Source: a virus. Taken from it: a stretch of DNA of 64,000 bases. The stretch lies in the IMG/VR virus record IMGVR_UViG_3300047174_000111, positions 32,572 through 96,571 of that record; one strand, given 5' to 3'. The notes under the pieces were generated by a model. It ran no database searches and was not told the origin of the DNA. It was given only the letters and a program-made list of their open reading frames with translations. Below, one piece after another: positions 1 through 64,000 of this stretch. Position 1 is the stretch's first letter, and each line of letters opens with the position of its first letter. A program made the translations under genes and the position numbers.

Positions 1-93
1 AAGCCGGCAAAATCGCCGGCGACCCGCATCCTCCTCTGTATGCGGGTTTCGAACCGGAGTCACATAAAAATGTGACTCCGGTGTGTTTCTGGG

Positions 94-561
94 TCAGGCC
101 GCGAGCTGCTCGCGCGGCTGCGGCATGATCTTGCGTGCTTTCATGACGCGGAACGTGACCGGGAAGCTGATCTCGACCCGGTCCGGGTTCAGGACAAGGG
201 CCGGATCGATCTCCCCGGCCGCGACAGGCGGCACACCGGGCTGGGTCGAGAGCGCGATGTGCAGCAGCACACCATCGGGCCGGTGCGTGCGGTGGCCGAT
301 CTTGACCACCAACGCCTCGTGCAGCCTCAGATTGTTCTGGTGCAGCCCGACCACGTCGCAGGTCAGCATTTCGGCCTGATCCTGCCCCGCTTCCCGCCCA
401 GGATAAACGGCCTCGTCCTCGGCACAGTCGTAGACCCACAGAATCTGCCTGCAGTAGACAAATCCGAGTGTCGGCCGATAAATCCGGAGAAGGTTTCCCC
501 GGATGTGGTCGTTTATCTCGGCCGCGATCATGTATTTGTTTGAACTCATGAACCTCTCCAT
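94..561 (-). CDS. hypothetical protein
   Basis: 155-aa ORF leaving an AT-rich intergenic region, divergent from the replication gene; no family recognised. Confidence 0.55.
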   Translation of the reverse strand: MERFMSSNKYMIAAEINDHIRGNLLRIYRPTLGFVYCRQILWVYDCAEDEAVYPGREAGQDQAEMLTCDVVGLHQNNLRLHEALVVKIGHRTHRPDGVLLHIALSTQPGVPPVAAGEIDPALVLNPDRVEISFPVTFRVMKARKIMPQPREQLAA

Positions 562-573
562 TTTCTAGGATTA

Positions 574-603
574 GGGCATAATGCCCCTTTAACTATATAG
601 TTA
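574..603. promoter_or_regulatory. palindromic operator-like sites in divergent promoter region
   Basis: GGGCAT-A-ATGCCC (574-586) and perfect palindrome TAACTATATAGTTA (590-603) in an AT-rich gap. Confidence 0.45.
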
Positions 604-875
604 CTTGAGTGGCACAATTCAATACGTCAAAGCGCATTCGTATGGCGTCGATGGGTTGTAATCGACTCACCTAGGCCTTTTCGATGTTGCGTGGATTGTG
701 GTGTTCAGGCTCAGATGGGTGGCCCGGAGGGAGTAGGATCCCTCCGGGCCGTCTGCGGCGTTTCCGGGGCCGGCGCCGCAGTATGCACCGAGCCGAATGG
801 GCCCAAGATAGCGGAGAACCGTGTCTTGGCACAACATCATTATGTCGTGAGTGGGGTAAAAACCCCAACAGAACC

Positions 876-1931
876 GTGAGCGGCAAGGAGTCGGCGCCAA
901 GTCTCGCGTCTCTGCCCTGGATGAAGTGGCGCTGGGACTTTGCGTCTGGGCCCGTGTTTCGCGGTCTGAGCCGAGCCGCCAAGGGGCTGTACATCGATTT
1001 GATCGGCCTGATGCGCACCGGGGACTCCTATGGAAGGCTGATCTTCAACGGACGGCCGCCTTCGGCCGTCTGGCTGCAGCGCAACCTGGGTGATCCTGCC
1101 GAGACACTGCGCGCGCTGACCAAGGAGCTGATCGACGCCGGGATGCTCGCCCGCGAGACAGACACGAACATCCTCTACTCGCCGCAGATGGTGAACGAAG
1201 AGGCCGCGTACACGAAGGGCCGAGCCGACGGCGCCTTGGGGGGAAACCCGGCATTGAAAAACCCCCCGAAGCGGCGCCAAAGATCACGAAAAGTGGCACG
1301 AAAGGCGCCAGCCAGTGGCCAGGCCCAGGCACCTCTTATGGCCGAAAAACCCATAACAAATCAATTGGTTGAGGGGGGGTTAACCACTGGGTTAACCCTA
1401 GATCTAGATCTAGATAGAGATTCAGAGAAGAAGGGATCTCCTTCGGAGATCCTTGTCCGTCAGGCGTCGCAAGACGACGCCCGCCGGACGTGTGAGGATC
1501 CGCGTTTCGATGCTGACCCCGGGACGGACGTGACGACGGCTGCGAACGTCGTGGCGCTTCCTTCCCGTGCCTCGGAGCAGATCGACCGGGCCGTGGCGAT
1601 GTGGAACGACCTGGCCGAACGAATCGACCTGCGAAAGTGCCGCATCGTCAGCGCGCCACGCCGAAGGCAGCTTCTGCTGCGCCTCAAGGAGGCCGGCGGT
1701 ATCAACGGGTGGGCCCACGCTCTTCAACAGGTCGAGGCGAGCGAGTTCCTCCGCGGCGGCGGCTCAAGTGGATGGCGCGCCGACTTCGACTTCATGCTCC
1801 AGGCCAAATCCTTCGCCAAAGTCATGGAGGGGTCCTATGCGCGAATGCATAGCGACCAGAAAGAAAGCAAATACCATTTCCTCACGGAAATGCTGGCCGA
1901 TGAAGTCGAATATCAAGGAAAACATGGATGA
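876..1931 (+). CDS. phage replication initiator (O-like / replisome organiser)
   Basis: N-terminal wHTH-type segment (PWMKW..LSRAAKGLYIDLI..LM), low-complexity linker, C-terminal WN..FL.G...W.ADFDF.L.....KV.EG.Y; GTG start at 876 inferred. Confidence 0.75.
   Translation: MSGKESAPSLASLPWMKWRWDFASGPVFRGLSRAAKGLYIDLIGLMRTGDSYGRLIFNGRPPSAVWLQRNLGDPAETLRALTKELIDAGMLARETDTNILYSPQMVNEEAAYTKGRADGALGGNPALKNPPKRRQRSRKVARKAPASGQAQAPLMAEKPITNQLVEGGLTTGLTLDLDLDRDSEKKGSPSEILVRQASQDDARRTCEDPRFDADPGTDVTTAANVVALPSRASEQIDRAVAMWNDLAERIDLRKCRIVSAPRRRQLLLRLKEAGGINGWAHALQQVEASEFLRGGGSSGWRADFDFMLQAKSFAKVMEGSYARMHSDQKESKYHFLTEMLADEVEYQGKHG
1345..1454. other. candidate replication origin inside initiator gene
   Basis: AT-rich patch, two GGTTAACC palindromes, TAGATC tandem, GGATCTCC-TTC-GGAGATCC hairpin; lambdoid origins lie in the initiator linker. 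Confidence 0.5.
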
Positions 1932-2728
1932 ATGATTTGTCGAATGTAGGCCGTGGTACGCTGCCCGCTCCTCTGTCACCGAATATGTCCGAAAAACTTA
2001 ATCGGATACTGGCGACATATTATAACGAGGCTGCAGTTGTTTTTGTGGTGGAGGAGACTGTTCGCGCCGAGGCGCGCGGCCTGATCGCGCTCTACGACAG
2101 CGCGCTCAACGAGCCCGCCACGCTCGACGTCGTGCGTCGCTGGTTGGCGCGGATCACCGCTGCCGTGAAGTTCATGCCCGACAAGGAGGGCATGACACAC
2201 CGCGCCCTGGCGATCGCCCAGGTCTGTGAGGGCCGTGTCCCGCTCTGCGCGTTCAACACCGAAACGCAGACCGCGGCCATGGCGAGGTTCAAGGACTTCC
2301 CCTCGGCGGCCGAGGTGCTGGAGCTGCTTTCGGACGCCACTGCCGTCCTGCGCCTGCGCCGGCGCGCGCTGGAGGGTGTGTCGCAGGGCAAGAGCTGCAT
2401 GTTTCAGCCCGCAGCCGTGCCGGAGCCGCCAGCGATGACGCCGGAGCAGCGGGCCGCTGCCAGCGAGCTGATGCGCGCGCTCTTTGGGAACATGGGCGTC
2501 GGCCTCGAGATCTCGCCGGGCGGATCGGCTTCGCCATCTCCCCGCGTCGATCCGGGCCGGCAACGCAACCCGCCGATCGGCGCCGAGCTGCGCCCCGAGC
2601 ATCTCATCACCGTCTGGGCCGCGCATGAGCACAGCCCGAATCCCGAGATCCGTGCCGTGGCGAAAGTCAGGCTGGCGGCTCTGCGCGCCAAGCTCCCGGC
2701 GGGAAGTGGTGCGGGGGATGACACGTAA
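1928..2728 (+). CDS. putative helicase loader/inhibitor (G39P/P-like)
   Basis: ATGA-coupled to initiator; FKDFPSAAEV motif. Confidence 0.5.
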   Translation: MNDLSNVGRGTLPAPLSPNMSEKLNRILATYYNEAAVVFVVEETVRAEARGLIALYDSALNEPATLDVVRRWLARITAAVKFMPDKEGMTHRALAIAQVCEGRVPLCAFNTETQTAAMARFKDFPSAAEVLELLSDATAVLRLRRRALEGVSQGKSCMFQPAAVPEPPAMTPEQRAAASELMRALFGNMGVGLEISPGGSASPSPRVDPGRQRNPPIGAELRPEHLITVWAAHEHSPNPEIRAVAKVRLAALRAKLPAGSGAGDDT

Positions 2729-2963
2729 CCGCATCCAGCGGAGCAGGGGCGGTGTGGATGGCGCCTGCAACGGCAAGCACCGGTTCGACCGAGCCGCGGA
2801 CGCTCTGGCCGTCGTGCGGCGCGGTCGCGCGTCACACAGGCGCTACATCTGCTACCTCTGTCAGCACTGCGGTGGCTATCACCTCAGCCAGCCCGGCGGT
2901 CGCCTAAAGCGTCTGGAGGCGTCCCGCCACAAGCCCGACTGGCTGGCTCAGCTGGAGGATTGA
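2718..2963 (+). CDS. small zinc-finger protein
   Basis: CNGKHRF...YLCQHCGGYHL. Confidence 0.6.
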   Translation: MTRNRIQRSRGGVDGACNGKHRFDRAADALAVVRRGRASHRRYICYLCQHCGGYHLSQPGGRLKRLEASRHKPDWLAQLED

Positions 2964-3472
2964 AACGCAGCCGGCGCCCGTGGCGCGGCGATGCCGGGTC
3001 CCCACGGCCGGAAGCGCAACCGGATGCCGCGGGCCTCGAGCAGGTCGGCATATTCCTCCTGGCTCGAGAAGACGTGGTGATGGTGCTGGAGGTGGCGCAC
3101 CGCCGCGCCAAAGCGCAGCTGCTGCGGCGACTGCCGCCCGGCCCTGCGCCGCTTCTGGCCCAGCAGGAGTGGCGCGCCGATCTCGGCCGGCCGCTTCAGC
3201 TCGATCAGGTCGGTGCACGGCCCCGCGGTGAGCAGGATCAGGTCGACCGCACCGGGCAGAACGCCCAGGCCGTAGGGACGAAGCCGGTCGGCTTCGGGGA
3301 GCTGTTCGCGATCCTCGGCCGAGATGCCGACCAAACGGGCCGCCGTGACGCGATCGCGCTTTTCGCCGTTCGGGACGGCGAACAGGATCGCGCTGGCCGC
3401 ATCGATCACCGCCACTGCATGGAAGTCAACGATGCTCGATTGGAGCTGGTCCTCGATCCGGGATCGGGGCAT
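2948..3472 (-). CDS. VRR-NUC family nuclease / Holliday junction resolvase
   Basis: EDQLQ..FAVPNG..GVLPGAVDL..IELK..GRQSPQQ..F, PD-(D/E)xK pattern. Confidence 0.8.
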   Translation of the reverse strand: MPRSRIEDQLQSSIVDFHAVAVIDAASAILFAVPNGEKRDRVTAARLVGISAEDREQLPEADRLRPYGLGVLPGAVDLILLTAGPCTDLIELKRPAEIGAPLLLGQKRRRAGRQSPQQLRFGAAVRHLQHHHHVFSSQEEYADLLEARGIRLRFRPWGPGIAAPRAPAAFQSSS

Positions 3473-3484
3473 CAGGGCGATGCG

Positions 3485-3721
3485 TCATGTAACAGCACAG
3501 TTGGATGTGGCATTTTGGTGGTTCGTGGAAGGATGGGTGACGCCGAGTGCCGTCTGGAGCGCTCTGATTGTTCGCGCTCCAGGCCGAAACGCCGGTCTCC
3601 CAAATTTGGCGAGCGTGTTCGGGTGCAGCCCGGCGCGACGCGCCAGTTCCGCGCGCGACATGCCGCTGCGCCGCCACCGCTTATGGAGAGTGAGGATCAA
3701 ATCATCGAGCGTCTCGGTCAT
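3485..3721 (-). CDS. Cro/XRE-family HTH regulator
   Basis: GMSRAELARRAGLHPNTL..P...TIRAL. Confidence 0.75.
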   Translation of the reverse strand: MTETLDDLILTLHKRWRRSGMSRAELARRAGLHPNTLAKFGRPAFRPGARTIRALQTALGVTHPSTNHQNATSNCAVT

Positions 3722-3923
3722 GACACACCATCGCCACATCCTGGTGTGGTCAGCAAGCACATAAGGCGCACAGGATCTGAAATCCAGATCGACCCATCCC
3801 GACTACCAGTCGCCCACGCAGATCCCGTGGCCCTGGAACCGCAAGCCCTGGAAGGCCGGAGAGGCGCGACACACCATTCGCGGCATCGTGACTCACGCCA
3901 TCGTGCCGCAGCGCTGAAACGCG

Positions 3924-3958
3924 AAAAGCCCCAGCGACCGCGAGGGGCGCTGGGGCTT
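3924..3958 (-). terminator. intrinsic terminator
   Basis: AAGCCCCAGCG/CGCTGGGGCTT stem with U tract on minus strand just after the 3967 stop. Confidence 0.65.
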
Positions 3959-3966
3959 GTCGTGTG

Positions 3967-4356
3967 TCAGTCGGCGATCTGCCGGGTCGGGGATGCCGGG
4001 TTGTGGCAGCCGTAGGCCGCGTCGATGTCGGCCGGCGTCATCTCGGTGACGACGGCGCGCGGCTCGGTCGTGAGCCGAAGCGCACCGAGCCATTCGGCGG
4101 CATCGCACACGGCGGGGATCGCGACGCGGGCTGCGTAATAGACGCCCACCGCGAGCCCGGCGCCGAGCGCCAGGCCGCCGAGGACCGCGACCGCCGGGGT
4201 CACGGTGATGCCGGCGACGACCAGCGCATCTGCGGCGAGGAATTCGCCCAGCGCGGAGCTGGCTACGAATCCACCGGCGGCAGCCGCACTGCTGCGCGTG
4301 AACTGCGAAACGCTTTCGATGGCGTTGTACGGCAGATCGTTGAGCATGTTGGACAT
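3967..4356 (-). CDS. small Gly/Ala-rich membrane protein (paralog A)
   Basis: AAGGAG RBS; 129 aa; long hydrophobic glycine-rich stretch. Confidence 0.7.
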   Translation of the reverse strand: MSNMLNDLPYNAIESVSQFTRSSAAAAGGFVASSALGEFLAADALVVAGITVTPAVAVLGGLALGAGLAVGVYYAARVAIPAVCDAAEWLGALRLTTEPRAVVTEMTPADIDAAYGCHNPASPTRQIAD

Positions 4357-4496
4357 GGGGTAACTCCTTGGTGATGAAAGTGATGTTGGTGCCGATTGAT
4401 CAACGGTTCGGCGCCGTTCGGGGAGCGTGTTGCTCGTCAGGCCTGGGATTTCACCAAGCGACCGGCCGGCCCCTTTCGAGGCGCAGCAGGTTTCGA

Positions 4497-4886
4497 TCAG
4501 GCCGCGACCAGGTCGCGCTCGGCGAGGTCCAGCGCCTCGCAGGAGGTTGGCCGGAATTCGTGGCGACGCGGTGTGGCTATGATCTTGATATCGTCAGGCG
4601 CTCTCTGCTCGACGGGCGCCGTGAGGACTTCGACGGCTTCAGGGTCCGATCCGCCGAACTGGCGGCAGACCCAGCCATAGGCATCGCTGACCGGGTCAGC
4701 AGCCTGTTCGACTCCGTACGCGATGCCAGCGCCCGCGAGGGCGACGGTACCGACGACGACCCCGCCGAGGATGAGGACGGGGGCCAGCTCGGTGACCAAA
4801 GCGGCCGCACCGAGCGCCGTGCTCGCTGCGGTTACCACGGAGAACGCGCCGAAGGCGAACTTGGCGGCATTTTCGGAAACGGACAT
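4497..4886 (-). CDS. small Gly/Ala-rich membrane protein (paralog B)
   Basis: AAGGGAG RBS; 129 aa from ATG at 4886; same layout as paralog A. Confidence 0.7.
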   Translation of the reverse strand: MSVSENAAKFAFGAFSVVTAASTALGAAALVTELAPVLILGGVVVGTVALAGAGIAYGVEQAADPVSDAYGWVCRQFGGSDPEAVEVLTAPVEQRAPDDIKIIATPRRHEFRPTSCEALDLAERDLVAA

Positions 4887-5339
4887 TGGGGTGTCTCCCT
4901 TTTCAAGCATGCGTTGATGCATGCGACCGCGGAGTGATGCGGTTTCGGCAAGGCGATTGCGCGGCCACCGGTCCCCGGTCGGAATTGCCGGCATGGTGGA
5001 GCCGATCCGACAGCTGGTAATTCCCCAGTGTGGTAGGCAAGTCATGGGACGCCGAGGCGCAATCGGTAGGCACTTCGTTGGGCCAGCTGCATGGGCGCTG
5101 TCGCCGCAGCTACATTTCGGCAAGGCTAGACAAAGCGTAGGCACGTCGATCACACGGCCGCCGGTCCAGGGGCGGCATGAGCGGCTTTGGCGAGGCTCGC
5201 CGCAGGCTCTCATGAATTGTGGCCTCGAAGCGTCGCGGGACGCCGCGGTGTGATCGTGAGGCAATCCGGCGATTGACAGGCGCCGCGGACCTAAACATCC
5301 CGGTCGGGTATGGTTTGTCGGGCATCGATCCGTCGATCG

Positions 5340-5430
5340 TATCACTAAGATAGTATCTCGTGTCACGTATTCAAGTGTTTTCGCAATGAAAACATCAATA
5401 AATACTTGGTTTTGTGTGGTTTTATTGTCC
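5340..5430. promoter_or_regulatory. AT-rich divergent control region with inverted repeat
   Basis: TGTTTTC-GCAAT-GAAAACA (5376-5394) in a ~790-bp gap between divergent genes. Confidence 0.45.
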
Positions 5431-5678
5431 TGGACCTCTCCAGCGGCACGCCCCTGTCGCGGAACATCGGTTCGCGGTTGGGCCATGAGGCAATGGGGCG
5501 GGCGGGTGGAACGTCGCGCCGAGGCTCGCTGACAGCCCCTGTCGGGGTTCGCCCGGGCGCGTCCGTGGCAGGACACGGGTCGATCACGCGATGTGCGAAC
5601 CGTGTGGTTGACGGTTGCATGAACACATCGCAATGTGCTTACAATACATGGGAGCGATTGAACCATTTTCAAGGCAGA

Positions 5679-6647
5679 ATGATGACCCACGTCAAGCCTG
5701 CGTCCGAACGGCTCGATCTCTTCGTCGAGTCCCGCAGCCATCGGCTCGGGGTCTCCGAACTAAGCGACGGGCGGTACTACGTCTCGCTGCTCAGCGACCA
5801 CGAGAGCGCCGCCACGTCCAGTTTCACGCGGGAGGAACTCCTCAACTTCGCTTTGTCCCTGATGCGCGGGTTGCATGGGGTTTTTGCAGCGCTGATCCCG
5901 GCGCAGCCTGCCGCTGCGGGCCGAGTCGGCAGAAGCGACGGCGTCCAAGACGTGAGGGACGCATACCTCGCGCCTGCGGCGGAGCCGGTCGCGGCGCCGT
6001 CGCTGGATCCTGCGACGAAGGAAGGATCGGTCGGTCCCAGCTCGGGCCAGGCGGACCCGCTGACGGCGCTGGAGCTGCGCGTCAAGCTGCTGGAGGCCGG
6101 CAGGGACGAGATGGACCGGCAGGTGCACCGGATGAAGATGTTCGGCGACGAGCATCGCACCAAGCTGATCAGCGCGCTGGATCACCGCTGTCATTTGGTC
6201 GAAAAACAGCTTGGCGACAGCATCGACCAGCTCAAAGCGCGGGTCGTCGAGAACGAGGCCGCATTCGAGGGCCGCTTGAATGAACTTCGTTCACATTCGA
6301 CCGATCTCTATGCACGCATGGGACTCATAGATCCAAACACCAACGTGCGGCTCAAGTTGCAAATCGACACTCTGGCGAAAGAATTCGGCGCCCGTATTGA
6401 AACGTTGCAGCAGCATCAACACTCGCTGAGGGAGGCGGTCAACATGCAGGCCGCGTACGATCCTCATGACGTGGATGAGAAGATCTCCGACGCCGACCGT
6501 CGGCTTACTAAGGTCATCCTGTTGCTGGAGAAACGTGTGGAGGCTCTTGAAGCGCCCCGGCGAAATCGGCCAATGACGCCGGCCGAGTATTTTGAGGCGC
6601 GGCGCGACGCGGCGGATGCCGTGATCAGCGCGAAGGCGCCACGCTGA
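5679..6647 (+). CDS. coiled-coil hypothetical protein
   Basis: heptad-rich C-terminal half; start inferred at ATG 5679. Confidence 0.65.
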   Translation: MMTHVKPASERLDLFVESRSHRLGVSELSDGRYYVSLLSDHESAATSSFTREELLNFALSLMRGLHGVFAALIPAQPAAAGRVGRSDGVQDVRDAYLAPAAEPVAAPSLDPATKEGSVGPSSGQADPLTALELRVKLLEAGRDEMDRQVHRMKMFGDEHRTKLISALDHRCHLVEKQLGDSIDQLKARVVENEAAFEGRLNELRSHSTDLYARMGLIDPNTNVRLKLQIDTLAKEFGARIETLQQHQHSLREAVNMQAAYDPHDVDEKISDADRRLTKVILLLEKRVEALEAPRRNRPMTPAEYFEARRDAADAVISAKAPR

Positions 6648-6979
6648 TGGACCAAGCCGAGCCGATCCCGCTCAAGGTGCCACGCGACGCCCAGATCGTG
6701 GCAAGGATGCTGCGCCAGCACTGCGCCCACGGCGATAACATCAAGCTGCGCGCCGACCTCGCGATGTTCATCGCCGACCACATCGACTCGACCAGCCGCT
6801 GGATGCCGCGGCAAACCGTGATGTTATGGGTCGAGCTCATGCTTGTGCTGACGGCGCTGTTGGCACTCCTCGCTGTGGTCGGTGTCGGCAGCTGGATGGA
6901 GCTGCCCATCGTGTTGTGGCCGACCGTCGGTCCCTCGATCTTCCTCTACCGGACGCGCATCCGCCGCCTGCCTTGGTGA
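6647..6979 (+). CDS. small membrane protein
   Basis: two C-terminal hydrophobic helices; TGATG coupling. Confidence 0.6.
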   Translation: MDQAEPIPLKVPRDAQIVARMLRQHCAHGDNIKLRADLAMFIADHIDSTSRWMPRQTVMLWVELMLVLTALLALLAVVGVGSWMELPIVLWPTVGPSIFLYRTRIRRLPW

Positions 6980-7027
6980 CGGACGCGACGACACTGAATC
7001 ATCGCTCGAAAATCCAAAGGAAATGAC

Positions 7028-7330
7028 ATGACCCCGACCTGGATCCTGTTGCTCGTGCTCTATGTGCAGCAACCCTCAACAGTCCGTATCCCAACCGACC
7101 CTATCAGCGGCGGCGCGGAATTCAGCATCCACGAAGGGACAGAAGGCCCCGCCCTCAATCTTAAAGCGACGCATTCGCCGATGCCGACCAAGATGACAGC
7201 CGTCGAGGCCGACAGCATCTGGAACCAGGCGACAGCTGTCCAGATCACTTTTCCGACGAAAGAAGGCTGCGACGCGGCGGCGAAAACCGCCGAAGCCCTC
7301 GGCAAAGGCGTCTGCCTCGAGATCAAATAG
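7028..7330 (+). CDS. small hypothetical protein, hydrophobic N-terminus
   Basis: AAGG RBS; F.TKEGC.AA...C motif seen in small phage proteins. Confidence 0.6.
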   Translation: MTPTWILLLVLYVQQPSTVRIPTDPISGGAEFSIHEGTEGPALNLKATHSPMPTKMTAVEADSIWNQATAVQITFPTKEGCDAAAKTAEALGKGVCLEIK

Positions 7331-7505
7331 GGCAGGGATGTCGACCGCCGACGCGGCGCCGCAAGGAGCGATGGCGATCCTGCTCTATGCGGCGCTGTTC
7401 CTCGTGCTGCGTGCGATCTCCGCCCGCCGCCGCAACCGCGCCGTCACAGCTCGCGCGACCACCAGATGATAGCGCCCACCGCATGTCAAAAACTGGTCAC
7501 CGACC

Positions 7506-7859
7506 ATGAGCGCCATGCTTCTACCCAAACCGACGCGTCACCGGTCTGAGGCGCATCGCAGCTACGTGGCTTCCCTTCCGTGCTGCGTCTGCACCATAAC
7601 GCCACAAGCGTCGGTGCCCGGTGAAGCGCTGAGCCAATGCGCGCACCTGGCGTTCGCCCAACCGCGCGCCCGCGGCCTGCGCGTCTCTGATGCATTCACA
7701 GTACCGATGTGCCCAAGCCACCATGCCGCTTTCGACGGATCGGGCAGCCAGCACTCCTGGTGGCGCGCGAGGGGGATCGACCCATTCGCCATCGCTGACC
7801 GCCTGTGGCGCGCCAGCATCGAGGCCGGCCGGGTCAAGGCCGAACGAGCCGCCGCATGA
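7506..7859 (+). CDS. DUF968/NinG-like His-Cys (HNH-like) protein
   Basis: SLPCCVC...AHL...SDAFTVPMCPSHH. Confidence 0.75.
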   Translation: MSAMLLPKPTRHRSEAHRSYVASLPCCVCTITPQASVPGEALSQCAHLAFAQPRARGLRVSDAFTVPMCPSHHAAFDGSGSQHSWWRARGIDPFAIADRLWRASIEAGRVKAERAAA

Positions 7860-8854
7860 TCCCAACGCCGCCGCCCAAGAAGCCCCGCCTCGCGCGCCGC
7901 GCTTCGCCTGCGCCGCCGCCCGCGACCGCCAAGCCGACGAAGGCAACGCGCGTCGCCGCGCCGGCCGAGGCGAAGGTCCATGAGGGCGAGATCATCCCGC
8001 CCGACCAGAACGAGCAGCGCCTCGGGATCGACTGGAACGTCGTGCGGCAGGATTACGAGCGCACCTCGATCTCGATCCGCGAACTGGCGGCCCGGCACGG
8101 CCTGAAATCCGACAACAGCATCCGCCGCCGGATCGTGGCCGAGGGCTGGCGCCGTGACATCGAGGAGATAACCGCAGAGCTGGTTTCGGCCGGTGTGGCG
8201 CTCCCGAGCCACGTCACCGCGCACAATGCGGCCCGCGGCGCGCACAAGCATGCGCACCAAAATTCGCGTCGCAAATCAGGCGCTTCCGCGGCGCGCACCG
8301 CTGATGATGCACCGCGCACGTCGGCGCGCACATCGCAATCGGATCGCACCGAGCGCCCGGCGCGGGGCGATCGAGTGCGCAGCACTGCCGACGAGGACGA
8401 CCGCGGACTTCGGACCGCAAAGGGTCTGGCCGACATTCACCAGCGCTCGATCCGAAACCAGCTCGACGCCGCCGAGACGGCCCGGAACGCCGCGGTTCAC
8501 ATCCTGGATGGGATCGCCCGCTGCCTCACAGCGCCGGCCGGCAGCCAGGAGCTAGGCGAGGCGCGCGGTCGGCTGATGATGCTCTCGCCGGACAAGGACA
8601 CGATGAGCACTCTGTCGGTCTCCGCCATCAAGCTGCTGGAGGGCGCGGTGATCATCGAGCGCCGGGCGCTTGGCATGGACCGATCGCTTGGCCCGGGCGC
8701 GAACAACCCGCTCGGCACGGCGCAGGGCCAAGCCATCACTGAGGTCATGAAGCGCCTGCCCGCCGACATGCTGCTCAGGCTGCGCGGCGTGGCGCAGGAC
8801 ATCTCGCGCTTGCCAGCGCAGCCTGAGCATCCAGCGACACCGGAGGACGCATGA
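7856..8854 (+). CDS. terS: terminase small subunit (probable)
   Basis: IDWNVVRQDY..SIRELAARHG..IRRR...EGW.R HTH; upstream of TerL. Confidence 0.7.
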   Translation: MIPTPPPKKPRLARRASPAPPPATAKPTKATRVAAPAEAKVHEGEIIPPDQNEQRLGIDWNVVRQDYERTSISIRELAARHGLKSDNSIRRRIVAEGWRRDIEEITAELVSAGVALPSHVTAHNAARGAHKHAHQNSRRKSGASAARTADDAPRTSARTSQSDRTERPARGDRVRSTADEDDRGLRTAKGLADIHQRSIRNQLDAAETARNAAVHILDGIARCLTAPAGSQELGEARGRLMMLSPDKDTMSTLSVSAIKLLEGAVIIERRALGMDRSLGPGANNPLGTAQGQAITEVMKRLPADMLLRLRGVAQDISRLPAQPEHPATPEDA

Positions 8855-8882
8855 TGCGTAGGAACACGCGGGAACCGCGCAC

Positions 8883-9131
8883 GTGAGCGCGCTGGGCGAC
8901 GAGCTGCGGGAGCACCGCAAGCGTCTCGGGATCAGCCAGCGGGTCGCGGCGCAGCTGCTTGGCGTGGCGCCGCAGACGATCTGCTACGCCGAGACGGGCA
9001 AGCGCGAGCCGTACGCGCTGAACGCGCTGGTCGGCTATCTGCGGCTGCTCACCCAAGCACCGCCGCGTATCAGGGATGTCGAGATGGGCCGCGTCGTGCC
9101 GGCCGCAGACGATTGGGAGGCAACATCGTGA
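8883..9131 (+). CDS. XRE-family HTH protein
   Basis: LREHRKRLGISQRVAAQLLGVAPQTI...ETGKREP. Confidence 0.75.
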   Translation: MSALGDELREHRKRLGISQRVAAQLLGVAPQTICYAETGKREPYALNALVGYLRLLTQAPPRIRDVEMGRVVPAADDWEATS

Positions 9132-9334
9132 TCCCTACCACTGACAAGGACCTGGAATTGGTCTTCAACGTCATCGCGACGGCGTGCCCGGTCGGACAGC
9201 ATTTCTGCACGTCCACGCGGGCCGCATATCTCGGGTGCGGCTGCCTACGCACGGCCGAACGTGTTCTGAAAGCGCAGCAGGCCGCACGCGAGCAAGCCGC
9301 GGCTCTGCGCCGCCTCGTGGAGATCGGCGCATGA
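9128..9334 (+). CDS. hypothetical protein
   Basis: GTGA/ATGA coupling on both sides. Confidence 0.5.
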   Translation: MIPTTDKDLELVFNVIATACPVGQHFCTSTRAAYLGCGCLRTAERVLKAQQAAREQAAALRRLVEIGA

Positions 9335-9492
9335 GCCCGATCAACATCGTCCTGCTGGCTGGCGTGGTCTACCTGCTGTTCGTCGTCGGAATGGTGGACT
9401 GGTGCGAGTCCGCGCATCGGCGCCGCGAGCGCGTCACGTATCAGCGCAGCCGTGTCGTGGCCATGCTGCAGGACCTGCTGGCGGGCGACTGA
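9331..9492 (+). CDS. small single-TM protein
   Basis: MSPINIVLLAGVVYLLFVVG; coupled start. Confidence 0.5.
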   Translation: MSPINIVLLAGVVYLLFVVGMVDWCESAHRRRERVTYQRSRVVAMLQDLLAGD

Positions 9493-9493
9493 C

Positions 9494-11146
9494 GTGTCCG
9501 ACGACGGCTTTGCCGATCAGGACCTCATGTCGTGGATGGCCAACGCGCCGCTGACGGCGATGGCCGAGATCGACCGCGAGTTGGTCGAGCGCGGTGGACT
9601 GCGCAGCTTCATCGAGCTGGGCTGGGGCACTGTCGAAGGCGAAAGCACCTACCGGCCGAACTGGCACATCGACGCGATATGCGAGCACTTCGAGGCCGTC
9701 AGTCGAGGCGAAATCCGGCGCCTGATGGTTCTCATCCCGCCGCGCCACATGAAGTCCCTGTCTGCCGCAGTTTTCTGGCCCGCCTACGACTGGATCGCCA
9801 ATCCTCAGCGACGCTGGGTCTTCGCTTCCTACGCATTCGATTTGTCGAGGCGCGACAGCGTGAAATGCCGTCGCGTCATTCAGAGCCAATGGTATCGCGA
9901 TCGGTGGGGCGATCGGTTCAAACTGGCACACGATCAGAACCGCCAGGACCGCTTCGACAACGATAAAGGTGGCTACCGCCTCTCCATCAGCGTCGACGGA
10001 AAGGTGACCGGCGAAGGTGGAAATATTATCGTAATAGACGACGCACTCAATGCCAAGGACGCAAACAGCGAAGCGGCTCGAATGAACGTTCAGCGCTGGT
10101 GGGACGAGTCCATGCCGACGCGCCTGAATGATCCTATCACAGGCGCATTTGTAATCGTACAGCAGCGCCTTCATGCGAATGATCTCGTCGGTCATATACG
10201 TAAGAAGAACGACCCTCGCTGGGTCAGCCTTTGCCTTCCGGCCGAATATGAGCCGGATCATCCACAGCGCTGGTTCCGAGACCCGCGCAAGGAAGCCGGC
10301 GAGCTGCTTTGGCCGTCGCGAGTGCCACGCCAAGAAATCGACGAACTCAAAGCGTCGCTAGGAGAATACGCCTCAGCGGGTCAGCTTCAGCAAAGGCCTG
10401 TGCCGCGTGAGGGCGGACTGTTCAAACGACACTGGTTCCACGTCGAAGCGTTCGCCCCGCCCGACTGCACATGGTCCAGCGCATGGGACTTTGCCGCTAC
10501 AGCGGCCAAGGTCACCAAGCCTGACCCAGACTGGACATCGAACGCGCTGGTCGGCAAGTCTCGGACCACGAACAAGTTCTACGTCAAGCGGATCAGACGC
10601 TTCCGCGAAGACCCGGGCGAGGTGCGCCGCCGCGTTCTGGCCACGGCGCAGGAAGACGGCCGGCAGGTCAAGGTGACGATCCCGCAGGACCCCGGCCAGG
10701 CCGGCAAGGATCAGGCGATCCAGTACGTCGGGCTGTTGGCCGGGTTCGAGGTGCTCGCCGAGGCGCAGACCGGCGACAAGATGTCGCGCGCCATGGGGTT
10801 CGCCGCCCAGGCCTCGGTCGGCAACGTGATCCTGATCGACGACGCGCATCTGCCGCCCGAGCAGAAATGGCATGCCGACTTCCTGGCCGAGATCACGTCC
10901 TTCCCGACCGGCGCGCATGACGACCAGGTCGATAGCGTGGCATCCGCCTACAACCGCCTCACCGACAGCACGTCGGGCATCATCGACTTCTACCGCGACC
11001 AGGTCGAGCAAGCAGCGGCCAAAAAGCCCGCGCCCGGCGCGCCGGCCCCGCCGCAGCCGCCGGTGCGTGTCGTGGAGGAGACAACGACCGATCTGGCACA
11101 GGCGCTGCGCGTCCTGCAGAAGAAAATGCAGAACCCCGGCACCTGA
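9494..11146 (+). CDS. terL: terminase large subunit
   Basis: IPPRHMKS, GEGG.IIVIDD, QQRLH..DL.G, QLQQRP, AWDFA, PQDPGQAGK, FP.G.HDDQVDS. Confidence 0.95.
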   Translation: MSDDGFADQDLMSWMANAPLTAMAEIDRELVERGGLRSFIELGWGTVEGESTYRPNWHIDAICEHFEAVSRGEIRRLMVLIPPRHMKSLSAAVFWPAYDWIANPQRRWVFASYAFDLSRRDSVKCRRVIQSQWYRDRWGDRFKLAHDQNRQDRFDNDKGGYRLSISVDGKVTGEGGNIIVIDDALNAKDANSEAARMNVQRWWDESMPTRLNDPITGAFVIVQQRLHANDLVGHIRKKNDPRWVSLCLPAEYEPDHPQRWFRDPRKEAGELLWPSRVPRQEIDELKASLGEYASAGQLQQRPVPREGGLFKRHWFHVEAFAPPDCTWSSAWDFAATAAKVTKPDPDWTSNALVGKSRTTNKFYVKRIRRFREDPGEVRRRVLATAQEDGRQVKVTIPQDPGQAGKDQAIQYVGLLAGFEVLAEAQTGDKMSRAMGFAAQASVGNVILIDDAHLPPEQKWHADFLAEITSFPTGAHDDQVDSVASAYNRLTDSTSGIIDFYRDQVEQAAAKKPAPGAPAPPQPPVRVVEETTTDLAQALRVLQKKMQNPGT

Positions 11147-11311
11147 CATTCACGCCTGAACCACAAGAATATAGCTCTGGTTTAAGTCTCTGATTTTGCT
11201 GTGTATTGGGACCGAATTGCCTTGCGGCACACCAGGATGTGACGGTAATGGACCGAAGCATGGGTGCGGCCATGCCCGGCGCGACCCATCGATCAGCCAA
11301 GGGGGCATCGC

Positions 11312-12058
11312 ATGGAGCATCGCATCAGCCCACCGAACTTGGCCGCCGCCACAGTCGTCGCGCGGCGTCCCGGCGCGGCGCAGCTCTCCTGGATCAGGAT
11401 TTGGCCTGTCGCACATCGGCCGCCTTTTGCGCGTCGTCAGCGCATCGTGCGCGACGTCGTCGCGCCGATCGGCCAGCTCCTGCTCCGTCTGCCCGACCCC
11501 ACCGTTCTCACGCCGCTCGTGGCGGACATCGAGCGCATCCTGGATCGCCTCGCATCGTCCGGCGCGCCCATGCCGAACAACCCTGTCCTGGGCGAGCTGG
11601 CGGGCCGCGGCCGGTCGAGCGCGAGCCGAGCGCTGGAGCGGCTGTTCAAGATGCGCAGGATCCGGATCGAGTCACGCCCCGGGCAGCGCCGGATCGTGCT
11701 GCGCGACGGCCGTGCAACGGGCTGGGGCGACGCGAGGCCGGGCCATGCGCCCTACTGCTCGAACCGCAAGGGCGAGACGCCGCGGCCCCCGCAGCGCGCG
11801 CCGAACAGCCCGCCCATGCCGCCCGCGGTGCGCGCCGCGCCTGTCGTGGCCGGGCCCGCCCCGACGTGCCAATGGCCGATGTGGGCCCACGGCGTCGCGC
11901 CGAACGACACATACTGTGGCCAGCCCAGCATGGCGGGACGGAGCTGGTGCCCCCTTCACCACCGCGCCTGCTTTGGTGACGACAGGTGGAGCGAGCCGCG
12001 AATTCCCCAGACGCGATACGCGCACCCGGTGGATCGCACGTACGCGGACAGGATGTGA
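11312..12058 (+). CDS. wHTH + GcrA C-terminal-type domain regulator
   Basis: TCQWPMW...YCGQP...GRSWCPLHH matches the GcrA C-terminal pattern; central HTH/wing. Confidence 0.7.
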   Translation: MEHRISPPNLAAATVVARRPGAAQLSWIRIWPVAHRPPFARRQRIVRDVVAPIGQLLLRLPDPTVLTPLVADIERILDRLASSGAPMPNNPVLGELAGRGRSSASRALERLFKMRRIRIESRPGQRRIVLRDGRATGWGDARPGHAPYCSNRKGETPRPPQRAPNSPPMPPAVRAAPVVAGPAPTCQWPMWAHGVAPNDTYCGQPSMAGRSWCPLHHRACFGDDRWSEPRIPQTRYAHPVDRTYADRM

Positions 12059-12507
12059 TGTTCCAGACGCCGTTCCATGGCTGGGCGACACAAGCTCCGT
12101 CGTCCCACAACTCATCGTCGCCAGCCCCCGTCTCGCAGCGGGCCGGATCGACGTTCGGCGCCTTCGAACAGCTGCCGCCTGCGGTGCGGGATTATCTGCA
12201 CGAACACACGTCAGATGTCTGTCCGATCAAGACCTTGGAGCAATGGCGCGACGTCCAAAGAGCAATTCGTATCGTTCGTGACAGTGGCTCGAAGATCGAT
12301 GAAGACGATGTGATCCGTCAGTTTATTGCGAAGCTGCGGGAAGCGGAGGAAAATGAAATCGTCATGCTGGCGCATCGCGAGAGCGCGAGATGGAAGGCGG
12401 GGTATCCGCACATCGAGGCGCGTGCGACGATCCAGCGCTACGGAACACGAGCTTCAAGCAAAACCCGCAGAACACTCGGGACGCCAGCGCGGTCTCGTGC
12501 TCGATAG
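12058..12507 (+). CDS. hypothetical protein (DUF6525-like)
   Basis: AFEQLPPAVRDYL motif; TGATG coupling. Confidence 0.5.
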   Translation: MFQTPFHGWATQAPSSHNSSSPAPVSQRAGSTFGAFEQLPPAVRDYLHEHTSDVCPIKTLEQWRDVQRAIRIVRDSGSKIDEDDVIRQFIAKLREAEENEIVMLAHRESARWKAGYPHIEARATIQRYGTRASSKTRRTLGTPARSRAR

Positions 12508-12511
12508 GTTA

Positions 12512-12540
12512 TTGCGTAAAAGCAAACGCCTTTCTATAAG
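12512..12540 (+). promoter_or_regulatory. sigma70-type promoter upstream of portal
   Basis: TTGCGT-17nt-TATAAG. Confidence 0.55.
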
Positions 12541-12667
12541 TCGACGTGCCAAGTCACGGCAGCTTCCGGCGGCCGGATAGGCTGCGAAGGGGACCAAACA
12601 GAGGTAGCGCGGCGGGGTATCGACGCCCGAGGGATGCCCCGCCACATGCTGCCGCAGGTCCGCGCCC

Positions 12668-15469
12668 ATGGCGCCTAAAATCACGCCGGGCGCAAGGGTG
12701 ACCGCGTTCACGCAGGAAATGATCTCGCGCGTCGCGGGCACGCTCAACTTTTTCAGCACCCAGGCCGCGCCCGGCGCCGCGACGGTGATCCGTCCGCCGA
12801 CGGCCGAGCCGTGGTTTGGTCCCGGTCGGCCGATGCTCCCGGCCGCGCCGGCCCAGGACGTCAAGGGGCGGGCGTTCGACTACCCGAACCAGTACAACAT
12901 CCAGATCCAGCCGCGCGCCTACGAGGGCATTTCCTTTGGGATGCTCAAGCGGCTCGCCGACGCCTCGGACATGGTCAGGCTCGCGATCGAAACCCGCAAG
13001 GACCAGTTCTCGGCGCTGGAGTGGTCGATCCAGCCCAAGATGGCGCAGGGCCAGGAGCTGCGATCAGCGCCGGACGCGCGCTGCGCCATGATCGAGGCCG
13101 CGCTCCAATATCCCGATCGGCGCCTGCCCTGGCACGCCTGGCAGCGCAAGATCATCGAGGAGCAGCTCGTCACCGACGCGGTGTCGATCTATGTGCGCCC
13201 CGACATGGGCGGCCGGCCATACAGCTTCGAGGTGCTGGACGGCGAGACGATCGCGCCGAAGCTCGATCTGTCGGGCCGCGAGCCTGAGGCGCCCGCGCCG
13301 GCCTACCAGCAGCGGCTCAAGGGCATGCCTGCGGTTGACTACAGCTCCGACGAGCTGATCTATGCGCCGCGCAATCCAAGAAACGGTCGCGTCTACGGAT
13401 GCTCTCCTGTAGAACAGATCATCATGACGGTAAATATTGCGATCCGTCGTGAAGTATCAAAGCTCCAATTCTACTGCTATTCTGATGATACAGAGGTGCT
13501 TACGAAGCGCGGATGGCTTCGCTTCGCCGAGACGACTTCCGACGACCAGTTCGCAACCCGTCAGATCAACACGGCCGTATTCGAGTGGCAAAAGCCTTAC
13601 GACACTTTCTACAAGCATTATACTGGAGAACTGATCCACTTCACCGGTCGATCGCTCGACCTGCTCGTGACGCCTCACCACAGGATGCTCGTGAACGTCT
13701 TTCCCGGAGCCATGGGCCGCAAGCCCAAGGGAGAGCACGTCATCACCGCAGAGGAGCTTGAGCGCTATGGCACGCCCAACGTCGGCCTACCGCAAACATC
13801 GGTGTGGGCAGGCGAAGAGCTGGGCGACCAAACGTTCACCGACGCCAACCCGCACTCCTGGGACATCACGCTCACCGGCGATCAGTATTGCGCCTTCATG
13901 GGCATGTATCTGGCCGAGGGCAATCTCAGGAAGCGATCGATTGCCATTTCCCAGCCGCCCGACACGCGCGGCGCGCACGAGAAGTACGGCGCGCTCCTGA
14001 AAGAAATCTTCGGCAGCGTCAGCTACTGCGGCCACCAGTTCGAGGTGGGACGCAAGGCGCTGGTCGAGCACCTTCGCCAGTTCGGCAAGGCTGGCGAAAA
14101 GTTCATCCCTGAGACGATCAAGGGCGCGACGCCACGTCAGCTGAAGATTTTCTTCGAGCACTATATGCTGGGTGACGGAACGGCGTTCGGCGATCGAGGC
14201 GGCATCCAGCAGGCGTTCACGGTGAGCCGGCGGCTCTCGGACGATCTGACTGAGATCGGTCAGAAACTGGGCTATGCGCCGGCGGTGTTCACCCGCAAAG
14301 CTGGGAAGGGAATGGTGGGAGACCGCGAGGTCAACCAGCGCGTCGGCTACATGATCACGTTTGGGCGCCGCAAAGCGACCAAGGGCTGGACGGCGAAACG
14401 CGTGAACTACGACGCTCCGGTCGCATGCGTCTGCGTCCCGAACAAGTTCCTGTACGTGCGCCGCAACGGCAAAGCGGTTTGGTCCGGGAACACGGAGGGC
14501 ACTGTTCCGGAAGCACTCGCGAGTGTCCCGAAGGAGTGGGGACCGGACAAGATCAAGGAATTCCAGGACATCTGGGACACGATGCTTGCCGATCAGGCCA
14601 CGAAGCGGCGACTGAAGTTCGTGCCGGGCGACATGACGTTCCAGCCGACCCGCGCGGATTCGTCGCTGCAGGACCCATACGACGAGTGGCTCGCCCGCGT
14701 CATCATGTTCGCGTTCAGCTTGCCGGCTTTGCCCTTTGTAAAGATGCAAAATCGCGCGACCGCTGATACCGCTTACGAAACGGCTTTGGAGGAAGGTCTC
14801 CAGCCCATGATGACCTGGTTCAAGACCAGCATCATGGACCGGATCATCCAGCGGAATTACGGGTTCACTGACGTGGAATTCGTCTGGAAGGACGTCGACG
14901 ACGTCGATCCGGGCGAGCAGCAGACCCGAGACCTGTCAATGATCCAGGTCGGGGTGAAAAGCATCGACGAGGTGCGCGCCGGCATGGGACTGCAGCCGAT
15001 CGGCATGACGCACGCCATCTGGGGCATCGGCCCGGCCGGCATCATGTTCGTCTCCGACCTCGTCCAGGCGCGGGACCAGGGGCTGCTGCAGATCCAGCCG
15101 CCGGCGCCGCCGCCCATGATGGCGGCCGGTGATCCGAACGACCCGATGGACGGAGGACCGGGCTTCGTGGACGGCGGTAGCCCGGCGCCGGGATCGAACG
15201 CGGCGCCGATGCTTGCGCTGCCCGCACCGCGCCGCGCGCTGCCCGCGCCTGGGCAGCCCGGCGTGGCGGACGCGCTGGCCGGAGTGCCGCCGAAGCTGCT
15301 CGCTGCCGTTGGTCTGGGGCCGGCCGGACCGGCGGGTCGCAGCGTCGATGTGACATCTGGCGAGGAGACGGCCAGCGACCCGCTGGCGCGGCATGCAGCC
15401 AACCCCACGGTGCTGCGCACACTGCGCGCCGCGGAACGCACCCAACAGAACAGGAGACCAAGCCGATGA
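12668..15469 (+). CDS. portal protein containing an intein
   Basis: portal motifs (AIETRKDQ, YGCSPVEQI, DEWLAR...AF, SIDEVRA.MGL.P) interrupted by intein. Confidence 0.9.
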   Translation: MAPKITPGARVTAFTQEMISRVAGTLNFFSTQAAPGAATVIRPPTAEPWFGPGRPMLPAAPAQDVKGRAFDYPNQYNIQIQPRAYEGISFGMLKRLADASDMVRLAIETRKDQFSALEWSIQPKMAQGQELRSAPDARCAMIEAALQYPDRRLPWHAWQRKIIEEQLVTDAVSIYVRPDMGGRPYSFEVLDGETIAPKLDLSGREPEAPAPAYQQRLKGMPAVDYSSDELIYAPRNPRNGRVYGCSPVEQIIMTVNIAIRREVSKLQFYCYSDDTEVLTKRGWLRFAETTSDDQFATRQINTAVFEWQKPYDTFYKHYTGELIHFTGRSLDLLVTPHHRMLVNVFPGAMGRKPKGEHVITAEELERYGTPNVGLPQTSVWAGEELGDQTFTDANPHSWDITLTGDQYCAFMGMYLAEGNLRKRSIAISQPPDTRGAHEKYGALLKEIFGSVSYCGHQFEVGRKALVEHLRQFGKAGEKFIPETIKGATPRQLKIFFEHYMLGDGTAFGDRGGIQQAFTVSRRLSDDLTEIGQKLGYAPAVFTRKAGKGMVGDREVNQRVGYMITFGRRKATKGWTAKRVNYDAPVACVCVPNKFLYVRRNGKAVWSGNTEGTVPEALASVPKEWGPDKIKEFQDIWDTMLADQATKRRLKFVPGDMTFQPTRADSSLQDPYDEWLARVIMFAFSLPALPFVKMQNRATADTAYETALEEGLQPMMTWFKTSIMDRIIQRNYGFTDVEFVWKDVDDVDPGEQQTRDLSMIQVGVKSIDEVRAGMGLQPIGMTHAIWGIGPAGIMFVSDLVQARDQGLLQIQPPAPPPMMAAGDPNDPMDGGPGFVDGGSPAPGSNAAPMLALPAPRRALPAPGQPGVADALAGVPPKLLAAVGLGPAGPAGRSVDVTSGEETASDPLARHAANPTVLRTLRAAERTQQNRRPSR
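13475..14491 (+). mobile_element. intein with LAGLIDADG homing endonuclease (339 aa)
   Basis: starts CYSDDTEVLTKRGW; block B VTPHH; FMGMYLAEG and YMLGDG; ends VRRNGKAVWSGN followed by Thr +1. Confidence 0.92.
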
Positions 15470-16356
15470 ACTACACGACCGAGTTGCCGCTGTGGGAACT
15501 TCACGGTCTGCCGTTCAAAACGGAGGAAGGGCAAACGATCGGGTTTGTCAGGTCCATCGATGCCGAGGCCGGCACGGTGACGGTGGAGCTGAACGACGAA
15601 GGCGGGGAGCTGGTCATCTCGGCGGGCGGCGTTCTCGACAACGGCCATTTCGACGGCATCAGGATGCGCGAGCCTCTGCGGCCCAGGGCGCTGGACAAAG
15701 GCGTCGGCGTCGACACGCTTGATGCGATCGACCAAGCGCGGGCGAAGTTTGGGATTCCGCCGCTCGCGCGCCTCCGGGCTTACAGTGTGGCGTCTGGCGG
15801 CACGATCGAACCCGGCGCTCCGGTCCACGAGCCATCTTTTGAGCAAACGCTGCCGCGGCGGCTTGTCGAGGATATCGTCGACCGCACCACGGACAAGGCG
15901 CCGGTAACGTTTGACACCGACATGGCGCCGATCACTGACATGATACGCCGTCCGACGATCGGCGTGAGCTGGTCGGAACCGCCGGCCGCGGTCAAGCGCG
16001 CGATCGCCACTCTGAAGGGCGACCTGCGCATGCCGCGACCCGGCGCGCTGCGGCCGGTGCCGAAAATGCCGGACGAACCTGTCCAGGCGCTGGTGCTGAT
16101 GAGCCGCGACAACCCGCATGGCTGGAAGCTGGAGGAGCTGCTCGACCAGCTGGAGGTCGAACTCAAGGCGAAGAACGAGAAGCTGGTCGGCGACGACAGC
16201 GACACGGCGATCCGGGTGCTGGCGAACAATCGCCGCATCATCACCCTGCTGCACCAATGCGCGCTGATGCAGCGCGACAGCATCGATGCGCTCGATCGGC
16301 TCGCGCCGGACCAGGGGCCGCTGGGCAGACCCAGGATCGGCGACGGTGCAACGTGA
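15466..16356 (+). CDS. hypothetical protein
   Basis: ATGA-coupled to portal; helical C-terminal domain LMSRDNPHGWKLEELL. Confidence 0.7.
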   Translation: MNYTTELPLWELHGLPFKTEEGQTIGFVRSIDAEAGTVTVELNDEGGELVISAGGVLDNGHFDGIRMREPLRPRALDKGVGVDTLDAIDQARAKFGIPPLARLRAYSVASGGTIEPGAPVHEPSFEQTLPRRLVEDIVDRTTDKAPVTFDTDMAPITDMIRRPTIGVSWSEPPAAVKRAIATLKGDLRMPRPGALRPVPKMPDEPVQALVLMSRDNPHGWKLEELLDQLEVELKAKNEKLVGDDSDTAIRVLANNRRIITLLHQCALMQRDSIDALDRLAPDQGPLGRPRIGDGAT

Positions 16357-16357
16357 A

Positions 16358-16585
16358 ATGAACCCGTGTCAGCACGTCTACATGCGCTCGATGGATCAGA
16401 TGCACCTTTTCCGCTGCGTCAAATGCGGCCACGTCATGCCGCGGGACGAACTGCGTGGACGAACGATCGAGGTGCTGCGCGATCTGATCAGCACCCAGGA
16501 AAACATGGAGGATCGCCCTGACGCACGCGGCCTATCCCCACTGCTGGTCAGAGCGCGTGCGCTGCTCCAGGAGATTGGCGGGTGA
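16358..16585 (+). CDS. small Zn-binding protein
   Basis: CQH...RCVKCGH. Confidence 0.55.
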   Translation: MNPCQHVYMRSMDQMHLFRCVKCGHVMPRDELRGRTIEVLRDLISTQENMEDRPDARGLSPLLVRARALLQEIGG

Positions 16586-17016
16586 GCCATAACATCTGGA
16601 CGTGCGGGTGCGCCGACTGCGCGCCGCGCTTGAGCGACGCCATGAAGAACCTGCAGGCCTCCGTCTGCGCCTCCATCTGGGCGGCTGAGGAGGGCGCCAT
16701 CATGGGTGACGACATCGCCGAAGACGGCTTGACCTACCAAGCGCTGGTCGCCAAGGCTCCGTACAACATGGCTGATCTCGTGAAGTCGGCGAAAGAGCTG
16801 AGCGCGTTGATCAAGGATATGTACGATCCCATGGCCCTCTCCAATTTCGAGCTGCCGCTCCTGCCGACGATGGGCTTCAAGCCCGCAAGAGACGTGCCTG
16901 TCCCGCTCGACGCGTGCCGCCGCACGGCCGTCATCATCAAAACGCCGTCGCCACCGGTGACCGGCAACCGGCACGCCCGGCGCGCGGCGCTCAGTCGGAA
17001 GAACCGACATGCTTGA
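16582..17016 (+). CDS. hypothetical protein
   Basis: GTGA-coupled; CGCADC. Confidence 0.55.
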   Translation: MSHNIWTCGCADCAPRLSDAMKNLQASVCASIWAAEEGAIMGDDIAEDGLTYQALVAKAPYNMADLVKSAKELSALIKDMYDPMALSNFELPLLPTMGFKPARDVPVPLDACRRTAVIIKTPSPPVTGNRHARRAALSRKNRHA

Positions 17017-18280
17017 GCTGCTGAAGTTCGACGCCGCGAAGCACCCGCGCGACGACGCGGGCCGGTTCAGCGGCACGGCATCGGTGGCCGACGGCAAGCC
17101 GGCGCCCGTGGTGATCCGCGCCGACGGTCCGCGTTCGCTGACCCGGGGCGAGGCTTGGCAGCGCACCGGCGCCAAGATCGCGGAGCTTCCGGCGAGTTAC
17201 ACCGGCTCCCGCGACCGCGAGTTGCCGGTCGGCTCGTTCACGACCCACAAGCTGGTTCACCAGATCCCGCACGACATGGACCTGCGCGAGGACGCAGGCC
17301 TGCGCAGCCGGTTGTTCGGCATCGTGAAGCAGGAGCGCGAGGGCGCTGTGGCGAAGGGGCGGGAGCGCGGCCTGATCCCTGACGGCACCGAACCGCGGGC
17401 GATCACGCGGGCCTACAACCACGGCGCCATGCTGGCGCTGCACGACCACGGCGCGGTCGACTACGACTTCAAGATGGACGACGACCTGAAAGCGCAGATG
17501 AAGCCGATGGAGGACTTCATCCGCTACGCCCGCCGGCGCGTGAAGTCGAAGGTGCTCGGGCAGGAAAAGGGAAGCTGGAAGCCCTACCGCGCGGCGTTCG
17601 GCAAGCCGTTCAAGAACGCTAAGTTCAACAAGGAAACAGGCGAGCAGCGCCTCCGCGTCCGTCCGAACGACGTGCTGATCAAGGCCGTGCCGTCGCCACC
17701 GGTGGGGCAGTCGCCCGGCGCGACAGGTCCGCTCCAGGCCGGCCAGGTCTCGCGCTGGGACAGGATGCGCGTCACGCTGGCGCGCAGCGAGAACGCCGGC
17801 AACAGGTCGTTCAAGCCCCTCACGATGCAGCAGCGCCTGGAGCGCAAGCACGCCGCGGTCGATGAGCGGCTCAAGCTCCAGCAGGGCGGCATGCGGCTCA
17901 ACCAGGGGATGCTTGGCTCGCTCAAGGGGCTCAACATCAGCAAGCGCCCCGGGCTGCAGTCGGCCCTATCTACGGGCCCGAAGATCGATCTCGGCGCGCT
18001 GTCCCGCCCCGCAGCTCCGGCGGTTCCGGACATGACCAAGCTGGCCCCGTCGCACAAGGTCGCGCCGGCGGCGCACGACATGATGCCGGACCACCTCAAG
18101 CACATCACGGCGCCGACCAGGCGCATCGCCGCGCCGCGGCCCGTCGCTGCCATGATGCCCACGGTCAACGCCATCCTCAGCTCCAGCGCCCGCCAGCACG
18201 ATCCGCGTCCCAACCGTTTCCGCAACACCCAGGCGGTCGCCGACCACAAGGCGCCGATCGGCCACATCGGCCACGGGTGA
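17009..18280 (+). CDS. putative internal head (cargo) protein
   Basis: begins MLELLK|FDAAKHPRDDAGRF; basic; head module. Confidence 0.65.
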   Translation: MLELLKFDAAKHPRDDAGRFSGTASVADGKPAPVVIRADGPRSLTRGEAWQRTGAKIAELPASYTGSRDRELPVGSFTTHKLVHQIPHDMDLREDAGLRSRLFGIVKQEREGAVAKGRERGLIPDGTEPRAITRAYNHGAMLALHDHGAVDYDFKMDDDLKAQMKPMEDFIRYARRRVKSKVLGQEKGSWKPYRAAFGKPFKNAKFNKETGEQRLRVRPNDVLIKAVPSPPVGQSPGATGPLQAGQVSRWDRMRVTLARSENAGNRSFKPLTMQQRLERKHAAVDERLKLQQGGMRLNQGMLGSLKGLNISKRPGLQSALSTGPKIDLGALSRPAAPAVPDMTKLAPSHKVAPAAHDMMPDHLKHITAPTRRIAAPRPVAAMMPTVNAILSSSARQHDPRPNRFRNTQAVADHKAPIGHIGHG

Positions 18281-18286
18281 TCGCCG

Positions 18287-20437
18287 GTGACCGAACTAGC
18301 CAAGCACGTGCCGGGCGCGCCTCTCACCGATGCGGAGCGGCAGCAGCGGCGCGACGCGGCGCGGGCGCGGTGGGCTGCCGTCGGTGCCGGCGCTGCTGGG
18401 GCGGCGGGTGCCGCAGCGGCGCATTTCGGCACCAAGGCCGTACGTGCCTACGTACTTGGACGCATCAGGACGGCCCATGGCCCGGTCCGGGCCGAAAATG
18501 CGCGCCACGCCACCGTGACCCGCGCTCTGGCCGCGCACGAGAAGGCCGCGCTATCGGCGATCCGCAAGTGGCCCGTCCCGCCGGCGCGCGCCATGCTCCG
18601 GCACGACGTCCACACCAGACTGCGTCAGATGCGTCAGATGCCGTCCGAAGTGATGGGCGTCGATCCGGAGACCGGCGAGGATATTCACGGACCGGTCGAC
18701 CAGGAGGCGGCCGAGCGCATCGCGGGCGAGATCGAGCAGCGTCGCGCCCGCCTCGCGCAGCTGGCCGACGCCAAGCCGCCGAAGCGTCAGCCCCGCAAGG
18801 CCACGATCGCCAAAGTGCCGCGCGCCCATACCAGGGAGATCACCGTCAAGGATCGCGAGAGCGATGAGGCGCGCGCGGCCCGGCTCCGCAACCTCGATGC
18901 GCGGCACGAAGGCCTGCTCGATCAGTTCGAGCGCAACGGCGCCACGCCGGACGAGCTGGAGGAACTGCGGGGTAAGCTGGCGGCGAAGCGCGCGCTGATC
19001 GCTGCCAAGCCTGTTCGCGTGCGCGGCGCGAAGAAGACGATACCCGTTGGGTTCGAGCGTACTTCGGATGCCGCGAAGGTCAAGCGCAGGGCCACGACGG
19101 CGCGAAGGCAGGGCACGCCGGATGACAAGGCCCTGAAGCAGCTCCGCGACGAACTGCGAGACCGGGTGGCCGGCGAGATGCACCCGCGCAAGTGGTCCGA
19201 GCTGTCGCGCCACCTGACCGCGCTGGGACCGGCGCAAGACAGCTTCCGCGCCACGGCTGCGCCACTTGCCCGCTGGGCTCTCCCGACCCGCACGACACGC
19301 CGCGGCCTGATCGGGCTCGGCCTCGGGCTGAGCGCGCTGGGCGGCTACTATGCGGGCCGCGAGCTGGGCAAGTCGGCCGACCGTCTCCTGGCCGCCCCGG
19401 CTGAGCTGCTGGCGAAGGCAGCGCCCGATGGTACGACCGATGCGACCGACGCCGCTGACACGATCGCCGCGGCCGGCCTCGCGGCGCAGGAAACGATGGC
19501 TGAGCGTCTCGCCGAGACCTTCCGGCACTGGAAGGACGACGTGACGCCGACGCTCCTCGACGACGAGCCACTCAGCCTGCTCGACGCGTTTCAGACCGGA
19601 GCGGCGAACGCCTACGCGCCGATCGGCGACGCGATGCGCGCCGGGGCGGCTGCAACGGTGCCGGTCACCCAGGAGAGCGACGGCGGCCGCCAGCGCACGC
19701 TGGTGTTCAATTTGGGGCAGGTCCGCAACCCGCTGGTCGAGGCCTACATCGACCAATACCGCAAATCCAAGATCGCCGAGCTGACGGCGGAGCAGCAGGA
19801 GGCGGTGACCAACCATCTGATCGACGCTGCGCGGACCGGCGCGTCTCCAGACGAAATGGCGCGCCGCATCCGCCAGACTGTCGGCCTGACGTCCAACCAG
19901 TCCGCCCAGGTCCTCGCCTACCGGCGCGAGCTGGAGCAGCTCCAGGGCAACGCGCTGAACCGCAAGCTGCGCGACCAGCGCTATGACCGCACCGTCCTCA
20001 AGGCCATGACATCCGGCAATTCGCTCACCACGGCGCAGATCGACGCCATGGTGGATGCCTACCACCGGCGCTATCTCGCCTACCGGGCCATGACGATCGC
20101 GCGCACCGAGGGCGTGGGCGCGGCGAACAACGGGCACATGGCGGCGCTGCAGCAGACGCTCGACGCCAACCCGGACATGGAGGTGGTGAAGCGCTGGATC
20201 GCCAAGCTGGACGAGAAGACGCGGCCGGATCACCGGGTGCTGAATGGGCAGATCGTGGTGGGCTTCATGACCTCGTTCAAATGCCCAAGCGGTGACGTGA
20301 TCCGATGGCCGGGCGATCAGCAGGCGCCGGCCAGAGCGGTGATAAATTGCAGATGCACCATCGCAACGATGCTTGTGCCCAAAAAGAGCGCGGCGCAGTT
20401 TGTCGCCGACGATCCTACGAAAGGCGGCGCGACGTGA
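18287..20437 (+). CDS. MuF (gp7-like) minor head protein with long N-terminal extension
   Basis: RAMTIARTE...KRW...D.KTR.DH..LNGQ...PGD...INCRC. Confidence 0.9.
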   Translation: MTELAKHVPGAPLTDAERQQRRDAARARWAAVGAGAAGAAGAAAAHFGTKAVRAYVLGRIRTAHGPVRAENARHATVTRALAAHEKAALSAIRKWPVPPARAMLRHDVHTRLRQMRQMPSEVMGVDPETGEDIHGPVDQEAAERIAGEIEQRRARLAQLADAKPPKRQPRKATIAKVPRAHTREITVKDRESDEARAARLRNLDARHEGLLDQFERNGATPDELEELRGKLAAKRALIAAKPVRVRGAKKTIPVGFERTSDAAKVKRRATTARRQGTPDDKALKQLRDELRDRVAGEMHPRKWSELSRHLTALGPAQDSFRATAAPLARWALPTRTTRRGLIGLGLGLSALGGYYAGRELGKSADRLLAAPAELLAKAAPDGTTDATDAADTIAAAGLAAQETMAERLAETFRHWKDDVTPTLLDDEPLSLLDAFQTGAANAYAPIGDAMRAGAAATVPVTQESDGGRQRTLVFNLGQVRNPLVEAYIDQYRKSKIAELTAEQQEAVTNHLIDAARTGASPDEMARRIRQTVGLTSNQSAQVLAYRRELEQLQGNALNRKLRDQRYDRTVLKAMTSGNSLTTAQIDAMVDAYHRRYLAYRAMTIARTEGVGAANNGHMAALQQTLDANPDMEVVKRWIAKLDEKTRPDHRVLNGQIVVGFMTSFKCPSGDVIRWPGDQQAPARAVINCRCTIATMLVPKKSAAQFVADDPTKGGAT

Positions 20438-20524
20438 GCCTAGCCGTGCCGAGGTAGGCGGAACAGATGGACCGCGATCTTTGGCGGGGGCGCCGCTGAT
20501 GGACGCGACGGGTTTTGTGAGCGC

Positions 20525-20854
20525 ATGATGATCGAGCGAATCGGCGACACGGACGTGGTGCACGGGTTGGATGGAACCATCTGTCCCGCCCCAACCCCAA
20601 GGCGCTTCATCAGGTCAGTGCTCGAACGTCTCGATGCTGACATGGAGGCCGAGTATCGGCACCTCACCGAGCGCGGAATGCCAGCGGGCGAAGCGATGGC
20701 GGAAGTACAGCTGCGGTTCGCGTGGTCACGCCAGCGTCTCGCCAGTGGTCTGGCCGACGAGATGGCACGATTGCCTGTTCCGCCGCTTGTTCTGACCCGG
20801 GAGCAGGCAGAGGAGTGGGGACTGCCAATCAAGCCGAAAGGAGACGCTACATGA
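20525..20854 (+). CDS. hypothetical protein
   Basis: 109-aa ORF, ATGA-coupled to next gene. Confidence 0.55.
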   Translation: MMIERIGDTDVVHGLDGTICPAPTPRRFIRSVLERLDADMEAEYRHLTERGMPAGEAMAEVQLRFAWSRQRLASGLADEMARLPVPPLVLTREQAEEWGLPIKPKGDAT

Positions 20855-21303
20855 ACGACGCCGAGCGCCGCTTCTGCCACGATCTGGCCAAGGCCGTGAC
20901 CAGCTCGGGCACCTACACCTACCAGGGCGAGGCGACGGCCGGCGGGATCGGCTCGATCTTCCGCGGCTCCTCGCCGTCGCCCTGGGGGCTGCGCGCCGCG
21001 TCCCGCCTCAGTGGGCTGCGATCCAAGCATGTCGCGGGCTCGGCGCAGTCCCAGTCTCTGCTGGTCGGCCAGGCGGTGCGGGCGATCCAGCGCGGCAAAC
21101 GCACCTCGGGTCACGCGATCCGCCAGCTCGCCGCCAGCACGGCGCGCCGCGCGCCCGTGGTGTCCACGGCGGCGCCCGGGCAGGCGCTGAAGGGCTCTGG
21201 GGGGTCAGGCTATACCGGGGCGCCGGCGACGCAGCTGGGCCAGCAGCAGACCCAGGGGAACTACATCAAGCCGCCGACGCCGCCCCAGCCTCCAACGCCG
21301 TAG
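20851..21303 (+). CDS. small basic putative head protein
   Basis: AAGGAG RBS; MNDAERRFCHDLAK|A leader. Confidence 0.6.
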   Translation: MNDAERRFCHDLAKAVTSSGTYTYQGEATAGGIGSIFRGSSPSPWGLRAASRLSGLRSKHVAGSAQSQSLLVGQAVRAIQRGKRTSGHAIRQLAASTARRAPVVSTAAPGQALKGSGGSGYTGAPATQLGQQQTQGNYIKPPTPPQPPTP

Positions 21304-21311
21304 AGGTTGGA

Positions 21312-21815
21312 CTACGCGGCTCCAGGGCCGGGCGGTATGGGCATCCAGTGCGTCAGGTCGTGCACACGGAAGGTGCTATCGGCCTCGGCACAACGCTGCC
21401 GAAAATGTCCGCAGTCGTCATCATCTGACCACTGCACCCAGGCAAGCCGCGTCTCGCCGTCCCAGGCGTCGAACCACGAGCCGTCCTTGGGCGCGGTCGC
21501 GATCGGCCGCCAGCACCGCGCACCATACCGATCGAGGACCATTTCCAGCGCCTCCTCGGGCCGCTGGTCAACTGGAACCAGGACGTCACGGAACGTTGGC
21601 GGCTCGTTGCCATGACACCATGTCTTCCGGACGTACGTCTCCGTCGTGATCGAAGCTTTGACGTAGCACCAAGCCGGTTGGCCGGTCACGAGCGCAGCTG
21701 TCTCATACGTCGTGAAATAATGCGTGACTAAGCGGCGATCACGACGGATCGGCAGCGTCTCGCCGTCTTTGTGACCGCCGATGCACAGCAGGTGTTCAAC
21801 CTCGTCAGTGGCCAT
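21312..21815 (-). CDS. DUF551-like protein
   Basis: WRPIATAPKDG...THWMPIP. Confidence 0.75.
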   Translation of the reverse strand: MATDEVEHLLCIGGHKDGETLPIRRDRRLVTHYFTTYETAALVTGQPAWCYVKASITTETYVRKTWCHGNEPPTFRDVLVPVDQRPEEALEMVLDRYGARCWRPIATAPKDGSWFDAWDGETRLAWVQWSDDDDCGHFRQRCAEADSTFRVHDLTHWMPIPPGPGAA

Positions 21816-22065
21816 CGATCGCCATCCTGATCTGTCTGTAATGCTCGGGCGCGCAGTAGATGACACCGTTTTCCCGATCATAGATCGGGTCCGCCGGCTT
21901 TGTCTTGGGGACGGCCATCACGATCCAAGGGTCGATCGGCAGCCAGCGAGACAGCCACAGGATAAGCGGGTGCCCCGGGATGCGCTTCTCGGTGAAGCCG
22001 TCCAGCACGCGCGGCAGCAGATCGGTGACGCGGACCTGGATGCCGCCGAAGGGCTCGCGCGTCAT
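21805..22065 (-). CDS. hypothetical protein
   Basis: coupled within minus-strand operon. Confidence 0.55.
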   Translation of the reverse strand: MTREPFGGIQVRVTDLLPRVLDGFTEKRIPGHPLILWLSRWLPIDPWIVMAVPKTKPADPIYDRENGVIYCAPEHYRQIRMAIDGH

Positions 22066-22460
22066 GTTGCGACCTTCGCCGGCGGCTTCACGTCCTGCTT
22101 CAGCTCGCCGCACAACCCGATCTTCGGGACGTGGTGGGCGCAGATTCCGTCCTGTCCTGGCTCATACACGACGCAGGGCGAATACGGCCGGCGGTCATAG
22201 ATCCCGCATCGCCCGTCGGGCTGCAGCTCGGTGCAACGGAAGTTCCAGACCCATCCTTGTCGGGGGTCGTGTATCATGCCGATCGGAACAAACGGTAGGC
22301 CGTAGGCAATCCGGCCACCGAGCACAGCCTCTTCGTAGGGATAGTCGTCAAGCAGCGTGGTCACGCTTTCAGCGGTGGGCCAATCGAGAACGTTCAAAGT
22401 GCTGAGCGTGAAACCGCGGCAGCACCGGCCAGGATCGCGGCATGTGTCGCACGCGCTCAT
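22062..22460 (-). CDS. YkgJ/CxxCxxCC cysteine-cluster protein
   Basis: CDTC...CC...CTEL..DGRCGIYDRRP..C. Confidence 0.8.
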   Translation of the reverse strand: MSACDTCRDPGRCCRGFTLSTLNVLDWPTAESVTTLLDDYPYEEAVLGGRIAYGLPFVPIGMIHDPRQGWVWNFRCTELQPDGRCGIYDRRPYSPCVVYEPGQDGICAHHVPKIGLCGELKQDVKPPAKVAT

Positions 22461-22711
22461 GTGCCGATCTCGCAAAGCTTGCGCTTTTCGATCTCCGCCT
22501 TTTCCAATTCCTCAAGGGCATGCCGAACCTCGACAGCGACTTGGGCGCAAAATCTCAAGTCGCGGACCCCTGTGGATGACGTTGGCGCGAAATGTTTTTG
22601 CAACACCGTGAATACGGTAGCCTCTACCCTCATCGCGTGACGGTCGCTGGCCGAGAATTCCCTTTTACCCCATCCGGCGGGGCGCAGGGTGTTGGCGGTA
22701 AGATCGATCAT
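22457..22711 (-). CDS. hypothetical protein
   Basis: ATGA-coupled on both sides. Confidence 0.5.
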   Translation of the reverse strand: MIDLTANTLRPAGWGKREFSASDRHAMRVEATVFTVLQKHFAPTSSTGVRDLRFCAQVAVEVRHALEELEKAEIEKRKLCEIGT

Positions 22712-22896
22712 GGCTTGGCTCGCATCACGAACTCGCCACATGCAGGCGTCGTGGCGGAAACATCTGGCCGCGTGACGTAAGGCGTGTAGAGGACTGGTTG
22801 TTGATTATCACTAGGCCACAGCACCATTTGCGGCGGGTACCTGTAGCACTGGCCAGCAAGTTTATATTTGCATTCGCCGCATGTATTATTGCTCAT
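22708..22896 (-). CDS. small Cys-rich protein
   Basis: CGECKY...CYRYPP...CGEF. Confidence 0.65.
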   Translation of the reverse strand: MSNNTCGECKYKLAGQCYRYPPQMVLWPSDNQQPVLYTPYVTRPDVSATTPACGEFVMRAKP

Positions 22897-22986
22897 GTCG
22901 ATTTCTTCTCCAGGGTGCGCTCGAAAGGCCGAAGCATGTCAGCATACAGCTCCAGACGCGCTGCTGGAACGGGCGTTCATCAGGCC

Positions 22987-23481
22987 TCACTCGCATCCTT
23001 TCCCAACGGTTTCGCCGTTCGGCCCAGCCGTGAAATCGCGCCAGTGCCGCCAGCCTTGAGGGCAGTGAAACCCCCAGGCGCGGATCTTCGGGCCGGTGAC
23101 GAACAGCGTGACGACCGGCTCGTAACCAGACCTAGCGTCGGCGTCAGGGCCGCCCAGCAAGAGCTGAATGCGATGCGCGGCCCACGGCGACCGGAACACG
23201 AGCGCTCCCTCGTCCCGGAAATGAATCATGTCCGGCGTGTGCTCGAAGTACGAGCCCTTCAGGATCCATGAAAGGCACGCCCAGGGATGGTCGTGCAAAG
23301 CCCTGTCGTCGTCGGACCTGAGGAATTTGTGCAGATAGATGTTGCACAACCACCTGCACCTGAAGACATGCCAGCGCTCCAGATACGGACTACCGTCATG
23401 ACCGATCACGACGTCCGGGGGACGCGCATCCAGGACTTGCAGGGCGCGTCGCGTCAGCCGGTCCCGCAGAAACGCCCTCAT
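22987..23481 (-). CDS. phage cupin-like protein
   Basis: YLERW...LHKFLRSDDDRALHDHPW...GSYFE...HRI...WGF. Confidence 0.75.
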   Translation of the reverse strand: MRAFLRDRLTRRALQVLDARPPDVVIGHDGSPYLERWHVFRCRWLCNIYLHKFLRSDDDRALHDHPWACLSWILKGSYFEHTPDMIHFRDEGALVFRSPWAAHRIQLLLGGPDADARSGYEPVVTLFVTGPKIRAWGFHCPQGWRHWRDFTAGPNGETVGKGCE

Positions 23482-23552
23482 TCGTCCCTCCGCGAGAAAC
23501 CCCGGCCTTCAGGCCGGGGAGGGATAGCGGTTCGCGCGACAGCGCGAAGACC

Positions 23553-23581
23553 TTGACGGCGCATCGAATGCCTTCCATACT
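23553..23581 (+). promoter_or_regulatory. tnpB promoter (likely leaderless mRNA)
   Basis: TTGACG-17nt-CATACT, 7 nt before ATG. Confidence 0.7.
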
Positions 23582-23588
23582 TGACGGC

Positions 23589-24665
23589 ATGAAGCTCGTA
23601 GCTGCCGTGAAGATGATGCCAACGACCGAGCAGGCCGCGTGCCTGACGGCGACGCTGGCGCGCTGCAACGAGGCGTGCTCGTGGCTGGCCGGTATCGGTT
23701 TCGACACGAAGACATTCCGGCAATACGACCTGCACAAAGCTACCTATGCGGAACTGCGCACCCGCTTCGGATTGACCGCGCAAGCCGCCGTGCGATCCAT
23801 CTCCAAGGTCGCGGACGCCTTCAAGGTCAACCGCGATGTCGCGCCTGTCTTTCGAGCCGATGCGGCACAGCCCTACGACGACCGCATTATCCGTTTCGTT
23901 AAGGATGGCAGCGCGGTCAGCCTGTGGACGCTGGAAGGCCGCATGGTGGTTCCCATCGTGATGGGCGAACACCAGAAGCGGCTGATGGTATTCCGCAAGG
24001 GCGAAGTTGACCTGTGCCTCGTGCGCGGGAAATGGATGCTCGCCGCGACATGCGACATTCCCGAGACCGACGAGTTCAAGGCCGAAGACTGGCTGGGCGT
24101 CGATCTTGGCATCGTCTCGCTGGCCGTGGATAGCGACGGCGCGACCTACAGCGGGGCCGAAGTGGAGCGTGTCCGCCGCCGCCAGCAAAAGCGCCGGAGC
24201 GGGTTGCAGAAGTGCGGCACCAAGGCCGCCAAGCGGCGGCTCCGCAAGCTGGCGGGAAAACAAGCGAGGTTTCAGAAGCACACCAACCACTGCATCGCTA
24301 AGGCTGTCGTGATGGACGCTGAACGCACTGGACGCGGGATTGCCCTCGAAGACCTCAAGGGTATCCGTAGCCGGGTTACGGCTCGCAGCAACCAACGCGC
24401 ACGATTGGGGAATTGGGGTTTCGCACAGCTTGGCGCATTCGTCTCCTACAAGGCGAAGCGCGCTGGCGTCCCCGTGGTCTTTGTCGATCCGCGCAATACA
24501 TCCCGGCAGTGCCGGGAATGTGGATGCATCGACAAGAAGAACCGAACCAATCAAGCCAACTTCTCCTGTGTTTCGTGTGGGCACCAAGCGCCCGCCGATC
24601 TCAACGCGGCCCGGAATATTCGGGCCAAGGCTTCTGTAACCAAGCCCTGTGTTCTGGCCGCCTAA
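23589..24665 (+). CDS. tnpB: RNA-guided endonuclease TnpB
   Basis: RuvC GVDLG / IALEDL / ADLNAA intact; CRECG...CVSCG zinc ribbon. Confidence 0.95.
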   Translation: MKLVAAVKMMPTTEQAACLTATLARCNEACSWLAGIGFDTKTFRQYDLHKATYAELRTRFGLTAQAAVRSISKVADAFKVNRDVAPVFRADAAQPYDDRIIRFVKDGSAVSLWTLEGRMVVPIVMGEHQKRLMVFRKGEVDLCLVRGKWMLAATCDIPETDEFKAEDWLGVDLGIVSLAVDSDGATYSGAEVERVRRRQQKRRSGLQKCGTKAAKRRLRKLAGKQARFQKHTNHCIAKAVVMDAERTGRGIALEDLKGIRSRVTARSNQRARLGNWGFAQLGAFVSYKAKRAGVPVVFVDPRNTSRQCRECGCIDKKNRTNQANFSCVSCGHQAPADLNAARNIRAKASVTKPCVLAA

Positions 24666-24707
24666 TAAGCAGCACGGAAAAGCCCCTCCCTTCAGGGAGG
24701 GGATCGG

Positions 24708-24917
24708 TTACTGTCGCGCTGCCTTCTTGAGGCGGGCAATGACACCCTTCCGGATCCCGATTTTCTGATATGACGCAGGAATGCGCGTCACGGCGCCGGT
24801 CTCGGCGTGGCGGAGCTGCATGTGGCCCTGGCTGTTTCGCCCGGTGGGCCTCCAGCCGTGCTCTCGTGCGATGGCGAGCACCTCGCGCTCGTCCCGGTTC
24901 GCGCAGCTTCCGCTCAT
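24708..24917 (-). CDS. HicA-like small protein
   Basis: REVLAIAREHGW.....QGHMQLRH...G..TRIP; ATGA-coupled start. Confidence 0.6.
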   Translation of the reverse strand: MSGSCANRDEREVLAIAREHGWRPTGRNSQGHMQLRHAETGAVTRIPASYQKIGIRKGVIARLKKAARQ

Positions 24918-25219
24918 GCGTCGCGGAGCCTTTCGGGGAGCCGCCATCGAGGTGGTCCCTTCGAGACTAGGTTCACCGCGTGGTACCCGCAGGGATGAGG
25001 CGTCAGCGTGATCTGACCTCCGCACCACTCGCACTGGACGTGCTGGCGCTCGGCGGTCGGATCGAACGGCGTGTTCCCGCAGCAGAAGCCGCACATCATG
25101 GTTGCGATCTTGTCGCGTTCATACTGCTTCTGCGCCGCGCCATATCGCTCCAGATAGGCCATGGTGCGTTGCATGACGGAGGCGCGCCTCGGCGGCGGGG
25201 TAAACGGCGGGTCGATCAC
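24914..25219 (-). CDS. zinc-ribbon protein
   Basis: CGFC...CEWCG; GAGG RBS. Confidence 0.55.
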   Translation of the reverse strand: MIDPPFTPPPRRASVMQRTMAYLERYGAAQKQYERDKIATMMCGFCCGNTPFDPTAERQHVQCEWCGGQITLTPHPCGYHAVNLVSKGPPRWRLPERLRDA

Positions 25220-25345
25220 ATCAAAACCTCATCGATGACTGCGGTGGCCCTGAAATAACATCTGGACCACAGCAGCGCCACATCATAATGTGTCGACGCG
25301 GCGCACGTCGGATGGCTGCCAGGGCGGTCGGTGCGGACTGATCCT

Positions 25346-25437
25346 GGCCACGCGTCGGCAGGCGTGGCCGCAATACTGGGCTGTTTCCTCCCAACCTTGG
25401 CCGGCCCGGTTATGTGACACCCGGGCCGGCCTTTTTT
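25346..25437 (+). ncRNA. SuhB/MmgR (alpha-r8)-like small RNA; 5' end uncertain
   Basis: GGGCTGTTTCCTCCC-AACCTTG immediately followed by terminator stem and T6. Confidence 0.65.
25399..25437 (+). terminator. intrinsic terminator
   Basis: GGCCGGCCCGG/CCGGGCCGGCC stem + TTTTTT. Confidence 0.85.
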
Positions 25438-25452
25438 GTTGCGCCGCTCGAT

Positions 25453-25462
25453 GCGGGGACCA
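25453..25462 (+). promoter_or_regulatory. late-gene motif GCGG[GC]GACCA (other copies 37295, 39000, 44076, 45768, 50378, 56202)
   Basis: seven intergenic copies, each upstream of a virion gene. Confidence 0.7.
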
Positions 25463-25504
25463 AGACGCGGTTGAGCCGCTCCAAGACCCTGGAGCGCGCC
25501 CCGC

Positions 25505-26578
25505 ATGACAGACGCCGAGCTCGAAGAATTCCTGCGCGCGCGTTTGGCCTCGCCACAGGATCACATGACCGCGGCGCACATCATTGGCGACCTGGTCAAG
25601 CTCGCGCCGCTGTTCGCCGATGCTGAAACGCTGCCCGGCGCGAAGGCGACGCTGGAGCGCTGGCAGGCCGAGGGCGGTGAGCTGCGCAAGGGCATCGCAA
25701 CGGCGTGGCTGGCGCGGGCGCGCGGCGCGCTGGAGGCCGGCGCGGAAAAGGCCGGGGAGCTGGGCGCGAAGGCCGGAGCGGCGATCGAGCCGCATTCCCC
25801 GGCCGGGCGGGACATGCGCGACTACGCCGGCGGCCTGAAAGGACGTCCGACCACATCGGCCGGCAAGAAGATGGAGGCGGACGCGGCCGACTACGGTCGC
25901 CGGACCGCCGATGCAGCGTCTCGGCTTCGGGCCGCCCTTCGTCCGCACGAGGAGGCGCAGCACCAAGCTGATCTGCATGCGGGACGTACGGGCCGCAGTC
26001 ACGCGACCGACGTCCGCCAGGGCCGGGCGGCCCGCGCGGACGACGAGTGGGTCAACGCCGGCGCGCGCCACTCGCGCCAGCGATCGATCGCGGCGCATCA
26101 GGATGCGTACGCCCGGATGGGCCGCACCGCGGCGAAGTTCGGGTTCAAGGCCGGCCTCGCCGTGGCAGGCGCGGGCACTGCGGCCGGCGCGGCGGCGGGG
26201 GCTCACGCCATGCTGTCCGATGCCCAGCGCAAGGAGCGCGTCTCGGCCGCCAAGGCGCGCTGGTCGCATCAGGAGAGCATGAACAAGGCGGCGGCCCGTG
26301 ATGATCTCGCGAAGCTCAATCTCGTCAGCGCGGCCCGCAATGTCGTGCGCGGCGCGCGTCTCGGGATGAAGGCCTACCGCGCGGTCGACACGCTGAAGGC
26401 CGCAGCCTCGGGTGTGGGTTCAGCCAGCGACATCGCCCGCGCCACGAGGCCGATGGACCGGCGCGCTTTCATCCAGGGCGCGGCCACTTCGGCACTGAAA
26501 TCGGCTGCGAAATCCTCATCGCTCGCGAAGCATCCGATCGCGCGCGTAGCGATAAAGGCAAGCGAGGCAATGTCATGA
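25505..26578 (+). CDS. Ala/Arg-rich putative internal head protein
   Basis: upstream of protease; DLVK|, MNK|A, DLAK| sites; Gly/Ala hydrophobic segment. Confidence 0.65.
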   Translation: MTDAELEEFLRARLASPQDHMTAAHIIGDLVKLAPLFADAETLPGAKATLERWQAEGGELRKGIATAWLARARGALEAGAEKAGELGAKAGAAIEPHSPAGRDMRDYAGGLKGRPTTSAGKKMEADAADYGRRTADAASRLRAALRPHEEAQHQADLHAGRTGRSHATDVRQGRAARADDEWVNAGARHSRQRSIAAHQDAYARMGRTAAKFGFKAGLAVAGAGTAAGAAAGAHAMLSDAQRKERVSAAKARWSHQESMNKAAARDDLAKLNLVSAARNVVRGARLGMKAYRAVDTLKAAASGVGSASDIARATRPMDRRAFIQGAATSALKSAAKSSSLAKHPIARVAIKASEAMS

Positions 26579-28131
26579 CCCTCTTGAACGCCGCGGCCGC
26601 GCCGCGCACGCTGGTCATTCCGTTGACCAAGATCGACGTCGAGAAGCGCCTCGTCTACGGCGTGGCGGCGGCCGAAATCCGCGACCAGGCCGGCGAGGTG
26701 ATGGATTACGCCTCCGCCAAGCCCGCCTTCGCGAGCTGGTCCAAGTCGTTCGAGGACGCCACCGGCGGCCTGTCAAAGGGCAACCTGCGGGAGATGCACA
26801 ATCCCAAGATGGTCGCCGGCCGGCTCGACCAGCTCGGGTTCGACGATGACGGCAAGCGCATCGAGGTCTGCGCCAAGGTCACCGATGACCAGGCTTGGAA
26901 GAAGTGCCTGGACGGCTGCTACACCGGATTCTCGGTTGGTGGCGGCTACGGCCCAAAGTGGACCGACGACGCCGGCAACAAGCGCTACACGCCGATCGTC
27001 CGCGAGTTGTCGCTTGTGGACAATCCCTGCATCCCGACGGCGCGGTTCGCCGAGCTGGTCAAGGCGCACGGCGTGGTGGAGCAGCTGGAGCTGCGCGGCT
27101 CGCCCCTCACCACGTTCGCCACGGCGTGGGCCGCGCGGCCGCGCACCTTCGCGGAGCAATGGGACGGAAGGCTGCGGAGCTTCGGCGATCTGCACAAGGC
27201 ATGGGACGAGAGCAAGCATCCGCGCGACCATGGCAAATTCGCGAGTGAAGGAGGTTCAAGCGATCGCGACGACGACTATGAGGCGCGACGCTGGCGCGCG
27301 GGCATTATCGGCGGCGTTCTCGGGACAGTTGCGCTGCCTGTACCTTTCCTCGGCACCTATGCTGGCTATAGGCTTGGGCGTGCACTTGTCAGCCGCGGGC
27401 CGGCCGCAGGCCACACCCAGCAAGACTTCGACGATATCGCCCAGCTGGAGGAAATTTCGCGCCAAGAGGATGCTGCCACGGCGCGACGCTACATGCAGGG
27501 GCAGACAGCCCGCGAGCCACGTCCCCAGCAACACAATCCTGGCGGTCAAGCCAGATATCGCGAGCGTCCGCTTCCGCCCAACTCCAGGGCCCAGAACGCA
27601 ACCCGGCTCAGCGGCAAACAACTTGCCGTGCCGGTGACGAGAGCGCACCCAGTGCAGACGCAGGCCAGCATGCCGGGTCGGCGACTTCCGCCGAACGACG
27701 AGGGCCACGAAGACGGCGCTCCGTTCCGTGCCTCGACCGGCGCGCGCGGTCCGATGGCGGCGCAGATGCCTCGAACGCAGCAGCACGACACGGGGCAATC
27801 CGCCTCGAATCCTGCGCGTCCGCTGCCGCGCAACGATCTTGGGAAGAACTGGGCCGGATGGCTGGGCGCACAGGCTGTGTCAACTGTCGTGCCGGGCACG
27901 ACAACGCTCGGGGTTTACCGGAGCTTCGGGGGTGGAAAGGGACGCAATCCCTCTCGGCGTATCAAACAGCCGAAGGCGCCGGCAGCTCAAACCGATACCT
28001 CAGCCCCTCCTGCAGACACAAGCGGCGGCACCGACCAGCAGCGCGCGGGCTACCAGAGGTTCCAGCAGACGCAGCGTTCTGTTCGGAGCGCCTTCGGTAT
28101 GCGCACGAAGGGGTGGGGCGCGCCATCGTGA
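26575..28131 (+). CDS. XkdF/HK97-type prohead protease with C-terminal cargo extension
   Basis: KID.EKRLVYG...NLREMH...YTGFSVGG...ELSLVDNP; ~330 extra residues follow. Confidence 0.85.
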   Translation: MTLLNAAAAPRTLVIPLTKIDVEKRLVYGVAAAEIRDQAGEVMDYASAKPAFASWSKSFEDATGGLSKGNLREMHNPKMVAGRLDQLGFDDDGKRIEVCAKVTDDQAWKKCLDGCYTGFSVGGGYGPKWTDDAGNKRYTPIVRELSLVDNPCIPTARFAELVKAHGVVEQLELRGSPLTTFATAWAARPRTFAEQWDGRLRSFGDLHKAWDESKHPRDHGKFASEGGSSDRDDDYEARRWRAGIIGGVLGTVALPVPFLGTYAGYRLGRALVSRGPAAGHTQQDFDDIAQLEEISRQEDAATARRYMQGQTAREPRPQQHNPGGQARYRERPLPPNSRAQNATRLSGKQLAVPVTRAHPVQTQASMPGRRLPPNDEGHEDGAPFRASTGARGPMAAQMPRTQQHDTGQSASNPARPLPRNDLGKNWAGWLGAQAVSTVVPGTTTLGVYRSFGGGKGRNPSRRIKQPKAPAAQTDTSAPPADTSGGTDQQRAGYQRFQQTQRSVRSAFGMRTKGWGAPS

Positions 28132-28154
28132 CCATGTTCGGGGTCATCATCTGA

Positions 28155-31100
28155 ATGCCGCGTCCTCACTTCGACGCCACGCTGATCGGTGAGCTGCGCA
28201 ACCGCGTGGTCGCGCACAACCAGCGCACGCCCTCCGCACTGGCCAAGCTCGGCCATGTGAAGCGCATCTACGAGAAGGCCTACAGCGGCCCGACGCCGCA
28301 CGAGCGCGCGCTGGCCAAAGTCGATGCCCACCTGAATGACCTGGCCAAGGCCGGAGAGTTCGACGATGCAGAGCATCCGCGCGGCGCCCACGGTCGCTTC
28401 TCTCGCACCGCTGCGGCCAAGCCGGGCGTCTCCATCCCGCTGCCGGCGACGCAGGATGAGCATCAGAAACTCCAGCAGACGAACGCAGGCTATCGCGCGC
28501 TGACCACGGATCTGCTCCCGACGCGCCACAACGAGATCATCGGCGGCGTCGTCCGCGATGTCGGTTCCGCGGCGGCTGGAGGCCTTCTCGTTGCCGGCCT
28601 GCTGCGCGGTCGTCCCGGCGGCGCAGTGCGGCGCGGCGCGCGCTGGATCGGCGGCATGGCAGGGAAATATGGCCTCGGTATTCCCGTCTCTCTGACAGCG
28701 CATGGGCTGACAGCCGGCGCGGGCGTCACGCGCGCCGCGATCGCACGCGGTCGGGGCAGGCCTGCACCACCTGATCCGAGCCACGACCTGGCGGCACGGA
28801 TCAGCGAATGGTTCGGCGCTCATGGTCAGCGGATCGGTGCCGCAACGGCCGACCTCAGCATGGGCGCCGCTTCAGCTGCGGCGCGGGCCGCGGTTCACGT
28901 CGCCGGCTCGACAGCGCGAACTCCCGGACAAGCGCGCCTCCGCCGCGTCGGCGCCGCGGCTGCGCTGGCAGCGGTTCCAGCGCTGGCGATCCGAAGCAAG
29001 ATCGAGGACACGCAATTGGACCCCGCCGTCATCGGCCGCAACATCGACGCCTACTCGTATCGCTCGGTCCAGAAACTGGCCGGGGACCCAAACGCCGAGG
29101 ATCTGCTCAAGGCGAGCTTCCTGCGATATCCCTATGTCGGCGGCGTGGCGCGCGCGGTCCGCACCGGCGCCGCTGCGGTGGGCGGAGCCGCGGCCGGCGC
29201 ACTGGCAGGCTTTGGGATTCACGCCGCGACGGGTGCCGGCGATCACGCGCGGGGCAACCCCAACCACGACGCGCGCGGCAGGTTCACGTCGCGTGACGCC
29301 GCCGTCTCGGGGGGCGCGCTTCTGGGCGGCGCTGCGGCCGGGCTGGGCGTCTATGCGGCGCTGCGAAGCCACAACACCGCCCAGCTAAGCCGCGCTCTGG
29401 CGAGGAGCAGCACCAAGCTGGCCCGCAAGCTGGCGGCGGTTCGGTCGGAAACCGGCATCGGCTCAGTGCCGAAAATGATCGCGGAACGGGACGCGCGTGT
29501 TCGCGAGATGATGGACGAGGAGCCCTTTGCTTCTCGGCTCAAGGACGCGGGTGCCAGCCTGCAGGAGCCGTCGGGAGAGTTCCGGGTGGTCAATGCCAAG
29601 GCGTACACCCGGGCGAAGGTAAACGACCACCTTGCCTCCAAGCTGAGCCAGATCGACGAGTTTGCAATCCCCAATGAGGTGAGCGGCGCGTCGAAGTCGA
29701 TGCGCGACCTGCGCGCCAAGGCTCGGACCCACGTCGATCCGGACATTGTCGCAAAACAGAAGGTCCTCGAATTCGTCGCTTCGGCCACGCCGAAGGAATT
29801 CCACGACGCGCTGGCGACCGTGCCGGACGAAAAGGTGCGCCAGGAGATCGGCTCGATCTTCGATAAGCGTCAGGAATGGATCAACGCCGTCGATGACCAA
29901 ATCGCCGCCCATCATGAAGCCATTGCGCAAGCCGAAGCCGAAGTCAAAAAAACGAGCCAGAGAGCGGCGGACGCGCAGGTCGCAGCAGACAAAGCGAGCG
30001 CCGCTCACGAAGCCGCCGAAGGAAAAGCCAAAGCAGCGGCCAAGAAGCGCTTCGACGCCGCCGATAAGGCTTTCGACGACGCCGACGAGGCTCACCAAAC
30101 CGCCATCAGCCGTCTGGACGATCTGAAGAAGCAGCCGACCGGCGTGAGGTTGCCCAAGGAGCTGGGCGGCGCCGCCGTCCCGAAGCCGTCCCGCGAAGCG
30201 ACGGAGCGGAGCCGATCGTCGATCATTGAGGCCGTACGGAGCGACGCCCGGAAGAAGGCCGACAAGGAGATCGCTGATGCGCGCGATGCGCAGGAGCGCG
30301 ACATCGTTCATCGGCACAGCCGCGCGGTGGCCGCGCATACACACATGACGCACTCCTCCGGCGCCGCGGTACCCGACCAGGCCGCGGCCGAGGCGCGCGC
30401 CGTCGCGGCAGCCTCGGTCGCGCATGAGCAGGCCCGCGACGCGCTGAACACGGCGCACCGCAACCTGATCGAGACGCAGCAGCGTCACGACGCCCACGTC
30501 TCGATCACGCCGCTGCCGAGCCAGCGCAAGGACCACACCGCCGCGACGAAGGCCCTCAAGGCGCAGATCAAGCAGCACCAGGCCGATCTGAAAGCCGCCC
30601 ATGCCGCGGTCAGCACGACAAGCGCGGATGTGACCGGCGCTGTGCAGGCGATGGAGCGCCAGATGCGCGTCGCCGCGGCGTCGACGGGCGGACCACGCCT
30701 GCCCCGCCAGATGATCGGCGATCTGAGGCTTGAAGTGATGCGCGCGGCGCGCGCCGCAGCCTCGCCGGTGGATGCTTTCATCCGGTCACCCTCAGCGGCG
30801 GCCTTGAAGCAGTTCGCCTCGTCGGCGATCGGCCTCGCCGGCGCAACCGCCGCTGCGACCGGGGAAGGCATCAAGGAGACCGCGAAGAAAGCATTCCTGA
30901 CAGAGGACGGGTCAGCGCTGCATCCCGGCAAGGCGATCGCCTCTATCGGCGTGGCCACGGCCGCGACCGACGCGATCCTGGACCACGGCGCGCATATCCG
31001 CCGGGCCCTGTTCGGCTCCGACGAGGAGAAAGAGTCGGCCAAGCCGCTCAAGGCCCCCAAGGGGTTCCGGACCGAACACAAGGTGCATCCCATCACCGGC

Positions 31101-33188
31101 GCGGGCTATATCGCGGTCCACGCGCCCGACCCCGACAACAAGGGCGAGCGTCTGGTGGTTTACGGCGAGCACTACAAGAACGATGGGTCGACGACACCTC
31201 TCCGCGCCGGTTCGACGCTATCGGATGTGCGTCGCGCGGTTGCCGATTATGAACAGAAATACCAGCAGCAGCGCCCGCAGAACCAGAACGCGCCCAGCAG
31301 CAGCACGATCGGGGGCGCGACGAGCGGCCCGCGCGAGCTGCGTGATGCGCAGAACCTGGAGCCGAACCGCAAGGCCCTGATCGACAAGACCGTGGCCGCG
31401 CTCAAGGGCACGCAGGGCGGCCTGCAGACGCTGCGCGCTGGGCAGGACGGGCCAGAGATGCAGTTCCGTGGCGACGGATCGAACGACAAGGAGCACAACG
31501 ACGCGGCGGGCCAGTTCGTCGCGCATCTCCGCGACAAGCATCTCGCGTCCGGCGCGCCCCAGGGACAGGCGGTTCACAAGGCGCTCGACACGCTGTTCTC
31601 CAATGAAGGCCGCGTCCTGACCCGCAAGCAGGCGTTCGCCCAGCTGACCGGCTACACCAAAGAGGGTCAGGACCGGAACAAGCCGTCGATCCTGACGAAG
31701 CGGCCCGGGTTCGGATCGGCCGACAAAGCCGAGGTCGGCGCCGCGCTGAACGCCGAGATCGACCGCATCGTCAAGGACGCGGCGCCCAGGGATGACCGAG
31801 AGAAGGGCGCACTGCATCTCGCTGCATCGGTGATCGGCGTAGAGAAGCAGCTTCCCGACGACGTGATGCAGGCGGTCCACGCCAAGATCCGCGGCTCAAC
31901 GCCGACGACGGGTCCGGCCGAGACGGCGGGGGCAAGCAGCTCCGGCATCGCGGCGCCCAAGGCGCAGCCAGCCGGGCCGATCGCGAAGGAGCCGGACAGC
32001 ACCGACCCGGACAAGCTGGTCGAGAACGAGAACCCGCCGCATTTCGTGGCGAGCCAGCTTCGTGATTACGCGGAGGGTGAGGCGCGCGCGCTGCGCACCG
32101 ATCTGCGCCTGCGTCAGGCTGACCAGGCGGAAATCCTCATCCCGGCGATCGAGCATCTCGCGCGCGTCGTGGGCCACAGCCATGGGCTGGACGAGCAGAC
32201 CGCAGCGCGGGTCGCGGCGGACACGTTCCGCGCCACGGCCGCGGGCGGGGACTGGAACCGCGTTATGACGGCCGATGAGATCGCGAAGGGCAACCTGAAC
32301 ACGTTCCGCTACACGCTGCGGCGCAAGGCTGACGCCGAGAAGCTGAAGATGGAGGCCAACAAGTCCGCCGGGGCTGTGCCGCTCGGTAAGCTGCTCGACG
32401 ATCTCGACGCGCTGGCCAAGGCGTTCGACGGTGGAGATTTCAATCCAGATTTGCACCCACGGTTGGCCGCTGGTGAGCAGGGAGGTGGCGAGTTTGCTCC
32501 AAAGGGCGGTCATGGCGCTGGGGGTTTGGCGGGGCGGATCAGACAAGGGGCTGTCGAGGGATCGACCGATATCGTTGACAAGCAGGCCGCAGCTGCTGCG
32601 CGTGGCACCAGCCGCAAGGCGGTGCCGTGGTACAGTCCCGGCCGCGCAATCCCCGATGCCGGCAATGCGCTTGGAGGTGCATTCGCCTATGCCGGCGCCG
32701 AGAAGGCGATGCAGATCGCCGAGCGCTTCCTGCCGGCACCCTTGCGCACGGCCGCCGAGGTTGCGAGCGCGCCGGGATTGGTGGGCGGCGTCAAGGCGGC
32801 GCTCGGATTGGGCTTCAAGGGCGCCATCAAAGAGGGCGCGAAGGCAGCCGCGAAAACAGGGTTGGTCGGCGGTGCATCCGTCGCCGGCGGAACGCTGGGC
32901 GCCTTAGTAGGCACGAAACTGGTCGGCCACGAAGCGCCCGCCCCCGCCTACCACGACTCAGGCGAGGCGTTGGCCGAGAGCGCCGGGTCGCTCGCCGGCA
33001 GTTTCGCCGGCAGCGCCGCCGCGCTCGTGCCGGGCCCCGGCTGGCTAGTGGCGCCGACGCTCAGTGCCGCCGGCAGCTACGCGGGCGGTTTGGTGGCGCG
33101 CGGCGCGTACGACTGGTTCAAGGGCTACGACCAGAAGACCGTCGCGCGCGTCGCGCGCCGTTACGCCAAGCCTGCGACCAACCCATGA
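28155..33188 (+). CDS. 1677-aa putative internal virion polyprotein
   Basis: between protease and scaffold; three HPR/HD..G[RE]F peptides, LxK|A sites, glycine zippers, coiled coils. Confidence 0.75.
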   Translation: MPRPHFDATLIGELRNRVVAHNQRTPSALAKLGHVKRIYEKAYSGPTPHERALAKVDAHLNDLAKAGEFDDAEHPRGAHGRFSRTAAAKPGVSIPLPATQDEHQKLQQTNAGYRALTTDLLPTRHNEIIGGVVRDVGSAAAGGLLVAGLLRGRPGGAVRRGARWIGGMAGKYGLGIPVSLTAHGLTAGAGVTRAAIARGRGRPAPPDPSHDLAARISEWFGAHGQRIGAATADLSMGAASAAARAAVHVAGSTARTPGQARLRRVGAAAALAAVPALAIRSKIEDTQLDPAVIGRNIDAYSYRSVQKLAGDPNAEDLLKASFLRYPYVGGVARAVRTGAAAVGGAAAGALAGFGIHAATGAGDHARGNPNHDARGRFTSRDAAVSGGALLGGAAAGLGVYAALRSHNTAQLSRALARSSTKLARKLAAVRSETGIGSVPKMIAERDARVREMMDEEPFASRLKDAGASLQEPSGEFRVVNAKAYTRAKVNDHLASKLSQIDEFAIPNEVSGASKSMRDLRAKARTHVDPDIVAKQKVLEFVASATPKEFHDALATVPDEKVRQEIGSIFDKRQEWINAVDDQIAAHHEAIAQAEAEVKKTSQRAADAQVAADKASAAHEAAEGKAKAAAKKRFDAADKAFDDADEAHQTAISRLDDLKKQPTGVRLPKELGGAAVPKPSREATERSRSSIIEAVRSDARKKADKEIADARDAQERDIVHRHSRAVAAHTHMTHSSGAAVPDQAAAEARAVAAASVAHEQARDALNTAHRNLIETQQRHDAHVSITPLPSQRKDHTAATKALKAQIKQHQADLKAAHAAVSTTSADVTGAVQAMERQMRVAAASTGGPRLPRQMIGDLRLEVMRAARAAASPVDAFIRSPSAAALKQFASSAIGLAGATAAATGEGIKETAKKAFLTEDGSALHPGKAIASIGVATAATDAILDHGAHIRRALFGSDEEKESAKPLKAPKGFRTEHKVHPITGAGYIAVHAPDPDNKGERLVVYGEHYKNDGSTTPLRAGSTLSDVRRAVADYEQKYQQQRPQNQNAPSSSTIGGATSGPRELRDAQNLEPNRKALIDKTVAALKGTQGGLQTLRAGQDGPEMQFRGDGSNDKEHNDAAGQFVAHLRDKHLASGAPQGQAVHKALDTLFSNEGRVLTRKQAFAQLTGYTKEGQDRNKPSILTKRPGFGSADKAEVGAALNAEIDRIVKDAAPRDDREKGALHLAASVIGVEKQLPDDVMQAVHAKIRGSTPTTGPAETAGASSSGIAAPKAQPAGPIAKEPDSTDPDKLVENENPPHFVASQLRDYAEGEARALRTDLRLRQADQAEILIPAIEHLARVVGHSHGLDEQTAARVAADTFRATAAGGDWNRVMTADEIAKGNLNTFRYTLRRKADAEKLKMEANKSAGAVPLGKLLDDLDALAKAFDGGDFNPDLHPRLAAGEQGGGEFAPKGGHGAGGLAGRIRQGAVEGSTDIVDKQAAAAARGTSRKAVPWYSPGRAIPDAGNALGGAFAYAGAEKAMQIAERFLPAPLRTAAEVASAPGLVGGVKAALGLGFKGAIKEGAKAAAKTGLVGGASVAGGTLGALVGTKLVGHEAPAPAYHDSGEALAESAGSLAGSFAGSAAALVPGPGWLVAPTLSAAGSYAGGLVARGAYDWFKGYDQKTVARVARRYAKPATNP

Positions 33189-34729
33189 GCGACAGCGCCG
33201 GCAGCGCGCCGACCTTCACCGAGTCCGCGAATCCCACCGCGGGGCTGCAGCCCTATGACATCGAGCGTGGGACCAAGAACCTCTATCCAGGCCCGCGTGT
33301 CGGGCGCTTCCGGCACGCCGGCAAGCGCAGGCGCGGCCACATGCGCAAAGGAACAGACATGGACGCCATCGAGGCGATGGTCGGCACGCTCTCGACCAGC
33401 GTTGCAGACCTGATCCGAGCCAACCCGCCGAACATCGACGAGCTGCTCGAAAAGAATTTCGGCGAGTTCAAGGCCGTCCTGACAGACCAGATCGGCAACA
33501 ACGTCGCTGAGCAGATCGAGCTTGCCAAGGCCGATATGCCGATCCTCGAGGAACCACTCTACAAGGGCCTTGGCTGCGTCGGCCGCGTCGCGAACCTCGT
33601 GTCGTCCATCGTCTCCCAGGTCCAGGCGCTTCGCGAGGGGGGCGACTACTACAGGCGCGACGACGACAAGGACCCGGCCAGCGAAGACGTCGCCACGATG
33701 CTGGATCACCTCGTCGATCTCGCCACGCTGACCCTGCGCGCCGCCGTCAACGAGCACGTCGGCGTGGCCGATGACGACGACATGGAAAATCCGCCCGACG
33801 GCATGCATCTGATCCTGCTGCCAACGGCCGAGGATCCCGACAACGAGGATGATGGCGTGGTTGTGAAGACAGCGCTGCCGGAGGACTTGGCCAAGTTCGC
33901 GCTCGACCCGGGCCTGATCGGCCAGGGCATCGTCCAGATCGGCGCCGGGCTGATGCTCGACGGCGGAGTGCCGGAGCAGACGCTGTCCAAGCTGTTCGAG
34001 ATCGACTCCGACCCCCTGCGGAAGAACTTCCCGCCCAAGAAACCGGCCGCGTCAGGTTCGTCCGGCAGCAATGCGCCGGCCGATCCCTCGATCGATCCTG
34101 GCGCGTCCACCGGCTCGGCCGCGCCGCCGGATGACTCCGGCGATGGTATGGACGATGCCGGCAGCGACGACGGCTCGGGCGACAACCCGCTCACCGTGCT
34201 GGGCCGCATTCTCGCCGCCGCGATGATCCAGCTGGACCACATCCAGCAAATCGTCGACGGCCCCGATGCGGACGACGGTCAGGACATGGACGACGGTTCG
34301 GAGCAGGACAGCGCGGGCAATCCGACCATGGCGATGGGCAACCCGTCGATGGGCAAGTCGGTTCAGCAGGGCGGTCTGTCCAAGGCCGCTTCGGCGGCCG
34401 CTTCGCCTCCCGCGGCCCCCGCGCAGCAGCCGCTGGTCGACGATCTCCAGAAGCAGGTCAACGACCTCAAAGGCCAGCTCGCCAAGCTGCTGGCGCAACC
34501 GGCGCCGCCCAAGGGCATCGCCAACCCGGTCGTGCTGAGCAAGACGCTCGACACCGGCGGCATGCCGCCCAGCGAGGAGGCGGAGCTGCAGAAACTGGCC
34601 GCTCAGATCGACCGTCTCCCGGTCGAGCAACGCCAAGCGGCGATGGCTCAGGAGCTGATCAAGATGCAGCTTCGCAAACCGCAGCCCGCGACCGGCGCCG
34701 GTGCGCTGAGCGGCACCATCGCGCGCTGA
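33185..34729 (+). CDS. acidic scaffold-like head protein (alternative start 33359)
   Basis: Asp-rich, C-terminal coiled coil + QPAPPKG, directly upstream of capsid gene. Confidence 0.7.
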   Translation: MSDSAGSAPTFTESANPTAGLQPYDIERGTKNLYPGPRVGRFRHAGKRRRGHMRKGTDMDAIEAMVGTLSTSVADLIRANPPNIDELLEKNFGEFKAVLTDQIGNNVAEQIELAKADMPILEEPLYKGLGCVGRVANLVSSIVSQVQALREGGDYYRRDDDKDPASEDVATMLDHLVDLATLTLRAAVNEHVGVADDDDMENPPDGMHLILLPTAEDPDNEDDGVVVKTALPEDLAKFALDPGLIGQGIVQIGAGLMLDGGVPEQTLSKLFEIDSDPLRKNFPPKKPAASGSSGSNAPADPSIDPGASTGSAAPPDDSGDGMDDAGSDDGSGDNPLTVLGRILAAAMIQLDHIQQIVDGPDADDGQDMDDGSEQDSAGNPTMAMGNPSMGKSVQQGGLSKAASAAASPPAAPAQQPLVDDLQKQVNDLKGQLAKLLAQPAPPKGIANPVVLSKTLDTGGMPPSEEAELQKLAAQIDRLPVEQRQAAMAQELIKMQLRKPQPATGAGALSGTIAR

Positions 34730-34893
34730 TTTTTCTGAAATGACGTGTTGACAGGGGGACTGAACCACCGGCCGTCCCCCTGTCGTGGACCGAAAACACA
34801 TCGGGACCACATCGCGCCGACCACCTGACCGCCGGTTGCGCAGCCGGCCATGGCCCCAAACCGCCGCTGGGCCGCGGCTGCGCTGACGACACG

Positions 34894-36399
34894 GTGAACA
34901 ACGTGGATACTTCCGCGACGCTCGACATCCTGCGGGAAGCTCTTGCCAAAGCCGCCGATCCGGTGGAACTTGCCAAGGCGGCGACCTTCGTCCAATCGGT
35001 CACGCCGACCGTCGGTCTGCAGCTCTATGACCTCGAACCGGCCGCGAAGAATCTCTACCCGGTCCTGACGCCGCTGCGGAATCGCATCCCGCGCGTCTCG
35101 GGCAAGGGAGGATCGCAGGCGAACTGGAAGGGCGTCACCGGCATCGACACCGGCTCCATCTTCGCCGGTGTGACCGAAGGCCGACGTGGCGCACTCATCT
35201 CCGTTGCGACGAAGGAATACTTCGCCGCGTATCGGACGATCGGCTCCGAGGCGTCGGTCACCTTCGAGGCCGATCTGGCCGCGGGCGATTTCGACAATCT
35301 GCGCAGCCGCGCCTCGATGTCGAACCTGCAAGCGCTGATGATCGCCGAGGAGAAGATCATCCTCAGCGGCAACACGACGTATCAGCTCGGCCAGACCCCA
35401 ACGCCCGTCTGCGTCGCGGCCAACACCGGCGGAGCACTCGCGGCGAGCACCACCTTCTCGGTCATCTGCGTCGCCCTGACCACGCTGGGCAAGGCGACGG
35501 CAACCGTGGCGACCGGCGTGGTCGGCGTGACGACCCGTCAGACAGCCGACGGTTTCACCGATACGTACAATGGCGGCTCGGCCATCAAGAGCGCCAACGG
35601 CACGGTCGCGACCGCCGCTGGGACCGCGACCAACTCCGTCGCGGCCGCGGTCACGCCCGTCCGCGGCGCGTTCGCCTACGCTTGGTTCTGGGGCGCGGTC
35701 GGCTCCGAGGTGCTGGGCGCGATCACCAACGTCGCCAACTACACCATCACGGGTGCTGCGACGGGCACACAGACGGCCGCGTCGCTGCCGGCGCTGGACT
35801 GCTCGACCAACTCGCTGGTGTTCGATGGCCTGCTGTCGATCGCATCGGGCTCGACGAACGGCGGCTACTACTATGCGGCGGCTCCGGGTGCCGGCCTCAC
35901 GCCGGACAACTCGGGCGGCATCATCGAGTTCGACACGGCGCTGCAGTGGTTCTGGGACAATCTGCGTCTCGCCCCGAGCCGCATCATCCTGTCGAGCCAG
36001 GAGATGACGTGGATCCGCCGCGCCATCCTGACCGGCAACGCCGCGACGCCGTCGAACGCCCGCTTCACGTTCTCGATGCAGCAGGGTCAGATCGTCGGCG
36101 GTGGTGCGCCCAAGGGCTACATCAACACCTTTGCCGCGGGCGGGGCGCCGGCCGAGATCCCGTTCGAGCTGCATCCCTACATGCCGCCCGGCAACGTCCT
36201 CTTCCTGACCGAGGACCTGCCCTACCCGATGAACAACGTCACGAACGTGATGCAGATCAAGGCGCGGCGCGACTATTACCAGATTGACTGGCCCCAGATC
36301 ACGCGCCAGTACCAGTACGGCGTCTACTCGGACGAAGTGCTGCAGCACTACTTCCCGCCGAGCATGGGGCTCATCACCAACCTGTCGCCCGTTCTGTAG
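34894..36399 (+). CDS. major capsid protein
   Basis: propeptide LAKA..LAKA; YDLE..AK.LYP..TPLRNRIPR; C-terminal RRDYYQIDWP...Y..GVY..EVL..Y.P..G.ITN; position. Confidence 0.85.
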   Translation: MNNVDTSATLDILREALAKAADPVELAKAATFVQSVTPTVGLQLYDLEPAAKNLYPVLTPLRNRIPRVSGKGGSQANWKGVTGIDTGSIFAGVTEGRRGALISVATKEYFAAYRTIGSEASVTFEADLAAGDFDNLRSRASMSNLQALMIAEEKIILSGNTTYQLGQTPTPVCVAANTGGALAASTTFSVICVALTTLGKATATVATGVVGVTTRQTADGFTDTYNGGSAIKSANGTVATAAGTATNSVAAAVTPVRGAFAYAWFWGAVGSEVLGAITNVANYTITGAATGTQTAASLPALDCSTNSLVFDGLLSIASGSTNGGYYYAAAPGAGLTPDNSGGIIEFDTALQWFWDNLRLAPSRIILSSQEMTWIRRAILTGNAATPSNARFTFSMQQGQIVGGGAPKGYINTFAAGGAPAEIPFELHPYMPPGNVLFLTEDLPYPMNNVTNVMQIKARRDYYQIDWPQITRQYQYGVYSDEVLQHYFPPSMGLITNLSPVL

Positions 36400-36410
36400 T
36401 CGCCTCGACT

Positions 36411-36444
36411 GGCCCGGATCACCACGATCCGGGCCGCTTCTCTT
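36411..36444 (+). terminator. hairpin after capsid gene
   Basis: GGCCCGGATC-ACCAC-GATCCGGGCC then pyrimidine tract. Confidence 0.6.
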
Positions 36445-36455
36445 GAGGAACCACG

Positions 36456-36707
36456 ATGCCTTATCTGAAAGTCCCGGCCGGCGCGACCCAGATCGGGCTG
36501 CACAACCAGACGTTCGAAGCCGTTGCCGGGCTGATCGATATCAGCACCGCGGCGCTGTACGTCGTCAAGGACCTGATCGCCCTGGCCGGCTGCAAGCAGG
36601 TCTCCGACGACGAGGCGGTCAAGACGATCGCCGCAGCAAAGCAGGGCGAGACCAAGCAGGACGACGATCCGCCGCCGAAGGATCCAAAGGTCACTAAGAA
36701 GCCGTAG
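36456..36707 (+). CDS. small virion-module protein
   Basis: GAGG RBS; position after capsid gene. Confidence 0.7.
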   Translation: MPYLKVPAGATQIGLHNQTFEAVAGLIDISTAALYVVKDLIALAGCKQVSDDEAVKTIAAAKQGETKQDDDPPPKDPKVTKKP

Positions 36708-36711
36708 CGTC

Positions 36712-37293
36712 GTGGCTGCGCCGCTCGACTTCTTCTCGCTGACCGACGCCAAGACCTATCTCGGCATCGCTCTGACCGACACGTCTCAGGACGCGCTGCT
36801 GGAGCTGATCCTGCCGTCCGCGACCCAGGCCGTGGTCGACCTGCTCTGCTGGGACCCGAACAGCCAGGAGGTCAACGAGCGCTACAACGGCACCGGCGCA
36901 CCGGCGATCGTGGTCAACCGGAAGTGCATCTCCGCGGTCGCATCCGTCGCGATCGAGAACCCGATCACCGGCACGCAGAACGTGCTGGACCCGTCGCACT
37001 ATTTTTTCGACGGGCAGAAGATCCTGTCGCGGCGCGGTCCTTACCCGCGCGGCCAGAAGAACATCATCGTCAGCTACACGGCCGGCCTGGTACCGATCCC
37101 GGCCAGCATCGTCCTGGCCGCCAAGATGACCCTCAAGGCGATGTGGAGCGGCAAGGACTTCGAGCAAAACGCGACAGGATCGGAAGTGCCCGACGTCGAA
37201 AGCCTGACGTTCTGGCCGACCGGGCCGGGCGCAGTGCCGCCGCAGGCCCGCAGCCTGCTCATGAAATACCGCATCGAGATGCTGGTCAGCTGA
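36712..37293 (+). CDS. head-tail adaptor (gp6-like)
   Basis: LTDAKTYLGI...DALL..I..A...VSYTAG...P..I..A...LL.KYR. Confidence 0.85.
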   Translation: MAAPLDFFSLTDAKTYLGIALTDTSQDALLELILPSATQAVVDLLCWDPNSQEVNERYNGTGAPAIVVNRKCISAVASVAIENPITGTQNVLDPSHYFFDGQKILSRRGPYPRGQKNIIVSYTAGLVPIPASIVLAAKMTLKAMWSGKDFEQNATGSEVPDVESLTFWPTGPGAVPPQARSLLMKYRIEMLVS

Positions 37294-37347
37294 CGCGGGG
37301 ACCACGCCGGTTGCTCCAAGGCGTGAGATAATCTCGGGAGACCGGCG

Positions 37348-38988
37348 ATGCGCCGCTTTCTGCTCACGTCCACCTGTTGTCTTGCGCTGCTCGCCGCCGC
37401 TGACCTCGCCGAGGCGCAGACGCGCGGTAGTGCGAGTCTGCCTGCCGCGACAACCGCCCAGCTCTACGGCGGATCGGGCGCGGCGGGGTCGGCTTCCGTG
37501 GTGGGCGTCGGAACGGGCCTAGCGCTGTCGGGCGGCTCGCTCTACGCGACTGGCACGAGCACGACGCCGCTTGGTTCGACGTGCTCCGCGACGGCGCCGA
37601 GCCGGTCTGGGGACGTGACCACGGGGCTCGCGTCCCTGGCAGGGGCGCGAGTGGATATCTGCGCGGGCGGCAGTCAGGCGGGTGAGTTCTCCGGCTCGGG
37701 CACGCTGACGCTCGGGGCGTCGGGTCAACATGGTATTATTCAGACGACGGGCACGTCTGGCCTATACCTGAACACACCCGCCTTAACGTCTTTCACGGAA
37801 ATTCAACAAGCCGGGACCGCCCTGATCGATTTCGGCGAGTCGGTTCCCGCAATTTATCCGCATGTTCCTTTGTGGTTCGGAAACATTGTTTGGACTAACA
37901 CCCACGACGTTGCCCCGCTTTTTCAGAACGTCCAGGTTTCTGGCACGACATCAGCTTCTTCCGCGGGCATGGGTTTATGGATGCACCAGTCGGACAACTC
38001 GTCAAACACCGGCGGCAATCAAGCGGGCCTTTACGAATTGTTGTCCGTGGACGCACAACCCGGCGGCGTCCCAAGCAGCATGTTCGGCACGCGCAATGCG
38101 GCGCAGATAGGGTTCACACTCAACGTGCCGTCAGCAAATCTCGCCGCGACGGAATATGGCGGTATGTTCGGTCCGTTCTGCAATCTTCTGGCCACCGATG
38201 GCCCAGCAAATAACACCCTCGGCGGTTCGTGTTTTGGTCTGAACCCAATTGCTCATGCCGGACCGAACATTTACGCTCAGGAGATTAGCGTCGGCGAGGC
38301 GGACAACTGGATTGAGTCTGGAGCAACGGTCCTAGACAGCTTTGGCTGGAAAGTCGCGTCCTCAAACGGCACTGTCTCCGGCGCGGTTGGTCATCAAGCG
38401 CAGCGTGACGATGCCGCGTTACTTATCGGACAGTCTTACATTAGCGCTCCTGGCCAAGGGTGGCGCAACGCGTTTCAGATCGGCTCCTACGCTGGCTTTT
38501 TTGCTGGTGCGACGGACGGCAATCTGATGACTGCTAGATCTCATGTGGACAATCTCACCGCAGACCCGCAAATACTCGCTAATGGGCTCTACTTTCCAAA
38601 CCTGACTATCACAAACCAAGCAATAAATTTCGGCGGCAAGTTTATCGTCACTGGGGCAGGTGGCACTCAGGCCACGTCCTTGACCACCAATGGCGGCGAA
38701 TTTGCGCATCGCAATGCCATCTCGGACGCGAATTACACAGCTACCTCGAATGACGACGTCATCGCCTACACGACCTTAACAGCTTCCCGCACACTAACTA
38801 TCCCGTGCGCCTCGCTAGGCACTGCAACCAACCCTCAGAAGATTATCGTCAAGGACGAGAGCGGTTCGGCTGGCACCTTTCCTATTTCTCTCGCAGCCAC
38901 GATCGACGGATCGACCACGAAAGCCATCAACACCGCCTACGGCTCGATGCGGCTGTACGCCAATGGAGCGGCCTGCTTCACCTGGTGA
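37348..38988 (+). CDS. signal-peptide-bearing beta-rich fibre-like protein
   Basis: MRRFLL..LALLAAADLAEA|Q; C-terminal Y.....D.VI......TLTIP...IIVKDESG...TIDG..T..IN..YGS fibre-type domain. Confidence 0.7.
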   Translation: MRRFLLTSTCCLALLAAADLAEAQTRGSASLPAATTAQLYGGSGAAGSASVVGVGTGLALSGGSLYATGTSTTPLGSTCSATAPSRSGDVTTGLASLAGARVDICAGGSQAGEFSGSGTLTLGASGQHGIIQTTGTSGLYLNTPALTSFTEIQQAGTALIDFGESVPAIYPHVPLWFGNIVWTNTHDVAPLFQNVQVSGTTSASSAGMGLWMHQSDNSSNTGGNQAGLYELLSVDAQPGGVPSSMFGTRNAAQIGFTLNVPSANLAATEYGGMFGPFCNLLATDGPANNTLGGSCFGLNPIAHAGPNIYAQEISVGEADNWIESGATVLDSFGWKVASSNGTVSGAVGHQAQRDDAALLIGQSYISAPGQGWRNAFQIGSYAGFFAGATDGNLMTARSHVDNLTADPQILANGLYFPNLTITNQAINFGGKFIVTGAGGTQATSLTTNGGEFAHRNAISDANYTATSNDDVIAYTTLTASRTLTIPCASLGTATNPQKIIVKDESGSAGTFPISLAATIDGSTTKAINTAYGSMRLYANGAACFTW

Positions 38989-39050
38989 GGTGGCTTGCGG
39001 CGGGGACCAAGCGCCGCGCCATCAGCAGCCGAGACAGTCAGGGGCGCGCC

Positions 39051-39353
39051 ATGGGGCAGATGTTCACCCAGGATTACTCCTGCAGCGTCGGAGCAACCGC
39101 GCAGCAGGTCTGGACGACGGCGCAGCTGCCGATCGGGATGAGCTATATGCGCCTGTTCAACGCATCCCCCGTTGGCGGCGCGACGATCTGGTACTCGCGC
39201 AACGGCCAACCCGCGGCAGCGAACGCCCCGGGGTCGCTGTCTTTGGCCCCTGGCCAGGATGAGACCTGGAAAGTGCCGCAGCCCCCTCCGTTCAACAACT
39301 TGTCGGCCATCGCCGTGGGCGGCACCGGATCTTTGACGGCGGAAGTGGGATGA
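39051..39353 (+). CDS. small beta-rich virion-type protein
   Basis: follows late motif; ATGA-coupled to next gene. Confidence 0.65.
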   Translation: MGQMFTQDYSCSVGATAQQVWTTAQLPIGMSYMRLFNASPVGGATIWYSRNGQPAAANAPGSLSLAPGQDETWKVPQPPPFNNLSAIAVGGTGSLTAEVG

Positions 39354-40450
39354 ATCTCCGCCTCAAGCCCCGCGCGGCGGCCGCGCTACTGGCTATCGGA
39401 GCCGCTCTGGCGACCGACCAAGCGGCGCGCGCGGCTGACATCGCGACAATCTATAACGGACCCGCCGGAGGCCCGCTGGAGCGTATCCCTGGGGTCGTCA
39501 TTATGTGCCCCTCGATTGACGGCAGCGTGACTGCGGTCCCGTGTGTCTTCGGGTCGGGCGGGTCCGGCGGCTCAGGCGGTCCCGTAACGCAATCCGGCAG
39601 CTGGACCGTTGGCCTGACGAGCGGCACCACCGTCGGCCTCTCGGCCGGCTCGGCCGTGATCGGCGGCGTGACGCAGAGCGGCTCATGGTCGGTCTCGCTC
39701 GGCGGCACTTTGCCGGCTTTCGCGGCCACGCCAACCTTCAACCTCGGGACCGCACCGTCGCTCGCGATTTCAAACTTCCCGGCCACCCAGGCGGTGTCAG
39801 GCACCGTCGGACTATCCGGGACATTGCCAGCCTTCGCGTCGCCGCCCACCGTGAACCTTGGGAGCAGTGTGACGCTGGGCGGGACGCTTCCGGCCTTTGG
39901 CGCGACGCCCACGTTCAACCTCGGAACGGCGCCGTCGCTGACGATCGGGAATTTCCCATCGACTCAGACCGTTGCTGGCACTGTGTCGTTAGGTTCCGCG
40001 ATCCCCAGCGGGACTAATACGATTGGTGCTGTACAAGGCCCTACTGCTTCCGGCTCACAGGCGCAAAACCCACCCATCCAGATGGGCGGGGTGGATGGCA
40101 GCGGCAATGTGCGGACGGTGCTGACGGACACGAGCGGGCGCGTCATTACAATGCCCGGAAATTCACCCGGCACGGACAGCAGCGCCAACGCACCATCCGG
40201 GTTATCGACAACGCTGACGAGTTTTACCGTCACAACGCCGGGAGCTTACTACGTGCAAAACCAGTCTGCCGCACCCATCCAAGTTGATCTTTGCACAAGC
40301 GTCGGCGTGAACTGCACGATTGTCCTGCTTGCGTCAGGGGGCGCGGCAGGGGCGCAGGGCGCAGACACGACACCACCGATACCTTGGTTCACCGGCTACG
40401 TGGCTGTGGTGGGCGCGTCAGGTTCACAGATCGCGGCGAGGCACAACTGA
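39350..40450 (+). CDS. signal-peptide-bearing repeat fibre-like protein
   Basis: MNLRLKPRAAAALLAIGAALA..ARA|A; GTLPAF..PT.NLG x3, NFP.TQ.V.GTV x2. Confidence 0.7.
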   Translation: MNLRLKPRAAAALLAIGAALATDQAARAADIATIYNGPAGGPLERIPGVVIMCPSIDGSVTAVPCVFGSGGSGGSGGPVTQSGSWTVGLTSGTTVGLSAGSAVIGGVTQSGSWSVSLGGTLPAFAATPTFNLGTAPSLAISNFPATQAVSGTVGLSGTLPAFASPPTVNLGSSVTLGGTLPAFGATPTFNLGTAPSLTIGNFPSTQTVAGTVSLGSAIPSGTNTIGAVQGPTASGSQAQNPPIQMGGVDGSGNVRTVLTDTSGRVITMPGNSPGTDSSANAPSGLSTTLTSFTVTTPGAYYVQNQSAAPIQVDLCTSVGVNCTIVLLASGGAAGAQGADTTPPIPWFTGYVAVVGASGSQIAARHN

Positions 40451-42870
40451 TGACGACGATCGTGATCCGTGCGTTGCTGCTGGCGGCGCTGCTGTGCTCG
40501 TCTGCGTTGGCTGGACAACCCCCCGTCGTGCCAGCATCCCCTGGTGTTGCCGGCATTCTTGCCCCATCGCCAGTCCCGCGCGTCATCAACAGCGGGGTGC
40601 ACCCGCAATCAATGTTGCGCACGGCCATTTCTCAAGTGGAGCAAGGCAACCACGTCATTGTTTGTCATGTCGGCGACAGCGTTGGGACCGGACCGGATGT
40701 TCTGAATGCTACCAGTGGAACAACTGCCGTAGCTGCCGCATCGGTCAACGCTGTGGATGGGATGTGGTATCAGGAGATCAGGGCGTTCCTTGATCAAAAC
40801 CCCGGCGTCGTATTTGATTTTTTGAACCGCGGCATTCCGGGTTTAGGCACGTCCAGTTACCTTGGGAACGCTTACTCCCAAGCCAGCACCAACGGCCAGT
40901 TGTGGTACACCAGCGCGGCAAACTGGTATCAGTTTGTTGCGCTAAACCCGCAAACCGGCTACGTCCCGTCTCCTATTGCTTTGTCGCACGGTTGCGACAT
41001 CATTATCATGGCGTTTGGTCTGAATGACTCTTGGAACCTCTCTCCTGTAACCCTTTGGTCAATTAAAAACATACATTGGAACACCTCCCCATTTTCCTCG
41101 CGGCCGGGCATCATATGGATAACGAGTCCGAGCGCCAATCCGAATGCCGGGCCGCCCTACAGCTTGCCCAACTACGTCGCAGGCTACATCGCGAACGGTT
41201 CGCTCGTTCGCTCTGCGGCACAGGTCGGCGCATCAGGGTTTAGTAGCGCATTCGCAGCGCCTGTCGGCACCGAAGGTGTAATTGACTATGGTCGGTTTTT
41301 TCAAATGGCCGTTTTGGGTAAAGATTATCAAGATCAAGTATCAACCAATAATTTATCCGCGCTCCAAGCGGCGATAGGCGGCAGCACATACACGTTCCAG
41401 AACGGCAACGCTACGGGTTCGATTTCCGGCTCAATCTATACGGTCACGGCTGTAAACTCAGGCACGGTGAAAGAGGGGCAGATAATTGCGTCTGCCACGG
41501 CGCGGACACAAATCACAGGTTTTGTTAGCGGCAGCGGAACCTACGGCGGCCCTGGTCAATACACCATCGACACATCGCAAACACAGTCAAGTTTTACGAG
41601 TAACCTTCAAGATACGGTGGTGTTGCCCGGAGTAGACGGGGATTTTCAGGTCGGCGGATGCTTTCTGGGGCTCATGACAAGTTTTGTCGGACAGAACGGT
41701 ATTTCGCTCGGTGTGTCGTCCATGAACGGCAACTCACAACCCCTGTCAACTTTTCAAGTTACCGCCACAAGCACGACCGGAATATTACTTAATTACAACG
41801 CAGGAAGCACTATTGCCCTATCGCGAGGCTTCTCGGTCACGTCGCTGCCGGATTTTTGCGTCAGCATGAGCGTGAAACAAAACTTGGTAAGCTTGACGAC
41901 AAACGGAAAAAACTGGACAAACAATTTTATTAAGGCAGAAGCCCCGTTTAACCCTTACATAACACTGCTTAGCTCAGTGACAGCGCCAGTTACATTGACG
42001 TTCACATCCTGGGCGGCTGGGGCTGCGCACAGTTACAACCCTATTTTTTCAGAAGGCCTTGCCTACGGCCAGGGCACGGTATCGACCGCGATCCCGAGCG
42101 CCACGACCAACGCCGGAAGCGCGGTCATCAATTTCGCCTCTCTGCCCACGCCTCCCGGTGGCGGTGCCACGCTGGCCGGATTGCAAATCAGTGATGTCCC
42201 GGTCCCGACTGCTATCCCTGCCGGGACCACGGTGTTGTCAATGAGCGGCGCCATCGGTGGCGCCGGATCAATCACGATGAGCAACAACGCAGCTTATCAG
42301 ATATGCGGCACGCTGCCTTGCACGACCGATGTGATTGCGTTCGGAAACACCCTGGGGTCGAGTGGCGGGAATTTCATAAACCACCCCGCCTCTCCCGCGC
42401 TCAACTACGCTTTGGCGAGCGCGCTTCAGGCGTCCGACCTTTGCCTGATATGCTACGCCACGTCTGGCGCAAATCAGGCGTATAGCACGGTGGTTGTAAC
42501 GACCGGCGCGACAACCGTGGCAACTCCGGGCCTTTTAGGGCTGACGCTCAACCCATCTGGGACGATTGCGGCGCACACCACCACGCTGCCAACCAACCCG
42601 CAGAACAATCAACGCTTTACCCTGCGCTCGACGCAGACCGTAACGGCCGAAACGGTGCAGGTGTCCAGCACGCCGAGCGGGCAGAGCATATCGTCGGCAT
42701 ATACAGCAGGAGGGACGCTCACGCCCAGCACGCCGATCACTCTTACCTACAACCAAAGTTTGAACCTTTGGGCACCTCGGCGGCGGCGGTATGCCGCGGA
42801 TGGTCGCCGAAGGTCTAGAAAACGTACCCCTCAGCTCGCAGGCACGGAGAAAAACGCACAACATGGTTGA
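40450..42870 (+). CDS. signal-peptide-bearing SGNH/GDSL hydrolase-like protein
   Basis: MTTIVIRALLLAALLCSSALA|G; VGDSV, NRGIPG, FGLND, distant NFINHP. Confidence 0.75.
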   Translation: MTTIVIRALLLAALLCSSALAGQPPVVPASPGVAGILAPSPVPRVINSGVHPQSMLRTAISQVEQGNHVIVCHVGDSVGTGPDVLNATSGTTAVAAASVNAVDGMWYQEIRAFLDQNPGVVFDFLNRGIPGLGTSSYLGNAYSQASTNGQLWYTSAANWYQFVALNPQTGYVPSPIALSHGCDIIIMAFGLNDSWNLSPVTLWSIKNIHWNTSPFSSRPGIIWITSPSANPNAGPPYSLPNYVAGYIANGSLVRSAAQVGASGFSSAFAAPVGTEGVIDYGRFFQMAVLGKDYQDQVSTNNLSALQAAIGGSTYTFQNGNATGSISGSIYTVTAVNSGTVKEGQIIASATARTQITGFVSGSGTYGGPGQYTIDTSQTQSSFTSNLQDTVVLPGVDGDFQVGGCFLGLMTSFVGQNGISLGVSSMNGNSQPLSTFQVTATSTTGILLNYNAGSTIALSRGFSVTSLPDFCVSMSVKQNLVSLTTNGKNWTNNFIKAEAPFNPYITLLSSVTAPVTLTFTSWAAGAAHSYNPIFSEGLAYGQGTVSTAIPSATTNAGSAVINFASLPTPPGGGATLAGLQISDVPVPTAIPAGTTVLSMSGAIGGAGSITMSNNAAYQICGTLPCTTDVIAFGNTLGSSGGNFINHPASPALNYALASALQASDLCLICYATSGANQAYSTVVVTTGATTVATPGLLGLTLNPSGTIAAHTTTLPTNPQNNQRFTLRSTQTVTAETVQVSSTPSGQSISSAYTAGGTLTPSTPITLTYNQSLNLWAPRRRRYAADGRRRSRKRTPQLAGTEKNAQHG

Positions 42871-43023
42871 CCTCCACCCCATCTACTCCGGTGCCGCCGA
42901 GCTTTTGCGGATTGAACCCACGTGGTTCGGCGAGGCGGGGAGCGGGTTGGTTGCTGCCGGTCATCGGGGCGAGATAGGTGCTTACATGCTTGACGACGGA
43001 GCTGTTACAAAATTTAGGCTGAG

Positions 43024-43377
43024 ATGACCACGCTCTACGCCGATCGCACCAAGGAGACGGCCCAGGTCACCGGCACCGCAGCGGTTCCGCTTGCGGGCGC
43101 GGAGAAGGGCTTCCGGTCATTTGCCGGCGCTGGCCTCGCCAACGGCCAGGACACGTATTTCTGCATCTCCGACCCGGTCACCGGCGACTGGGAGATCCAG
43201 CGCAACACCTACGCCGCCAGCACCAACACCCTGAACCGCGCCGCGGCCGCACCCTATGGCGTCGTCTCCAGCTCCAACGGCAATGCCCTGGTGAACTTCC
43301 AGGGCAACGCCTGCGACGTGTTCATGACGATCCCGGCTGTCGTGATCAACGCCCTGCTCGCGCTACCTGGGGCCTGA
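43024..43377 (+). CDS. small virion structural protein
   Basis: ADRTKET...GT...LAGA..GFRSF...WEI motif typical of fibre-attachment N-termini. Confidence 0.7.
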   Translation: MTTLYADRTKETAQVTGTAAVPLAGAEKGFRSFAGAGLANGQDTYFCISDPVTGDWEIQRNTYAASTNTLNRAAAAPYGVVSSSNGNALVNFQGNACDVFMTIPAVVINALLALPGA

Positions 43378-43378
43378 T

Positions 43379-44074
43379 TTGGACGCCTGGCTCGGCTATG
43401 GCGCGGTTGGCGAGGCGGCGGGGTCGGACGCCGACCGTCCGCCTGACGCACAGCCGACAGCGGCCACCGTCCCCGCGACCGTCGCGACCACGGGCGTGCT
43501 GGGGCGCGTCGCGGCCGCCACGCGGCGCATGGGCACGCTGGTGATCCTGCGCAATCCCACGTCCGGCTCGGGGCCGGTTCAGAGCCCATACCCACCCACG
43601 CTGGATGGCCCGGTGCTGGCCCAGGCCTACCCGGGTGCTGCCACGCTCATCGCGATCAATGCCGACGAGGCGCTGGGCCAGATCATCGCGGGCGACGAGA
43701 TCACCATCGCCGGCGTGCCTTACGTGGTGATCGACGGCGGATCGAGCAGGCCGTTCAGCGCCGCCACGCCCGGCTTCGACGGCATCCGCATCTCGCCCCC
43801 GCTCGCCGCGCCCGCGGCCGCCGGCACACCGCTCAGCTTCGTCTGGGAGAGCGATATCTACGTCTACGCGCGCATCACGTCGTTCCCCGGCACGCTGGTC
43901 GATGGGTCGCTCGTGCTGATGGAGGACCTGCAGGTCACGATCCCGGCGCAGGGAATCTCCAGGCCGGCGAACAACGCCAAGCTGATCATCGGCTCTGACA
44001 TCCGGTCGGTCGTGACCAGCCTGCCGATCTACGCCAACGGCCAGATCGTGCGCTGGCAGCTCCAGGCCCGCTGA
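43379..44074 (+). CDS. head-closure/joining-like protein (start uncertain)
   Basis: C-terminal VDGSLV..D..V...P....LII...VV...P......W.LQAR. Confidence 0.6.
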   Translation: MDAWLGYGAVGEAAGSDADRPPDAQPTAATVPATVATTGVLGRVAAATRRMGTLVILRNPTSGSGPVQSPYPPTLDGPVLAQAYPGAATLIAINADEALGQIIAGDEITIAGVPYVVIDGGSSRPFSAATPGFDGIRISPPLAAPAAAGTPLSFVWESDIYVYARITSFPGTLVDGSLVLMEDLQVTIPAQGISRPANNAKLIIGSDIRSVVTSLPIYANGQIVRWQLQAR

Positions 44075-44126
44075 CGCGGGGACCACGCGAGAGGCTGATC
44101 CGACCCGCTGATGCGGGGGATTGAGC

Positions 44127-45161
44127 GTGGCGGTTAAGGCATTCGACGGCTTCGACAATTACCTCGGCACGAACGACCTGCTGCAACGGCAGGGCTTTCT
44201 CCAGTGGATCACGGGCAACGTCGTCAGCTGGCGTACCGGTCTGCTGGGATACGGGAATTGCGCCTATCTCAACGCCCCCGGCGGACTGACCGGATCGCTC
44301 GCCACGCCCCTGGGAACTTTTTTCATGGGCTGCAGGCTTCAGTCTTATGCCGGGAATCAGTTCGGCGTCACGATCATCGACGAGCTGTCGGGCGGCGTCC
44401 AGTTCCAGGTCCAATTCTATCCCTCTGGCCAGATCGTCGTGTACCGCAGCACGGGCGGCACGCAGGTCATGATCGCGGAGAGCGGGCTCAACTCGTTCGT
44501 CCCGACGGCGACGAACTACATCGAGGTCGGCGGCACGATCAGCTCGACCGCGGGCACCGTCACGGTCCGCGTGAACGGCCAAGTGATCTCTGGATGCACC
44601 TGCACCGGAGTGAACAACCAGGCGACTGCCAACGCCTCGATGAGCGGGCTCGACATCGGCGCCGGAAGCTATCTGTCGGTCGACGACTTCTATCTTTGCG
44701 ACAGCACGACCGGATCAGGCGTCGTGCCGGGCAACACCTTTCTCGGTGACGTGAAGATCCAGACTGTCAACACCACGGGCAACGTCTCGGTCGCCTGGAG
44801 CCCTCTCGCGAACACGAACTGGCAGGAAGTCTCCGAGGTCCAGGGCGACGGCGATAGCAGCTATAATGCTACAGGCACGGTCGGCGCCACGGACAGCTTC
44901 ACGTTCGGATCGGTCACCGCCGTCACGAACCAGATCATCGCGGTCCAGGTCATGGGCATGTACCGCAAGGATGACGCATCGACCCACACGGTGCAGCAGC
45001 AGCTCACGTCGAGCAGCACGACCGTCGAGGGGACGACGGTGTCGATCCCCAACACCTACATCTTCCTCGCCGATCTCTGGAGCGCCGACCCGAGCACCGG
45101 CGCGGGCTGGACGCCGAGCGCCGTCAACTCGCTCAAGGCCGGCTATACGCTGGTGAGCTGA
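44127..45161 (+). CDS. virion structural protein (lectin-like beta)
   Basis: FDGFD...YIEV...VRVNG...DDFYLCD...FLGDV. Confidence 0.7.
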   Translation: MAVKAFDGFDNYLGTNDLLQRQGFLQWITGNVVSWRTGLLGYGNCAYLNAPGGLTGSLATPLGTFFMGCRLQSYAGNQFGVTIIDELSGGVQFQVQFYPSGQIVVYRSTGGTQVMIAESGLNSFVPTATNYIEVGGTISSTAGTVTVRVNGQVISGCTCTGVNNQATANASMSGLDIGAGSYLSVDDFYLCDSTTGSGVVPGNTFLGDVKIQTVNTTGNVSVAWSPLANTNWQEVSEVQGDGDSSYNATGTVGATDSFTFGSVTAVTNQIIAVQVMGMYRKDDASTHTVQQQLTSSSTTVEGTTVSIPNTYIFLADLWSADPSTGAGWTPSAVNSLKAGYTLVS

Positions 45162-45162
45162 C

Positions 45163-45765
45163 ATGGCCGGCCGGGTCTCCCAGCTCATCATCGCGTCGAT
45201 CAACGGCGCGGCGTCGCAAGTCCGGTCGTCCCAGATGGTCATCTCGGCCGTGGCGAGCGCGAACAGCAAGATGCGCGTCTCCCAGGTGGTGATCGAGACC
45301 GTTTCGGGCGCCCTGTCGCTGACCCGCGCGTCCCAATCGACCATCGACGTGCTGATGTTCAACTGGTTCGCGCACGCCTCGCAGCTCGTGATCGAGATTC
45401 TGCTCTTCAACACCATCGCGAAAACCCCGACGTTCAACCCGGGCCAGATCCCCTACGTCGAGCTGACCGATACGCCACGCATGATCTCCAACCAGTTCGG
45501 GGACGGCTATGCCCAGGACAGTCCCGACGGCCTGAACGTCTGGACCGGCAAGGTCAACCTGACCTGGTCGCCCGTCCCGGTGGACACGGCCCTGGCGATC
45601 CGCAACTTCCTCCGTGCCCAGGTCGGCGCGCCGTTCTTCTACACGCTGCCGCGGGAGATCGCGCCGCGGCTGTGGGTCTGCACCTCGATGACGCGCAGCT
45701 ACCCGCATCCCGCCCAGGACAGCTTCGTGGCCACGTTCGAGGAGCGGTTCACCGAGACGACGTAG
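45163..45765 (+). CDS. second lambda gpM-like protein with N-terminal RxSQxxI repeats
   Basis: FGDGY.Q..PDGLN...F.YTLP...F.ERF. Confidence 0.75.
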   Translation: MAGRVSQLIIASINGAASQVRSSQMVISAVASANSKMRVSQVVIETVSGALSLTRASQSTIDVLMFNWFAHASQLVIEILLFNTIAKTPTFNPGQIPYVELTDTPRMISNQFGDGYAQDSPDGLNVWTGKVNLTWSPVPVDTALAIRNFLRAQVGAPFFYTLPREIAPRLWVCTSMTRSYPHPAQDSFVATFEERFTETT

Positions 45766-45798
45766 CCGCGGCGACCACGCCGCGCCAATGCTCGCTTC

Positions 45799-46209
45799 AT
45801 GGCAGACGAGTTCTCCGTCCAGGTCGGGCAATGGGTCGAAAAGGCGCTGGGCCGCGCGACCCAGGCGTTCCAGGCCACGGCCCAGGATGCCGTGGCGCGG
45901 GTCAAGGAACTGACGCCGGTCAAGACCGGCTACCTGCGCGCCAACTGGACCGCGATCCAGGGCGGCGATGCCGTGCCCGTGGCCGGAGCCGTGCCCGATC
46001 CCGCGGAGGCGATCGCGGCGCTGAAGATCGGCGATGTGGTCGCCATCGTGAACCCTGTCGTCTACGCGCGCCGCGTCGAGTTCGGGTTCGTCGGTCAGGA
46101 CTCCCTGGGGCGGCACTACAACCAGGCCGGTGCCGGGATGGTCCAGCAGACCATCATCGAGGTGCCCGAGATGGCCATGCAGGCCGTGACGCGGGTCTCG
46201 GGCGGATGA
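45799..46209 (+). CDS. HK97 gp10-like neck protein
   Basis: TPVKTGYLRANW...NPVVYARRVEFG...QA.AGMV. Confidence 0.85.
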   Translation: MADEFSVQVGQWVEKALGRATQAFQATAQDAVARVKELTPVKTGYLRANWTAIQGGDAVPVAGAVPDPAEAIAALKIGDVVAIVNPVVYARRVEFGFVGQDSLGRHYNQAGAGMVQQTIIEVPEMAMQAVTRVSGG

Positions 46210-46619
46210 GCCTGCTCAGCATCAAGACGGCGCTCGACACCCGCATGCAGGCCTTCGCCGCGCCTGGCATGGGCCAGATCGCGTGGCAGGATCAGGTCTA
46301 CGAACCCGCGCAGGGTCAGCCCTACATCGCAGTTCGCGTCGCGGCCTACGCCCGCCGGCCGCTGGGCGTCGGCGCGGACTGCGTCTTCGAGGAGTCCGGC
46401 ACGTACCTGATCACGGTGAACCGCCCCACCGCCGAGGGAACGGCTCGGGCCGCGTGGCTCGCCGAGCAGATCGTGGCGTGGTTCGCGCGCGGCATCACGC
46501 TGCCCACGACCGACGGCGAGCAGCTGATCATGATGAACGCGTCCGAGCAGCCCACCCAGGCCGCGGGCAACTGGATCACGCTGCCCATCGTGGTGAGCTG
46601 GCTCGCCTCGATCCCGTAG
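46206..46619 (+). CDS. tail terminator
   Basis: IAW....P...PY...G.Y.ITV..P...G......AEQI...F.RG; position. Confidence 0.75.
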   Translation: MSLLSIKTALDTRMQAFAAPGMGQIAWQDQVYEPAQGQPYIAVRVAAYARRPLGVGADCVFEESGTYLITVNRPTAEGTARAAWLAEQIVAWFARGITLPTTDGEQLIMMNASEQPTQAAGNWITLPIVVSWLASIP

Positions 46620-46674
46620 GACCCGCAACCAAGAACCGGCACGCGTCCGCCAGACCTGAGCGGAGCAGACGGAC

Positions 46675-47907
46675 ATGGCTGTTGGGCCTTTCGCACGCGG
46701 CGTATCGAGGACGATTGCGATCGCCCTGGAGTCGACCGAAGGCGTGCAGTCGACGGCGCAGGCACAGTTCCTGCGCCGCGTCACCATGGACATCAACCAG
46801 AACACCCAGGCCGTCGAAAGCCAGGAAATCCGGCCGAGCCAGCAGATGGCCGATGCGCGCCAAGGCACGCGGTCGGTCACCGGCACGCTGTCGGGCCAGC
46901 TCAGCCCAGCCAGTTACAAGCTGCTGTTCCAGCAGATTTTCCGTGCAGCTTTTGTCGCGGGCGTCTCCTCGGCGGGTCTGGCCGACACCGTAGCGACCCT
47001 CGATCCTGCGGGCACCGGGAACCTGATCATCACCGGGCCGTCCGAGCACTTCGTCACCGTGACCGGATTCAAGCTGGGCGACGTGGTCCGGCTCGCGAAC
47101 CTGACGGGCGGCCCGGCCGGCGACAACGGCGAGAATTTGCGCATCATTGCGCTGACCGACACGGTGATGACGCTCGCGCCGCCGCCCAACACGCCGGTGC
47201 TGTGGGCCTCGGGCCAGAGTGTCACCATCTCGGTCGTGGGCAAGAAGCTGATCGTCCCGATCACGGCCCAGACCGACCAGAGCTTCACGATCGAGGCCTG
47301 GTACGGCGACGTCGGTCAGTCGGAAATCTTCGTCGGCTGCAAAGCGACGCAGGTGAGTTTCAATATTCCCGCGAACGGCTTCGTGACGTTCCAGATGCAG
47401 TTCACCGGACTGCAGTGCACCACAGGGACGACGCAGCAGTACCCGAGCGCGACGGCGGCGAGCGGCACCACGTCGCTCACTTCGACGGGCGGCAAGGTGC
47501 TGTACCAGGGCCTGCCGCAGTCGATCATCACGGGCATCAACATACAGATCGTGGCCGACGCGCAGGCGCCCCCCGTGGTTGGTTCCTACTACGCCTCGAA
47601 TGTCTTCATCGGCATGCTGGCGGTGCGCGGATCGCTGACCTGCCTGATGGTAAACGACACGCTCACGGCAGACTTCCTGCAGGAGAACGAGGTCCAGATC
47701 TCGACGTTGCTGACCACGTCCCCGCTGCCCGGGGCGGATTTCGTGTCGCTGTGGTTGCCGCGCGTCAAGCTAATGTCCGGAACGAAAACCGACAGCCAAA
47801 CGTCGATCACGCGCAGCTACAATCTAACCGCCCTGGAGCAGGTCAACGGCGGCACCGGAACAAACGTCGATGACACGACTGTCGTGATGCAGGATTCGAT
47901 GGCTTAA
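46675..47907 (+). CDS. major tail tube protein
   Basis: ESQEIR..Q..D.RQG..SV.G...SFTIE...F.GC...LPRVK. Confidence 0.85.
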   Translation: MAVGPFARGVSRTIAIALESTEGVQSTAQAQFLRRVTMDINQNTQAVESQEIRPSQQMADARQGTRSVTGTLSGQLSPASYKLLFQQIFRAAFVAGVSSAGLADTVATLDPAGTGNLIITGPSEHFVTVTGFKLGDVVRLANLTGGPAGDNGENLRIIALTDTVMTLAPPPNTPVLWASGQSVTISVVGKKLIVPITAQTDQSFTIEAWYGDVGQSEIFVGCKATQVSFNIPANGFVTFQMQFTGLQCTTGTTQQYPSATAASGTTSLTSTGGKVLYQGLPQSIITGINIQIVADAQAPPVVGSYYASNVFIGMLAVRGSLTCLMVNDTLTADFLQENEVQISTLLTTSPLPGADFVSLWLPRVKLMSGTKTDSQTSITRSYNLTALEQVNGGTGTNVDDTTVVMQDSMA

Positions 47908-47935
47908 CGAGCGCGAAGGCGCAGAAAACCGGAGG

Positions 47936-48742
47936 TCATGCGGCCGGCTCTTTCACTTCGGCCACTCTGCTGGGCATGAGTTTCGCGAGCTTGGCCAGAC
48001 CCGCTGCCGTCACCTTAACCTGTTCGCACACGCGCTCGCTCCCATCCGGCTTGAGGATCGTCGCCACCTTGTGCTCGAGGTCTCCGGCGTTCGTACGGCT
48101 CTGATACCCGAGGTAATTGGCCGAGCCGGCGCGCTTGTAGATCCAGCTGTTGCGGTTGAGGAAATCAAACAGCTCTTTGGGCCGCACTTGCAGCGCTTTG
48201 GCCGCCTCGGTGATCGACAGGCTGCCGTCGGCCGTGGCGATCCGGTCCAGCGCTTCGGCCTTGGGTTGGATGGCGGCGATCTGGACCTTCTGCCGCTCGA
48301 CGGTCGCCTGGAGCACCTGCAGCGCGCGCAGGGCCAGTTGCTCCGGCGTCTCCTCCGGCGCGGCCACCATGTAGCCGCCGGTCTTGCGGATCGCGGGAAG
48401 AACCTCGTGGGTGATCCACCGCTTGAACCGCTTGGCCGCCGGCTTCCGGCTGGTGAGGATCAGGCTGTAGAGGCCGGCCTCGGTGATGATTGTGGGCATC
48501 GCGCCGATCACACCTAAGTCTTTGAAATTGGCGCCCTCGATAATATCGAGGGTATATTTTTCGTCCTCGTCGAGCCTTCGAGCGGCGTCCGATGGGTTTC
48601 CGATCTCCAAAATTTTACAAACGTCAACGAGGAAAAAGCCGGGGTTCCCGTCGCGGGAGGTGGCGCGCATGGAGGCACCCTCGAAGTCGAAGATGCTCGG
48701 CTCGGTCGGTGCGGCGCTCTCGTTGGTGGTGATATGGCTCAC
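47936..48742 (-). CDS. ant: antirepressor (Bro-N + ANT/KilAC)
   Basis: FDFEG..DVC..L...ITEAGLYSLI..SRKP.AKRFKRWIT.EVLP.IRKTG.Y; PKA..DRIA..DGS.SIT.AAK. Confidence 0.92.
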   Translation of the reverse strand: MSHITTNESAAPTEPSIFDFEGASMRATSRDGNPGFFLVDVCKILEIGNPSDAARRLDEDEKYTLDIIEGANFKDLGVIGAMPTIITEAGLYSLILTSRKPAAKRFKRWITHEVLPAIRKTGGYMVAAPEETPEQLALRALQVLQATVERQKVQIAAIQPKAEALDRIATADGSLSITEAAKALQVRPKELFDFLNRNSWIYKRAGSANYLGYQSRTNAGDLEHKVATILKPDGSERVCEQVKVTAAGLAKLAKLMPSRVAEVKEPAA

Positions 48743-48905
48743 GTTGAGGAATCCTCGTCAGTTGCGGGTGAAAGACACATCGAGTGTAGGGACATCGGGG
48801 GTTGTCGCAACATTATAATGTGTCCGAGGTGTGGTCGCGGCGGTATGGCCGTGGTGGGGATGCCTTTGGGAAAGGGGGTAGCGTTTCGCGACCCCCTTGG
48901 GCGCC

Positions 48906-49361
48906 TCACCCCGCCGGCGCCCGCATCAGGGTGAGATCGCGCGCCACGCCGGCGCAGAGTTGGGTCTCAAGGGGGCAGTCGCTGTAGGCCAGATCCAGAT
49001 CCGCGCGTGTCCATGGCTCCCACGCGCGGCACCAGGCGATGCCATCGAGCTTCACGCGGAGCCCTGCGAGGGTCGTGGCCTGGGTCGCTGCGATGCGCTC
49101 CACGATCTCAGCGCTGAGCGCGTTCAGTGCCTGGGCCTCAGCCGCGTCGGGGTCGCCATCGGCCGCACCGGCCGCGAGCCACGCCGCCTGCTCCGCCGCA
49201 CTGGCCTCCCTCAGCAGTCGGCCGAGGTGCAGCAGATCGGCATCGCTTGCCGCTCCGCTCGGGCCCGTGGCCTGAAAAATCGCCGCCAGCGCGCCAACCG
49301 CGCCGATGTGGTTGAGAAATCCTCGGCGAGATGGGGTATGGTCGATGTCAGCCTGTCGCAT
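48906..49361 (-). CDS. hypothetical protein with RRxFL N-terminus
   Basis: GGAG RBS; SRRGFL; ATTLAGLRVK motif. Confidence 0.7.
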   Translation of the reverse strand: MRQADIDHTPSRRGFLNHIGAVGALAAIFQATGPSGAASDADLLHLGRLLREASAAEQAAWLAAGAADGDPDAAEAQALNALSAEIVERIAATQATTLAGLRVKLDGIAWCRAWEPWTRADLDLAYSDCPLETQLCAGVARDLTLMRAPAG

Positions 49362-49443
49362 GGGTCATCTCCGTGTGCGGGTTAGGCCGGGTGCGGGAGC
49401 TTACACCTTCCCGCCCGGCCGACTTCGTGATAACATCAACGTC

Positions 49444-49656
49444 ATGAGAAATGCAACTGGTGATAACACGAAAAGGCGGCGGCCGCCGGTGACGGGTCAA
49501 CTGATTGGTGTCCGGGTTCAACCGGATGGCATCAAAATGTTGGATGCCTGGATCGTGTCGCAGCCGGACGTTCCGTCCCGTCCCGAGGCTATCCGTCGCC
49601 TCATGCTGCTCGGGCTGCACGTCGCCTCGGAGCCTTCGAAGGGGCAGCCCGCATGA
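49444..49656 (+). CDS. ribbon-helix-helix regulator
   Basis: IGVRVQ.....LDAW..Q....SRPEAIRRL. Confidence 0.75.
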   Translation: MRNATGDNTKRRRPPVTGQLIGVRVQPDGIKMLDAWIVSQPDVPSRPEAIRRLMLLGLHVASEPSKGQPA

Positions 49657-49880
49657 TCTTCGTGCTGGTGATCGCGCTGCTGCTGAAAGTCGTCTTCTGG
49701 CTCGTGGCGGCGCACCCGATCCTGTTCTATGGGTGGCTCGGCGGTCAGCTTCTCCTCCCGTCCGATGAGCAGATGGCCGAAACGCAGAAACCCCCACCGA
49801 CCGAAGCCAATGGGTAAAGCACTGCAGCAATCTTCACGGGACGTGCACGCGGATCGGTGGCCAGCCAAAGATGAGGTTTC

Positions 49881-50360
49881 ATGATGCGGATCTTGATCGG
49901 GCTGATTTTCTTGGGAATGTCTCCGATTTGTGGTTGCGTCGCATATTCAACTTACAGACCGCAGTCTCCAGAAATTACTAAAGCCATATCTGATGACTGG
50001 GACCGGAACTATGAGCATTTTAACGCTCTAAAGACGGCCGTAAGTAACGCTGACGTACCGAAGAACTTTGAGTCGAAACTGGCGAAATATTTTGAAGAGA
50101 CCCTCATCGACCCGGACTCGCGCCGCGTGACGTTCGGTGCGCGTCCGTTCGGTGGTCTTCTGTGCGGCGATGTAAATGCAAAGAACACTTTTGGAGGATA
50201 TACGGGGCGTCAGCCATTTTATGTCGCTTTTGACCAAAAAGGCGAAATCGTCAGCGGCGTAGTTCTTAATAAAAACTACGAAAGAGTGTATCGCGAGGCT
50301 ACTATTGCGGATAGCCTTTACGAGCAAAGCCAGTTCCTGAAAATGTGCGGATCGATCTAA
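49881..50360 (+). CDS. exported/lipoprotein-like moron
   Basis: low GC; hydrophobic N-terminus with Cys; L.DPDS...CG.VNAKN.FGGYTG. Confidence 0.75.
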   Translation: MMRILIGLIFLGMSPICGCVAYSTYRPQSPEITKAISDDWDRNYEHFNALKTAVSNADVPKNFESKLAKYFEETLIDPDSRRVTFGARPFGGLLCGDVNAKNTFGGYTGRQPFYVAFDQKGEIVSGVVLNKNYERVYREATIADSLYEQSQFLKMCGSI

Positions 50361-50432
50361 GCGGCCACTACGTTGCCGCGGGGACCAGCACACCGGCCAC
50401 CGGCCTCTGTCTGCCACCAGCCAGAGGGCCTC

Positions 50433-50849
50433 ATGCCGTTCGATCTCGCCACCCTTGAGACATCGACCAAGTCCGAACTCGGCGTTCCGCTGGAGGTGAT
50501 CCACCCGCGCACCCAGACGCCGGTGCTGAACGACGCCGGCGAGCCGATCACCATCACCCTGCTGGGGCGGAACAGCGAGGCGTATCTGGAGGAAGAGCGG
50601 CGCATGCGCGAGCGGCGCCAGGAGCGCCTGAGCCGCGGCATCAAGCTCGTGCAGGACGACTTCGACCGCGACGAGGCGATGCTGCTCACTGCCGCCACGA
50701 CGGCCTGGATGTTCGACCAGATGGACGGCCAGCCCTTCCCATGCAACCGGCAGAACGCGATGCGCCTGTGGAGCGACAAGCGGTTTCGCTGGTTGCGCGA
50801 GCGCGCGATCCGCTTCGTGGTGGAGGATGGGAATTTTTTGGCGACCTGA
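50433..50849 (+). CDS. tail assembly chaperone (gpG-like)
   Basis: upstream of tape measure; ends GNFL at slippery site. Confidence 0.8.
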   Translation: MPFDLATLETSTKSELGVPLEVIHPRTQTPVLNDAGEPITITLLGRNSEAYLEEERRMRERRQERLSRGIKLVQDDFDRDEAMLLTAATTAWMFDQMDGQPFPCNRQNAMRLWSDKRFRWLRERAIRFVVEDGNFLAT

Positions 50850-51196
50850 CTGCCCGGCTCGTCGAGGCGGCCGAGTGGCAGTTCCGCCTGCGCAAGCCTC
50901 TGCCGGATGGCGGAACGCTGGCTGACGCGATGCGCCTCTACGAGCGCGAGACCGGCCGGCGTCATCCCAGGCAGGAAGAAGTGCCTCCGATCCCGCAGCA
51001 GCTCGCCTACCTGCTCGAATGGTTTTGGGAGATCAATTGCGGCCGGCCGGTCTCGATGGGCGGCTACTTGCCGCTGCCAAGCGTCGAGATCGCGGCATGG
51101 TGCGGGTTGAAGGGCGTGCGCCTCAAGATCTGGGAAGTGGACGCCCTGCGATCGATCGACGCCGTCTTCCTCCAGGTGGTCCACGAGAAGGATTGA
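50834..51196 (+). CDS. tail chaperone -1 frameshift extension (gpGT-like)
   Basis: T-TTT-TTG heptamer 50834-50840; -1 frame open to 51196 with LP..EI.AW...WE...L..ID. Confidence 0.75.
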   Translation, partial: FFGDLTARLVEAAEWQFRLRKPLPDGGTLADAMRLYERETGRRHPRQEEVPPIPQQLAYLLEWFWEINCGRPVSMGGYLPLPSVEIAAWCGLKGVRLKIWEVDALRSIDAVFLQVVHEKD

Positions 51197-51199
51197 TCC

Positions 51200-54100
51200 A
51201 TGGACATCGCCTCGCTGGGCTTCTCGATCGACAGCTCGGATGCCATCAACGCGACCCAGAACCTGCAGCAGATGCAGCAGGCAGCCGGGCAGGTCGACCA
51301 GAAGACGGGACAGATGACGACCAGCCTACGCGCGCACCAGATCGCGCTGCGCGACTGGCGCACCGACGCGCAGGCCTTCAACGGGGTGCTGATCCAGACC
51401 AACAACGCGCTCGATGACCTGATGCAGCGGCTCGACAAGACGCGCGCCGCAATCGACGGCACGGCGCAGTCGTTCACCGCCTTCTCCACGGTCCAGCGGC
51501 AGGTCGAGGCGCTGGGCAACAGCTTCGACCAGACCTCGACGTCACTCGAAAGCTACTACCGCAAGGCCAACGAGCTGGGCCTGAGCACGACCCAGACGGT
51601 GCAGTCGCTCGACCGCATCACTGAGGCGTTGACCAACCAGACGGCAGCTGGGAAGGCGGCGCGACAGGTCATCACCGACCTCGGCGTGAATCTGCAGGGC
51701 CTGACCGCAAACAACGCCAACGACGTGCTGGCGCAGTTCGCCCAGAAGCTGGGCGGCTATGCCGACACGACGCAAAAGCTGCGATCGGCGCAGGTCGTGC
51801 TGGGTCCAAACGTCGATCCGGACACGCTGGCCCAGCTGAGCCAGCCGAATTACATCCCCTACGACACGCGGAGGCAGCGACAGCTGCAGGAGCAGTTCGA
51901 TGAGCAGTCAGCGGATCGCACACGGAATGCAGCGATCCTGAATCGCCAGTCCGACCTGACGAACCAGCAGTACAACGATCTGTCGTCGACCTTCAATGTG
52001 GAGAGCAAGCGTTCTGCGGGCAATTTGTTCGGCTTTACCGGCCTCAGCCCGGACATGATCGCCCAAATCACCAAGGAGCTTGGACCAAACAGCGATGTAG
52101 CGAAATATGGGCCAACGTCGATAGTCGGTCAGGTCGCGCTTCAGCAGTATCTCGCCGCTCATCCCGACAGTGTTGCCGCCTATTCGGCTCGCACCATCGG
52201 CGGCAACGTTTCATACCTACGCCAAAACAGCTATCTCGGCCGGGTGGAATCCTATCTCCAGCCCACAGATAGCCAGCTACGATCGGCGGCGGCGCAGCCC
52301 ACTCCAGGCGTGTTCTCGGGTCTCGGCGCGTTTCTGCCGCCGGCCAGCCCTCAACTCGCGGCTAACCGCGCTGAAATAGCAGCCCGGCAGACCCGGGACA
52401 CCCAGACTGGCGATGGATCGCTCCTCAGCTGGATCGAACAGCAGGGCCTCGCGCTGGGCCGCAATGTCCAGGCTGACCTGAACCTCTACACCCCGCTGCC
52501 GGCAATCCAGGACACGCGCCCGCAGATTCCCGATGAGCAATACTTGAACGACAGCAATGTCGCACAGACGCTTCGCGGCTACGGTTTCACCGGAGCATCA
52601 GATCGGCTCAACCTGAACCAGCGCGCCAAAGAGTTGCAGAAGCCAGGCGTGCAGGACATGTTCGCTGGCGTGTATGGCGCGCAGGGTGGCGATCTGCGGT
52701 ACAACGCAGTCCTCTCGGACCTTCAGGGACGTGCTCGGGACGCGCTCAACCCGAACCAGGGCGCGCAGGACCAAGCCGATCGCGCGGCGTTCCTGCAGAA
52801 CACGCCGCTCGCCCAGCGTGGGACCGCATCGTCATACCTGAACTTCCTCCAGGGCGCCGGCATCCCGACGCGTGGCTTTACCGGTCCGAACGGCAGCCCG
52901 CAGCAGTTCCTGTCCAGTCTTGATCCTCGCGCGGCCGCAGGCGACCCCAACTCCCAGGGCGGCACGTCCGGCGTCGTCAACGGCGTCGACCCAGCCACGC
53001 GGGATGCCTTCCTAAAGTACCAGAGCACCCAGGACGCGACCCAGATCAATGCCTCGAACGAGGCGCTGCAGCAGCAGCTCGACCTGCAGACGAAGCTGCA
53101 GGGCGCCGTGACCCAGGGCTCGGCCGCCATGGAGGATATCACGACCCGGACCAGCGCCTACAATGCCGCGCTGGCCGCGGGCAAGGACGTGAAGGTCGCG
53201 GCCGTCGATGCGGAGAACGCACTGGAGGCGGCGCAGGCGAAGCGCGCCACAACGTCGGCCACGCTGATCGCCAACCTGACCCGCGAGAACGACCTGAACG
53301 CGGCGGCAAACCAGGCGCAGCAAGATGCTGGCGTCGATCCGGTCGCCCGCGCGACCGCCGGGATCAACAGCCAGATCACGACGACGACGGATAACGCGGT
53401 CCGGAGCGGCCAGGTCACGCAGCAGGGACTGACTGCCTATCAGGCTCAGCTCCAGCGCCAGCAAGGCGTCCAGGCAGAGGGCACGCTCAACAACGCTGTC
53501 GCCGGATCGTCGCAGGATCTGGCCACGGCGAAGGCGCTTGAGGCCGCTGCGGCCGACAGGGCCAGCGTTCAGGCCAAGATCGCCTCGGATACCCAGATCG
53601 AGGCGCAGTATGCCAAGGAAGTCGCGCAGGCACGCGTCGCCGCCAATCAGGACAACGGCGAGTCGCTCGCCTATGTGCAGAAGCAGATCGAAGCGCTGAA
53701 GCAGCTCAAGTCGCAGATCGATGCCGTCAACGCGACGAAGCTGGTGATCCAGGGCAACACCGACCTGGGCAACCAGGCGAACCTGAACATCGCGCTGGCG
53801 GGCATGTCGCCCGAGCAGCGGCGGCTCGCCCAGCAGGCACTCCCGGACCTGCGCACCGGCGGCTTCGTCGGCGCGCCGGGCTACTCGACGCAAATCCAGC
53901 AGCAATCGCTGGCCCAGGGCGCCGATCCGACCACGGCGCTGGTTGTCGCACAGCGCGAGTCCAGCCTTGGCACCGACCCGCACATGAACCAGGGTGCGTA
54001 CACGGGCGTGTTCCAGCTGCAGAACGGCACGCCCGGCAGCGGCACGGACAGCATCGACAACCAGATCAAGCTGGGCGTCGCTCGGGTGGTCCAGGATATG

Positions 54101-55855
54101 CAGGACGCCGTTCGGCTCAATCTTCCCGGTGGCGCGTCGATCGACAACACCTACCTCGTCCACCAGCAGGGCGCGACGGGTGCGCGGGCGCTGCTCAGCG
54201 CCGATCCGAATGCGAACGTGGTCGATGCACTCTCCTCGGGTGCGAACCTGAGCCGAGCGTCCGCGAGCGCTCATATCTCTCAGAACAGCGGCAACCCCAA
54301 TGGCTCGGTGGGCGATTTCCTCGCGGTTCAGCATGGCCTGAACCAGCAGGCCGAAACCACCATCGGCACGGCGACCGACGATCAACTCCTGCAGTATTGG
54401 CAGATCTACAACCAGCCCGGCGGCCCGAGCGACCCGCGCATTACCGCGCTGCCACAGGCGCAGCAGGATCGTCTTGCCCAGACGGCGCGCGTCCAGCAGA
54501 CCGGCACGACGCTCTCCGGCGTGAACGCACTGCAGACCGCGCAGCAGCAGCAGGCCGCGAGCATGAACACGGCAATGGTCGCGGCGCAGGGACCGGCCGC
54601 CGTGGACGCCGCCCAGCGGCAGAACCAAGTCACTTCGGCCGTGCAGAGCGGCAGCATCGCGGCGTCTCAGGCGCCTCAGCTGTCGTCGTCGCTGCTGCTC
54701 GGCGACGCGACGAAGCAGCTCCAGGACCTCAACAGCCAGACCTTCGCACTGAAACAGAACGCGGACGCCGCGCAGGGGCTGGCGAAGGCCTACGCAGATG
54801 GGCCGGCGGCGGTGCAGGCGTTTCAAGACTCGCTCAAGACCGCACCCATCGAGGCGCAAATCGAAAAGCTAAAGGGCGCATCGGACCAGACATCTGCTAC
54901 GATGGATGCGACCGAGAAATTGACGGATGCGCTCGCCAAGTACAAAACCACCCAGGACGCGGCCAACACGGCGGCAGCGAACGCGAAGACCGCTCAGGCG
55001 ACCTCTGGCCTGAACGATCAGAATTTCATGACGCAGCAATCGCTGAACGTCCCGTTCTATGCGACGGACAATCAGAAGCTGGAGGCTTCGGCGGAGGCCC
55101 AGAAGGCTCTGTACGCCAAGAACAATCCCAACGTCAGCCCCGACACGCTGACAGGTTACAACTCGGCCATCGACCAGCAGACCAATCTCAAGGAGCAGGT
55201 CAGCGATGCCAACACACTTCAGAACGCCTACAAATCCGCGTCCAACGCGCTGACTCAGGGCTTCGAGAACGCCATCGTCTCAGGTGCCAACATGCACACG
55301 ACGCTCGCGACGCTGACGCAGGACCTCGAGAAGATCGCGATCAACGCCGCGATCGAGAAGCCGCTGGAAAACGCCCTGTCCGGCGCTTTCGGAGGCGCGG
55401 GCGGCTTTTTCAGCAATCTGTTCGGCTCCGGCGCGGGCAGCGCGGCCGGCGCGGCGGTGGCATCCGCGGCGGGCAACATCTTCTTCCAGGGGCGCCAGCT
55501 GCGCGCCTTCGCCGGCGGCGGCATGATCGACCGGCCCACGCTGTTCCCGATGGCCGCGGGCGGCACTGGACTGGCCGGCGAGGCGGGCAATGGCGAGGCC
55601 CTTATGCCGGTGCGCCGACTTCCGAACGGCGATCTCGGGATCCAGTCGAGCGGATCCTCGGGCCACACCGTCATGGTCACTGCGCCGGTCACGATCCAGG
55701 GAGGCGCCAGCACGGGGGGCCAGAAACAGGGTCTCGACAAGACGACGGCCCAGATGTTTCAGACCCAGATGGAGGGCATCATCTCCACCGGGGTGAAGAA
55801 CGTGCTCCGCAATGAGATGCGGCAGGGCGGCATGCTGTCCGGCGTGTCCCGCTGA
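51200..55855 (+). CDS. tape measure protein with internal lytic transglycosylase-like domain
   Basis: DIASLG..IDS N-terminus; QRESS..GVFQ..YLVHQQG; C-terminal FA.GG..RPT.F...GEAG.EA.MP. Confidence 0.92.
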   Translation: MDIASLGFSIDSSDAINATQNLQQMQQAAGQVDQKTGQMTTSLRAHQIALRDWRTDAQAFNGVLIQTNNALDDLMQRLDKTRAAIDGTAQSFTAFSTVQRQVEALGNSFDQTSTSLESYYRKANELGLSTTQTVQSLDRITEALTNQTAAGKAARQVITDLGVNLQGLTANNANDVLAQFAQKLGGYADTTQKLRSAQVVLGPNVDPDTLAQLSQPNYIPYDTRRQRQLQEQFDEQSADRTRNAAILNRQSDLTNQQYNDLSSTFNVESKRSAGNLFGFTGLSPDMIAQITKELGPNSDVAKYGPTSIVGQVALQQYLAAHPDSVAAYSARTIGGNVSYLRQNSYLGRVESYLQPTDSQLRSAAAQPTPGVFSGLGAFLPPASPQLAANRAEIAARQTRDTQTGDGSLLSWIEQQGLALGRNVQADLNLYTPLPAIQDTRPQIPDEQYLNDSNVAQTLRGYGFTGASDRLNLNQRAKELQKPGVQDMFAGVYGAQGGDLRYNAVLSDLQGRARDALNPNQGAQDQADRAAFLQNTPLAQRGTASSYLNFLQGAGIPTRGFTGPNGSPQQFLSSLDPRAAAGDPNSQGGTSGVVNGVDPATRDAFLKYQSTQDATQINASNEALQQQLDLQTKLQGAVTQGSAAMEDITTRTSAYNAALAAGKDVKVAAVDAENALEAAQAKRATTSATLIANLTRENDLNAAANQAQQDAGVDPVARATAGINSQITTTTDNAVRSGQVTQQGLTAYQAQLQRQQGVQAEGTLNNAVAGSSQDLATAKALEAAAADRASVQAKIASDTQIEAQYAKEVAQARVAANQDNGESLAYVQKQIEALKQLKSQIDAVNATKLVIQGNTDLGNQANLNIALAGMSPEQRRLAQQALPDLRTGGFVGAPGYSTQIQQQSLAQGADPTTALVVAQRESSLGTDPHMNQGAYTGVFQLQNGTPGSGTDSIDNQIKLGVARVVQDMQDAVRLNLPGGASIDNTYLVHQQGATGARALLSADPNANVVDALSSGANLSRASASAHISQNSGNPNGSVGDFLAVQHGLNQQAETTIGTATDDQLLQYWQIYNQPGGPSDPRITALPQAQQDRLAQTARVQQTGTTLSGVNALQTAQQQQAASMNTAMVAAQGPAAVDAAQRQNQVTSAVQSGSIAASQAPQLSSSLLLGDATKQLQDLNSQTFALKQNADAAQGLAKAYADGPAAVQAFQDSLKTAPIEAQIEKLKGASDQTSATMDATEKLTDALAKYKTTQDAANTAAANAKTAQATSGLNDQNFMTQQSLNVPFYATDNQKLEASAEAQKALYAKNNPNVSPDTLTGYNSAIDQQTNLKEQVSDANTLQNAYKSASNALTQGFENAIVSGANMHTTLATLTQDLEKIAINAAIEKPLENALSGAFGGAGGFFSNLFGSGAGSAAGAAVASAAGNIFFQGRQLRAFAGGGMIDRPTLFPMAAGGTGLAGEAGNGEALMPVRRLPNGDLGIQSSGSSGHTVMVTAPVTIQGGASTGGQKQGLDKTTAQMFQTQMEGIISTGVKNVLRNEMRQGGMLSGVSR

Positions 55856-56199
55856 TGGACACATTCACCCCACCCATCCCGCCCCAGGTCAACAACACGC
55901 AGCTTGAGGAAACGCCGCGCGCCCGAACCAACGACTTCGGGGACGGCTACCAGACCGACCTGCCCGACGGCCTGAACAACGACCCGGGCAAAGTGACGCT
56001 GCAATGGTCGACGCTGAACTGGCAGGACGCCACGACGATCCATCAGTTCATGCGCAACCATGTCGCGCAGCCCTTCTGGTACACCCTGCCGCGCGAGACG
56101 ACGCCCCGTGCCTGGATCACCGGTCCGGTCCAGCGCAGCTATCCCTGGCCGCTGCAGGATTCGATCACGGTTTCGCTGATCGAGCGCTTCGTGCTGTAG
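55855..56199 (+). CDS. minor tail protein gpM-like (distal tail)
   Basis: FGDGY....DGLN; directly after tape measure. Confidence 0.85.
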   Translation: MDTFTPPIPPQVNNTQLEETPRARTNDFGDGYQTDLPDGLNNDPGKVTLQWSTLNWQDATTIHQFMRNHVAQPFWYTLPRETTPRAWITGPVQRSYPWPLQDSITVSLIERFVL

Positions 56200-56256
56200 C
56201 CGCGGCGACCAACGCGACGGCCTGCAAGGCTTCCGACCTTTGGAAGCCGCCAGTCG

Positions 56257-57243
56257 ATGTCCACCGCCCATCTGGAAATGGCGACCCAGCTCTCCACCGA
56301 CGCGCTGGTGGAGCTGTACAGCCTCGACACGACGGCGCTGGTCACCACGGCCGGCGTGGCCGGCCAGGGGCAGGTCTTCAACTGGACGCCCGGCACGCTG
56401 CCGCAGCGGATCGGCGGCACGATCACCGCCGCGAGTGGGACCAGCGTCACCCTGGATCAGTTGGTGCACCCTTCGGTTTCCGGAGGCTACTCGGTCACGC
56501 TCTTCCCGGCCGGCGCGGCGTCGCAGCAGATCATGGTCAACGGGTTCGCCGCGGCGGACGGTCTCACCACGCTGACGCTGCAGACCGCTCCGCTGGTCGA
56601 GCCAAGTGTCGGCACGGAATACATCTTGAGCGGCCCAGGATACGTTTCCTTTAATGGCACCGTCTACACGCCGTTTCCCATCACCGTGACGGGGTTCGAG
56701 TGGTCGGGCCAGGGCACGATGCCGCGGCCCAAGATGCGGATCGACAACACGGTCAAGGCGGCTGGTTCGACGGTGCCGCTCGCGGCCAGCCTGGTGATCA
56801 CCTTCGCCGACATGCTGGGTGCGCAGGTCACGCGGCTGCGCACTTTCGCGTCGATGCTGGACGGCCAGCCCAACGCCGATCCGTCGGCGGTCTTCGAGCC
56901 CGACATCTTTCGGATCGATCGCAAGTCGCTCCACGACAAGACCGTCATCGAATTCGAGCTGGCGGCGACTTTCGACCAGGAGGGATTGCAGCTTCCGGCG
57001 CGCCAAGTTCTGCGCGACGTGTGCAACTTCCGCTATCGCCAATACAACTCTGTGACGGCCGAGTTCGACTACGGGACATGCCCGTACACCGGCTCGAACT
57101 ACTTCACCTACGCCGGCACGGCCACGACCGATCCGAGCCAGGATGTGTGCCGCAAGATCCTCACGGCCTGCCTGCTGCGGTTCGGCCAGACGACGCCGCT
57201 TCCGATCGCCGGTTTCCCGGGTGTGGGACTCACCTCGGTATGA
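56257..57243 (+). CDS. minor tail protein gpL-like
   Basis: GFE..GQG..PRP...GAQVTR.RT...FEL...LPARQ...C..YR...C.Y.G...C.K....C..RF...FPG. Confidence 0.9.
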   Translation: MSTAHLEMATQLSTDALVELYSLDTTALVTTAGVAGQGQVFNWTPGTLPQRIGGTITAASGTSVTLDQLVHPSVSGGYSVTLFPAGAASQQIMVNGFAAADGLTTLTLQTAPLVEPSVGTEYILSGPGYVSFNGTVYTPFPITVTGFEWSGQGTMPRPKMRIDNTVKAAGSTVPLAASLVITFADMLGAQVTRLRTFASMLDGQPNADPSAVFEPDIFRIDRKSLHDKTVIEFELAATFDQEGLQLPARQVLRDVCNFRYRQYNSVTAEFDYGTCPYTGSNYFTYAGTATTDPSQDVCRKILTACLLRFGQTTPLPIAGFPGVGLTSV

Positions 57244-57980
57244 GCTTCGATCCGAAGACGCTTACGCCGGCGACGATCGCCGCGATCAAAGCCGACGCTG
57301 TCGCGAAATACCCCAACGAGTCCTGCGGCGCGATCACCTCGACCGGCTACATGCCGCTCGAAAATGTCTCGGCCACGCCGCGAATCGCGTTCGACTGCAA
57401 CGCGCAGCTCGTCCCGCTTCAGGCTGCCGGCACGCTGCTCGCCCTCGTGCATTCCCATCCCGACGGCCCGGAGGGGCCGAGCAAAATGGACATGCAGCAG
57501 CAGGCCGCGATGGCCGTGCCCTGGGGCATCGTGATCTGCAACGCGGAGATGTGCAGCAACCCGTACTGGTGGAGCGACACGTTCGAGCCACCGCCTCTGG
57601 AGCGGCGCCAGTTTCGGCACGGGCCGTCCGGAACAGACGGGCGGGGCGATTGCTACGCCCTGGTGCGCGACTACTACCGAACCAAGAAGAATACCCAGCT
57701 GATCGAGTGCCCGCGTGACGATGGCTGGTGGAACGCGCAGGACAACCCGGACCTCTACAACACCAACTTCACCCGAGCAGGGTTTGCGCGGGCCGACGAG
57801 AACAAGCCTGAAGTCGGCGATGTCGTGCTGATGCGGATCCGATCGACGGTCACGAACCACGCCGCCATCTACATCGGCGCCGGGATGATCCTGCATCATC
57901 TGCCGAACCGCTATTCCCGGCCGGAGCCGATGGTCGGCTGGATCAAGCTCCGCACCGCGTGGCTTCGTCATGCGGGTTGA
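57240..57980 (+). CDS. tail assembly protein gpK-like (MPN + NlpC/P60)
   Basis: YPNESCG, HSHPD..PS..D, DCY.LVRDYY, NHAAIY.G...LHH. Confidence 0.92.
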   Translation: MSFDPKTLTPATIAAIKADAVAKYPNESCGAITSTGYMPLENVSATPRIAFDCNAQLVPLQAAGTLLALVHSHPDGPEGPSKMDMQQQAAMAVPWGIVICNAEMCSNPYWWSDTFEPPPLERRQFRHGPSGTDGRGDCYALVRDYYRTKKNTQLIECPRDDGWWNAQDNPDLYNTNFTRAGFARADENKPEVGDVVLMRIRSTVTNHAAIYIGAGMILHHLPNRYSRPEPMVGWIKLRTAWLRHAG

Positions 57981-60900
57981 CACGGGGCGAGCTCTGGTCT
58001 GCGTCCATCGCATCCATCTCCACGGCGAGCTGGCCGATCGGTTCGGGCCGATCTACGAGCTTGGCGTCAACACCTCGGCGCAGGCGATCCGCGCGCTGTG
58101 CGTCCTGAAGCCCGGGTTCCGCGAGGTGATGAGCCAGGGAGCTTATCGCCTCGTGCGGGGCAATCTCGACCGGGGCATCGACCTGACCGAGACGTCGCTT
58201 CAGATGCGCCTCGGCGGCCACGATCTCCACGTCATCCCGATGGCGGCCGGCGCGAAGACCGGCGGCGTGGTCAAAATGGTGCTTGGCGCGGTGATCCTGG
58301 GCGCTGCGCTGTTCTTCGCCCCCGAAATCGCCGGACCGACGATCTCTGGCGCCGCCGGCGCGGGCAAGTCGCTGGCCTCGACCGCCTTTCTCGGCCTGTC
58401 GTATGGCCAGCTCGCGCTGACCGGTGGTCTGCTGTTTTTCGCCGGCGTCACCGCCGCGCTCTCCCCGCAACCGAAGAAGCCGACCCAGAACAACCCCAGC
58501 TTCCTGCTGAGCGGCCAGCTCAACACGACGCAGCAGGGCGTGCCGGTTCCTGTCGTCTATGGCCTGCGGATGCGGGTCGGCTCAGTGACCGTGTCGTCGG
58601 GCTATTCGGCCGAGGATTACAGCGGGCCGGCAGCGACCACCGCGACATCGGGCGGATCGGCCGCATTGGACTCGACCGGCGCCGGCGGCGGAGGCAGTTC
58701 GGGCGGCAAAGGCAAGGGCGGCAGCGGTTCGTCGACGGGCGAGACGCCTGACACGCTGCAGTCCAAGGCCATCGTGCGGATCATCGATTTGATCAGTGAG
58801 GGCCCGATCGGCGGCCTGTTCAATGGGCCGCAGTCCATCTTTTTCGACGGGACGCCGCTCATGGCGGCCGACGGGACGTACAACTTCCTCGGCGTGACCT
58901 GGCAGATGATGCTCGGCCTGCCGGACCAGGATCCAGTGCCAGGTTTTCCGGCGTCGGAAGAGACCATCGTCCTGGGCGGCGGCGGGATCCAGGTGTTGTA
59001 CAGCAACCCCCACGTCGAGACGATCATCTCGTCCACCGCCACTTCGCTCATCGTGACGGTCCAGCTCCCGTCGCTGTTTTCCGAGGACGCCAATACCGGC
59101 GTCGTGAGCGGCACGACCGTCGCCTACAAGTTCGAAGTTCAGGCCGTCGATGGACCATGGCAGACGGTCGTCAACGAGGTGCTGAACAACCAGAAATGCA
59201 CGAGCCCGTATCAGCGATCCTATCGGTTTGAGCTGCCGGGTCCGCCCGCCGGATCGGCCGGCGGAGCCTGGGCGGTGCGCATGACGCGCCTCACGCCGGA
59301 CAGCACCGATGCCACGCTGCAGAATGACACGTACTGGTTCGCGTACGACATCGTCACGGACTATCAGCTGATCTACCCGAACAGCGCCTACATGGCGCTC
59401 ACGATCGACGCCTCGGCGTTCGGCTCCGAGATCCCGACCCGGCAATACGAGGTGGCTGGCCTGCTGGTGCAGATCCCGGCCAATTTCAACCCGACGACGC
59501 GGACCTATGCGACCTCGGGAACCGGCACGACGGGCGGTGTGTGGGACGGCTCGACCTTCACGACCGCATCGACCGACGATCCCTGCTGGAACGTCTACGA
59601 CCTGCTGACCAATGACCGCTACGGCATGAGCCAGCCGGCCAGCGCTGTCGTGAACACGAAGTTCGACCTCTACACGATCAGCCAGTACTGCATCGCTTCG
59701 GTTCCAGACGGCTTTGGCGGCACGGAGCCGAGATACACAATGAACTGCGTCCTCGCGACACAGGACGACGCGTTCAAGGTGATCCAGAGCATGGTGTCCA
59801 ACTTCCGTGGCATGGTCAGCTATGGCGGCGGCCAGATCATGGTGTCGGCGGACATGCCCGGCCTTCCCGTAAAGATCGCGACCCAGGCCAATGTCATCGA
59901 CGGCGATTTCACGTACGAAGGCACCACGCTGACGAGCCGCCACACCGTTGCGCGCGCCACATACTTCGACGCCTCGAACTATTTCCAGCAGACGACCGAG
60001 GTGTACGAGAATACCGACGCGCTGTCGCTCCGCGGCCAGCAGCCCGTCGATGTGGTGGCGTTCGGGGCCACGTCGCGCGGCCAGGCGCATCGCGTCGCGC
60101 GATGGATGCTCGACACCGAGCAGACCCAGACCGAGACCGTGACCTACAAGGCCGGCCTCTATCATCTCGACCTGCGGCCCGGCGACCTGATCGAGCAGTC
60201 CGATCCTGCCTATGCGGGTCTGCGGTTGGGCGGCCGGATCAGGACTGGATCGACCGCGTCCACGCTGCTGCTCGATACGCTGTTCACTCCGGACACGGGC
60301 GCGACGTACAGCATCACCGTCGTGATGCCGAACGGCGCGCTGCCGGTCAACTCCGATAGCGGATCGGTTTCGGTCAGCGTGCCGATCGCGTCTTTCGCCA
60401 CCTCGTCGGACGGCACCTACACCATCGCCAATTTGGCCGACGCGCTGCCGGCAAACCCGAACCCTGGTGTCGAATACCTCATGACGGGGTCCGACATCTC
60501 GCCTCGCATGTTCACCGTCGTTGGCGTGCAGGAGCCGCAGCACGGGCAGTTCGCCGTCACGGCGCTCTACTACGATCCCGGCAAGTTTGATCGCGTCGAA
60601 GAAGGGCTCACATTCAACCAGCCAGCCTTCGCCGCGCTGCCATCCTTCCTGGCCACGGCAATGCCGTCGGTGACCAACATCACGGTGACCGACTTCCTCG
60701 TCGGCGTGGGCACCACCACGATCATCCGCACGCTGGTCGGCTTCACCCCGGTCACGGATGTCCGGGTTACGGGCTATCAGGTCCGGGCCGTGTCGGACGC
60801 GGGCTTCACCGGGTTCTTCAATACCACGGGCGCGCCGGCCACGATCGACAACCTCGATGCGGCCAACTACGTGTTCTCGATCGCGACGATGGGCGCCAAC

Positions 60901-61566
60901 AACGCGATGGGCCCGTGGGTCAGCGCGGCCAGCGTTACGATCGATGGCTCCCCGCCGACCCCTGACACCGTGACCGGCCTGACCGCGACCGGGGGCGTCT
61001 CGAGCATCGCGCTGTCGTGGACCGAGCCGGACACGCGCGCGATCGACACCTACCAGATCCAGCGCAAGCTCCATCCGACTGGCTCTGAAACGGTCGATCC
61101 CGCGTCGTCGGGCGCCACGCTGCTCACCACCGTGTCAGCGACGAGCTACACCGACGTCGACTCGGCCAACCTGACGTCGGGTGTCGTCGCGGCCTACTGG
61201 GTCGCGGCGATTACGGTGAACGGCGTGATGTCGGGCTGGACTGGACCCGTCAGGGCGACGGCCGGATCGTTCAACGCGAGCAACCTCACGCCTGGCTCGA
61301 TCGACACGACCGCGCTGGCTGACTCCGCTGTCGGCAGCGATCAGATCGCCGACGGCTCGGTCACCAGCTCGAGCAGCTCGAACGCGTCGGACGCCTATAC
61401 GCCGCCCGATACCTGGACAGATGTCCTGTCAGTCACCGTCGATGTTCCGTCGGGAGCCAACGTGCTGGTCATGATGAAGGTCATCGCGAGCTTCTACGGA
61501 GAAACGATACCCGTCACGTCGGAGACCGGCGGGGGCGGCGGCGAGGGCGGGGGGCCTGGCGGCTGA
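57970..61566 (+). CDS. fused gpI + gpJ tail tip protein
   Basis: gpI motifs (L.G.L..RFG; QG.PVPVVYG..VGS) then GGKGKGG..DTLQS..IDLISEGPI.GL gpJ; Fn3 domains. Confidence 0.9.
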   Translation: MRVDTGRALVCVHRIHLHGELADRFGPIYELGVNTSAQAIRALCVLKPGFREVMSQGAYRLVRGNLDRGIDLTETSLQMRLGGHDLHVIPMAAGAKTGGVVKMVLGAVILGAALFFAPEIAGPTISGAAGAGKSLASTAFLGLSYGQLALTGGLLFFAGVTAALSPQPKKPTQNNPSFLLSGQLNTTQQGVPVPVVYGLRMRVGSVTVSSGYSAEDYSGPAATTATSGGSAALDSTGAGGGGSSGGKGKGGSGSSTGETPDTLQSKAIVRIIDLISEGPIGGLFNGPQSIFFDGTPLMAADGTYNFLGVTWQMMLGLPDQDPVPGFPASEETIVLGGGGIQVLYSNPHVETIISSTATSLIVTVQLPSLFSEDANTGVVSGTTVAYKFEVQAVDGPWQTVVNEVLNNQKCTSPYQRSYRFELPGPPAGSAGGAWAVRMTRLTPDSTDATLQNDTYWFAYDIVTDYQLIYPNSAYMALTIDASAFGSEIPTRQYEVAGLLVQIPANFNPTTRTYATSGTGTTGGVWDGSTFTTASTDDPCWNVYDLLTNDRYGMSQPASAVVNTKFDLYTISQYCIASVPDGFGGTEPRYTMNCVLATQDDAFKVIQSMVSNFRGMVSYGGGQIMVSADMPGLPVKIATQANVIDGDFTYEGTTLTSRHTVARATYFDASNYFQQTTEVYENTDALSLRGQQPVDVVAFGATSRGQAHRVARWMLDTEQTQTETVTYKAGLYHLDLRPGDLIEQSDPAYAGLRLGGRIRTGSTASTLLLDTLFTPDTGATYSITVVMPNGALPVNSDSGSVSVSVPIASFATSSDGTYTIANLADALPANPNPGVEYLMTGSDISPRMFTVVGVQEPQHGQFAVTALYYDPGKFDRVEEGLTFNQPAFAALPSFLATAMPSVTNITVTDFLVGVGTTTIIRTLVGFTPVTDVRVTGYQVRAVSDAGFTGFFNTTGAPATIDNLDAANYVFSIATMGANNAMGPWVSAASVTIDGSPPTPDTVTGLTATGGVSSIALSWTEPDTRAIDTYQIQRKLHPTGSETVDPASSGATLLTTVSATSYTDVDSANLTSGVVAAYWVAAITVNGVMSGWTGPVRATAGSFNASNLTPGSIDTTALADSAVGSDQIADGSVTSSSSSNASDAYTPPDTWTDVLSVTVDVPSGANVLVMMKVIASFYGETIPVTSETGGGGGEGGGPGG

Positions 61567-61787
61567 TGGCGAGCTACATTCTGGTTCAGGTCGTGGACGA
61601 TCTCGGCAACGTCATCCTGCAGCCGCAGGGCGGGACCGTTCAGAACATGGTCGATTTTGACGTGGTCGCGCCGGAGAGCGGTATGCGCACATACACGCTG
61701 CAGGCGCAGGTCTATCTCGACGGGACGGGCGACGGCACGCCGCAGATGTTCCGGCGCGACCTCACAGCCATCGTGCTGAAAAAATGA
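61566..61787 (+). CDS. small tail-tip associated protein
   Basis: TYTLQ...R.L....LKK resembles gpJ C-termini; coupled. Confidence 0.6.
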   Translation: MASYILVQVVDDLGNVILQPQGGTVQNMVDFDVVAPESGMRTYTLQAQVYLDGTGDGTPQMFRRDLTAIVLKK

Positions 61788-62491
61788 CCACTGCCAAGCT
61801 CACGCCGGTCCCGCGGCCGCGCCCAAACCCGCCGAAGGCTGGTGCGATCAAGCCTGCGAGACCAACGCCCCCACCGCCCGCCCTCGCACCGGTTGCCGCA
61901 GCGGCCGCGGCGATGGGTGCGCCTGTGCACTACTACCTCAAGGTCGGCTCGGACGGCCGCGTCATGTACTCCGGCCATGTCCGTGGCCAGACCGCGCCGG
62001 CGGTGCTGGCCGCAGCGGGCCACACCGAGGTGACCAAGGCGGATCACGACAAGGTCCGTGCCGGCGGAGGATGGACCTTCGCCGACGGAACCCTGACGGC
62101 CGTAGCGGCCGTGCCGCCGGCGCTGCCCGACGCCGTGGCAGCGGCAATACGCCAGATCGACCGGCGAGCCGAACAGCTGCGCTCCGCCTGTGTCACGCCC
62201 GGCATGGCGGCGCTTTATGGCTGCAAGGAGGCCGAGGCGCGCGCCGTGCTGGCGCAACCGCCGGGGCAACCGGTCGACATGGCGAGCTGCCCCCTGTTGG
62301 CCGCCGAGGTGGGTGTCACCGGCACGACGATCTACGCCGTCGCGCGTGTCGTGCTCGACCGTGCGACCAAGGCTCACGCCAAAACTGGGGCGATCGAGGC
62401 CGTTCGGCTCCGCGCAAAGGCGGCTGTCAGGTCGGCGGCGTCGGTCGACGCATTGCAGCTGGTCCTGCGCGGCGTTGTCTGGCCGTCATAG
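61784..62491 (+). CDS. tail fibre assembly/chaperone-like protein
   Basis: ID..AEQ.R...TPG....Y..K..EARA...P.LAAE...IE..RL.AK..V..A. Confidence 0.7.
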   Translation: MTTAKLTPVPRPRPNPPKAGAIKPARPTPPPPALAPVAAAAAAMGAPVHYYLKVGSDGRVMYSGHVRGQTAPAVLAAAGHTEVTKADHDKVRAGGGWTFADGTLTAVAAVPPALPDAVAAAIRQIDRRAEQLRSACVTPGMAALYGCKEAEARAVLAQPPGQPVDMASCPLLAAEVGVTGTTIYAVARVVLDRATKAHAKTGAIEAVRLRAKAAVRSAASVDALQLVLRGVVWPS

Positions 62492-62505
62492 CCTGAGAGA
62501 GCCGC

Positions 62506-62877
62506 ATGCCGGATATCGACGAAGACGAGGATGACGCGCGGAAGCCGCCGGTCTGGGCCGCATCGATGCAGCCCCGGCAGGAACAGCAGCGCCGTGACTC
62601 TGAAAACCGCGTCGGGCGCCTCGCGCAAGACGCCGCGGAGCGCGCCATCGAAGCCAAAATGCCAGAGACGTTCGAGAGGCTGGGGATCAACGCATCGACG
62701 CAGGAATCGCGCACCGATTTCCGCAAGGACATGGAATTCCTGCGCCGCATGCGGACCGCGCACGAAGAGAACACGCGCACCGCATGGAACAAGTTCATCA
62801 CCGGTCTGGTCGGTGCCATTTTCACAGCCCTTGTCGGGCTTGCCGGTTGGTTCCTCTCACAGGTTCATACCAAATGA
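62506..62877 (+). CDS. membrane protein (holin-like lysis module)
   Basis: LGI.......FRKD..FLR..R followed by C-terminal TM helix. Confidence 0.55.
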   Translation: MPDIDEDEDDARKPPVWAASMQPRQEQQRRDSENRVGRLAQDAAERAIEAKMPETFERLGINASTQESRTDFRKDMEFLRRMRTAHEENTRTAWNKFITGLVGAIFTALVGLAGWFLSQVHTK

Positions 62878-63425
62878 GCATCGCCAGCCTCTGTCGGCCG
62901 GTTCGGCCGCACGTCATTCCATTCCTGGCCGGCTGCGCCATCGCCGGCACGTTGCTCATCGCGGCGCTCGCGGTTCTGGCTGAGCGATCCCCCGTCAAGA
63001 TCGACAGCATCTATGCCGTCGACGATGCGGCGGTTCGAGGCGGCGTGCTGTATCTCCACGCGCAGATCGATCGCCGGAAATGGTGCCCGACCGACGTGCA
63101 GCGCTGGATGTGGCGTTGGGCCGACCCGAGCCGCGGCGTGCAGCAATGGGTCTGGATCAGCGACGCGCCATCCCCGCCCACGCCGATAGGACGAGACGAC
63201 TATGTCGTGGCTATCCCGCTTCCAGCCGCTGTGACATCGGGCCAGTGGTTCTACGTCGGAATTGCGCACGACCGATGCCCGTTTCTGGACTGGCCGCTGC
63301 GCAACCAGCGCGAGACGAAAAATGTGCCGGTCTCGGTGATTGACCCGACGACCAGCGCGCCGGCCACGGTGGCTGCGCCACAGGCGCCATTCGGAGCGCT
63401 CCCGTCCGCAAAGGAAAAGCCATGA
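62874..63425 (+). CDS. single-TM periplasmic protein in lysis module
   Basis: N-terminal TM, Cys pair, ATGA-coupled both sides. Confidence 0.6.
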   Translation: MSIASLCRPVRPHVIPFLAGCAIAGTLLIAALAVLAERSPVKIDSIYAVDDAAVRGGVLYLHAQIDRRKWCPTDVQRWMWRWADPSRGVQQWVWISDAPSPPTPIGRDDYVVAIPLPAAVTSGQWFYVGIAHDRCPFLDWPLRNQRETKNVPVSVIDPTTSAPATVAAPQAPFGALPSAKEKP

Positions 63426-64000
63426 GCGACACGACCACGACAGTCCAGCCCGGCACGTTGCTCGACCGGTGCGCCACGTTCACGTTCACAGCCGAAGGCG
63501 ACGCCGTCGCCAGTGTCGATCCGCGCGACGACGGGAACTGGTCCGGGGGCCAGCAGGGCGTCGGGCAGCTGATCGGCACGAAGTACGGGATCAGCGCGCC
63601 GGTGCTGATCAGCTGGATGGCCAGCGATCCGGACGCGCCGCCGGTGACCCGCGGCATGATGGAAAATCTGCCCAAGAGCGTCGCCGAGGCGATCTTCGGG
63701 TCGCGCTACTTCAACGCGATGAGCTGCGCCCGCATGCCGGATCCGGTCGCGATGATGACGTGCGACCATGGCTACAACGCCGGCGACACGGCCAGCGTGA
63801 AGATCCTGCAGCGCGTCCTGGGGTTCACCGGTGACGATGTGGACGGCTGGGCCGGCGACCATACCGTCGCGGCGATCGGCGCGGCCGACGCGCAGGCGCT
63901 GGCGCTTCGTCTTTCTCCGGACGCGGCGCGGAAGGTGCAGGCCCATCTCGGCATCGACGTCGACGGCCAGGTCGGCTCGCGCACCATGGCGGCCATCATG
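63422..64000 (+). CDS. endolysin, glycoside hydrolase 108 family + PG-binding repeats (truncated by window end)
   Basis: AEG...DPRDDGNW.GG...GTKYGIS...D.GYNAG...LQR.LG...DG..G..T. Confidence 0.88.
   Translation, partial: MSDTTTTVQPGTLLDRCATFTFTAEGDAVASVDPRDDGNWSGGQQGVGQLIGTKYGISAPVLISWMASDPDAPPVTRGMMENLPKSVAEAIFGSRYFNAMSCARMPDPVAMMTCDHGYNAGDTASVKILQRVLGFTGDDVDGWAGDHTVAAIGAADAQALALRLSPDAARKVQAHLGIDVDGQVGSRTMAAIM

Follow-up and report, generated by a model that had tools for sequence, protein, structure and literature searches.

The locus raises the question of how a phage marks the proteins that are to travel in its head. To our knowledge, the choice of carried or injected proteins is known for a few models only (the capsid targeting sequence, CTS, of T4, the Dar proteins of P1 and the ejection proteins of P22), and for the polyvalent proteins processing and packaging are both conjecture. 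In the window, a 64,000 nt stretch of viral DNA, L-x-K motifs recur in the head genes, and some are followed by a short peptide, the HPR..GRF tag. The reading that we favour, with a probability of about 0.6, is that a prohead protease would cut after the Lys and so expose a retained N-terminal cargo handle; we infer cleavage, encapsidation and tag binding from sequence patterns. So read, the window would be a clean case, in which a single protease family, a single type of site (D/E-L-x-K) and a single retained peptide could be made out from the sequence itself.

Organization of the head module

The source phage is a tailed, lambda-like siphovirus with a genome of 96.6 kb (~97 kb). In the window the genes follow the order terminase, portal, MuF, protease, scaffold, capsid, tape measure and J-type fibre, and a test of gene order placed the protease gene (26575) between portal and capsid. 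The features of the module are listed in Table 1.

Table 1. Predicted features of the head module in window coordinates. A slash marks the predicted cut.
Feature	Position	Strand	Remarks
Basic cargo protein, 423 aa (gp17009)	17009-18280	+	GC3 0.92
MLELLK/ site, N-terminal in gp17009	17018-17026	+	tag copy 1 abuts
Tag copy 1, FDAAKHPRDDAGRF	17027-17068	+	directly after MLELLK/
VLIK/A, second gp17009 site	17675-17683	+	
MuF protein, 716 aa	18287-20437	+	PF04233 E 3.9e-12; phrog_3517 E 1e-61
Basic protein, 150 aa	20851-21303	+	DLAK/A at aa 14; coding-frame GC3 signal
Basic protein, 357 aa	25505-26578	+	LxK sites DLVK/L, ELRK/G, DLAK/L, SLAK/H
Prohead protease domain, aa 1-163	26575-27063	+	phrog_9427 'head maturation protease' E 5.5e-13
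C-terminal extension of protease ORF	27064-28131	+	weaker GC3 signal
Tag copy 2, AWDESKHPRDHGKF	27199-27240	+	directly after DLHK/
Giant basic protein, 1677 aa	28155-33188	+	between protease and scaffold
Tag copy 3, AGEFDDAEHPRGAHGRF	28350-28400	+	directly after DLAK/; kept in 5/5 homologues
Variant motif GNPNHDARGRF	29253-29285	+	kept in four full-length homologues
Tag copy 4, long form, AFDGGDFNPDLHPR...GGEF	32421-32495	+	directly after ALAK/
Scaffold, acidic, 514 aa	33185-34729	+	13 LxK sites vs 2.0 expected
Capsid propeptide, aa 1-28	34894-34977	+	sites EALAK/A and VELAK/A
Mature major capsid protein (predicted)	34978-36399	+	phrog_13692 E 2.7e-127

In the MuF protein, residues 572-692 match PF04233 with 47.3 bits (Pfam gathering cut-off 29.6). 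Searches of Pfam and PHROG returned no family for the 20851 protein, and an Atlas search gave no usable match for gp17009. Neither the giant protein nor gp17009 had a Pfam, PHROG or NCBIfam domain in profile searches, and no effector or enzyme domain could be recognised in the giant protein. Homologues of the giant protein in L004, L005 and L022 are colinear with it (1627-1752 aa, 27-33% identity) and conserve its predicted sites; all homologues found were IMG/VR giant proteins. A homologue search with the central part returned only the giant protein itself, and the AF2 model of the central domain was poor (pLDDT 57) and gave no match in a fold search.

The start of the scaffold was corrected to 33185, where it overlaps the stop of the giant ORF in an ATGA. 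Residues 8-35 of the scaffold are a copy of the N-arm of the mature capsid protein (61% identity, E 3e-11), which is kept in relatives, and in relatives, among them Brevundimonas phage Polewnik, protease and scaffold are fused. The capsid protein is 48% identical to that of Polewnik, and its tblastn matches include annotated Arthrobacter phage capsid proteins.

The prohead protease

As modelled, the 26575 protein belongs to the serine proteases of the T4 gp21/HK97/assemblin type, with His75 (26797-26799) and Ser120 (26932-26934, in GFSxGG, here GFSVGG) as putative catalytic residues. The best Foldseek match of the AF2 model (pLDDT 77) was T4 gp21 (5JBL, E 7.5e-4, prob 1.0), followed by herpesvirus assemblins (the HCMV and EBV proteases); the TM scores were modest (0.44). 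No Pfam or NCBIfam family, the HK97-type protease families of Pfam included, matched at E<=0.01. Among 12 sequences of 51-68% identity H75 and S120 are invariant and K163 nearly so, and the end of the domain coincides with a conserved ELVK/A motif. The extension behind it carries DLHK/ (27190-27198) followed by tag copy 2, a Gly-rich hydrophobic stretch without charge (aa 240-265), and DLGK/N at aa 424. At the position of the extension L004 has two site-plus-tag units.

LxK motifs as candidate cleavage sites

All motifs quoted in the original prediction, including GNPNHDARGRF and the GFSVGG of the protease, were found where it had placed them. It had also noted that the site recurs in nearly all proteins of the head module. 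For the counts the head set consisted of the eight proteins encoded between 17009 and 36399, and the control set of 8610 aa of terminase, portal, tail and early genes. In the eight head proteins there are 40 LxK motifs where shuffling of each protein predicts 18.3 (z 5.5), and 19 [DE]LxK motifs where it predicts 2.1 (z 12), a number reached in none of 1000 shuffles. The corresponding values for the other ORFs of the window were 16 against 17.7 and 3 against 1.8. When the scaffold was left out, 14 [DE]LxK motifs remained against 1.7 expected. In the cargo proteins alone [DE]LxK was enriched (10 against 1.5), whereas plain LxK was not (19 against 13.7). Four parts contribute most of the LxK surplus: scaffold, protease tail, gp25505 and capsid propeptide.

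In an unbiased scan of a-x-b patterns LxK ranked first of 400, and among 8000 a-b-x-c patterns ELxK and DLxK ranked first and second (p ~3e-7 and ~5e-7). Helix salt bridges and composition were considered as causes and ruled out by the controls: LxR, LxE and the reversed pattern showed no enrichment, and [DE]LxR occurred only twice, which argues that the LxK surplus is not a helix salt-bridge effect.

The motifs are also conserved. In comparisons of orthologues that are ~30% identical, the Lys of LxK stayed Lys in 59% of cases, against 19% for other Lys residues (p 6e-11). A set of 21 related metagenomic phages showed the same enrichment, confined to the interval from protease to capsid. Counted in the IMG/VR loci that remained after 6 of the 21 had been set aside as near-duplicates, the protease-to-capsid ORFs had 171 LxK motifs against 85 expected (z 9.9), the ORFs past the capsid 32 against 35 and those ahead of the protease 42 against 34.5. 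The enrichment in the head interior only, the conservation of the Lys, the positions at the protease-domain and capsid-propeptide junctions and the gp21/assemblin fold together suggest that the LxK sites probably behave as prohead protease cleavage sites, and that cleavage behind the Lys of (D/E)-L-x-K is the most likely specificity of the enzyme, a counterpart, with a basic P1, of the I/L-x-E of gp21. Whatever the role of the tag, this predicted Lys-P1 specificity of a gp21-fold protease is testable, and it helps to annotate the mature forms of the capsid, scaffold and MuF proteins across this group of phages.

Predicted cleavage products

Cleavage at these sites would remove the 28-residue propeptide of the capsid protein, whose double site is also found at the N-terminus of the capsid proteins of relatives and of Polewnik. 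It would release the protease domain from its own C-terminal extension, degrade the acidic scaffold to small peptides and part the MuF domain from the N-terminal half of its protein. The MuF protein has ELAK/H at aa 6 and a conserved LLAK/AAPD at aa 377 (19409-19417), which divides the MuF domain from a basic N-terminal half containing a Gly/Ala stretch; L005 and L022 have the LLAK site as well.

The basic internal proteins (17009, 25505 and the 1677-aa giant) would be split into a few large pieces. Both gp17009 sites are kept in the L005 and L022 orthologues, and in L022 a tag variant follows the second. In gp25505, which also has a Gly/Ala hydrophobic stretch, comparison with L004, L022 and L002 shows ELRK to be conserved and DLVK to be so in part. 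The original prediction had seen the head genes as polyproteins cut into modules; for the giant protein a division into many modules was not upheld, since probably only three cuts are conserved, predicted after K65, K319 and K1422.

Some putative propeptides, such as MLELLK and VTELAK, are unusually short (5-8 residues), and the LxK in them could belong to an extended motif instead of marking a cut.

The tag in this phage and its relatives

The tag has the form (F/W/Y)-(D/E)-x-x-x-H-P-R-x(2-3)-G-(R/K)-F and is 14-25 residues long. When the window and the complete 96.6-kb genome were scanned in all six frames, HPR-type tags were confined to head-module ORFs. As the original prediction had it, the tag lies directly behind the sites: LxK precedes it by 0-6 residues in 4/4 copies of the window and 15/15 in relatives. 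Since 5.7% of the positions in the head proteins have an LxK ending 0-6 residues upstream, four of four tags preceded by LxK would be expected by chance with a probability of ~1e-5. The site of copy 4 is present in 3/4 homologues (RR in one), and the tag there is degenerate or absent in some.

No LxK adjoins the variant GNPNHDARGRF, behind which a Gly/Ala hydrophobic stretch follows (aa 381-405), nor one tag variant in L022. The nearest conserved LxK of the former, DLLK/A (29103-29111, kept in five homologues), is ~45 aa upstream.

The tag follows only 4 or 5 of the ~40 LxK sites; the sites in the MuF protein, gp20851, gp25505 and the scaffold are without any tag. The original prediction had described the head proteins as polyproteins cut into modules that each start with the tag. 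The cleavage-like character of LxK agrees with the first half of this description, whereas the small share of tagged sites does not agree with the second. Some relatives share the protease, scaffold and capsid yet lack tags entirely, which indicates that the tag is dispensable for head assembly.

The tag in other phages

Similar peptides had been mentioned for other phage head genes. A profile of the tag matched (E<=1e-3) the representatives of 1149 protein clusters, a single protein having as many as 20 copies. The domains of the carriers include ART-PolyVal, GNAT, MuF, Portal_Mu, Peptidase_S78_2, Zeta toxin, NUDIX and PBECR3, and the tag also separates modules of polyvalent proteins with InPase and LPD3 domains. 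In 34/141 carriers it lies within 40 residues of the protein's own start. Behind the tag there is a Gly-rich linker, which suggests an exposed linear motif. Judged by its distribution among sequences, the tag is a real, widespread stand-alone short motif, which in many unrelated phages stands at the start of modules in head-associated proteins and polyvalent effectors, and its carriers presumably travel inside phage capsids.

A hydrophobic-x-Lys motif ([LIVMF]xK) precedes 114/440 tags, compared with 25.5 +/- 5.3 at random positions. Other lineages have other upstream motifs (AAG/D, LSL/ or RYA/), and the four residues upstream of the tag agree far better within a protein (0.315) than between proteins (0.125). 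This agreement could partly reflect internal duplication. In P0010 (2533 aa) and P0012 (2025 aa) the same protease family is fused to 5-6 tagged modules, and 4/6 and 5/5 of the tags, respectively, come after hF(D/N)DLxK, either directly or 3 residues on. The exact pattern WDExKHPRDxxGRF, searched at the DNA level, gave 15 IMG/VR loci with x-x-K before most tags; the four examined in detail (L034-L037) yielded no protease or capsid.

Comparison of the AAG/D-class carriers P0003 and P0140 with viral contigs, and of P0003 with genome contigs, returned tagless single-domain relatives or nothing, and in a tblastn search of cultured phages a multi-tag ART protein aligned through its ART domain alone. 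The tag has no entry in Pfam, NCBIfam or the PDB sequences, and no solved structure contains it. Its motif strings were not described in the literature searched, and Iyer et al. 2017 (PMC5512222) do not mention them. Two known motifs, AT-hook and twin-arginine, were rejected as its identity, as the form does not match; exposure of an N-degron was rejected as well, the new N-termini being mostly Ala and not Phe, Leu, Trp or Tyr.

Comparison with known systems

The T4 head offers several likenesses. T4 gp21 cuts at I/L-x-E (bioRxiv 10.64898/2026.03.04.709575); both systems have a protease of gp21 fold, a recurrent site of three residues whose P3 is Leu or Ile and which occurs in the capsid, the scaffold and internal proteins alike, and internal cargo genes within the head module; the scaffold is broken down at numerous sites in T4 and would be so here. 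The P1 residue is Glu in T4 and would be Lys here. The CTS of T4 IPI-III and Alt (PMC10052503) lies on the N-terminal side of the cut and does not stay on the protein, whereas here the tag is C-terminal to LxK in all copies (4/4 in the window, 15/15 in relatives) and would be retained; unlike the CTS, it is conserved across very distant phages.

In giant phages (SPN3US gp245, phiKZ gp175, 201phi2-1) a prohead protease cuts at A/S/G-x-E. SPN3US gp245 has 14 cut sites in nine head proteins (PMC10052503), and the system resembles the one predicted here in that numerous head proteins and ejection proteins are cut at a short motif and that the protease makes a self-cut on its C-terminal side (PMC10052503). 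There, however, the cuts take off long N-terminal propeptides (20-254 residues), and a shared retained tag is not reported. Those phages are jumbo myoviruses, in contrast to the 97-kb siphovirus studied here.

The HK97 capsid sequence contains FNK/S as well as LMK, LTK and LIK in the delta domain. Cleavage of gp5, which occurs after K103, has Lys at P1, and HK97, with gp4 as its protease, further resembles the present module in the several hydrophobic-x-K motifs of its delta domain and in the order portal, protease, capsid. It differs in having no separate scaffold, internal cargo or tag.

Polyvalent proteins were proposed by Iyer, Burroughs, Anand, de Souza and Aravind (2017, PMC5512222) to be packaged in the head and proteolytically processed, and for the processing step the authors stressed zincin-like metallopeptidases. 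The same tag lies between the modules of polyvalent proteins, and the genes here lie between portal and capsid; multiple effector or enzyme domains, on the other hand, were not found in the 1677-aa giant protein or gp17009.

Encapsulin cargo-loading peptides are short and Gly-tethered and direct unrelated proteins into a shell of HK97 fold. They have no sequence similarity to the tag, and the likeness is by analogy alone.

Possible functions of the tag

At four sites in the window the predicted cut would leave the tag 0-6 residues from the new N-terminus. On our preferred reading the tag, exposed either by upstream cleavage or by a native N-terminus, would be a retained handle of capsid-internal cargo that serves in procapsid loading and possibly in DNA-coupled exit. 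A more tentative extension, which we think somewhat more apt to fail than to hold, is that HPR..GRF is a general cargo handle in tailed phages, such that any module starting with the tag, natively or after a cut by the prohead protease of its lineage, would be taken into the procapsid and delivered along with the DNA. If the tag were such a handle, one could predict the capsid cargo of uncultured phages from sequence data, and experimenters would have a simple way to place proteins of choice in phage heads. A unit of protease site, tag, Gly linker and payload would then be a portable cassette, which would account for the architecture of polyvalent proteins.

The invariably short distance of 0-6 residues from the P1 Lys, the exposed linear form of the motif with its Gly-rich linker, and the known fusions of protease and tag would also suit a tag that acts on the P' side of true protease sites, as a docking or boundary element that aids cleavage of the junction or blocks further N-terminal trimming. 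We regard this as unlikely: the junctions of capsid, scaffold, MuF and protease domain have tagless sites, relatives without the tag use the same site type, and many carriers start natively with the tag and have no upstream part to be removed.

Alternatively, the tag could come into play once injected, with DNA or some conserved component of the host as its binding partner; that it lies close to the cut would then reflect only the need to free each effector module. It is kept across phages with unrelated capsid and scaffold sequences, which favours a universal partner (DNA or a host protein), its carriers are effector enzymes, and the cargo proteins here are basic. What makes this improbable in our view is that the tag is also found on prohead protease, portal and MuF proteins, whose site of action is the head and not the host. 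The literature searched offered nothing on such binding, and we know of no host-binding motif similar to the tag.

We give little credence to the idea that the cargo is uncut at the tags, LxK and tag being one hinge or linker motif spread by duplication and the LxK surplus reflecting the processing of scaffold and propeptide only. The cargo proteins alone show no enrichment of plain LxK, some upstream 'propeptides' have just 5-8 residues, and duplication could produce the similarity of flanks within a protein; the cargo is nevertheless rich in [DE]LxK (10 against 1.5), its untagged sites hold their position at ~30% identity, and the upstream residues vary by lineage, while here the capsid and protease junctions reuse LxK. 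Finally, that the motifs merely reflect chance or the composition of Ala/Leu/Lys-rich helical proteins can practically be dismissed, Ala-rich and partly coiled-coil as the head proteins are, in view of the shuffle z of 12, the flat counts of LxR, LxE and the reversed pattern, the first ranks in the unbiased scans, the conservation in relatives and the 1149 profile matches.

Enrichment of L-x-K sites in head proteins

The original prediction held that the head proteins of this phage are cut after lysine and that a shared peptide, the HPR..GRF tag, comes to lie at the new N-termini; all peptides it had quoted were recovered where it had placed them. In the eight head proteins (gp17009, MuF, gp20851, gp25505, protease, a giant protein of 1677 aa, scaffold and capsid) LxK occurred 40 times (18.3 expected from per-protein shuffles, z 5.5) and [DE]LxK 19 times (2.1 expected, z 12). 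In contrast, the other ORFs (8610 aa) contained 16 LxK against 17.7 expected and 3 [DE]LxK against 1.8. When no pattern was preset, LxK came top among 400 a-x-b patterns, and the two highest ranks among 8000 a-b-x-c patterns went to ELxK and DLxK, in that order. Amino acid composition or salt bridges within helices are excluded as the source of the excess, because neither [DE]LxR (2 copies) nor LxE nor the reversed pattern was enriched.

The excess was unequally distributed, with 13 sites against 2.0 expected in the scaffold, 5 against 1.4 in the protease ORF, 4 against 1.5 in gp25505 and 3 against 0.8 in the capsid. In the cargo proteins by themselves plain LxK was not enriched (19 against 13.7) and [DE]LxK was (10 against 1.5, z 7.1). 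The tag pattern HPR-x(2-9)-G-x-F was present in four in-frame copies, all in head ORFs, and no additional copy of the HPR-type tag was found by scanning the rest of the genome.

Conservation in related phages

With the protease domain as query, 21 IMG/VR loci were retrieved. Over the deduplicated loci, the ORFs from protease to capsid contained 171 LxK sites against 85 expected (z 9.9), whereas the numbers before the protease (42 against 34.5) and past the capsid (32 against 35) were at expectation. In orthologue comparisons the lysine of LxK stayed lysine in 59 per cent, as against 19 per cent for other lysines (p 6e-11). The positions of the scaffold sites are conserved, as is the site LAK↓AAPD (the arrow marks the predicted cut) upstream of the MuF domain, and both sites are retained in gp17009 orthologues, the second being followed in locus L022 by a variant of the tag.

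In most relatives, including Polewnik, which together with Strzyga (both Brevundimonas phages) is the closest named phage (capsid identity 48%), the protease is fused to the scaffold, the capsid comes next, and the tag is missing. These tag-free phages still have LxK↓A where the protease domain ends and along the scaffold, and a double site at the start of the capsid protein. A window-like subgroup (L003, which is partial, L004/L006, L005 and L022) has an ORF of 1627-1752 aa between the protease and a separate scaffold. The giant proteins of this subgroup are colinear with 27-33% identity; the N-terminal LxK↓ with its HPR tag and the LxK located ~45 residues upstream of GNP(N/Y)(H/R)D..G(R/K)F are kept in all five, and LxK↓AFD close to the C-terminus in three of four. 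All 15 HPR-type tags of these relatives, representing about six independent positions, lie within 0-6 residues after LxK.

In the simpler relatives (L001, L007-L021) protease and scaffold form one fusion protein of 330-600 aa, and in the window, L004, L005 and L022 these two parts flank the giant gene, an arrangement that resembles an insertion of cargo into the linker of the fusion. The giant ORF's stop codon overlaps the scaffold's start codon as ATGA, which suggests translational coupling; in L005 the same overlap is found at both the protease/giant and the giant/scaffold junctions. At its N-terminus the scaffold repeats the N-arm of the predicted mature capsid protein over the arm's first 28 residues (17/28 identical, E 3e-11). 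A copy is also present at the start of the L004, L005 and L022 scaffolds, beginning M-S-(G)-ATF, and none was found where protease and scaffold are fused, as in the simpler relatives. It is possibly a mimic of the N-arm that docks the scaffold onto the capsid protein.

The protease

Residues 1-163 of the protease matched phrog_9427 ('head maturation protease'). His75, Ser120 (GFSxGG) and the SLVDNPCIPTA block are kept in twelve relatives (51-68% identity), in which the C-terminal boundary of the domain is a nearly invariant ELVK↓A. The AF2 model (pLDDT 77) had T4 gp21 (5JBL) as its best fold match, followed by the herpesvirus assemblins. The cut in the HK97 capsid comes after K103; its sequence contains FNK↓S, and the delta domain additionally has LMK, LTK and LIK. 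T4 gp21 cleaves I/L-x-E after Glu (bioRxiv 10.64898/2026.03.04.709575), and for SPN3US gp245 14 cut sites in nine head proteins have been described (PMC10052503). An L-x-K specificity is plausible for a protease of the gp21-type fold, because P3 would be as in gp21 and P1 as in HK97. We put the probability that the LxK motifs are cleavage sites at about three in four.

Distribution of the tag

A tag profile of 32 positions, built from 12 copies, was searched against 1.84 billion proteins and matched 1149 cluster representatives at E<=1e-3 (136 at E<=1e-10); the highest copy number was 20, in a protein of 7334 aa. The carriers contain ART-PolyVal, InPase, GNAT, ADP-ribosyl exotoxin, Zeta toxin, PBECR3, NUDIX and LPD3 domains as well as MuF, Portal_Mu, Peptidase_S78_2 and DUF2213. 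These polyvalent and head-associated proteins are the ones treated by Iyer et al. 2017 (PMC5512222), where the motif is not mentioned. The tag was absent from Pfam and NCBIfam models, PDB sequences and the searchable literature.

The consensus upstream of 440 tags was L(-4) A(-3) K(-2) D/E/A(-1), and [LIVMF]xK preceded 114 of them, as against 25.5 ± 5.3 at random positions. Other lineages have AAG↓D, LSL↓ or RYA↓ in this place, and the four upstream residues agreed better within a protein (0.315) than between proteins (0.125). In 34 of 141 carriers the tag lies <=40 residues from the protein's own start, in some at residue 4. Two carriers, P0010 (2533 aa) and P0012 (2025 aa), start with a protease domain that belongs to the same family as the window's protease (E 3e-54 and 6e-25), followed by five or six tagged modules; hF(D/N)DLxK stands directly or 3 residues upstream before 4/6 and 5/5 of their tags, respectively. 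By their domain order these are protease-plus-cargo polyproteins in a single ORF.

In an unrelated phage (L034, IMG/VR_UViG_3300001213_000218) at least four adjacent genes on the minus strand each encode a product with a tag or variant near its N-terminus (FEAE↓WDE.KHPRD, FYSE(D/E)Q.RDE.GRW), with another residue pattern upstream.

Proposed mechanism

Beyond the motif statistics, the conservation and the protease fold shown above, we infer that these proteins are located in heads and are cleaved there as follows. A protease of the gp21 fold that co-assembles into the procapsid would cut at (D/E)-L-x-K↓ sites, thereby trimming the capsid, detaching its own tail, destroying the scaffold, splitting MuF and dividing the cargo proteins. 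Among the predicted new N-terminal residues are A29 of the capsid, A164 and A209 of the protease, A378 of MuF, F7 of gp17009, and A66, A320 and A1423 of the giant protein. Cleavage at module starts would leave the tag at or close to a new N-terminus, where it would serve as the retained handle of capsid-internal cargo. It appears somewhat likelier than the opposite that the tag labels cargo of the head and acts from an N-terminal position; a specific function in loading is a tentative proposal, less likely than not. Loading is favoured by the case of the protease, for which entry into the procapsid is essential and which in the subgroup has lost the scaffold fusion and has the tag instead, and by the stand-alone tagged genes, each of which would need its own entry signal. 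A role after cleavage, for example in ejection or in the host, is favoured because each module has a single tag and because the motif has been conserved even between phages that have no sequence relationship in their shells.

The proposed system would work like head maturation in T4 and the giant phages. It differs from the T4 CTS in one defining feature: the shared peptide follows the predicted cut instead of preceding it, and therefore would be retained. With the polyvalent proteins it has the tag in common, but the giant protein lacks their defining multi-enzyme architecture.

Properties of the cargo proteins

Gp17009, the N-terminal half of MuF, gp20851, gp25505, the protease tail and the giant protein are basic, and the scaffold is acidic (80 D+E against 45 K+R). 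No enzyme domain was recognised in these basic proteins with Pfam, PHROG or NCBIfam, and no fold could be assigned to the cargo; for the central part of the giant protein neither homologue search nor the AF2 model gave a match. Except in gp17009 and gp20851, they contain uncharged, Gly/Ala-rich hydrophobic stretches, which are glycine-zipper-like and often located 20-30 residues downstream of a tag. Overall the cargo bears a closer resemblance to internal or ejection proteins, which may be membrane-active as these stretches suggest, than to polyvalent proteins with their many enzyme domains.

Organization of the late region

The window derives from a single 96.6-kb contig (bases 32572-96571), and its late region is of the lambda-like siphovirus type. 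The + strand ORFs discussed here are all backed by frame-specific GC3, with a weaker signal over the protease tail.

Positions of features in the window and in related loci
Feature	Locus	Position	Remark
Large terminase	window	9452-11146	
Portal	window	12668-15469	
Portal insert	window	13475-14491	portal aa 270-608
MuF	window	18287-20437	
Lower-GC island	window	about 21300-25500	GC 0.61-0.62
TnpB-type transposase gene	window	23553-24665	370 aa; phrog_506, phrog_12300
Protease	window	26575-28131	
Protease to scaffold, with giant gene between	window	26575-34729	
Weaker GC3 signal	window	27000-28100	protease tail
Hydrophobic stretch	window	27292-27369	protease aa 240-265
Hydrophobic stretch	window	29295-29369	giant protein aa 381-405
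Hydrophobic stretch	window	32856-32915	giant protein aa 1568-1587
ATGA overlap	window	33185-33188	giant ORF stop/scaffold start
N-arm copy	window	33206-33289	scaffold N-terminus
Capsid	window	34894-36399	
Capsid N-arm, first 28 residues	window	34978-35061	predicted mature N-terminus
Head-tail adaptor	window		late region
Tape measure protein	window		late region; 1551 aa
J-type central fibre	window		late region
Protease-scaffold fusion	L001	18049-19830	
MuF homologue with insert	L002	3-2519	
Adjacent tagged genes	L034	7823-11535	minus strand

The head module is split by the lower-GC island, which carries the transposase gene and several small ORFs without family match. The portal gene is interrupted by an insert of 339 residues, which starts with CYSDD, ends with WSGN and is followed by Thr. 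Pfam search of the insert found no family; LAGLIDADG-like motifs are present, and the portal residues on its two sides, when joined, match the uninterrupted portal of Polewnik (QLNYF-TEGTIPEAL). We regard the insert as a probable intein that includes a homing endonuclease. A MuF homologue in L002 has a large insert within the conserved NCRC motif (VVNC ... HN|CRCS), which has the appearance of a further intein among the head genes of these phages.

Follow-up and report, generated by a model that had tools for sequence, protein, structure and literature searches.

The capsid-borne ejection proteins of bacteriophages are understood mainly in the short-tailed phages, and in the long-tailed phages it is the tape measure protein that is assumed to make the channel. 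In phage T4, the internal proteins IPI-III and Alt are basic and are packed in the prohead core together with the protease and the scaffold; their capsid targeting sequence is removed by the prohead protease gp21, which recognises an L/I-x-E site, and the proteins are ejected with the DNA. These internal proteins are mentioned in PMC5512222 and PMC7697877. The ejection proteins of podoviruses, i.e., gp14, gp15 and gp16 of T7 and gp7, gp20 and gp16 of P22, are large, mostly helical, carried in the head and encoded by genes of the structural module; their membrane segments are weakly predicted, and they are thought to exit via the tail and to rebuild a conduit in the envelope (PMC8954989). One of them, gp16 of T7, is a soluble protein of 1318 aa with two putative TM regions (PMC8954989). 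The polyvalent proteins and the MuF-/portal-fused effectors are very large multi-module proteins encoded among the head genes, for which packaging and delivery along with the DNA are predicted (Iyer, Burroughs, Anand, de Souza and Aravind, 2017; PMC5512222).

The window analysed here, of 64,000 nt, covers the final 64 kb of an IMG/VR virus record of 96,571 bp that is estimated to be 92% complete, and its head module includes a giant gene, P0001 (Table 1). The best explanation for the product of this gene, which we hold tentatively and at somewhat short of an even chance, is that it would be a capsid-internal cargo protein; it would be processed by the prohead protease and probably ejected, with a possible action at the envelope. 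By analogy, it may work like the podovirus ejection proteins or the T4 internal proteins, yet it would stand outside both families. P0001 resembles the podovirus proteins in being large, mostly helical and encoded in the structural module; nevertheless, no sequence or fold match to them was obtained (PHROG; Foldseek and BFVD on aa 851-1677), no peptidoglycan hydrolase domain is present, and its phage, unlike the podoviruses, has a long tail and a tape measure of its own. Furthermore, instead of three genes there is a single polyprotein-like chain with candidate protease sites and copies of a short motif, HPR..G.F, referred to below as the HPR tag. P0001 is basic, as are the T4 internal proteins, and like them it has a short N-terminal leader that ends at a protease site, here a candidate one. 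However, its 65-aa leader is family-specific, the protein is 10-20 times larger, and the HPR tag has no T4 counterpart; likewise, the protease is XkdF-like with no gp21-type protease present, and the candidate site is L-x-K(A) and not L/I-x-E.

P0001 belongs to neither the polyvalent proteins, the tape measures nor the scaffolds. It is encoded among virion and packaging genes (in the interval from the protease to the scaffold and capsid genes) as polyvalent proteins are, but none of the enzymatic, DNA-binding and LPD domains that define the latter was found in 28 family members, and its modules are helical or membrane-like in contrast with the effector modules of those proteins. With the tape measures it shares neither a family match nor the location between the chaperone and the distal tail genes. 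As for the scaffolds, its position in the protease-capsid interval fits, but it is not acidic and shows no significant similarity to the protease-scaffold fusion of a related phage (gp43 of Polewnik, see below). Gly-zipper lipoproteins (PF05433, PF13488; SlyB of E. coli, PDB 7ojf) gave no above-threshold match, and P0001 lacks a lipoprotein signal, unlike SlyB-type lipoproteins; the Pfam glycine-zipper model PF13488 touched one of 28 members below threshold (E 0.009), and did not match P0001 itself.

Table 1. Features of the window (nt positions; aa numbers refer to the protein named; KD, Kyte-Doolittle mean; KD19, the same over 19 residues)
Feature	Position	Strand	Details
Terminase	9452-11146		
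Portal	12668-15469		
Cys-free 423-aa protein	17009..18280	+	starts with L-L-K and HPR tag MLELLKFDAAKHPRDDAGRF; second tagged candidate cargo
MuF-like protein	18287-20437		
IS605-type TnpB	23553-24665		
Cys-free, Gly/Ala-rich 357-aa protein upstream of protease	25505..26578	+	homologue in contig L003 is tagged
Prohead protease ORF	26575..28131	+	XkdF-like domain aa 13-171; phrog_9427, E 5.5e-13; Peptidase_S78_2 below threshold
Protease ORF after XkdF-like domain			conserved ELVKA; tag KAWDESKHPRDHGKF (H at aa 215); hydrophobic aa 242-260 (KD 1.76)
P0001, giant head-module gene	28155..33188	+	1677 aa, 174.5 kDa, pI 9.6, no Cys
N-terminal leader of P0001	28155..28349	+	aa 1-65; family-specific, highly conserved
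L-A-K-A, then tag 1	28341..28403	+	candidate protease site aa 63-66; tag EFDDAEHPRGAHGRF aa 67-83
Gly-zipper helix 1, tag 2, Gly-zipper helix 2	29145..29375	+	aa 331-365; tag GNPNHDARGRFTS aa 366-380; aa 381-407
Ala-rich, charged, long-helical region	29376..30704	+	aa 408-850
Three confidently modelled domains	31050..32369	+	AlphaFold2; no known fold found
Second L-A-K-A, then tag 3	32403..32495	+	candidate protease site aa 1420-1423; tag FDGGDFNPDLHPRLAAGEQGGGEF
Gly/Ala-rich C-terminal module	32505..33185	+	helix-GPG-helix zipper hairpin aa ~1598-1661; Y-x-x-F-x-G-Y end
Acidic 514-aa protein, read as scaffold	33185..34729	+	ELAKA site; follows P0001 homologues in relatives
Major capsid protein (MCP)	34894..36399	+	two LAKA sites within first 30 residues
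Terminator-like hairpin after MCP	36410-36436		
Head-tail adaptor	36712-37293		
Head closure	43379-44074		
Tail terminator	45672-46619		
Tail chaperone-like gene	about 50373-50849		
Tape measure protein	51200..55855	+	1551 aa, no Cys, KD19 maximum 1.16
J-like tip protein	57970-61566		

The reading frame of P0001 runs from an ATG at 28155 to a stop at 33186-33188 with an uninterrupted translation of 1677 aa; it starts 23 nt past the stop codon of the preceding gene, and its own stop overlaps the start of the scaffold gene (ATGA at 33185-33188). Given that long spurious ORFs are common in the 65-70% GC DNA of the window, the reality of the gene was argued from its conservation. Full-length relatives with ~30% identity were recovered when 5.8 billion proteins were searched with a word index, and both the N-terminus (MPRPHFDA) and the full length are kept among the homologues. 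When 1.84 billion representatives were searched exhaustively with HMMER, aa 851-1440 matched 46 proteins, with E <= 1e-10 for 45 of these. Nearly all members of this family (~46 sequence clusters) have 1,560-1,940 aa and match at the equivalent relative position, the four shorter proteins among the matches look like truncated ORFs, and no alternative architecture was detected in this search; likewise, no shorter proteins matching aa 1-850, as expected of split forms, were found. P0001 has no match in Pfam (whole protein and pieces), in PHROG, or in 50,697 phage records searched with tblastn; scans of metagenome and genome contigs yielded no confirmed relative, and comparison of aa 851-1440 with look-alikes of the ESM Atlas gave no usable match. 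Judged by its conserved sequence, P0001 is a real gene of an unnamed family without a relative in Pfam, PHROG or among the solved structures, and in this respect the 1677-aa ORF of the initial annotation holds. Its statement that no enzymatic motif could be recognised was also confirmed, as Pfam revealed no enzymatic, DNA-binding, effector or LPD domain in P0001 and 27 relatives.

The assignments of the neighbouring genes bear out that P0001 is a head-module gene, and that its phage has tail genes of the siphovirus type. In the window and in three related viral contigs (L003, L005 and L006) the protease gene is followed by the giant, the scaffold and the MCP gene, in that order; in these contigs the acidic ORF 33185-34729 is also conserved directly before the MCP gene. 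No terminator-like site was found on the + strand between 24646 and 36410. The protease domain had no match among the PDB sequences. The MCP of the window is 48% identical to those of the Brevundimonas phages Polewnik and Strzyga, and 28% to the capsid protein of the Arthrobacter phage Mufasa8; the giant is absent from two of these isolated relatives, Polewnik and Mufasa8. In Polewnik, a protease domain (52% identical to that of the window) and an acidic scaffold-like tail are directly fused in gp43, and with no giant in this phage it follows that P0001 occupies precisely the place where the protease and the scaffold meet in the ancestral cassette. The proposal that P0001 could be the scaffold of Polewnik-type phages was rejected, given that it shows no significant similarity to gp43; the similarity of gp43 to ORF 33185-34729 is only weak and local.

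The motif H-P-R-x(2-10)-G-x-F occurs three times in P0001 (histidine at aa 74, 371 and 1434), and the copy at aa 371 has the form N-H-D-A-R-G-R-F. In 43 members of the family, tags 1 and 2 are near-universal and tag 3 is found in about half. At tag position 2 some members show FDEExHPRAKDGKFTS and others GNPY(H/R)DxxG(R/K)FTS, which are two forms of one motif. In the protease ORF the tag also follows the catalytic domain, and ORF 17009 has it at its very N-terminus. Used as a profile, tag 1 matched, with E values from 1e-5 to 1e-7, tags 1 and 3 of P0001, the proteases of the window and of L003, ORF 17009, the homologue of ORF 25505 in L003 and, in L006, an upstream head ORF; nothing further was detected at E <= 0.01 among the six-frame ORFs of the window and of five loci from relatives. 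When a regular expression was used, the occurrences in coding frames were confined to head-module genes, and the tag was absent from the coding frames of the parts of Polewnik and Mufasa8 that were examined. The 28-aa tag region of the protease had no tblastn match in 50,697 phage records, no published description of the tag was found in the literature searched, and "HPR" is absent from the text of PMC5512222.

Tags 1 and 3 are each directly preceded by L-A-K-A, and tag 2 lacks an L-x-K site ahead of it. Of the 33 window proteins tested, 8 contain the motif LAK[AGHV], with about 2 occurrences in total expected from shuffling. Its carriers include MuF, ORF 20722, ORF 25505, P0001 (three times), the scaffold, the MCP (twice) and the tape measure (once); six of the eight are head-module proteins, counting ORF 20722 of the accessory island, and none of the tail proteins tested other than the tape measure has it. 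In the MCP, both LAKA sites lie just before a conserved ATF.QS, where the relatives show L-x-K-(A/G/S). Similarly, E-L-(V/L)-K-A is conserved at the end of the protease domain in four of four proteases, and in the P0001 family LAKA (aa 63-66) and L.K (aa 1420-1422) are conserved. This distribution suggests that L-x-K(A) could be the site of the prohead protease, and that P0001 would be cleaved at the end of its leader and ahead of tag 3. The initial annotation had proposed that cleavage sites divide the protein into about four modules; candidate sites are indeed found at aa 63-66 and 1420-1423, but only two tags have L-A-K-A upstream, so that three products are better supported than four, and for the fourth module tag 2 offers no site.

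The leader had been likened to a small domain of phage head proteins. Nevertheless, a profile of aa 1-62 matched the P0001 family alone, in the window and five loci from relatives as well as in the collection of 5.8 billion proteins, and the idea of a domain shared among head proteins was discarded. Of the long coiled coils that had been described, aa 408-850 are long-helical and a coiled coil at most putatively, as the runs free of Pro and Gly do not exceed 57 aa and the heptad character is weak; a PDB sequence profile search gave only weak matches, to F-BAR, tropomyosin and keratin helices. With AlphaFold2 and an input of 45 sequences, aa 851-1677 were modelled with a mean pLDDT of 71. In this model, domain 1 (aa ~970-1040) is a four-strand sheet with a helix, domain 2 (aa 1060-1250) is alpha/beta and domain 3 (aa 1291-1405) is helical, the last two with a pLDDT of 93-98; the C-terminal helix-GPG-helix hairpin was obtained with moderate confidence. 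The best Foldseek hit of aa 851-1677 in the PDB had an E value of 0.34. A mycobacteriophage VIP2-like entry of BFVD (E 8e-4) was dismissed as a fold match, given its TM-score of 0.10-0.13 and rmsd of 25.7 A, and other weak BFVD hits, with TM-scores of about 0.1, include tape measure and minor tail proteins. For aa 851-1677 no fold match was obtained, and the domains are without a known fold.

Regarding its composition, P0001 has no Cys in 1677 aa versus 18.9 expected (P = 5.7e-9), an expectation based on the 1.13% Cys of the 31 other window proteins counted. The members of the family have 0-2 Cys each, and Cys is otherwise absent from only four proteins of the window, namely the tape measure, ORF 17009, ORF 25505 and ORF 43379. 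The net charge of P0001 is +37, and an Arg-rich segment (aa 127-274) has a pI of 12. The basicity and the lack of Cys would fit a protein that is stored alongside the DNA and passes a narrow channel in an unfolded state.

The four Gly/Ala-rich segments that were initially quoted as glycine zippers are all present in P0001, and their positions are conserved across the homologues. Their 19-residue Kyte-Doolittle means are 1.37-1.52, which is below the classical membrane cut-off of 1.6, and Hessa-type sums (rough and position-independent) were positive for every family member. The helix that follows tag 2 is the most hydrophobic conserved segment of the family, with KD values of 1.7-2.1 in many relatives. 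The best alignments of the C-terminal hairpin of the model are with membrane hairpins, within the noise for helical hairpins, and hhalign against SlyB gave a probability of 41% over 18 columns. From these values, insertion of P0001 in a membrane is no more than possible. The initial annotation had inclined towards an ejected, membrane-inserting protein set, with a conduit, a pore or a superinfection block as its roles; of this proposal, a packaged and processed head protein is well supported by synteny, tags and candidate sites, and the superinfection block has no specific support.

In the mechanism that we favour, P0001 would be made from a common late transcript with the protease, the scaffold and the capsid protein, and taken into the procapsid as a cargo of the prohead core. 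The XkdF-like prohead protease would cut it at the L-x-K(A) sites, giving rise to a 7-kDa leader, a ~143-kDa body (aa ~66-1423) and a ~25-kDa C-terminal piece, and the body and the C-terminal piece would each begin with an HPR tag. Because they are basic and cysteine-free, these products probably remain associated with the DNA and exit by way of the tail during infection; the most plausible role of the glycine-zipper hairpins would then be to aid genome delivery, by acting at the host envelope or by self-association. Packaging, cleavage, ejection and membrane action are steps that we infer, cleavage solely from the sharing of motifs. If P0001 is indeed packaged and injected, long-tailed phages can also carry a large structural cargo. 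A conserved family of ~1,700 residues, without enzyme domains, cysteine-free and wired into the protease-scaffold-capsid cassette of a siphovirus clade, would also be a clean natural system to study the role of the apparently undescribed HPR tag and the cleavage specificity of XkdF-like prohead proteases.

The position of P0001 between the protease and the scaffold, its co-transcription with both, and the LAKA sites common to P0001, the scaffold and the MCP would suit a core that serves only for assembly, i.e., a protein that helps to build or size the large procapsid or recruits the portal, and that, like a scaffold, is degraded by the protease and expelled before packaging, with no role in infection. 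Its length is tightly conserved, and a basic P0001 could pair with an acidic scaffold. However, a separate conserved scaffold exists, and relatives without the giant, with a 48%-identical MCP, assemble anyway; three well-folded conserved domains and conserved Gly-zipper hairpins would be unusual for a disposable scaffold, just two to three candidate cut sites are present in 1677 aa, and the absence of Cys parallels that of the tape measure, an ejected protein. We regard this role as rather doubtful. A similarly doubtful proposal is that P0001 is a DNA-associated internal body protein, which would organise or neutralise the packaged 96-kb genome and might enter the cell, with no action on membranes. 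The Gly/Ala helices would then serve protein-protein packing. No DNA-binding family was detected in P0001, many relatives have TM-like values in the helix that follows tag 2, and this proposal leaves unexplained why the tape measures of the giant-bearing phages have no hydrophobic segments; nevertheless, the high pI, the net charge, the Arg-rich segment, the marginal hydrophobicity and the occurrence of Gly/Ala-rich segments in further head-module proteins speak for it.

That P0001 could be an external or tail structural protein encoded in the head block, i.e., a second ruler similar to the tape measure, a fibre or a decoration protein, is highly improbable. It is true that the protein is long, helical, Cys-free and conserved in length, as a tape measure is, and that tape measure and minor tail proteins appear among the weak BFVD hits. 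Nevertheless, the TM-scores of these hits are only about 0.1, no PHROG or Pfam match to a tape measure or tail family was obtained, the true tape measure is found elsewhere with chaperone-like genes upstream, and the tags of P0001 are common to the prohead protease.

The cargo reading that we favour could be extended to the tape measure itself. As the initial annotation had indicated, a full tape measure does exist beside P0001 as a separate protein; the surprise expressed at this coexistence was valid, and it is sharpened by the missing clear hydrophobic segment of the tape measure. In such an extension, which we consider unlikely, the task of breaching or spanning the membrane would have moved from the tape measure, with its TM segments lost, to the tagged giant; cut into tagged modules in the capsid, the giant would follow the tape measure down the tail and constitute an ejectosome-like device of a siphovirus, with the zipper hairpins forming or lining the DNA channel. 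Three giant-bearing tape measures are without a segment of KD >= 1.6 and two giant-less ones have such segments, a pattern that with n=5 is too small to be more than suggestive, and that is as expected if the giant supplies a membrane function lost by the tape measure. The KD19 maxima of the giant-bearing tape measures are 1.16 in the window, 1.35 in G001 and 1.47 in G002, versus 2.64 and 2.03 in Polewnik and 2.19 in Mufasa8, which lack the giant.

Gly/Ala-rich stretches resembling a glycine zipper are present in the MuF protein (N-terminal half), in the Cys-free product of ORF 25505, and in the protease ORF, 3' of the tag, where the Kyte-Doolittle hydrophobicity (KD) is 1.76. Therefore, the zipper is not confined to P0001, the giant protein encoded between the prohead protease and the scaffold, and represents a mark of several head-module proteins, P0001 among them. 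The MuF gene and ORF 25505 are set approximately 5 kb apart, with a TnpB gene lying in the interval; given that in the related locus L003 the homologue of ORF 25505 follows MuF almost directly, the gene order suggests that this region is an insertion within the head module.

Another feature of this module concerns the portal ORF, in which residues 259–364 match phrog_85, annotated as "thymidylate synthase" (E 4.9e-14), and are flanked on both sides by portal-matching stretches; the segment is possibly an inserted domain, or else an intein-like element. A conserved motif is common to the major capsid protein, MCP, in its N-terminal region (TPTVGLQLYDLEPAAKNLYP), and to the scaffold, at its N-terminus (NPTAGLQPYDIERGTKNLYP), in the window as well as in relatives (E 4e-8 to 6e-8). 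The scaffold may be a paralogue of the capsid N-arm, or both may bind the same site. In Brevundimonas phage Polewnik, a relative without the giant gene, gp43 joins in one fusion protein a prohead protease domain of the XkdF-like type (aa 6–162), 52% identical to the protease of the window, and an acidic scaffold-like tail that contains ELAKA motifs; gp44 is the MCP, and, as for gp43, its annotation is only "hypothetical".

Location of the features discussed in the text
Feature	Location	Remarks
Portal ORF	window 12668-15469	933 aa
MuF protein	window 18287-20437	
Apparent insertion	window 20440-25500	
IS605-type TnpB	window 23553-24665	OrfB_IS605 and Cas12f1-like TNB domain
ORF 25505	window 25505-26578	
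Zipper-like stretch, protease ORF	window 27289-27390	
MCP/scaffold common motif	window 34894-35100 and 33185-33330; related loci L005 15472-15816 and L006 10164-10268	tblastn
Three large proteins	window 37348-42870	
Tape measure	window 51200-55855	
J-like tip protein	window 57970-61566	
Polewnik gp43	L001 12049-13830	annotated hypothetical

Regarding the tail, the tape measure has no Cys, its 19-residue mean KD is at most 1.16 in every segment, and the whole protein gave no match against Pfam; a lytic-transglycosylase-like stretch (VVAQRESSLG...GVFQLQ, approx. residues 915–940) was recognized by eye. The J-like tip protein shows strongly hydrophobic segments at residues 99–166 (KD up to 2.23), followed by the FNIII-A_GpJ and Phage-tail_3 domains, and a tail-assembly-I-like membrane segment may have been fused to the protein here. 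Three large proteins are encoded in the stretch that separates the adaptor gene from the head-closure gene; two of them begin with a hydrophobic N-terminus that resembles a signal peptide (KD 1.6 and 2.16) and are rich in Cys, with 8 and 9 residues, whereas the cargo candidates, such as P0001 and ORF 17009, are Cys-free.

A giant-bearing relative of 40 kb (G002, the record containing L006, L009, L010 and L013) is classed as a provirus by IMG/VR; therefore, some members of the clade may be temperate, and the host could be named from the flanks.

Follow-up and report, generated by a model that had tools for sequence, protein, structure and literature searches.

Predicted secretion signals and paired cysteines in three fibre-like proteins encoded beside a separate podophage-type fibre anchor in a lambda-like phage

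In the textbook account, tailed phages are assembled wholly in the cytoplasm. The question raised by the locus described here is why three genes for leader-bearing, fibre-like proteins, designated P1, P2, and P3, are all present between the head-tail adaptor and head-closure genes of such a phage, and whether their products join the virion or act apart from it. The window analyzed is a stretch of 64,000 nucleotides (positions 32,572 to 96,571 of IMG/VR record IMGVR_UViG_3300047174_000111; record length, 96.5 kb) from a tailed, 97-kb phage, which is lambda-like and long-tailed. The placement of the three genes, as claimed in the original prediction, was confirmed by the assignment of the flanking genes to phrog_442 and phrog_161 (Table 1). 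The phage looks temperate, it also encodes a leaderless central fibre J, and its tail genes contain a second accessory island, with a lipoprotein-like gene and, on the other strand, an Ant anti-repressor gene. Because secretion signals and paired cysteines are found at the locus beside a signal-less anchor, part of the host-recognition gear of this phage probably matures in the periplasm, not in the cytoplasm.

Table 1. Features of the locus, with positions numbered from the first letter of the window
Feature	Position	Strand	Remarks
Head-tail adaptor gene (upstream flank)	36712..37293	+	phrog_442, E 4e-20; Pfam Phage_connect_1, E 1.7e-4
Late-region motif GCGGGGACCA	37295..37304	+	44 nt before P1 start
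P1, 546 aa	37348..38988	+	Leader residues 1-23 (37348-37416), ..LAEA/Q
Late-region motif, second copy	39000..39009	+	42 nt before start of small ORF 39051-39353
Small ORF, 100 aa, no leader	39051..39353	+	GC3 0.82, phage-core-like; stop overlaps P2 start (ATGA)
P2, 366 aa	39350..40450	+	Leader residues 1-28 (39350-39433), ..AARA/A
P3, 806 aa counted from ATG at 40450	40450..42870	+	Leader residues 1-21 (40450-40512), ..SALA/G
Possible small ORF (uncertain gene), 53 aa (78 aa from 42791)	42864..43027	+	Stop overlaps anchor-gene start (ATGA)
Stub (tail-fibre anchor encoded by itself), 117 aa, leaderless	43024..43377	+	Composed almost wholly of the domain found at the N-terminus of podophage tail fibres
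Head closure Hc1 gene (downstream flank)	43379..44074	+	phrog_161, E 2.5e-6; no late-region motif of its own

A leader was defined by three elements within the first ~30 residues: a basic n-region, a hydrophobic core of about 10-15 residues without charges, and a small-x-small site that is followed by a residue other than Pro. As claimed earlier, P1, P2, and P3 open with predicted signal peptides of the canonical Sec type, each of which shows all three elements, the maximum 10-residue hydropathy being 2.3-2.6 and the small-x-small site lying at the usual distance. When the whole record was scanned crudely for leaders in six frames, no full-length late genes passed other than those of P1, P2, and P3 and a lipoprotein-like gene at 49881. 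The leaders were kept in homologues as a feature and not as a sequence, being present in 17 of 19 homologues of the P1 core, in 25 of the 43 P2 homologues, and in 3 of 3 for P3, both homologues of which have one. The closely spaced cysteine pairs reported earlier were located at C278/C295 in P1, C53/C65 and C315/C322 in P2, and C619/C624 in P3, and further pairs bring the totals in the mature parts to six, four, and eight Cys, respectively. The P1 pair is near-invariant (conserved in at least 90%), both P2 pairs recur among homologues, and C72/C182 and C665/C668 of P3 do so as well. Furthermore, the mean number of Cys in the P2 family was 3.56 in the leader-bearing members compared with 0.56 in the leaderless ones, and the number was even and non-zero in 21 of the 25 leader-bearing members. 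Taken together, the export and oxidative folding of P1-P3 are well supported as predictions, because leaders recur in relatives in all three families and track cysteines in the P2 family, and the periplasmic inference made originally stands as far as predicted export and disulfides are concerned.

The fibre-type domains attributed to P1-P3 were substantiated by shaft and tip modules that they have in common with ordinary leaderless phage fibres, the leader occupying the place of the N-terminal virion anchor. In P1, the leader is followed by an N-terminal part that is rich in Gly, Ser, and Thr, then by a conserved core (residues ~120-450) and a C-terminal tip module (445-546). The tip module, for which 1144 matches were obtained, co-occurs elsewhere with Mtd_N (12 of 100 members), T4_gp9_10_N, Beta_helix, Collagen, and Lipase_GDSL_2, and genuine Lipase_GDSL_2 domains are present in two of its relatives. 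Residues E317 and D354 of the core are invariant, and the core may be an enzyme that acts through this Glu and Asp. Peptidase_S74 is present in one distant relative of the P1 core, and a Pfam search of P1-P3 themselves gave no match to it. P2 continues after its leader with the C53/C65 pair and a Gly-Ser linker, its shaft repeats are of the type LPAFAATPTFNLG / NFPATQ, and its C-terminal domain contains C315/C322. Relatives of P2 were found at 27 viral loci, mostly with leaders, and at two loci (L007 and L008) leaderless relatives containing P2-type repeats are encoded directly after gpJ-like genes.

P3 is composed of an N-terminal alpha/beta domain, a beta-rich insert of ~340 aa, an INHP motif (643-646), a fibre-tip domain (~667-775), and an Arg-rich C-terminal tail of ~35 aa, which is missing from the homologues. 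Its C-terminus matches an Mtd_N fibre at another locus (L026), and one homologue also has tail-fibre-type repeats. The esterase label given earlier is motif-based in the case of P3: SGNH-like motifs are present in order (GDS 75-77, NRGIPG 126-131, and GLND 190-193) and, together with INHP, are invariant in the three sequences of the family, but neither a family-profile match nor a PDB match was obtained, the search against Pfam giving zero matches even at E 10, including to the Lipase_GDSL/Lipase_GDSL_2 profiles. In an hhalign comparison with 10 genuine SGNH domains, blocks I-III were in register, but with a Prob of 4.8% and an E of 0.008. An Asp is lacking at His-3, block V is placed beyond the ~340-aa insert, and a lead from the ESM Atlas had a score of 0.76, which is in the chance range. 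The two structure models that were made were both of unusably low quality, and the AF2 model of P3, with a pLDDT of 36.9, was too poor for fold judgement. As a whole, P3 may be an SGNH-type esterase.

The new element at this locus is the stub, which, as judged from sequence comparison, corresponds to the anchor domain found at the N-terminus of podophage tail fibres, here encoded by itself. Its residues 1-105 matched residues 1-97 of gp61 of Roseobacter phage CRP-6, a protein of 614 aa annotated as 'putative tail fiber protein', with an identity of 41% (E 5e-16), and it also matched the N-terminus of gp58 of Methylophilales phage Venkman, the identity to podophage fibre N-terminal domains being 35-43% over ~100 residues. 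In Venkman, gp58 is anchor-only (162 aa) and is followed by gp57, indicating that the anchor can be a polypeptide separate from the fibre body. The fibre bodies of CRP-6 and Venkman have no leaders and few cysteines, and these phages are short-tailed, with the fibre adjoining portal or tube genes, whereas the present phage is long-tailed and has its anchor among connector genes, next to leader-bearing fibre-like neighbours. The same domain heads fibres of 781 and 748 aa at L142 and L143, respectively, where they are encoded between the major head protein and the phrog_442 adaptor. A stub does not imply exported partners, because stand-alone stubs at three other loci (L137, L140, and L141) have neighbours without leaders. 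Its position next door here tilts the interpretation toward P1-P3 joining the virion at lysis and away from free secreted factors. A comparison of the mature N-termini of P1-P3 revealed no anchor-like or common docking sequence and no resemblance to other proteins of this phage.

The late motif reported at 37295 and 39000 was found at both positions. Counting GCGGGGACCA and its variant GCGGCGACCA together, the 96.5-kb record contains 7 copies, each of which lies on the + strand, within the late region, and 22-46 nt ahead of a start codon, with zero copies on the opposite strand or within the first 58 kb. The translational coupling of three genes was likewise recovered, in a chain in which the small ORF at 39051-39353 is linked to P2 by the ATGA overlap and P2 to P3 by a TGATG overlap. 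A consensus scan detected neither a sigma-70-like promoter upstream of P1 nor a terminator-like site after P3, and the number of promoter-like sites within P2 and P3 was near the shuffle expectation. The motif, the coupling, this lack of a promoter and a terminator of its own, and the essential, motif-less Hc1 gene downstream argue, only indirectly, for late expression of the cassette. The GC3 values of P1, P2, and P3 were 0.67, 0.73, and 0.62, respectively, compared with 0.78-0.95 in neighbours. Low GC3 is confined to the distal parts, and the small ORF, the stub, and the leader-proximal segments of P1 and P2 have phage-like values, a compositional pattern that is the one of fibre-tip exchange. 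Among 80 capsid-related loci, none was found to contain the cassette. Its composition and its absence from capsid-relatives, both missed in the original prediction, fit often-exchanged receptor-binding modules and equally acquired cargo.

We propose, with a probability of roughly 40%, that the segment 37295-43377 is an accessory split head/neck fibre module, the exported distal parts of which dock on the virion at lysis. All genes of the module would be transcribed together with the late genes. In the cytoplasm, the leaderless anchor would be mounted on the connector region of the particle, and P1-P3 would pass the inner membrane via Sec with removal of their leaders, acquire disulfides by the host Dsb system, and remain in the periplasm until needed, as stable and probably trimeric proteins that bind or modify glycans. 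The destruction of the envelope at lysis would mix the two pools, so that the exported parts could dock on the anchor and form head/neck fibres. P1-P3 would then be three interchangeable distal fibre or enzyme modules, and their C-terminal parts may have undergone recent swapping, which is common in host-range modules. The lack of a docking sequence common to the mature N-termini counts against the split fibre, as does the location of the stub downstream, not upstream, of the exported genes. Extra fibres are also not strictly needed in the presence of the leaderless central fibre J, and the composition of the cassette and its absence from the 80 capsid-relatives suit acquired cargo just as well. 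No paper describing such a route was found.

The main rival reading, considered somewhat less probable, is that P1-P3 are exported and disulfide-bonded and never enter the particle, serving as soluble late factors that deacetylate, depolymerise, or bind glycans of the envelope or matrix. They would act on nascent periplasmic polysaccharide or, after lysis, outside the cell, freeing progeny or destroying receptors on debris and neighbours. Such free factors would be in line with the export predicted from leaders and cysteines, the lack of a virion anchor or common docking motif, the enzymes suggested by the SGNH-like blocks of P3 and the invariant Glu/Asp of the P1 core, and the stand-alone stubs elsewhere that have no leader-bearing neighbours; the cassette would also be dispensable for assembly, because it was not found in capsid-relatives. 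However, P2 seems to be a pure shaft-plus-tip binder with no enzyme-like part, virions would face competition for receptors from unattached binding proteins, and surface glycans would be out of periplasmic reach until the outer membrane fails. Free action would, in addition, leave the adjacent stub and the fibre-tip GC3 pattern unexplained.

The lom and bor genes of lambda are morons within the late operon that encode leader-bearing envelope proteins and have an atypical composition, and morons of the classical type come with a promoter and a terminator of their own and with expression in the lysogen. P1-P3 resemble lom and bor in having leaders, in lying inside the structural operon, and in their atypical composition, but, rather than small proteins of the outer membrane, they are large and fibre-like. 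It is unlikely that the cassette is a lysogenic-conversion island of this kind, expressed from the prophage and altering the lysogen surface or excluding superinfecting phages. The GC3 below that of neighbouring genes, the absence from the relatives, the other accessory island of this temperate-looking phage, and an Acetobacteraceae prophage (L032) whose tail operon has leader-bearing relatives at its cargo end, close to an integrase-like gene, would agree with it. Nevertheless, the consensus scan gave neither the promoter nor the terminator, the cassette lies on the late-gene strand with the same motif and translational coupling, Hc1 has to be transcribed through or after it, and even in L032 the start of the first leader-bearing gene overlaps the stop of a tail-fibre gene. 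Least probable is that the hydrophobic N-termini of P1-P3 remain uncleaved, with the proteins folding in the cytoplasm like ordinary fibres or being tethered by SAR-like signal anchors until the holin fires. The hydrophobic cores are rich in Ala/Gly/Ser/Cys and somewhat SAR-domain-like, and the P1 leader starts with M-R-R-F-L-L, a minimal twin-arginine-like pattern, but small-x-small sites lie at the usual distance in all three proteins, leaders are kept across distant homologues and replaced by a different N-terminus in leaderless ones, and the leader-cysteine correlation would be hard to explain without an oxidising compartment.

Partial precedents exist for fibre-like proteins that are exported and for esterases that end on the particle. 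The mosaic adhesive trimer (MAT) fibres of Bdellovibrio bacteriovorus are phage-tail-fibre-like trimers, each with a signal peptide, that work outside the cytoplasm, and the family has a beta-rich domain, which is conserved and ~130 aa long, after the leader and, in one subfamily, an S74 chaperone domain (PMC10769870). Such fibres can thus fold after export, although MAT fibres, compared here by description, are bacterial predation adhesins and are not phage-encoded, unlike P1-P3. In a cultured phage, the Cellulophaga podophage phi46:3, four consecutive large late genes (gp079-082) annotated 'structural protein' have Sec-type leaders, the label being an annotation by similarity to gp85-87 of phi18:3 (record KC821622); their products have no sequence similarity to P1-P3 and few or no cysteines, and the host belongs to Bacteroidota. 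The gp84 of phi24B is a NanS-type esterase that decorates the capsid and binds through DUF1737 (bioRxiv 10.64898/2026.04.10.717836). Like the P3 candidate, it and SGNH tailspikes are esterases encoded in or near head genes, and they end on the particle. In contrast to P3, for which the esterase call is motif-based, phi24B gp84 has no signal peptide, a term that is absent from that report.

If proteins of the P1-P3 type join virions, host recognition by many environmental phages would depend on host Sec, Dsb, and post-lysis docking, and soil phages would gain oxidatively hardened, swappable host-recognition gear. The prediction of receptor-binding proteins would be affected, because ORFs with leaders that lie in structural operons are usually set aside as cargo, and so would the production and engineering of such phages and particle survival outside the cell. 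The locus offers a testable pairing of a separate anchor domain with three exported modules at a head/neck locus of a long-tailed phage. If P1-P3 instead stay free, they would represent unnamed families of phage-encoded periplasmic factors that bind or modify glycans, the P1 tip module alone having more than 1,100 relatives.

The small ORF at 39051-39353 had no match in the cultured phages searched and a weak match to phrog_22789, and its product might conceivably be a partner or chaperone.

The three fibre-like proteins P1, P2 and P3 each open with a Sec-type leader, in which a basic n-region and an uncharged hydrophobic core are followed by a small-x-small site (AEA/Q in P1, ARA/A in P2 and ALA/G in P3, the slash marking the cleavage position). 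The original prediction had described these leaders together with specific cysteine pairs, two copies of a late motif and translational coupling, and all of these sequence-level statements were correct. The mature parts contain 6, 4 and 8 cysteines, respectively, all in neighbouring pairs. By simple rules and comparison among homologues rather than a trained predictor, leaders were called in both homologues of P3, in 25 of 43 homologues of P2 and in most of the P2-like ORFs across 27 IMG/VR loci; an exhaustive HMMER search with P1 gave 1,144 relatives, and leaders were present in 17 of the 19 relatives having the central domain in common. Within the P2 family, cysteine content follows the presence of the leader: leader-bearing members have a mean of 3.56 cysteines in the mature part (an even, non-zero count in 21/25), and leaderless members have a mean of 0.56 (none in 9/18). 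Furthermore, C278/C295 of P1 is retained by 90% or more of the core relatives, the N- and C-terminal pairs of P2 are conserved in position among homologues, and, of the P3 pairs, C72/C182 recurs in the two homologues and C665/C668 in one of them. A leader that persists amid diverging sequence and travels with paired cysteines gives these proteins the look of genuinely exported, disulfide-bonded ones, and for this reason we consider the export of P1–P3 highly probable.

The genes lie in a late region encoded on the + strand in the order protease, 1,677-aa protein, scaffold and major capsid protein, followed by the genes listed in the table up to the 346-aa protein, and then by a gpM-like protein, Neck1, tail terminator, tube-like protein, an island with an opposite-strand Ant anti-repressor, tape measure, a gpL-like protein and the lambda-type central fibre J. 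The window comprises bases 32572-96571 of a 96,571-bp IMG/VR virus record whose G+C content is about 65%. Several late genes have relatives in phages of Caulobacter, Brevundimonas, Roseobacter, Pelagibacter and Methylophilales and in an Acetobacteraceae MAG, from which we infer a Gram-negative, probably alphaproteobacterial host.

Features of the late region around P1–P3 (window positions)
Feature	Position	Strand	Family or remark
Late-region motif GCGG[GC]GACCA	25453, 37295, 39000, 44076, 45768, 50378, 56202	+	seven copies
Major capsid protein	34894-36399	+	phrog_13692
Hairpin with T-rich tail	36410-36436		directly 3' of major capsid gene
83-aa ORF		+	between capsid and adaptor genes
Head-tail adaptor	36712-37293	+	phrog_442
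P1	37348-38988	+	leader at 37348-37416
Small ORF	39051-39353		between P1 and P2
P2	39350-40450	+	
P3	40450-42870	+	Arg-rich extension at 42766-42870
Other-frame small ORF	42791-43027		53 or 78 aa
Stub (117-aa ORF)	43024-43377	+	directly before Hc1
Head closure Hc1	43379-44074	+	phrog_161
346-aa protein	44121-45161		phrog_2448, function unknown
Second accessory island	47936-50360		within tail genes
Ant-type anti-repressor	in the island	-	phrog_130, E 2e-71
Membrane-like 54-aa ORF	49653-49817		
Lipoprotein-like 159-aa protein	49881-50360		phrog_2320, GC3 0.53

All copies of the motif GCGG[GC]GACCA in the record are intergenic and confined to the late region, each at 22-46 nt upstream of a start codon and often immediately behind a stop; the opposite strand and the initial 58 kb of the 96.5-kb record contain none. 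To our knowledge, the motif agrees with no known promoter consensus; it may act as a late promoter, as an activator site or as a leader element of the mRNA. The two copies to which the prediction had pointed (GCGGGGACCA, at 37295 and 39000) precede P1 and the small ORF, and the following copy occurs only 3' of Hc1. A consensus scan found no sigma-70-like promoter upstream of P1 and no terminator-like site 3' of P3. Because of this spacing and the lack of such signals, the transcription of Hc1, a gene required by the phage, seems to be shared with P2–P3 or to pass through them, which suggests late expression of P1–P3. The small ORF, P2 and P3 overlap start-to-stop (ATGA, TGATG), and each is preceded by a Shine-Dalgarno-like purine run.

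At the level of modules, P1–P3 are fibre-like. The C-terminal ~100 residues of P1 form a widespread tip module that elsewhere follows Mtd_N (12 of 100 scanned proteins), T4_gp9_10_N, Beta_helix or pectate-lyase, Collagen, BppL_N or an endosialidase N-terminal extension and, in two proteins, genuine Lipase_GDSL_2 domains. The LPAFAATPTFNLG and NFPATQ repeats of P2 also occur in leaderless ORFs directly 3' of gpJ-like genes (L007, L008). A 406-aa Mtd_N protein encoded in another locus (L026) has a C-terminus that matches the last ~110 residues of P3, and the P3 homologue P0002 carries the familiar tail-fibre repeats NLSDL..AR.NLGLG; the C-terminal domains of P1 and P3 show no similarity, and a single common module was rejected. 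Leaderless relatives of all three proteins have a virion-type N-terminus at the position of the leader. Searches of Pfam and PHROGs with P1–P3 gave no matches, as did blastn and tblastn searches of 50,697 cultured phage records with P1, P2, P3 and the small ORF, IMG/VR scans with P1 alone, P3 alone or the P3 alignment, and two scans of JGI metagenomes for members of the P3 family. Among 401 sampled alphaproteobacterial genomes, the P3 family was found in none and the P1 family in one, the prophage-bearing MAG on which the search was centred, so that both families are sporadic there and not housekeeping.

P3 may be an esterase. The GDS, NxGxxG, GxND and distal HP blocks of P3 occur in the correct order and are invariant across three homologues, whereas P3 matched nothing in Pfam even at E 10, sequence searches of the PDB using the profiles of P3 and P1 and the N-terminal domain of P3 gave none or chance matches only, and the P3 profile aligned to ten genuine SGNH domains from alphaproteobacterial genomes with blocks I-III in register at a probability of 4.8%. 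With the profile tests failing, P3 was rejected as a proven SGNH esterase, and an SGNH identity is kept as a working hypothesis at slightly better than even odds. The P1 core has the invariant residues W182, R249, E317 and D354 and matched no Pfam family or solved structure. AlphaFold2 models on shallow alignments were too low in confidence for fold comparison (mean pLDDT 36.9 for P3 and 47.3 for P1), and the ESM Atlas gave sub-threshold leads only.

Leader-bearing P2- or P1-like genes were also found within structural modules of unrelated phages, for which our gene calls are crude and rest on GC3 and length. Such a gene lies directly upstream of the major head protein in L016, and in L004, L005 and L013 such genes have a phrog_5902 gene on one side and on the other a 585-aa phrog_332 gene (head-tail adaptor in PHROGs), which we take as portal-like from its size and position. 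In L010 and L032, they stand behind the tail-fibre gene of prophage-like elements bearing baseplate-type genes; in L032 (7986-14687, Acetobacteraceae MAG contig CAIUPC010000584.1), five consecutive leader-bearing genes follow, the first of which is P1-like with NLSDL..NLGLS fibre repeats and overlaps the stop of the fibre gene with its start. Lysis-like and integrase-like genes lie further on in L032, assigned by eye as were the baseplate-type genes. Four consecutive genes annotated as structural proteins in the cultured Cellulophaga phage phi46:3 open with Sec-type leaders. Phage-like trimeric fibres with signal peptides are found in bacteria as the Bdellovibrio MAT fibres (PMC10769870), and our search of the literature yielded no account of tailed-phage fibres exported through Sec.

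The history of the cassette was evaluated by composition and distribution. GC3 is 0.67, 0.73 and 0.62 in P1, P2 and P3 versus 0.78-0.95 in 18 other late genes, and this dip is uneven: values like those of the phage core are seen over the initial ~300-450 nt of P1 and P2 and in both the small ORF (0.82) and the stub (0.87), and a foreign look is confined to the distal parts. The distal 64% of P2 has 76% identity to another leader-bearing protein whose N-terminus differs. None of P1, P2, P3 and the stub was present in 80 viral loci sharing the capsid protein (39-53% identity), and the stretch between the genes for the capsid and the presumed tube measures ~2-2.5 kb in the ten of these loci examined versus 10.3 kb here. 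Because of the GC3 pattern, the match of distal P2 and the absence from the 80 loci, the module is lineage-specific, with tips that were probably exchanged recently. The motif copies at 37295 and 44076 were rejected as insertion boundaries, as the essential Hc1 falls inside the interval.

The stub matches, over residues 1-105, the first ~100 residues of annotated tail fibres of cultured podophages at 35-43% identity, for example those of Roseobacter phage CRP-6 (gp61, 614 aa; pairwise E 5e-16), CRP-603 and Pelagibacter phage HTVC023P, and Venkman gp58 (162 aa), behind which the tail fiber is encoded as a gene of its own. Fibres of 397-781 aa headed by this domain occur in IMG/VR, and in L142 and L143 one of them sits between the major head protein and an adaptor of phrog_442, the adaptor family common to these loci and the window. 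One further locus (L139:4217-8380) encodes three tandem paralogous fibres of ~460 aa each, all headed by this domain. The stub is therefore a leaderless anchor domain with almost nothing attached.

Its head/neck locus is one in which related anchor domains bear complete fibres, and three anchorless fibre-like proteins precede it. Our best reading, to which we give a probability of about 0.4, is that P1–P3 and the stub form a split head/neck fibre, in which the stub would be mounted in the cytoplasm, P1–P3 would cross into the periplasm, become oxidised and be kept there, and docking would take place when lysis mixes the compartments. Against this, the stub gene comes downstream of those for the exported proteins, the stubs that stand alone in L137, L140 and L141 lack leader-bearing neighbours, J already supplies a fibre, and a common docking motif at the mature N-termini of P1–P3 is not present. 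Free secreted factors, exported likewise but never part of the particle, are the main rival reading and somewhat less probable. The cassette pattern is typical of the evolution of host-range genes; acquired cargo could look alike. Lysogenic-conversion cargo is improbable, as the motif, the coupling and the missing transcription signals of its own count against it. N-termini that are non-functional or SAR- or Tat-like, to be set against leaders that persist among homologues, appear very improbable.

Several minor features accompany the split-fibre candidates. The P1 leader opens M-R-R-F-L-L, a minimal twin-arginine-like pattern, and many leader-bearing homologues likewise open MRR(F/L); the hydrophobic core of the leader contains two cysteines in P1 and one in P3, and lipoprotein signals were rejected for both, as a canonical lipobox was absent by inspection. 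Kinship of the small ORF with an 86-aa ORF near the P2-like genes of L004 was also rejected (E 0.55). At its C-terminus, P3 has an Arg-rich stretch of ~35 aa (RRRRY..RRRSRKR..) that is absent from both homologues, and the other-frame small ORF ends in an ATGA overlap with the stub start; this may be either the scar of a junction or a genuine coupled gene. The strong GC-rich hairpin behind the capsid gene resembles the attenuating terminator often present there. Relatives of the 346-aa protein, an unexplained additional connector-region protein, are encoded in 108 records of cultured phages (Salmonella, Caulobacter, Brevundimonas) and likewise in records that bear the name Tetraselmis viridis virus S20/SI1. 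Finally, the accessory island with its Ant-type anti-repressor suggests a temperate lifestyle.
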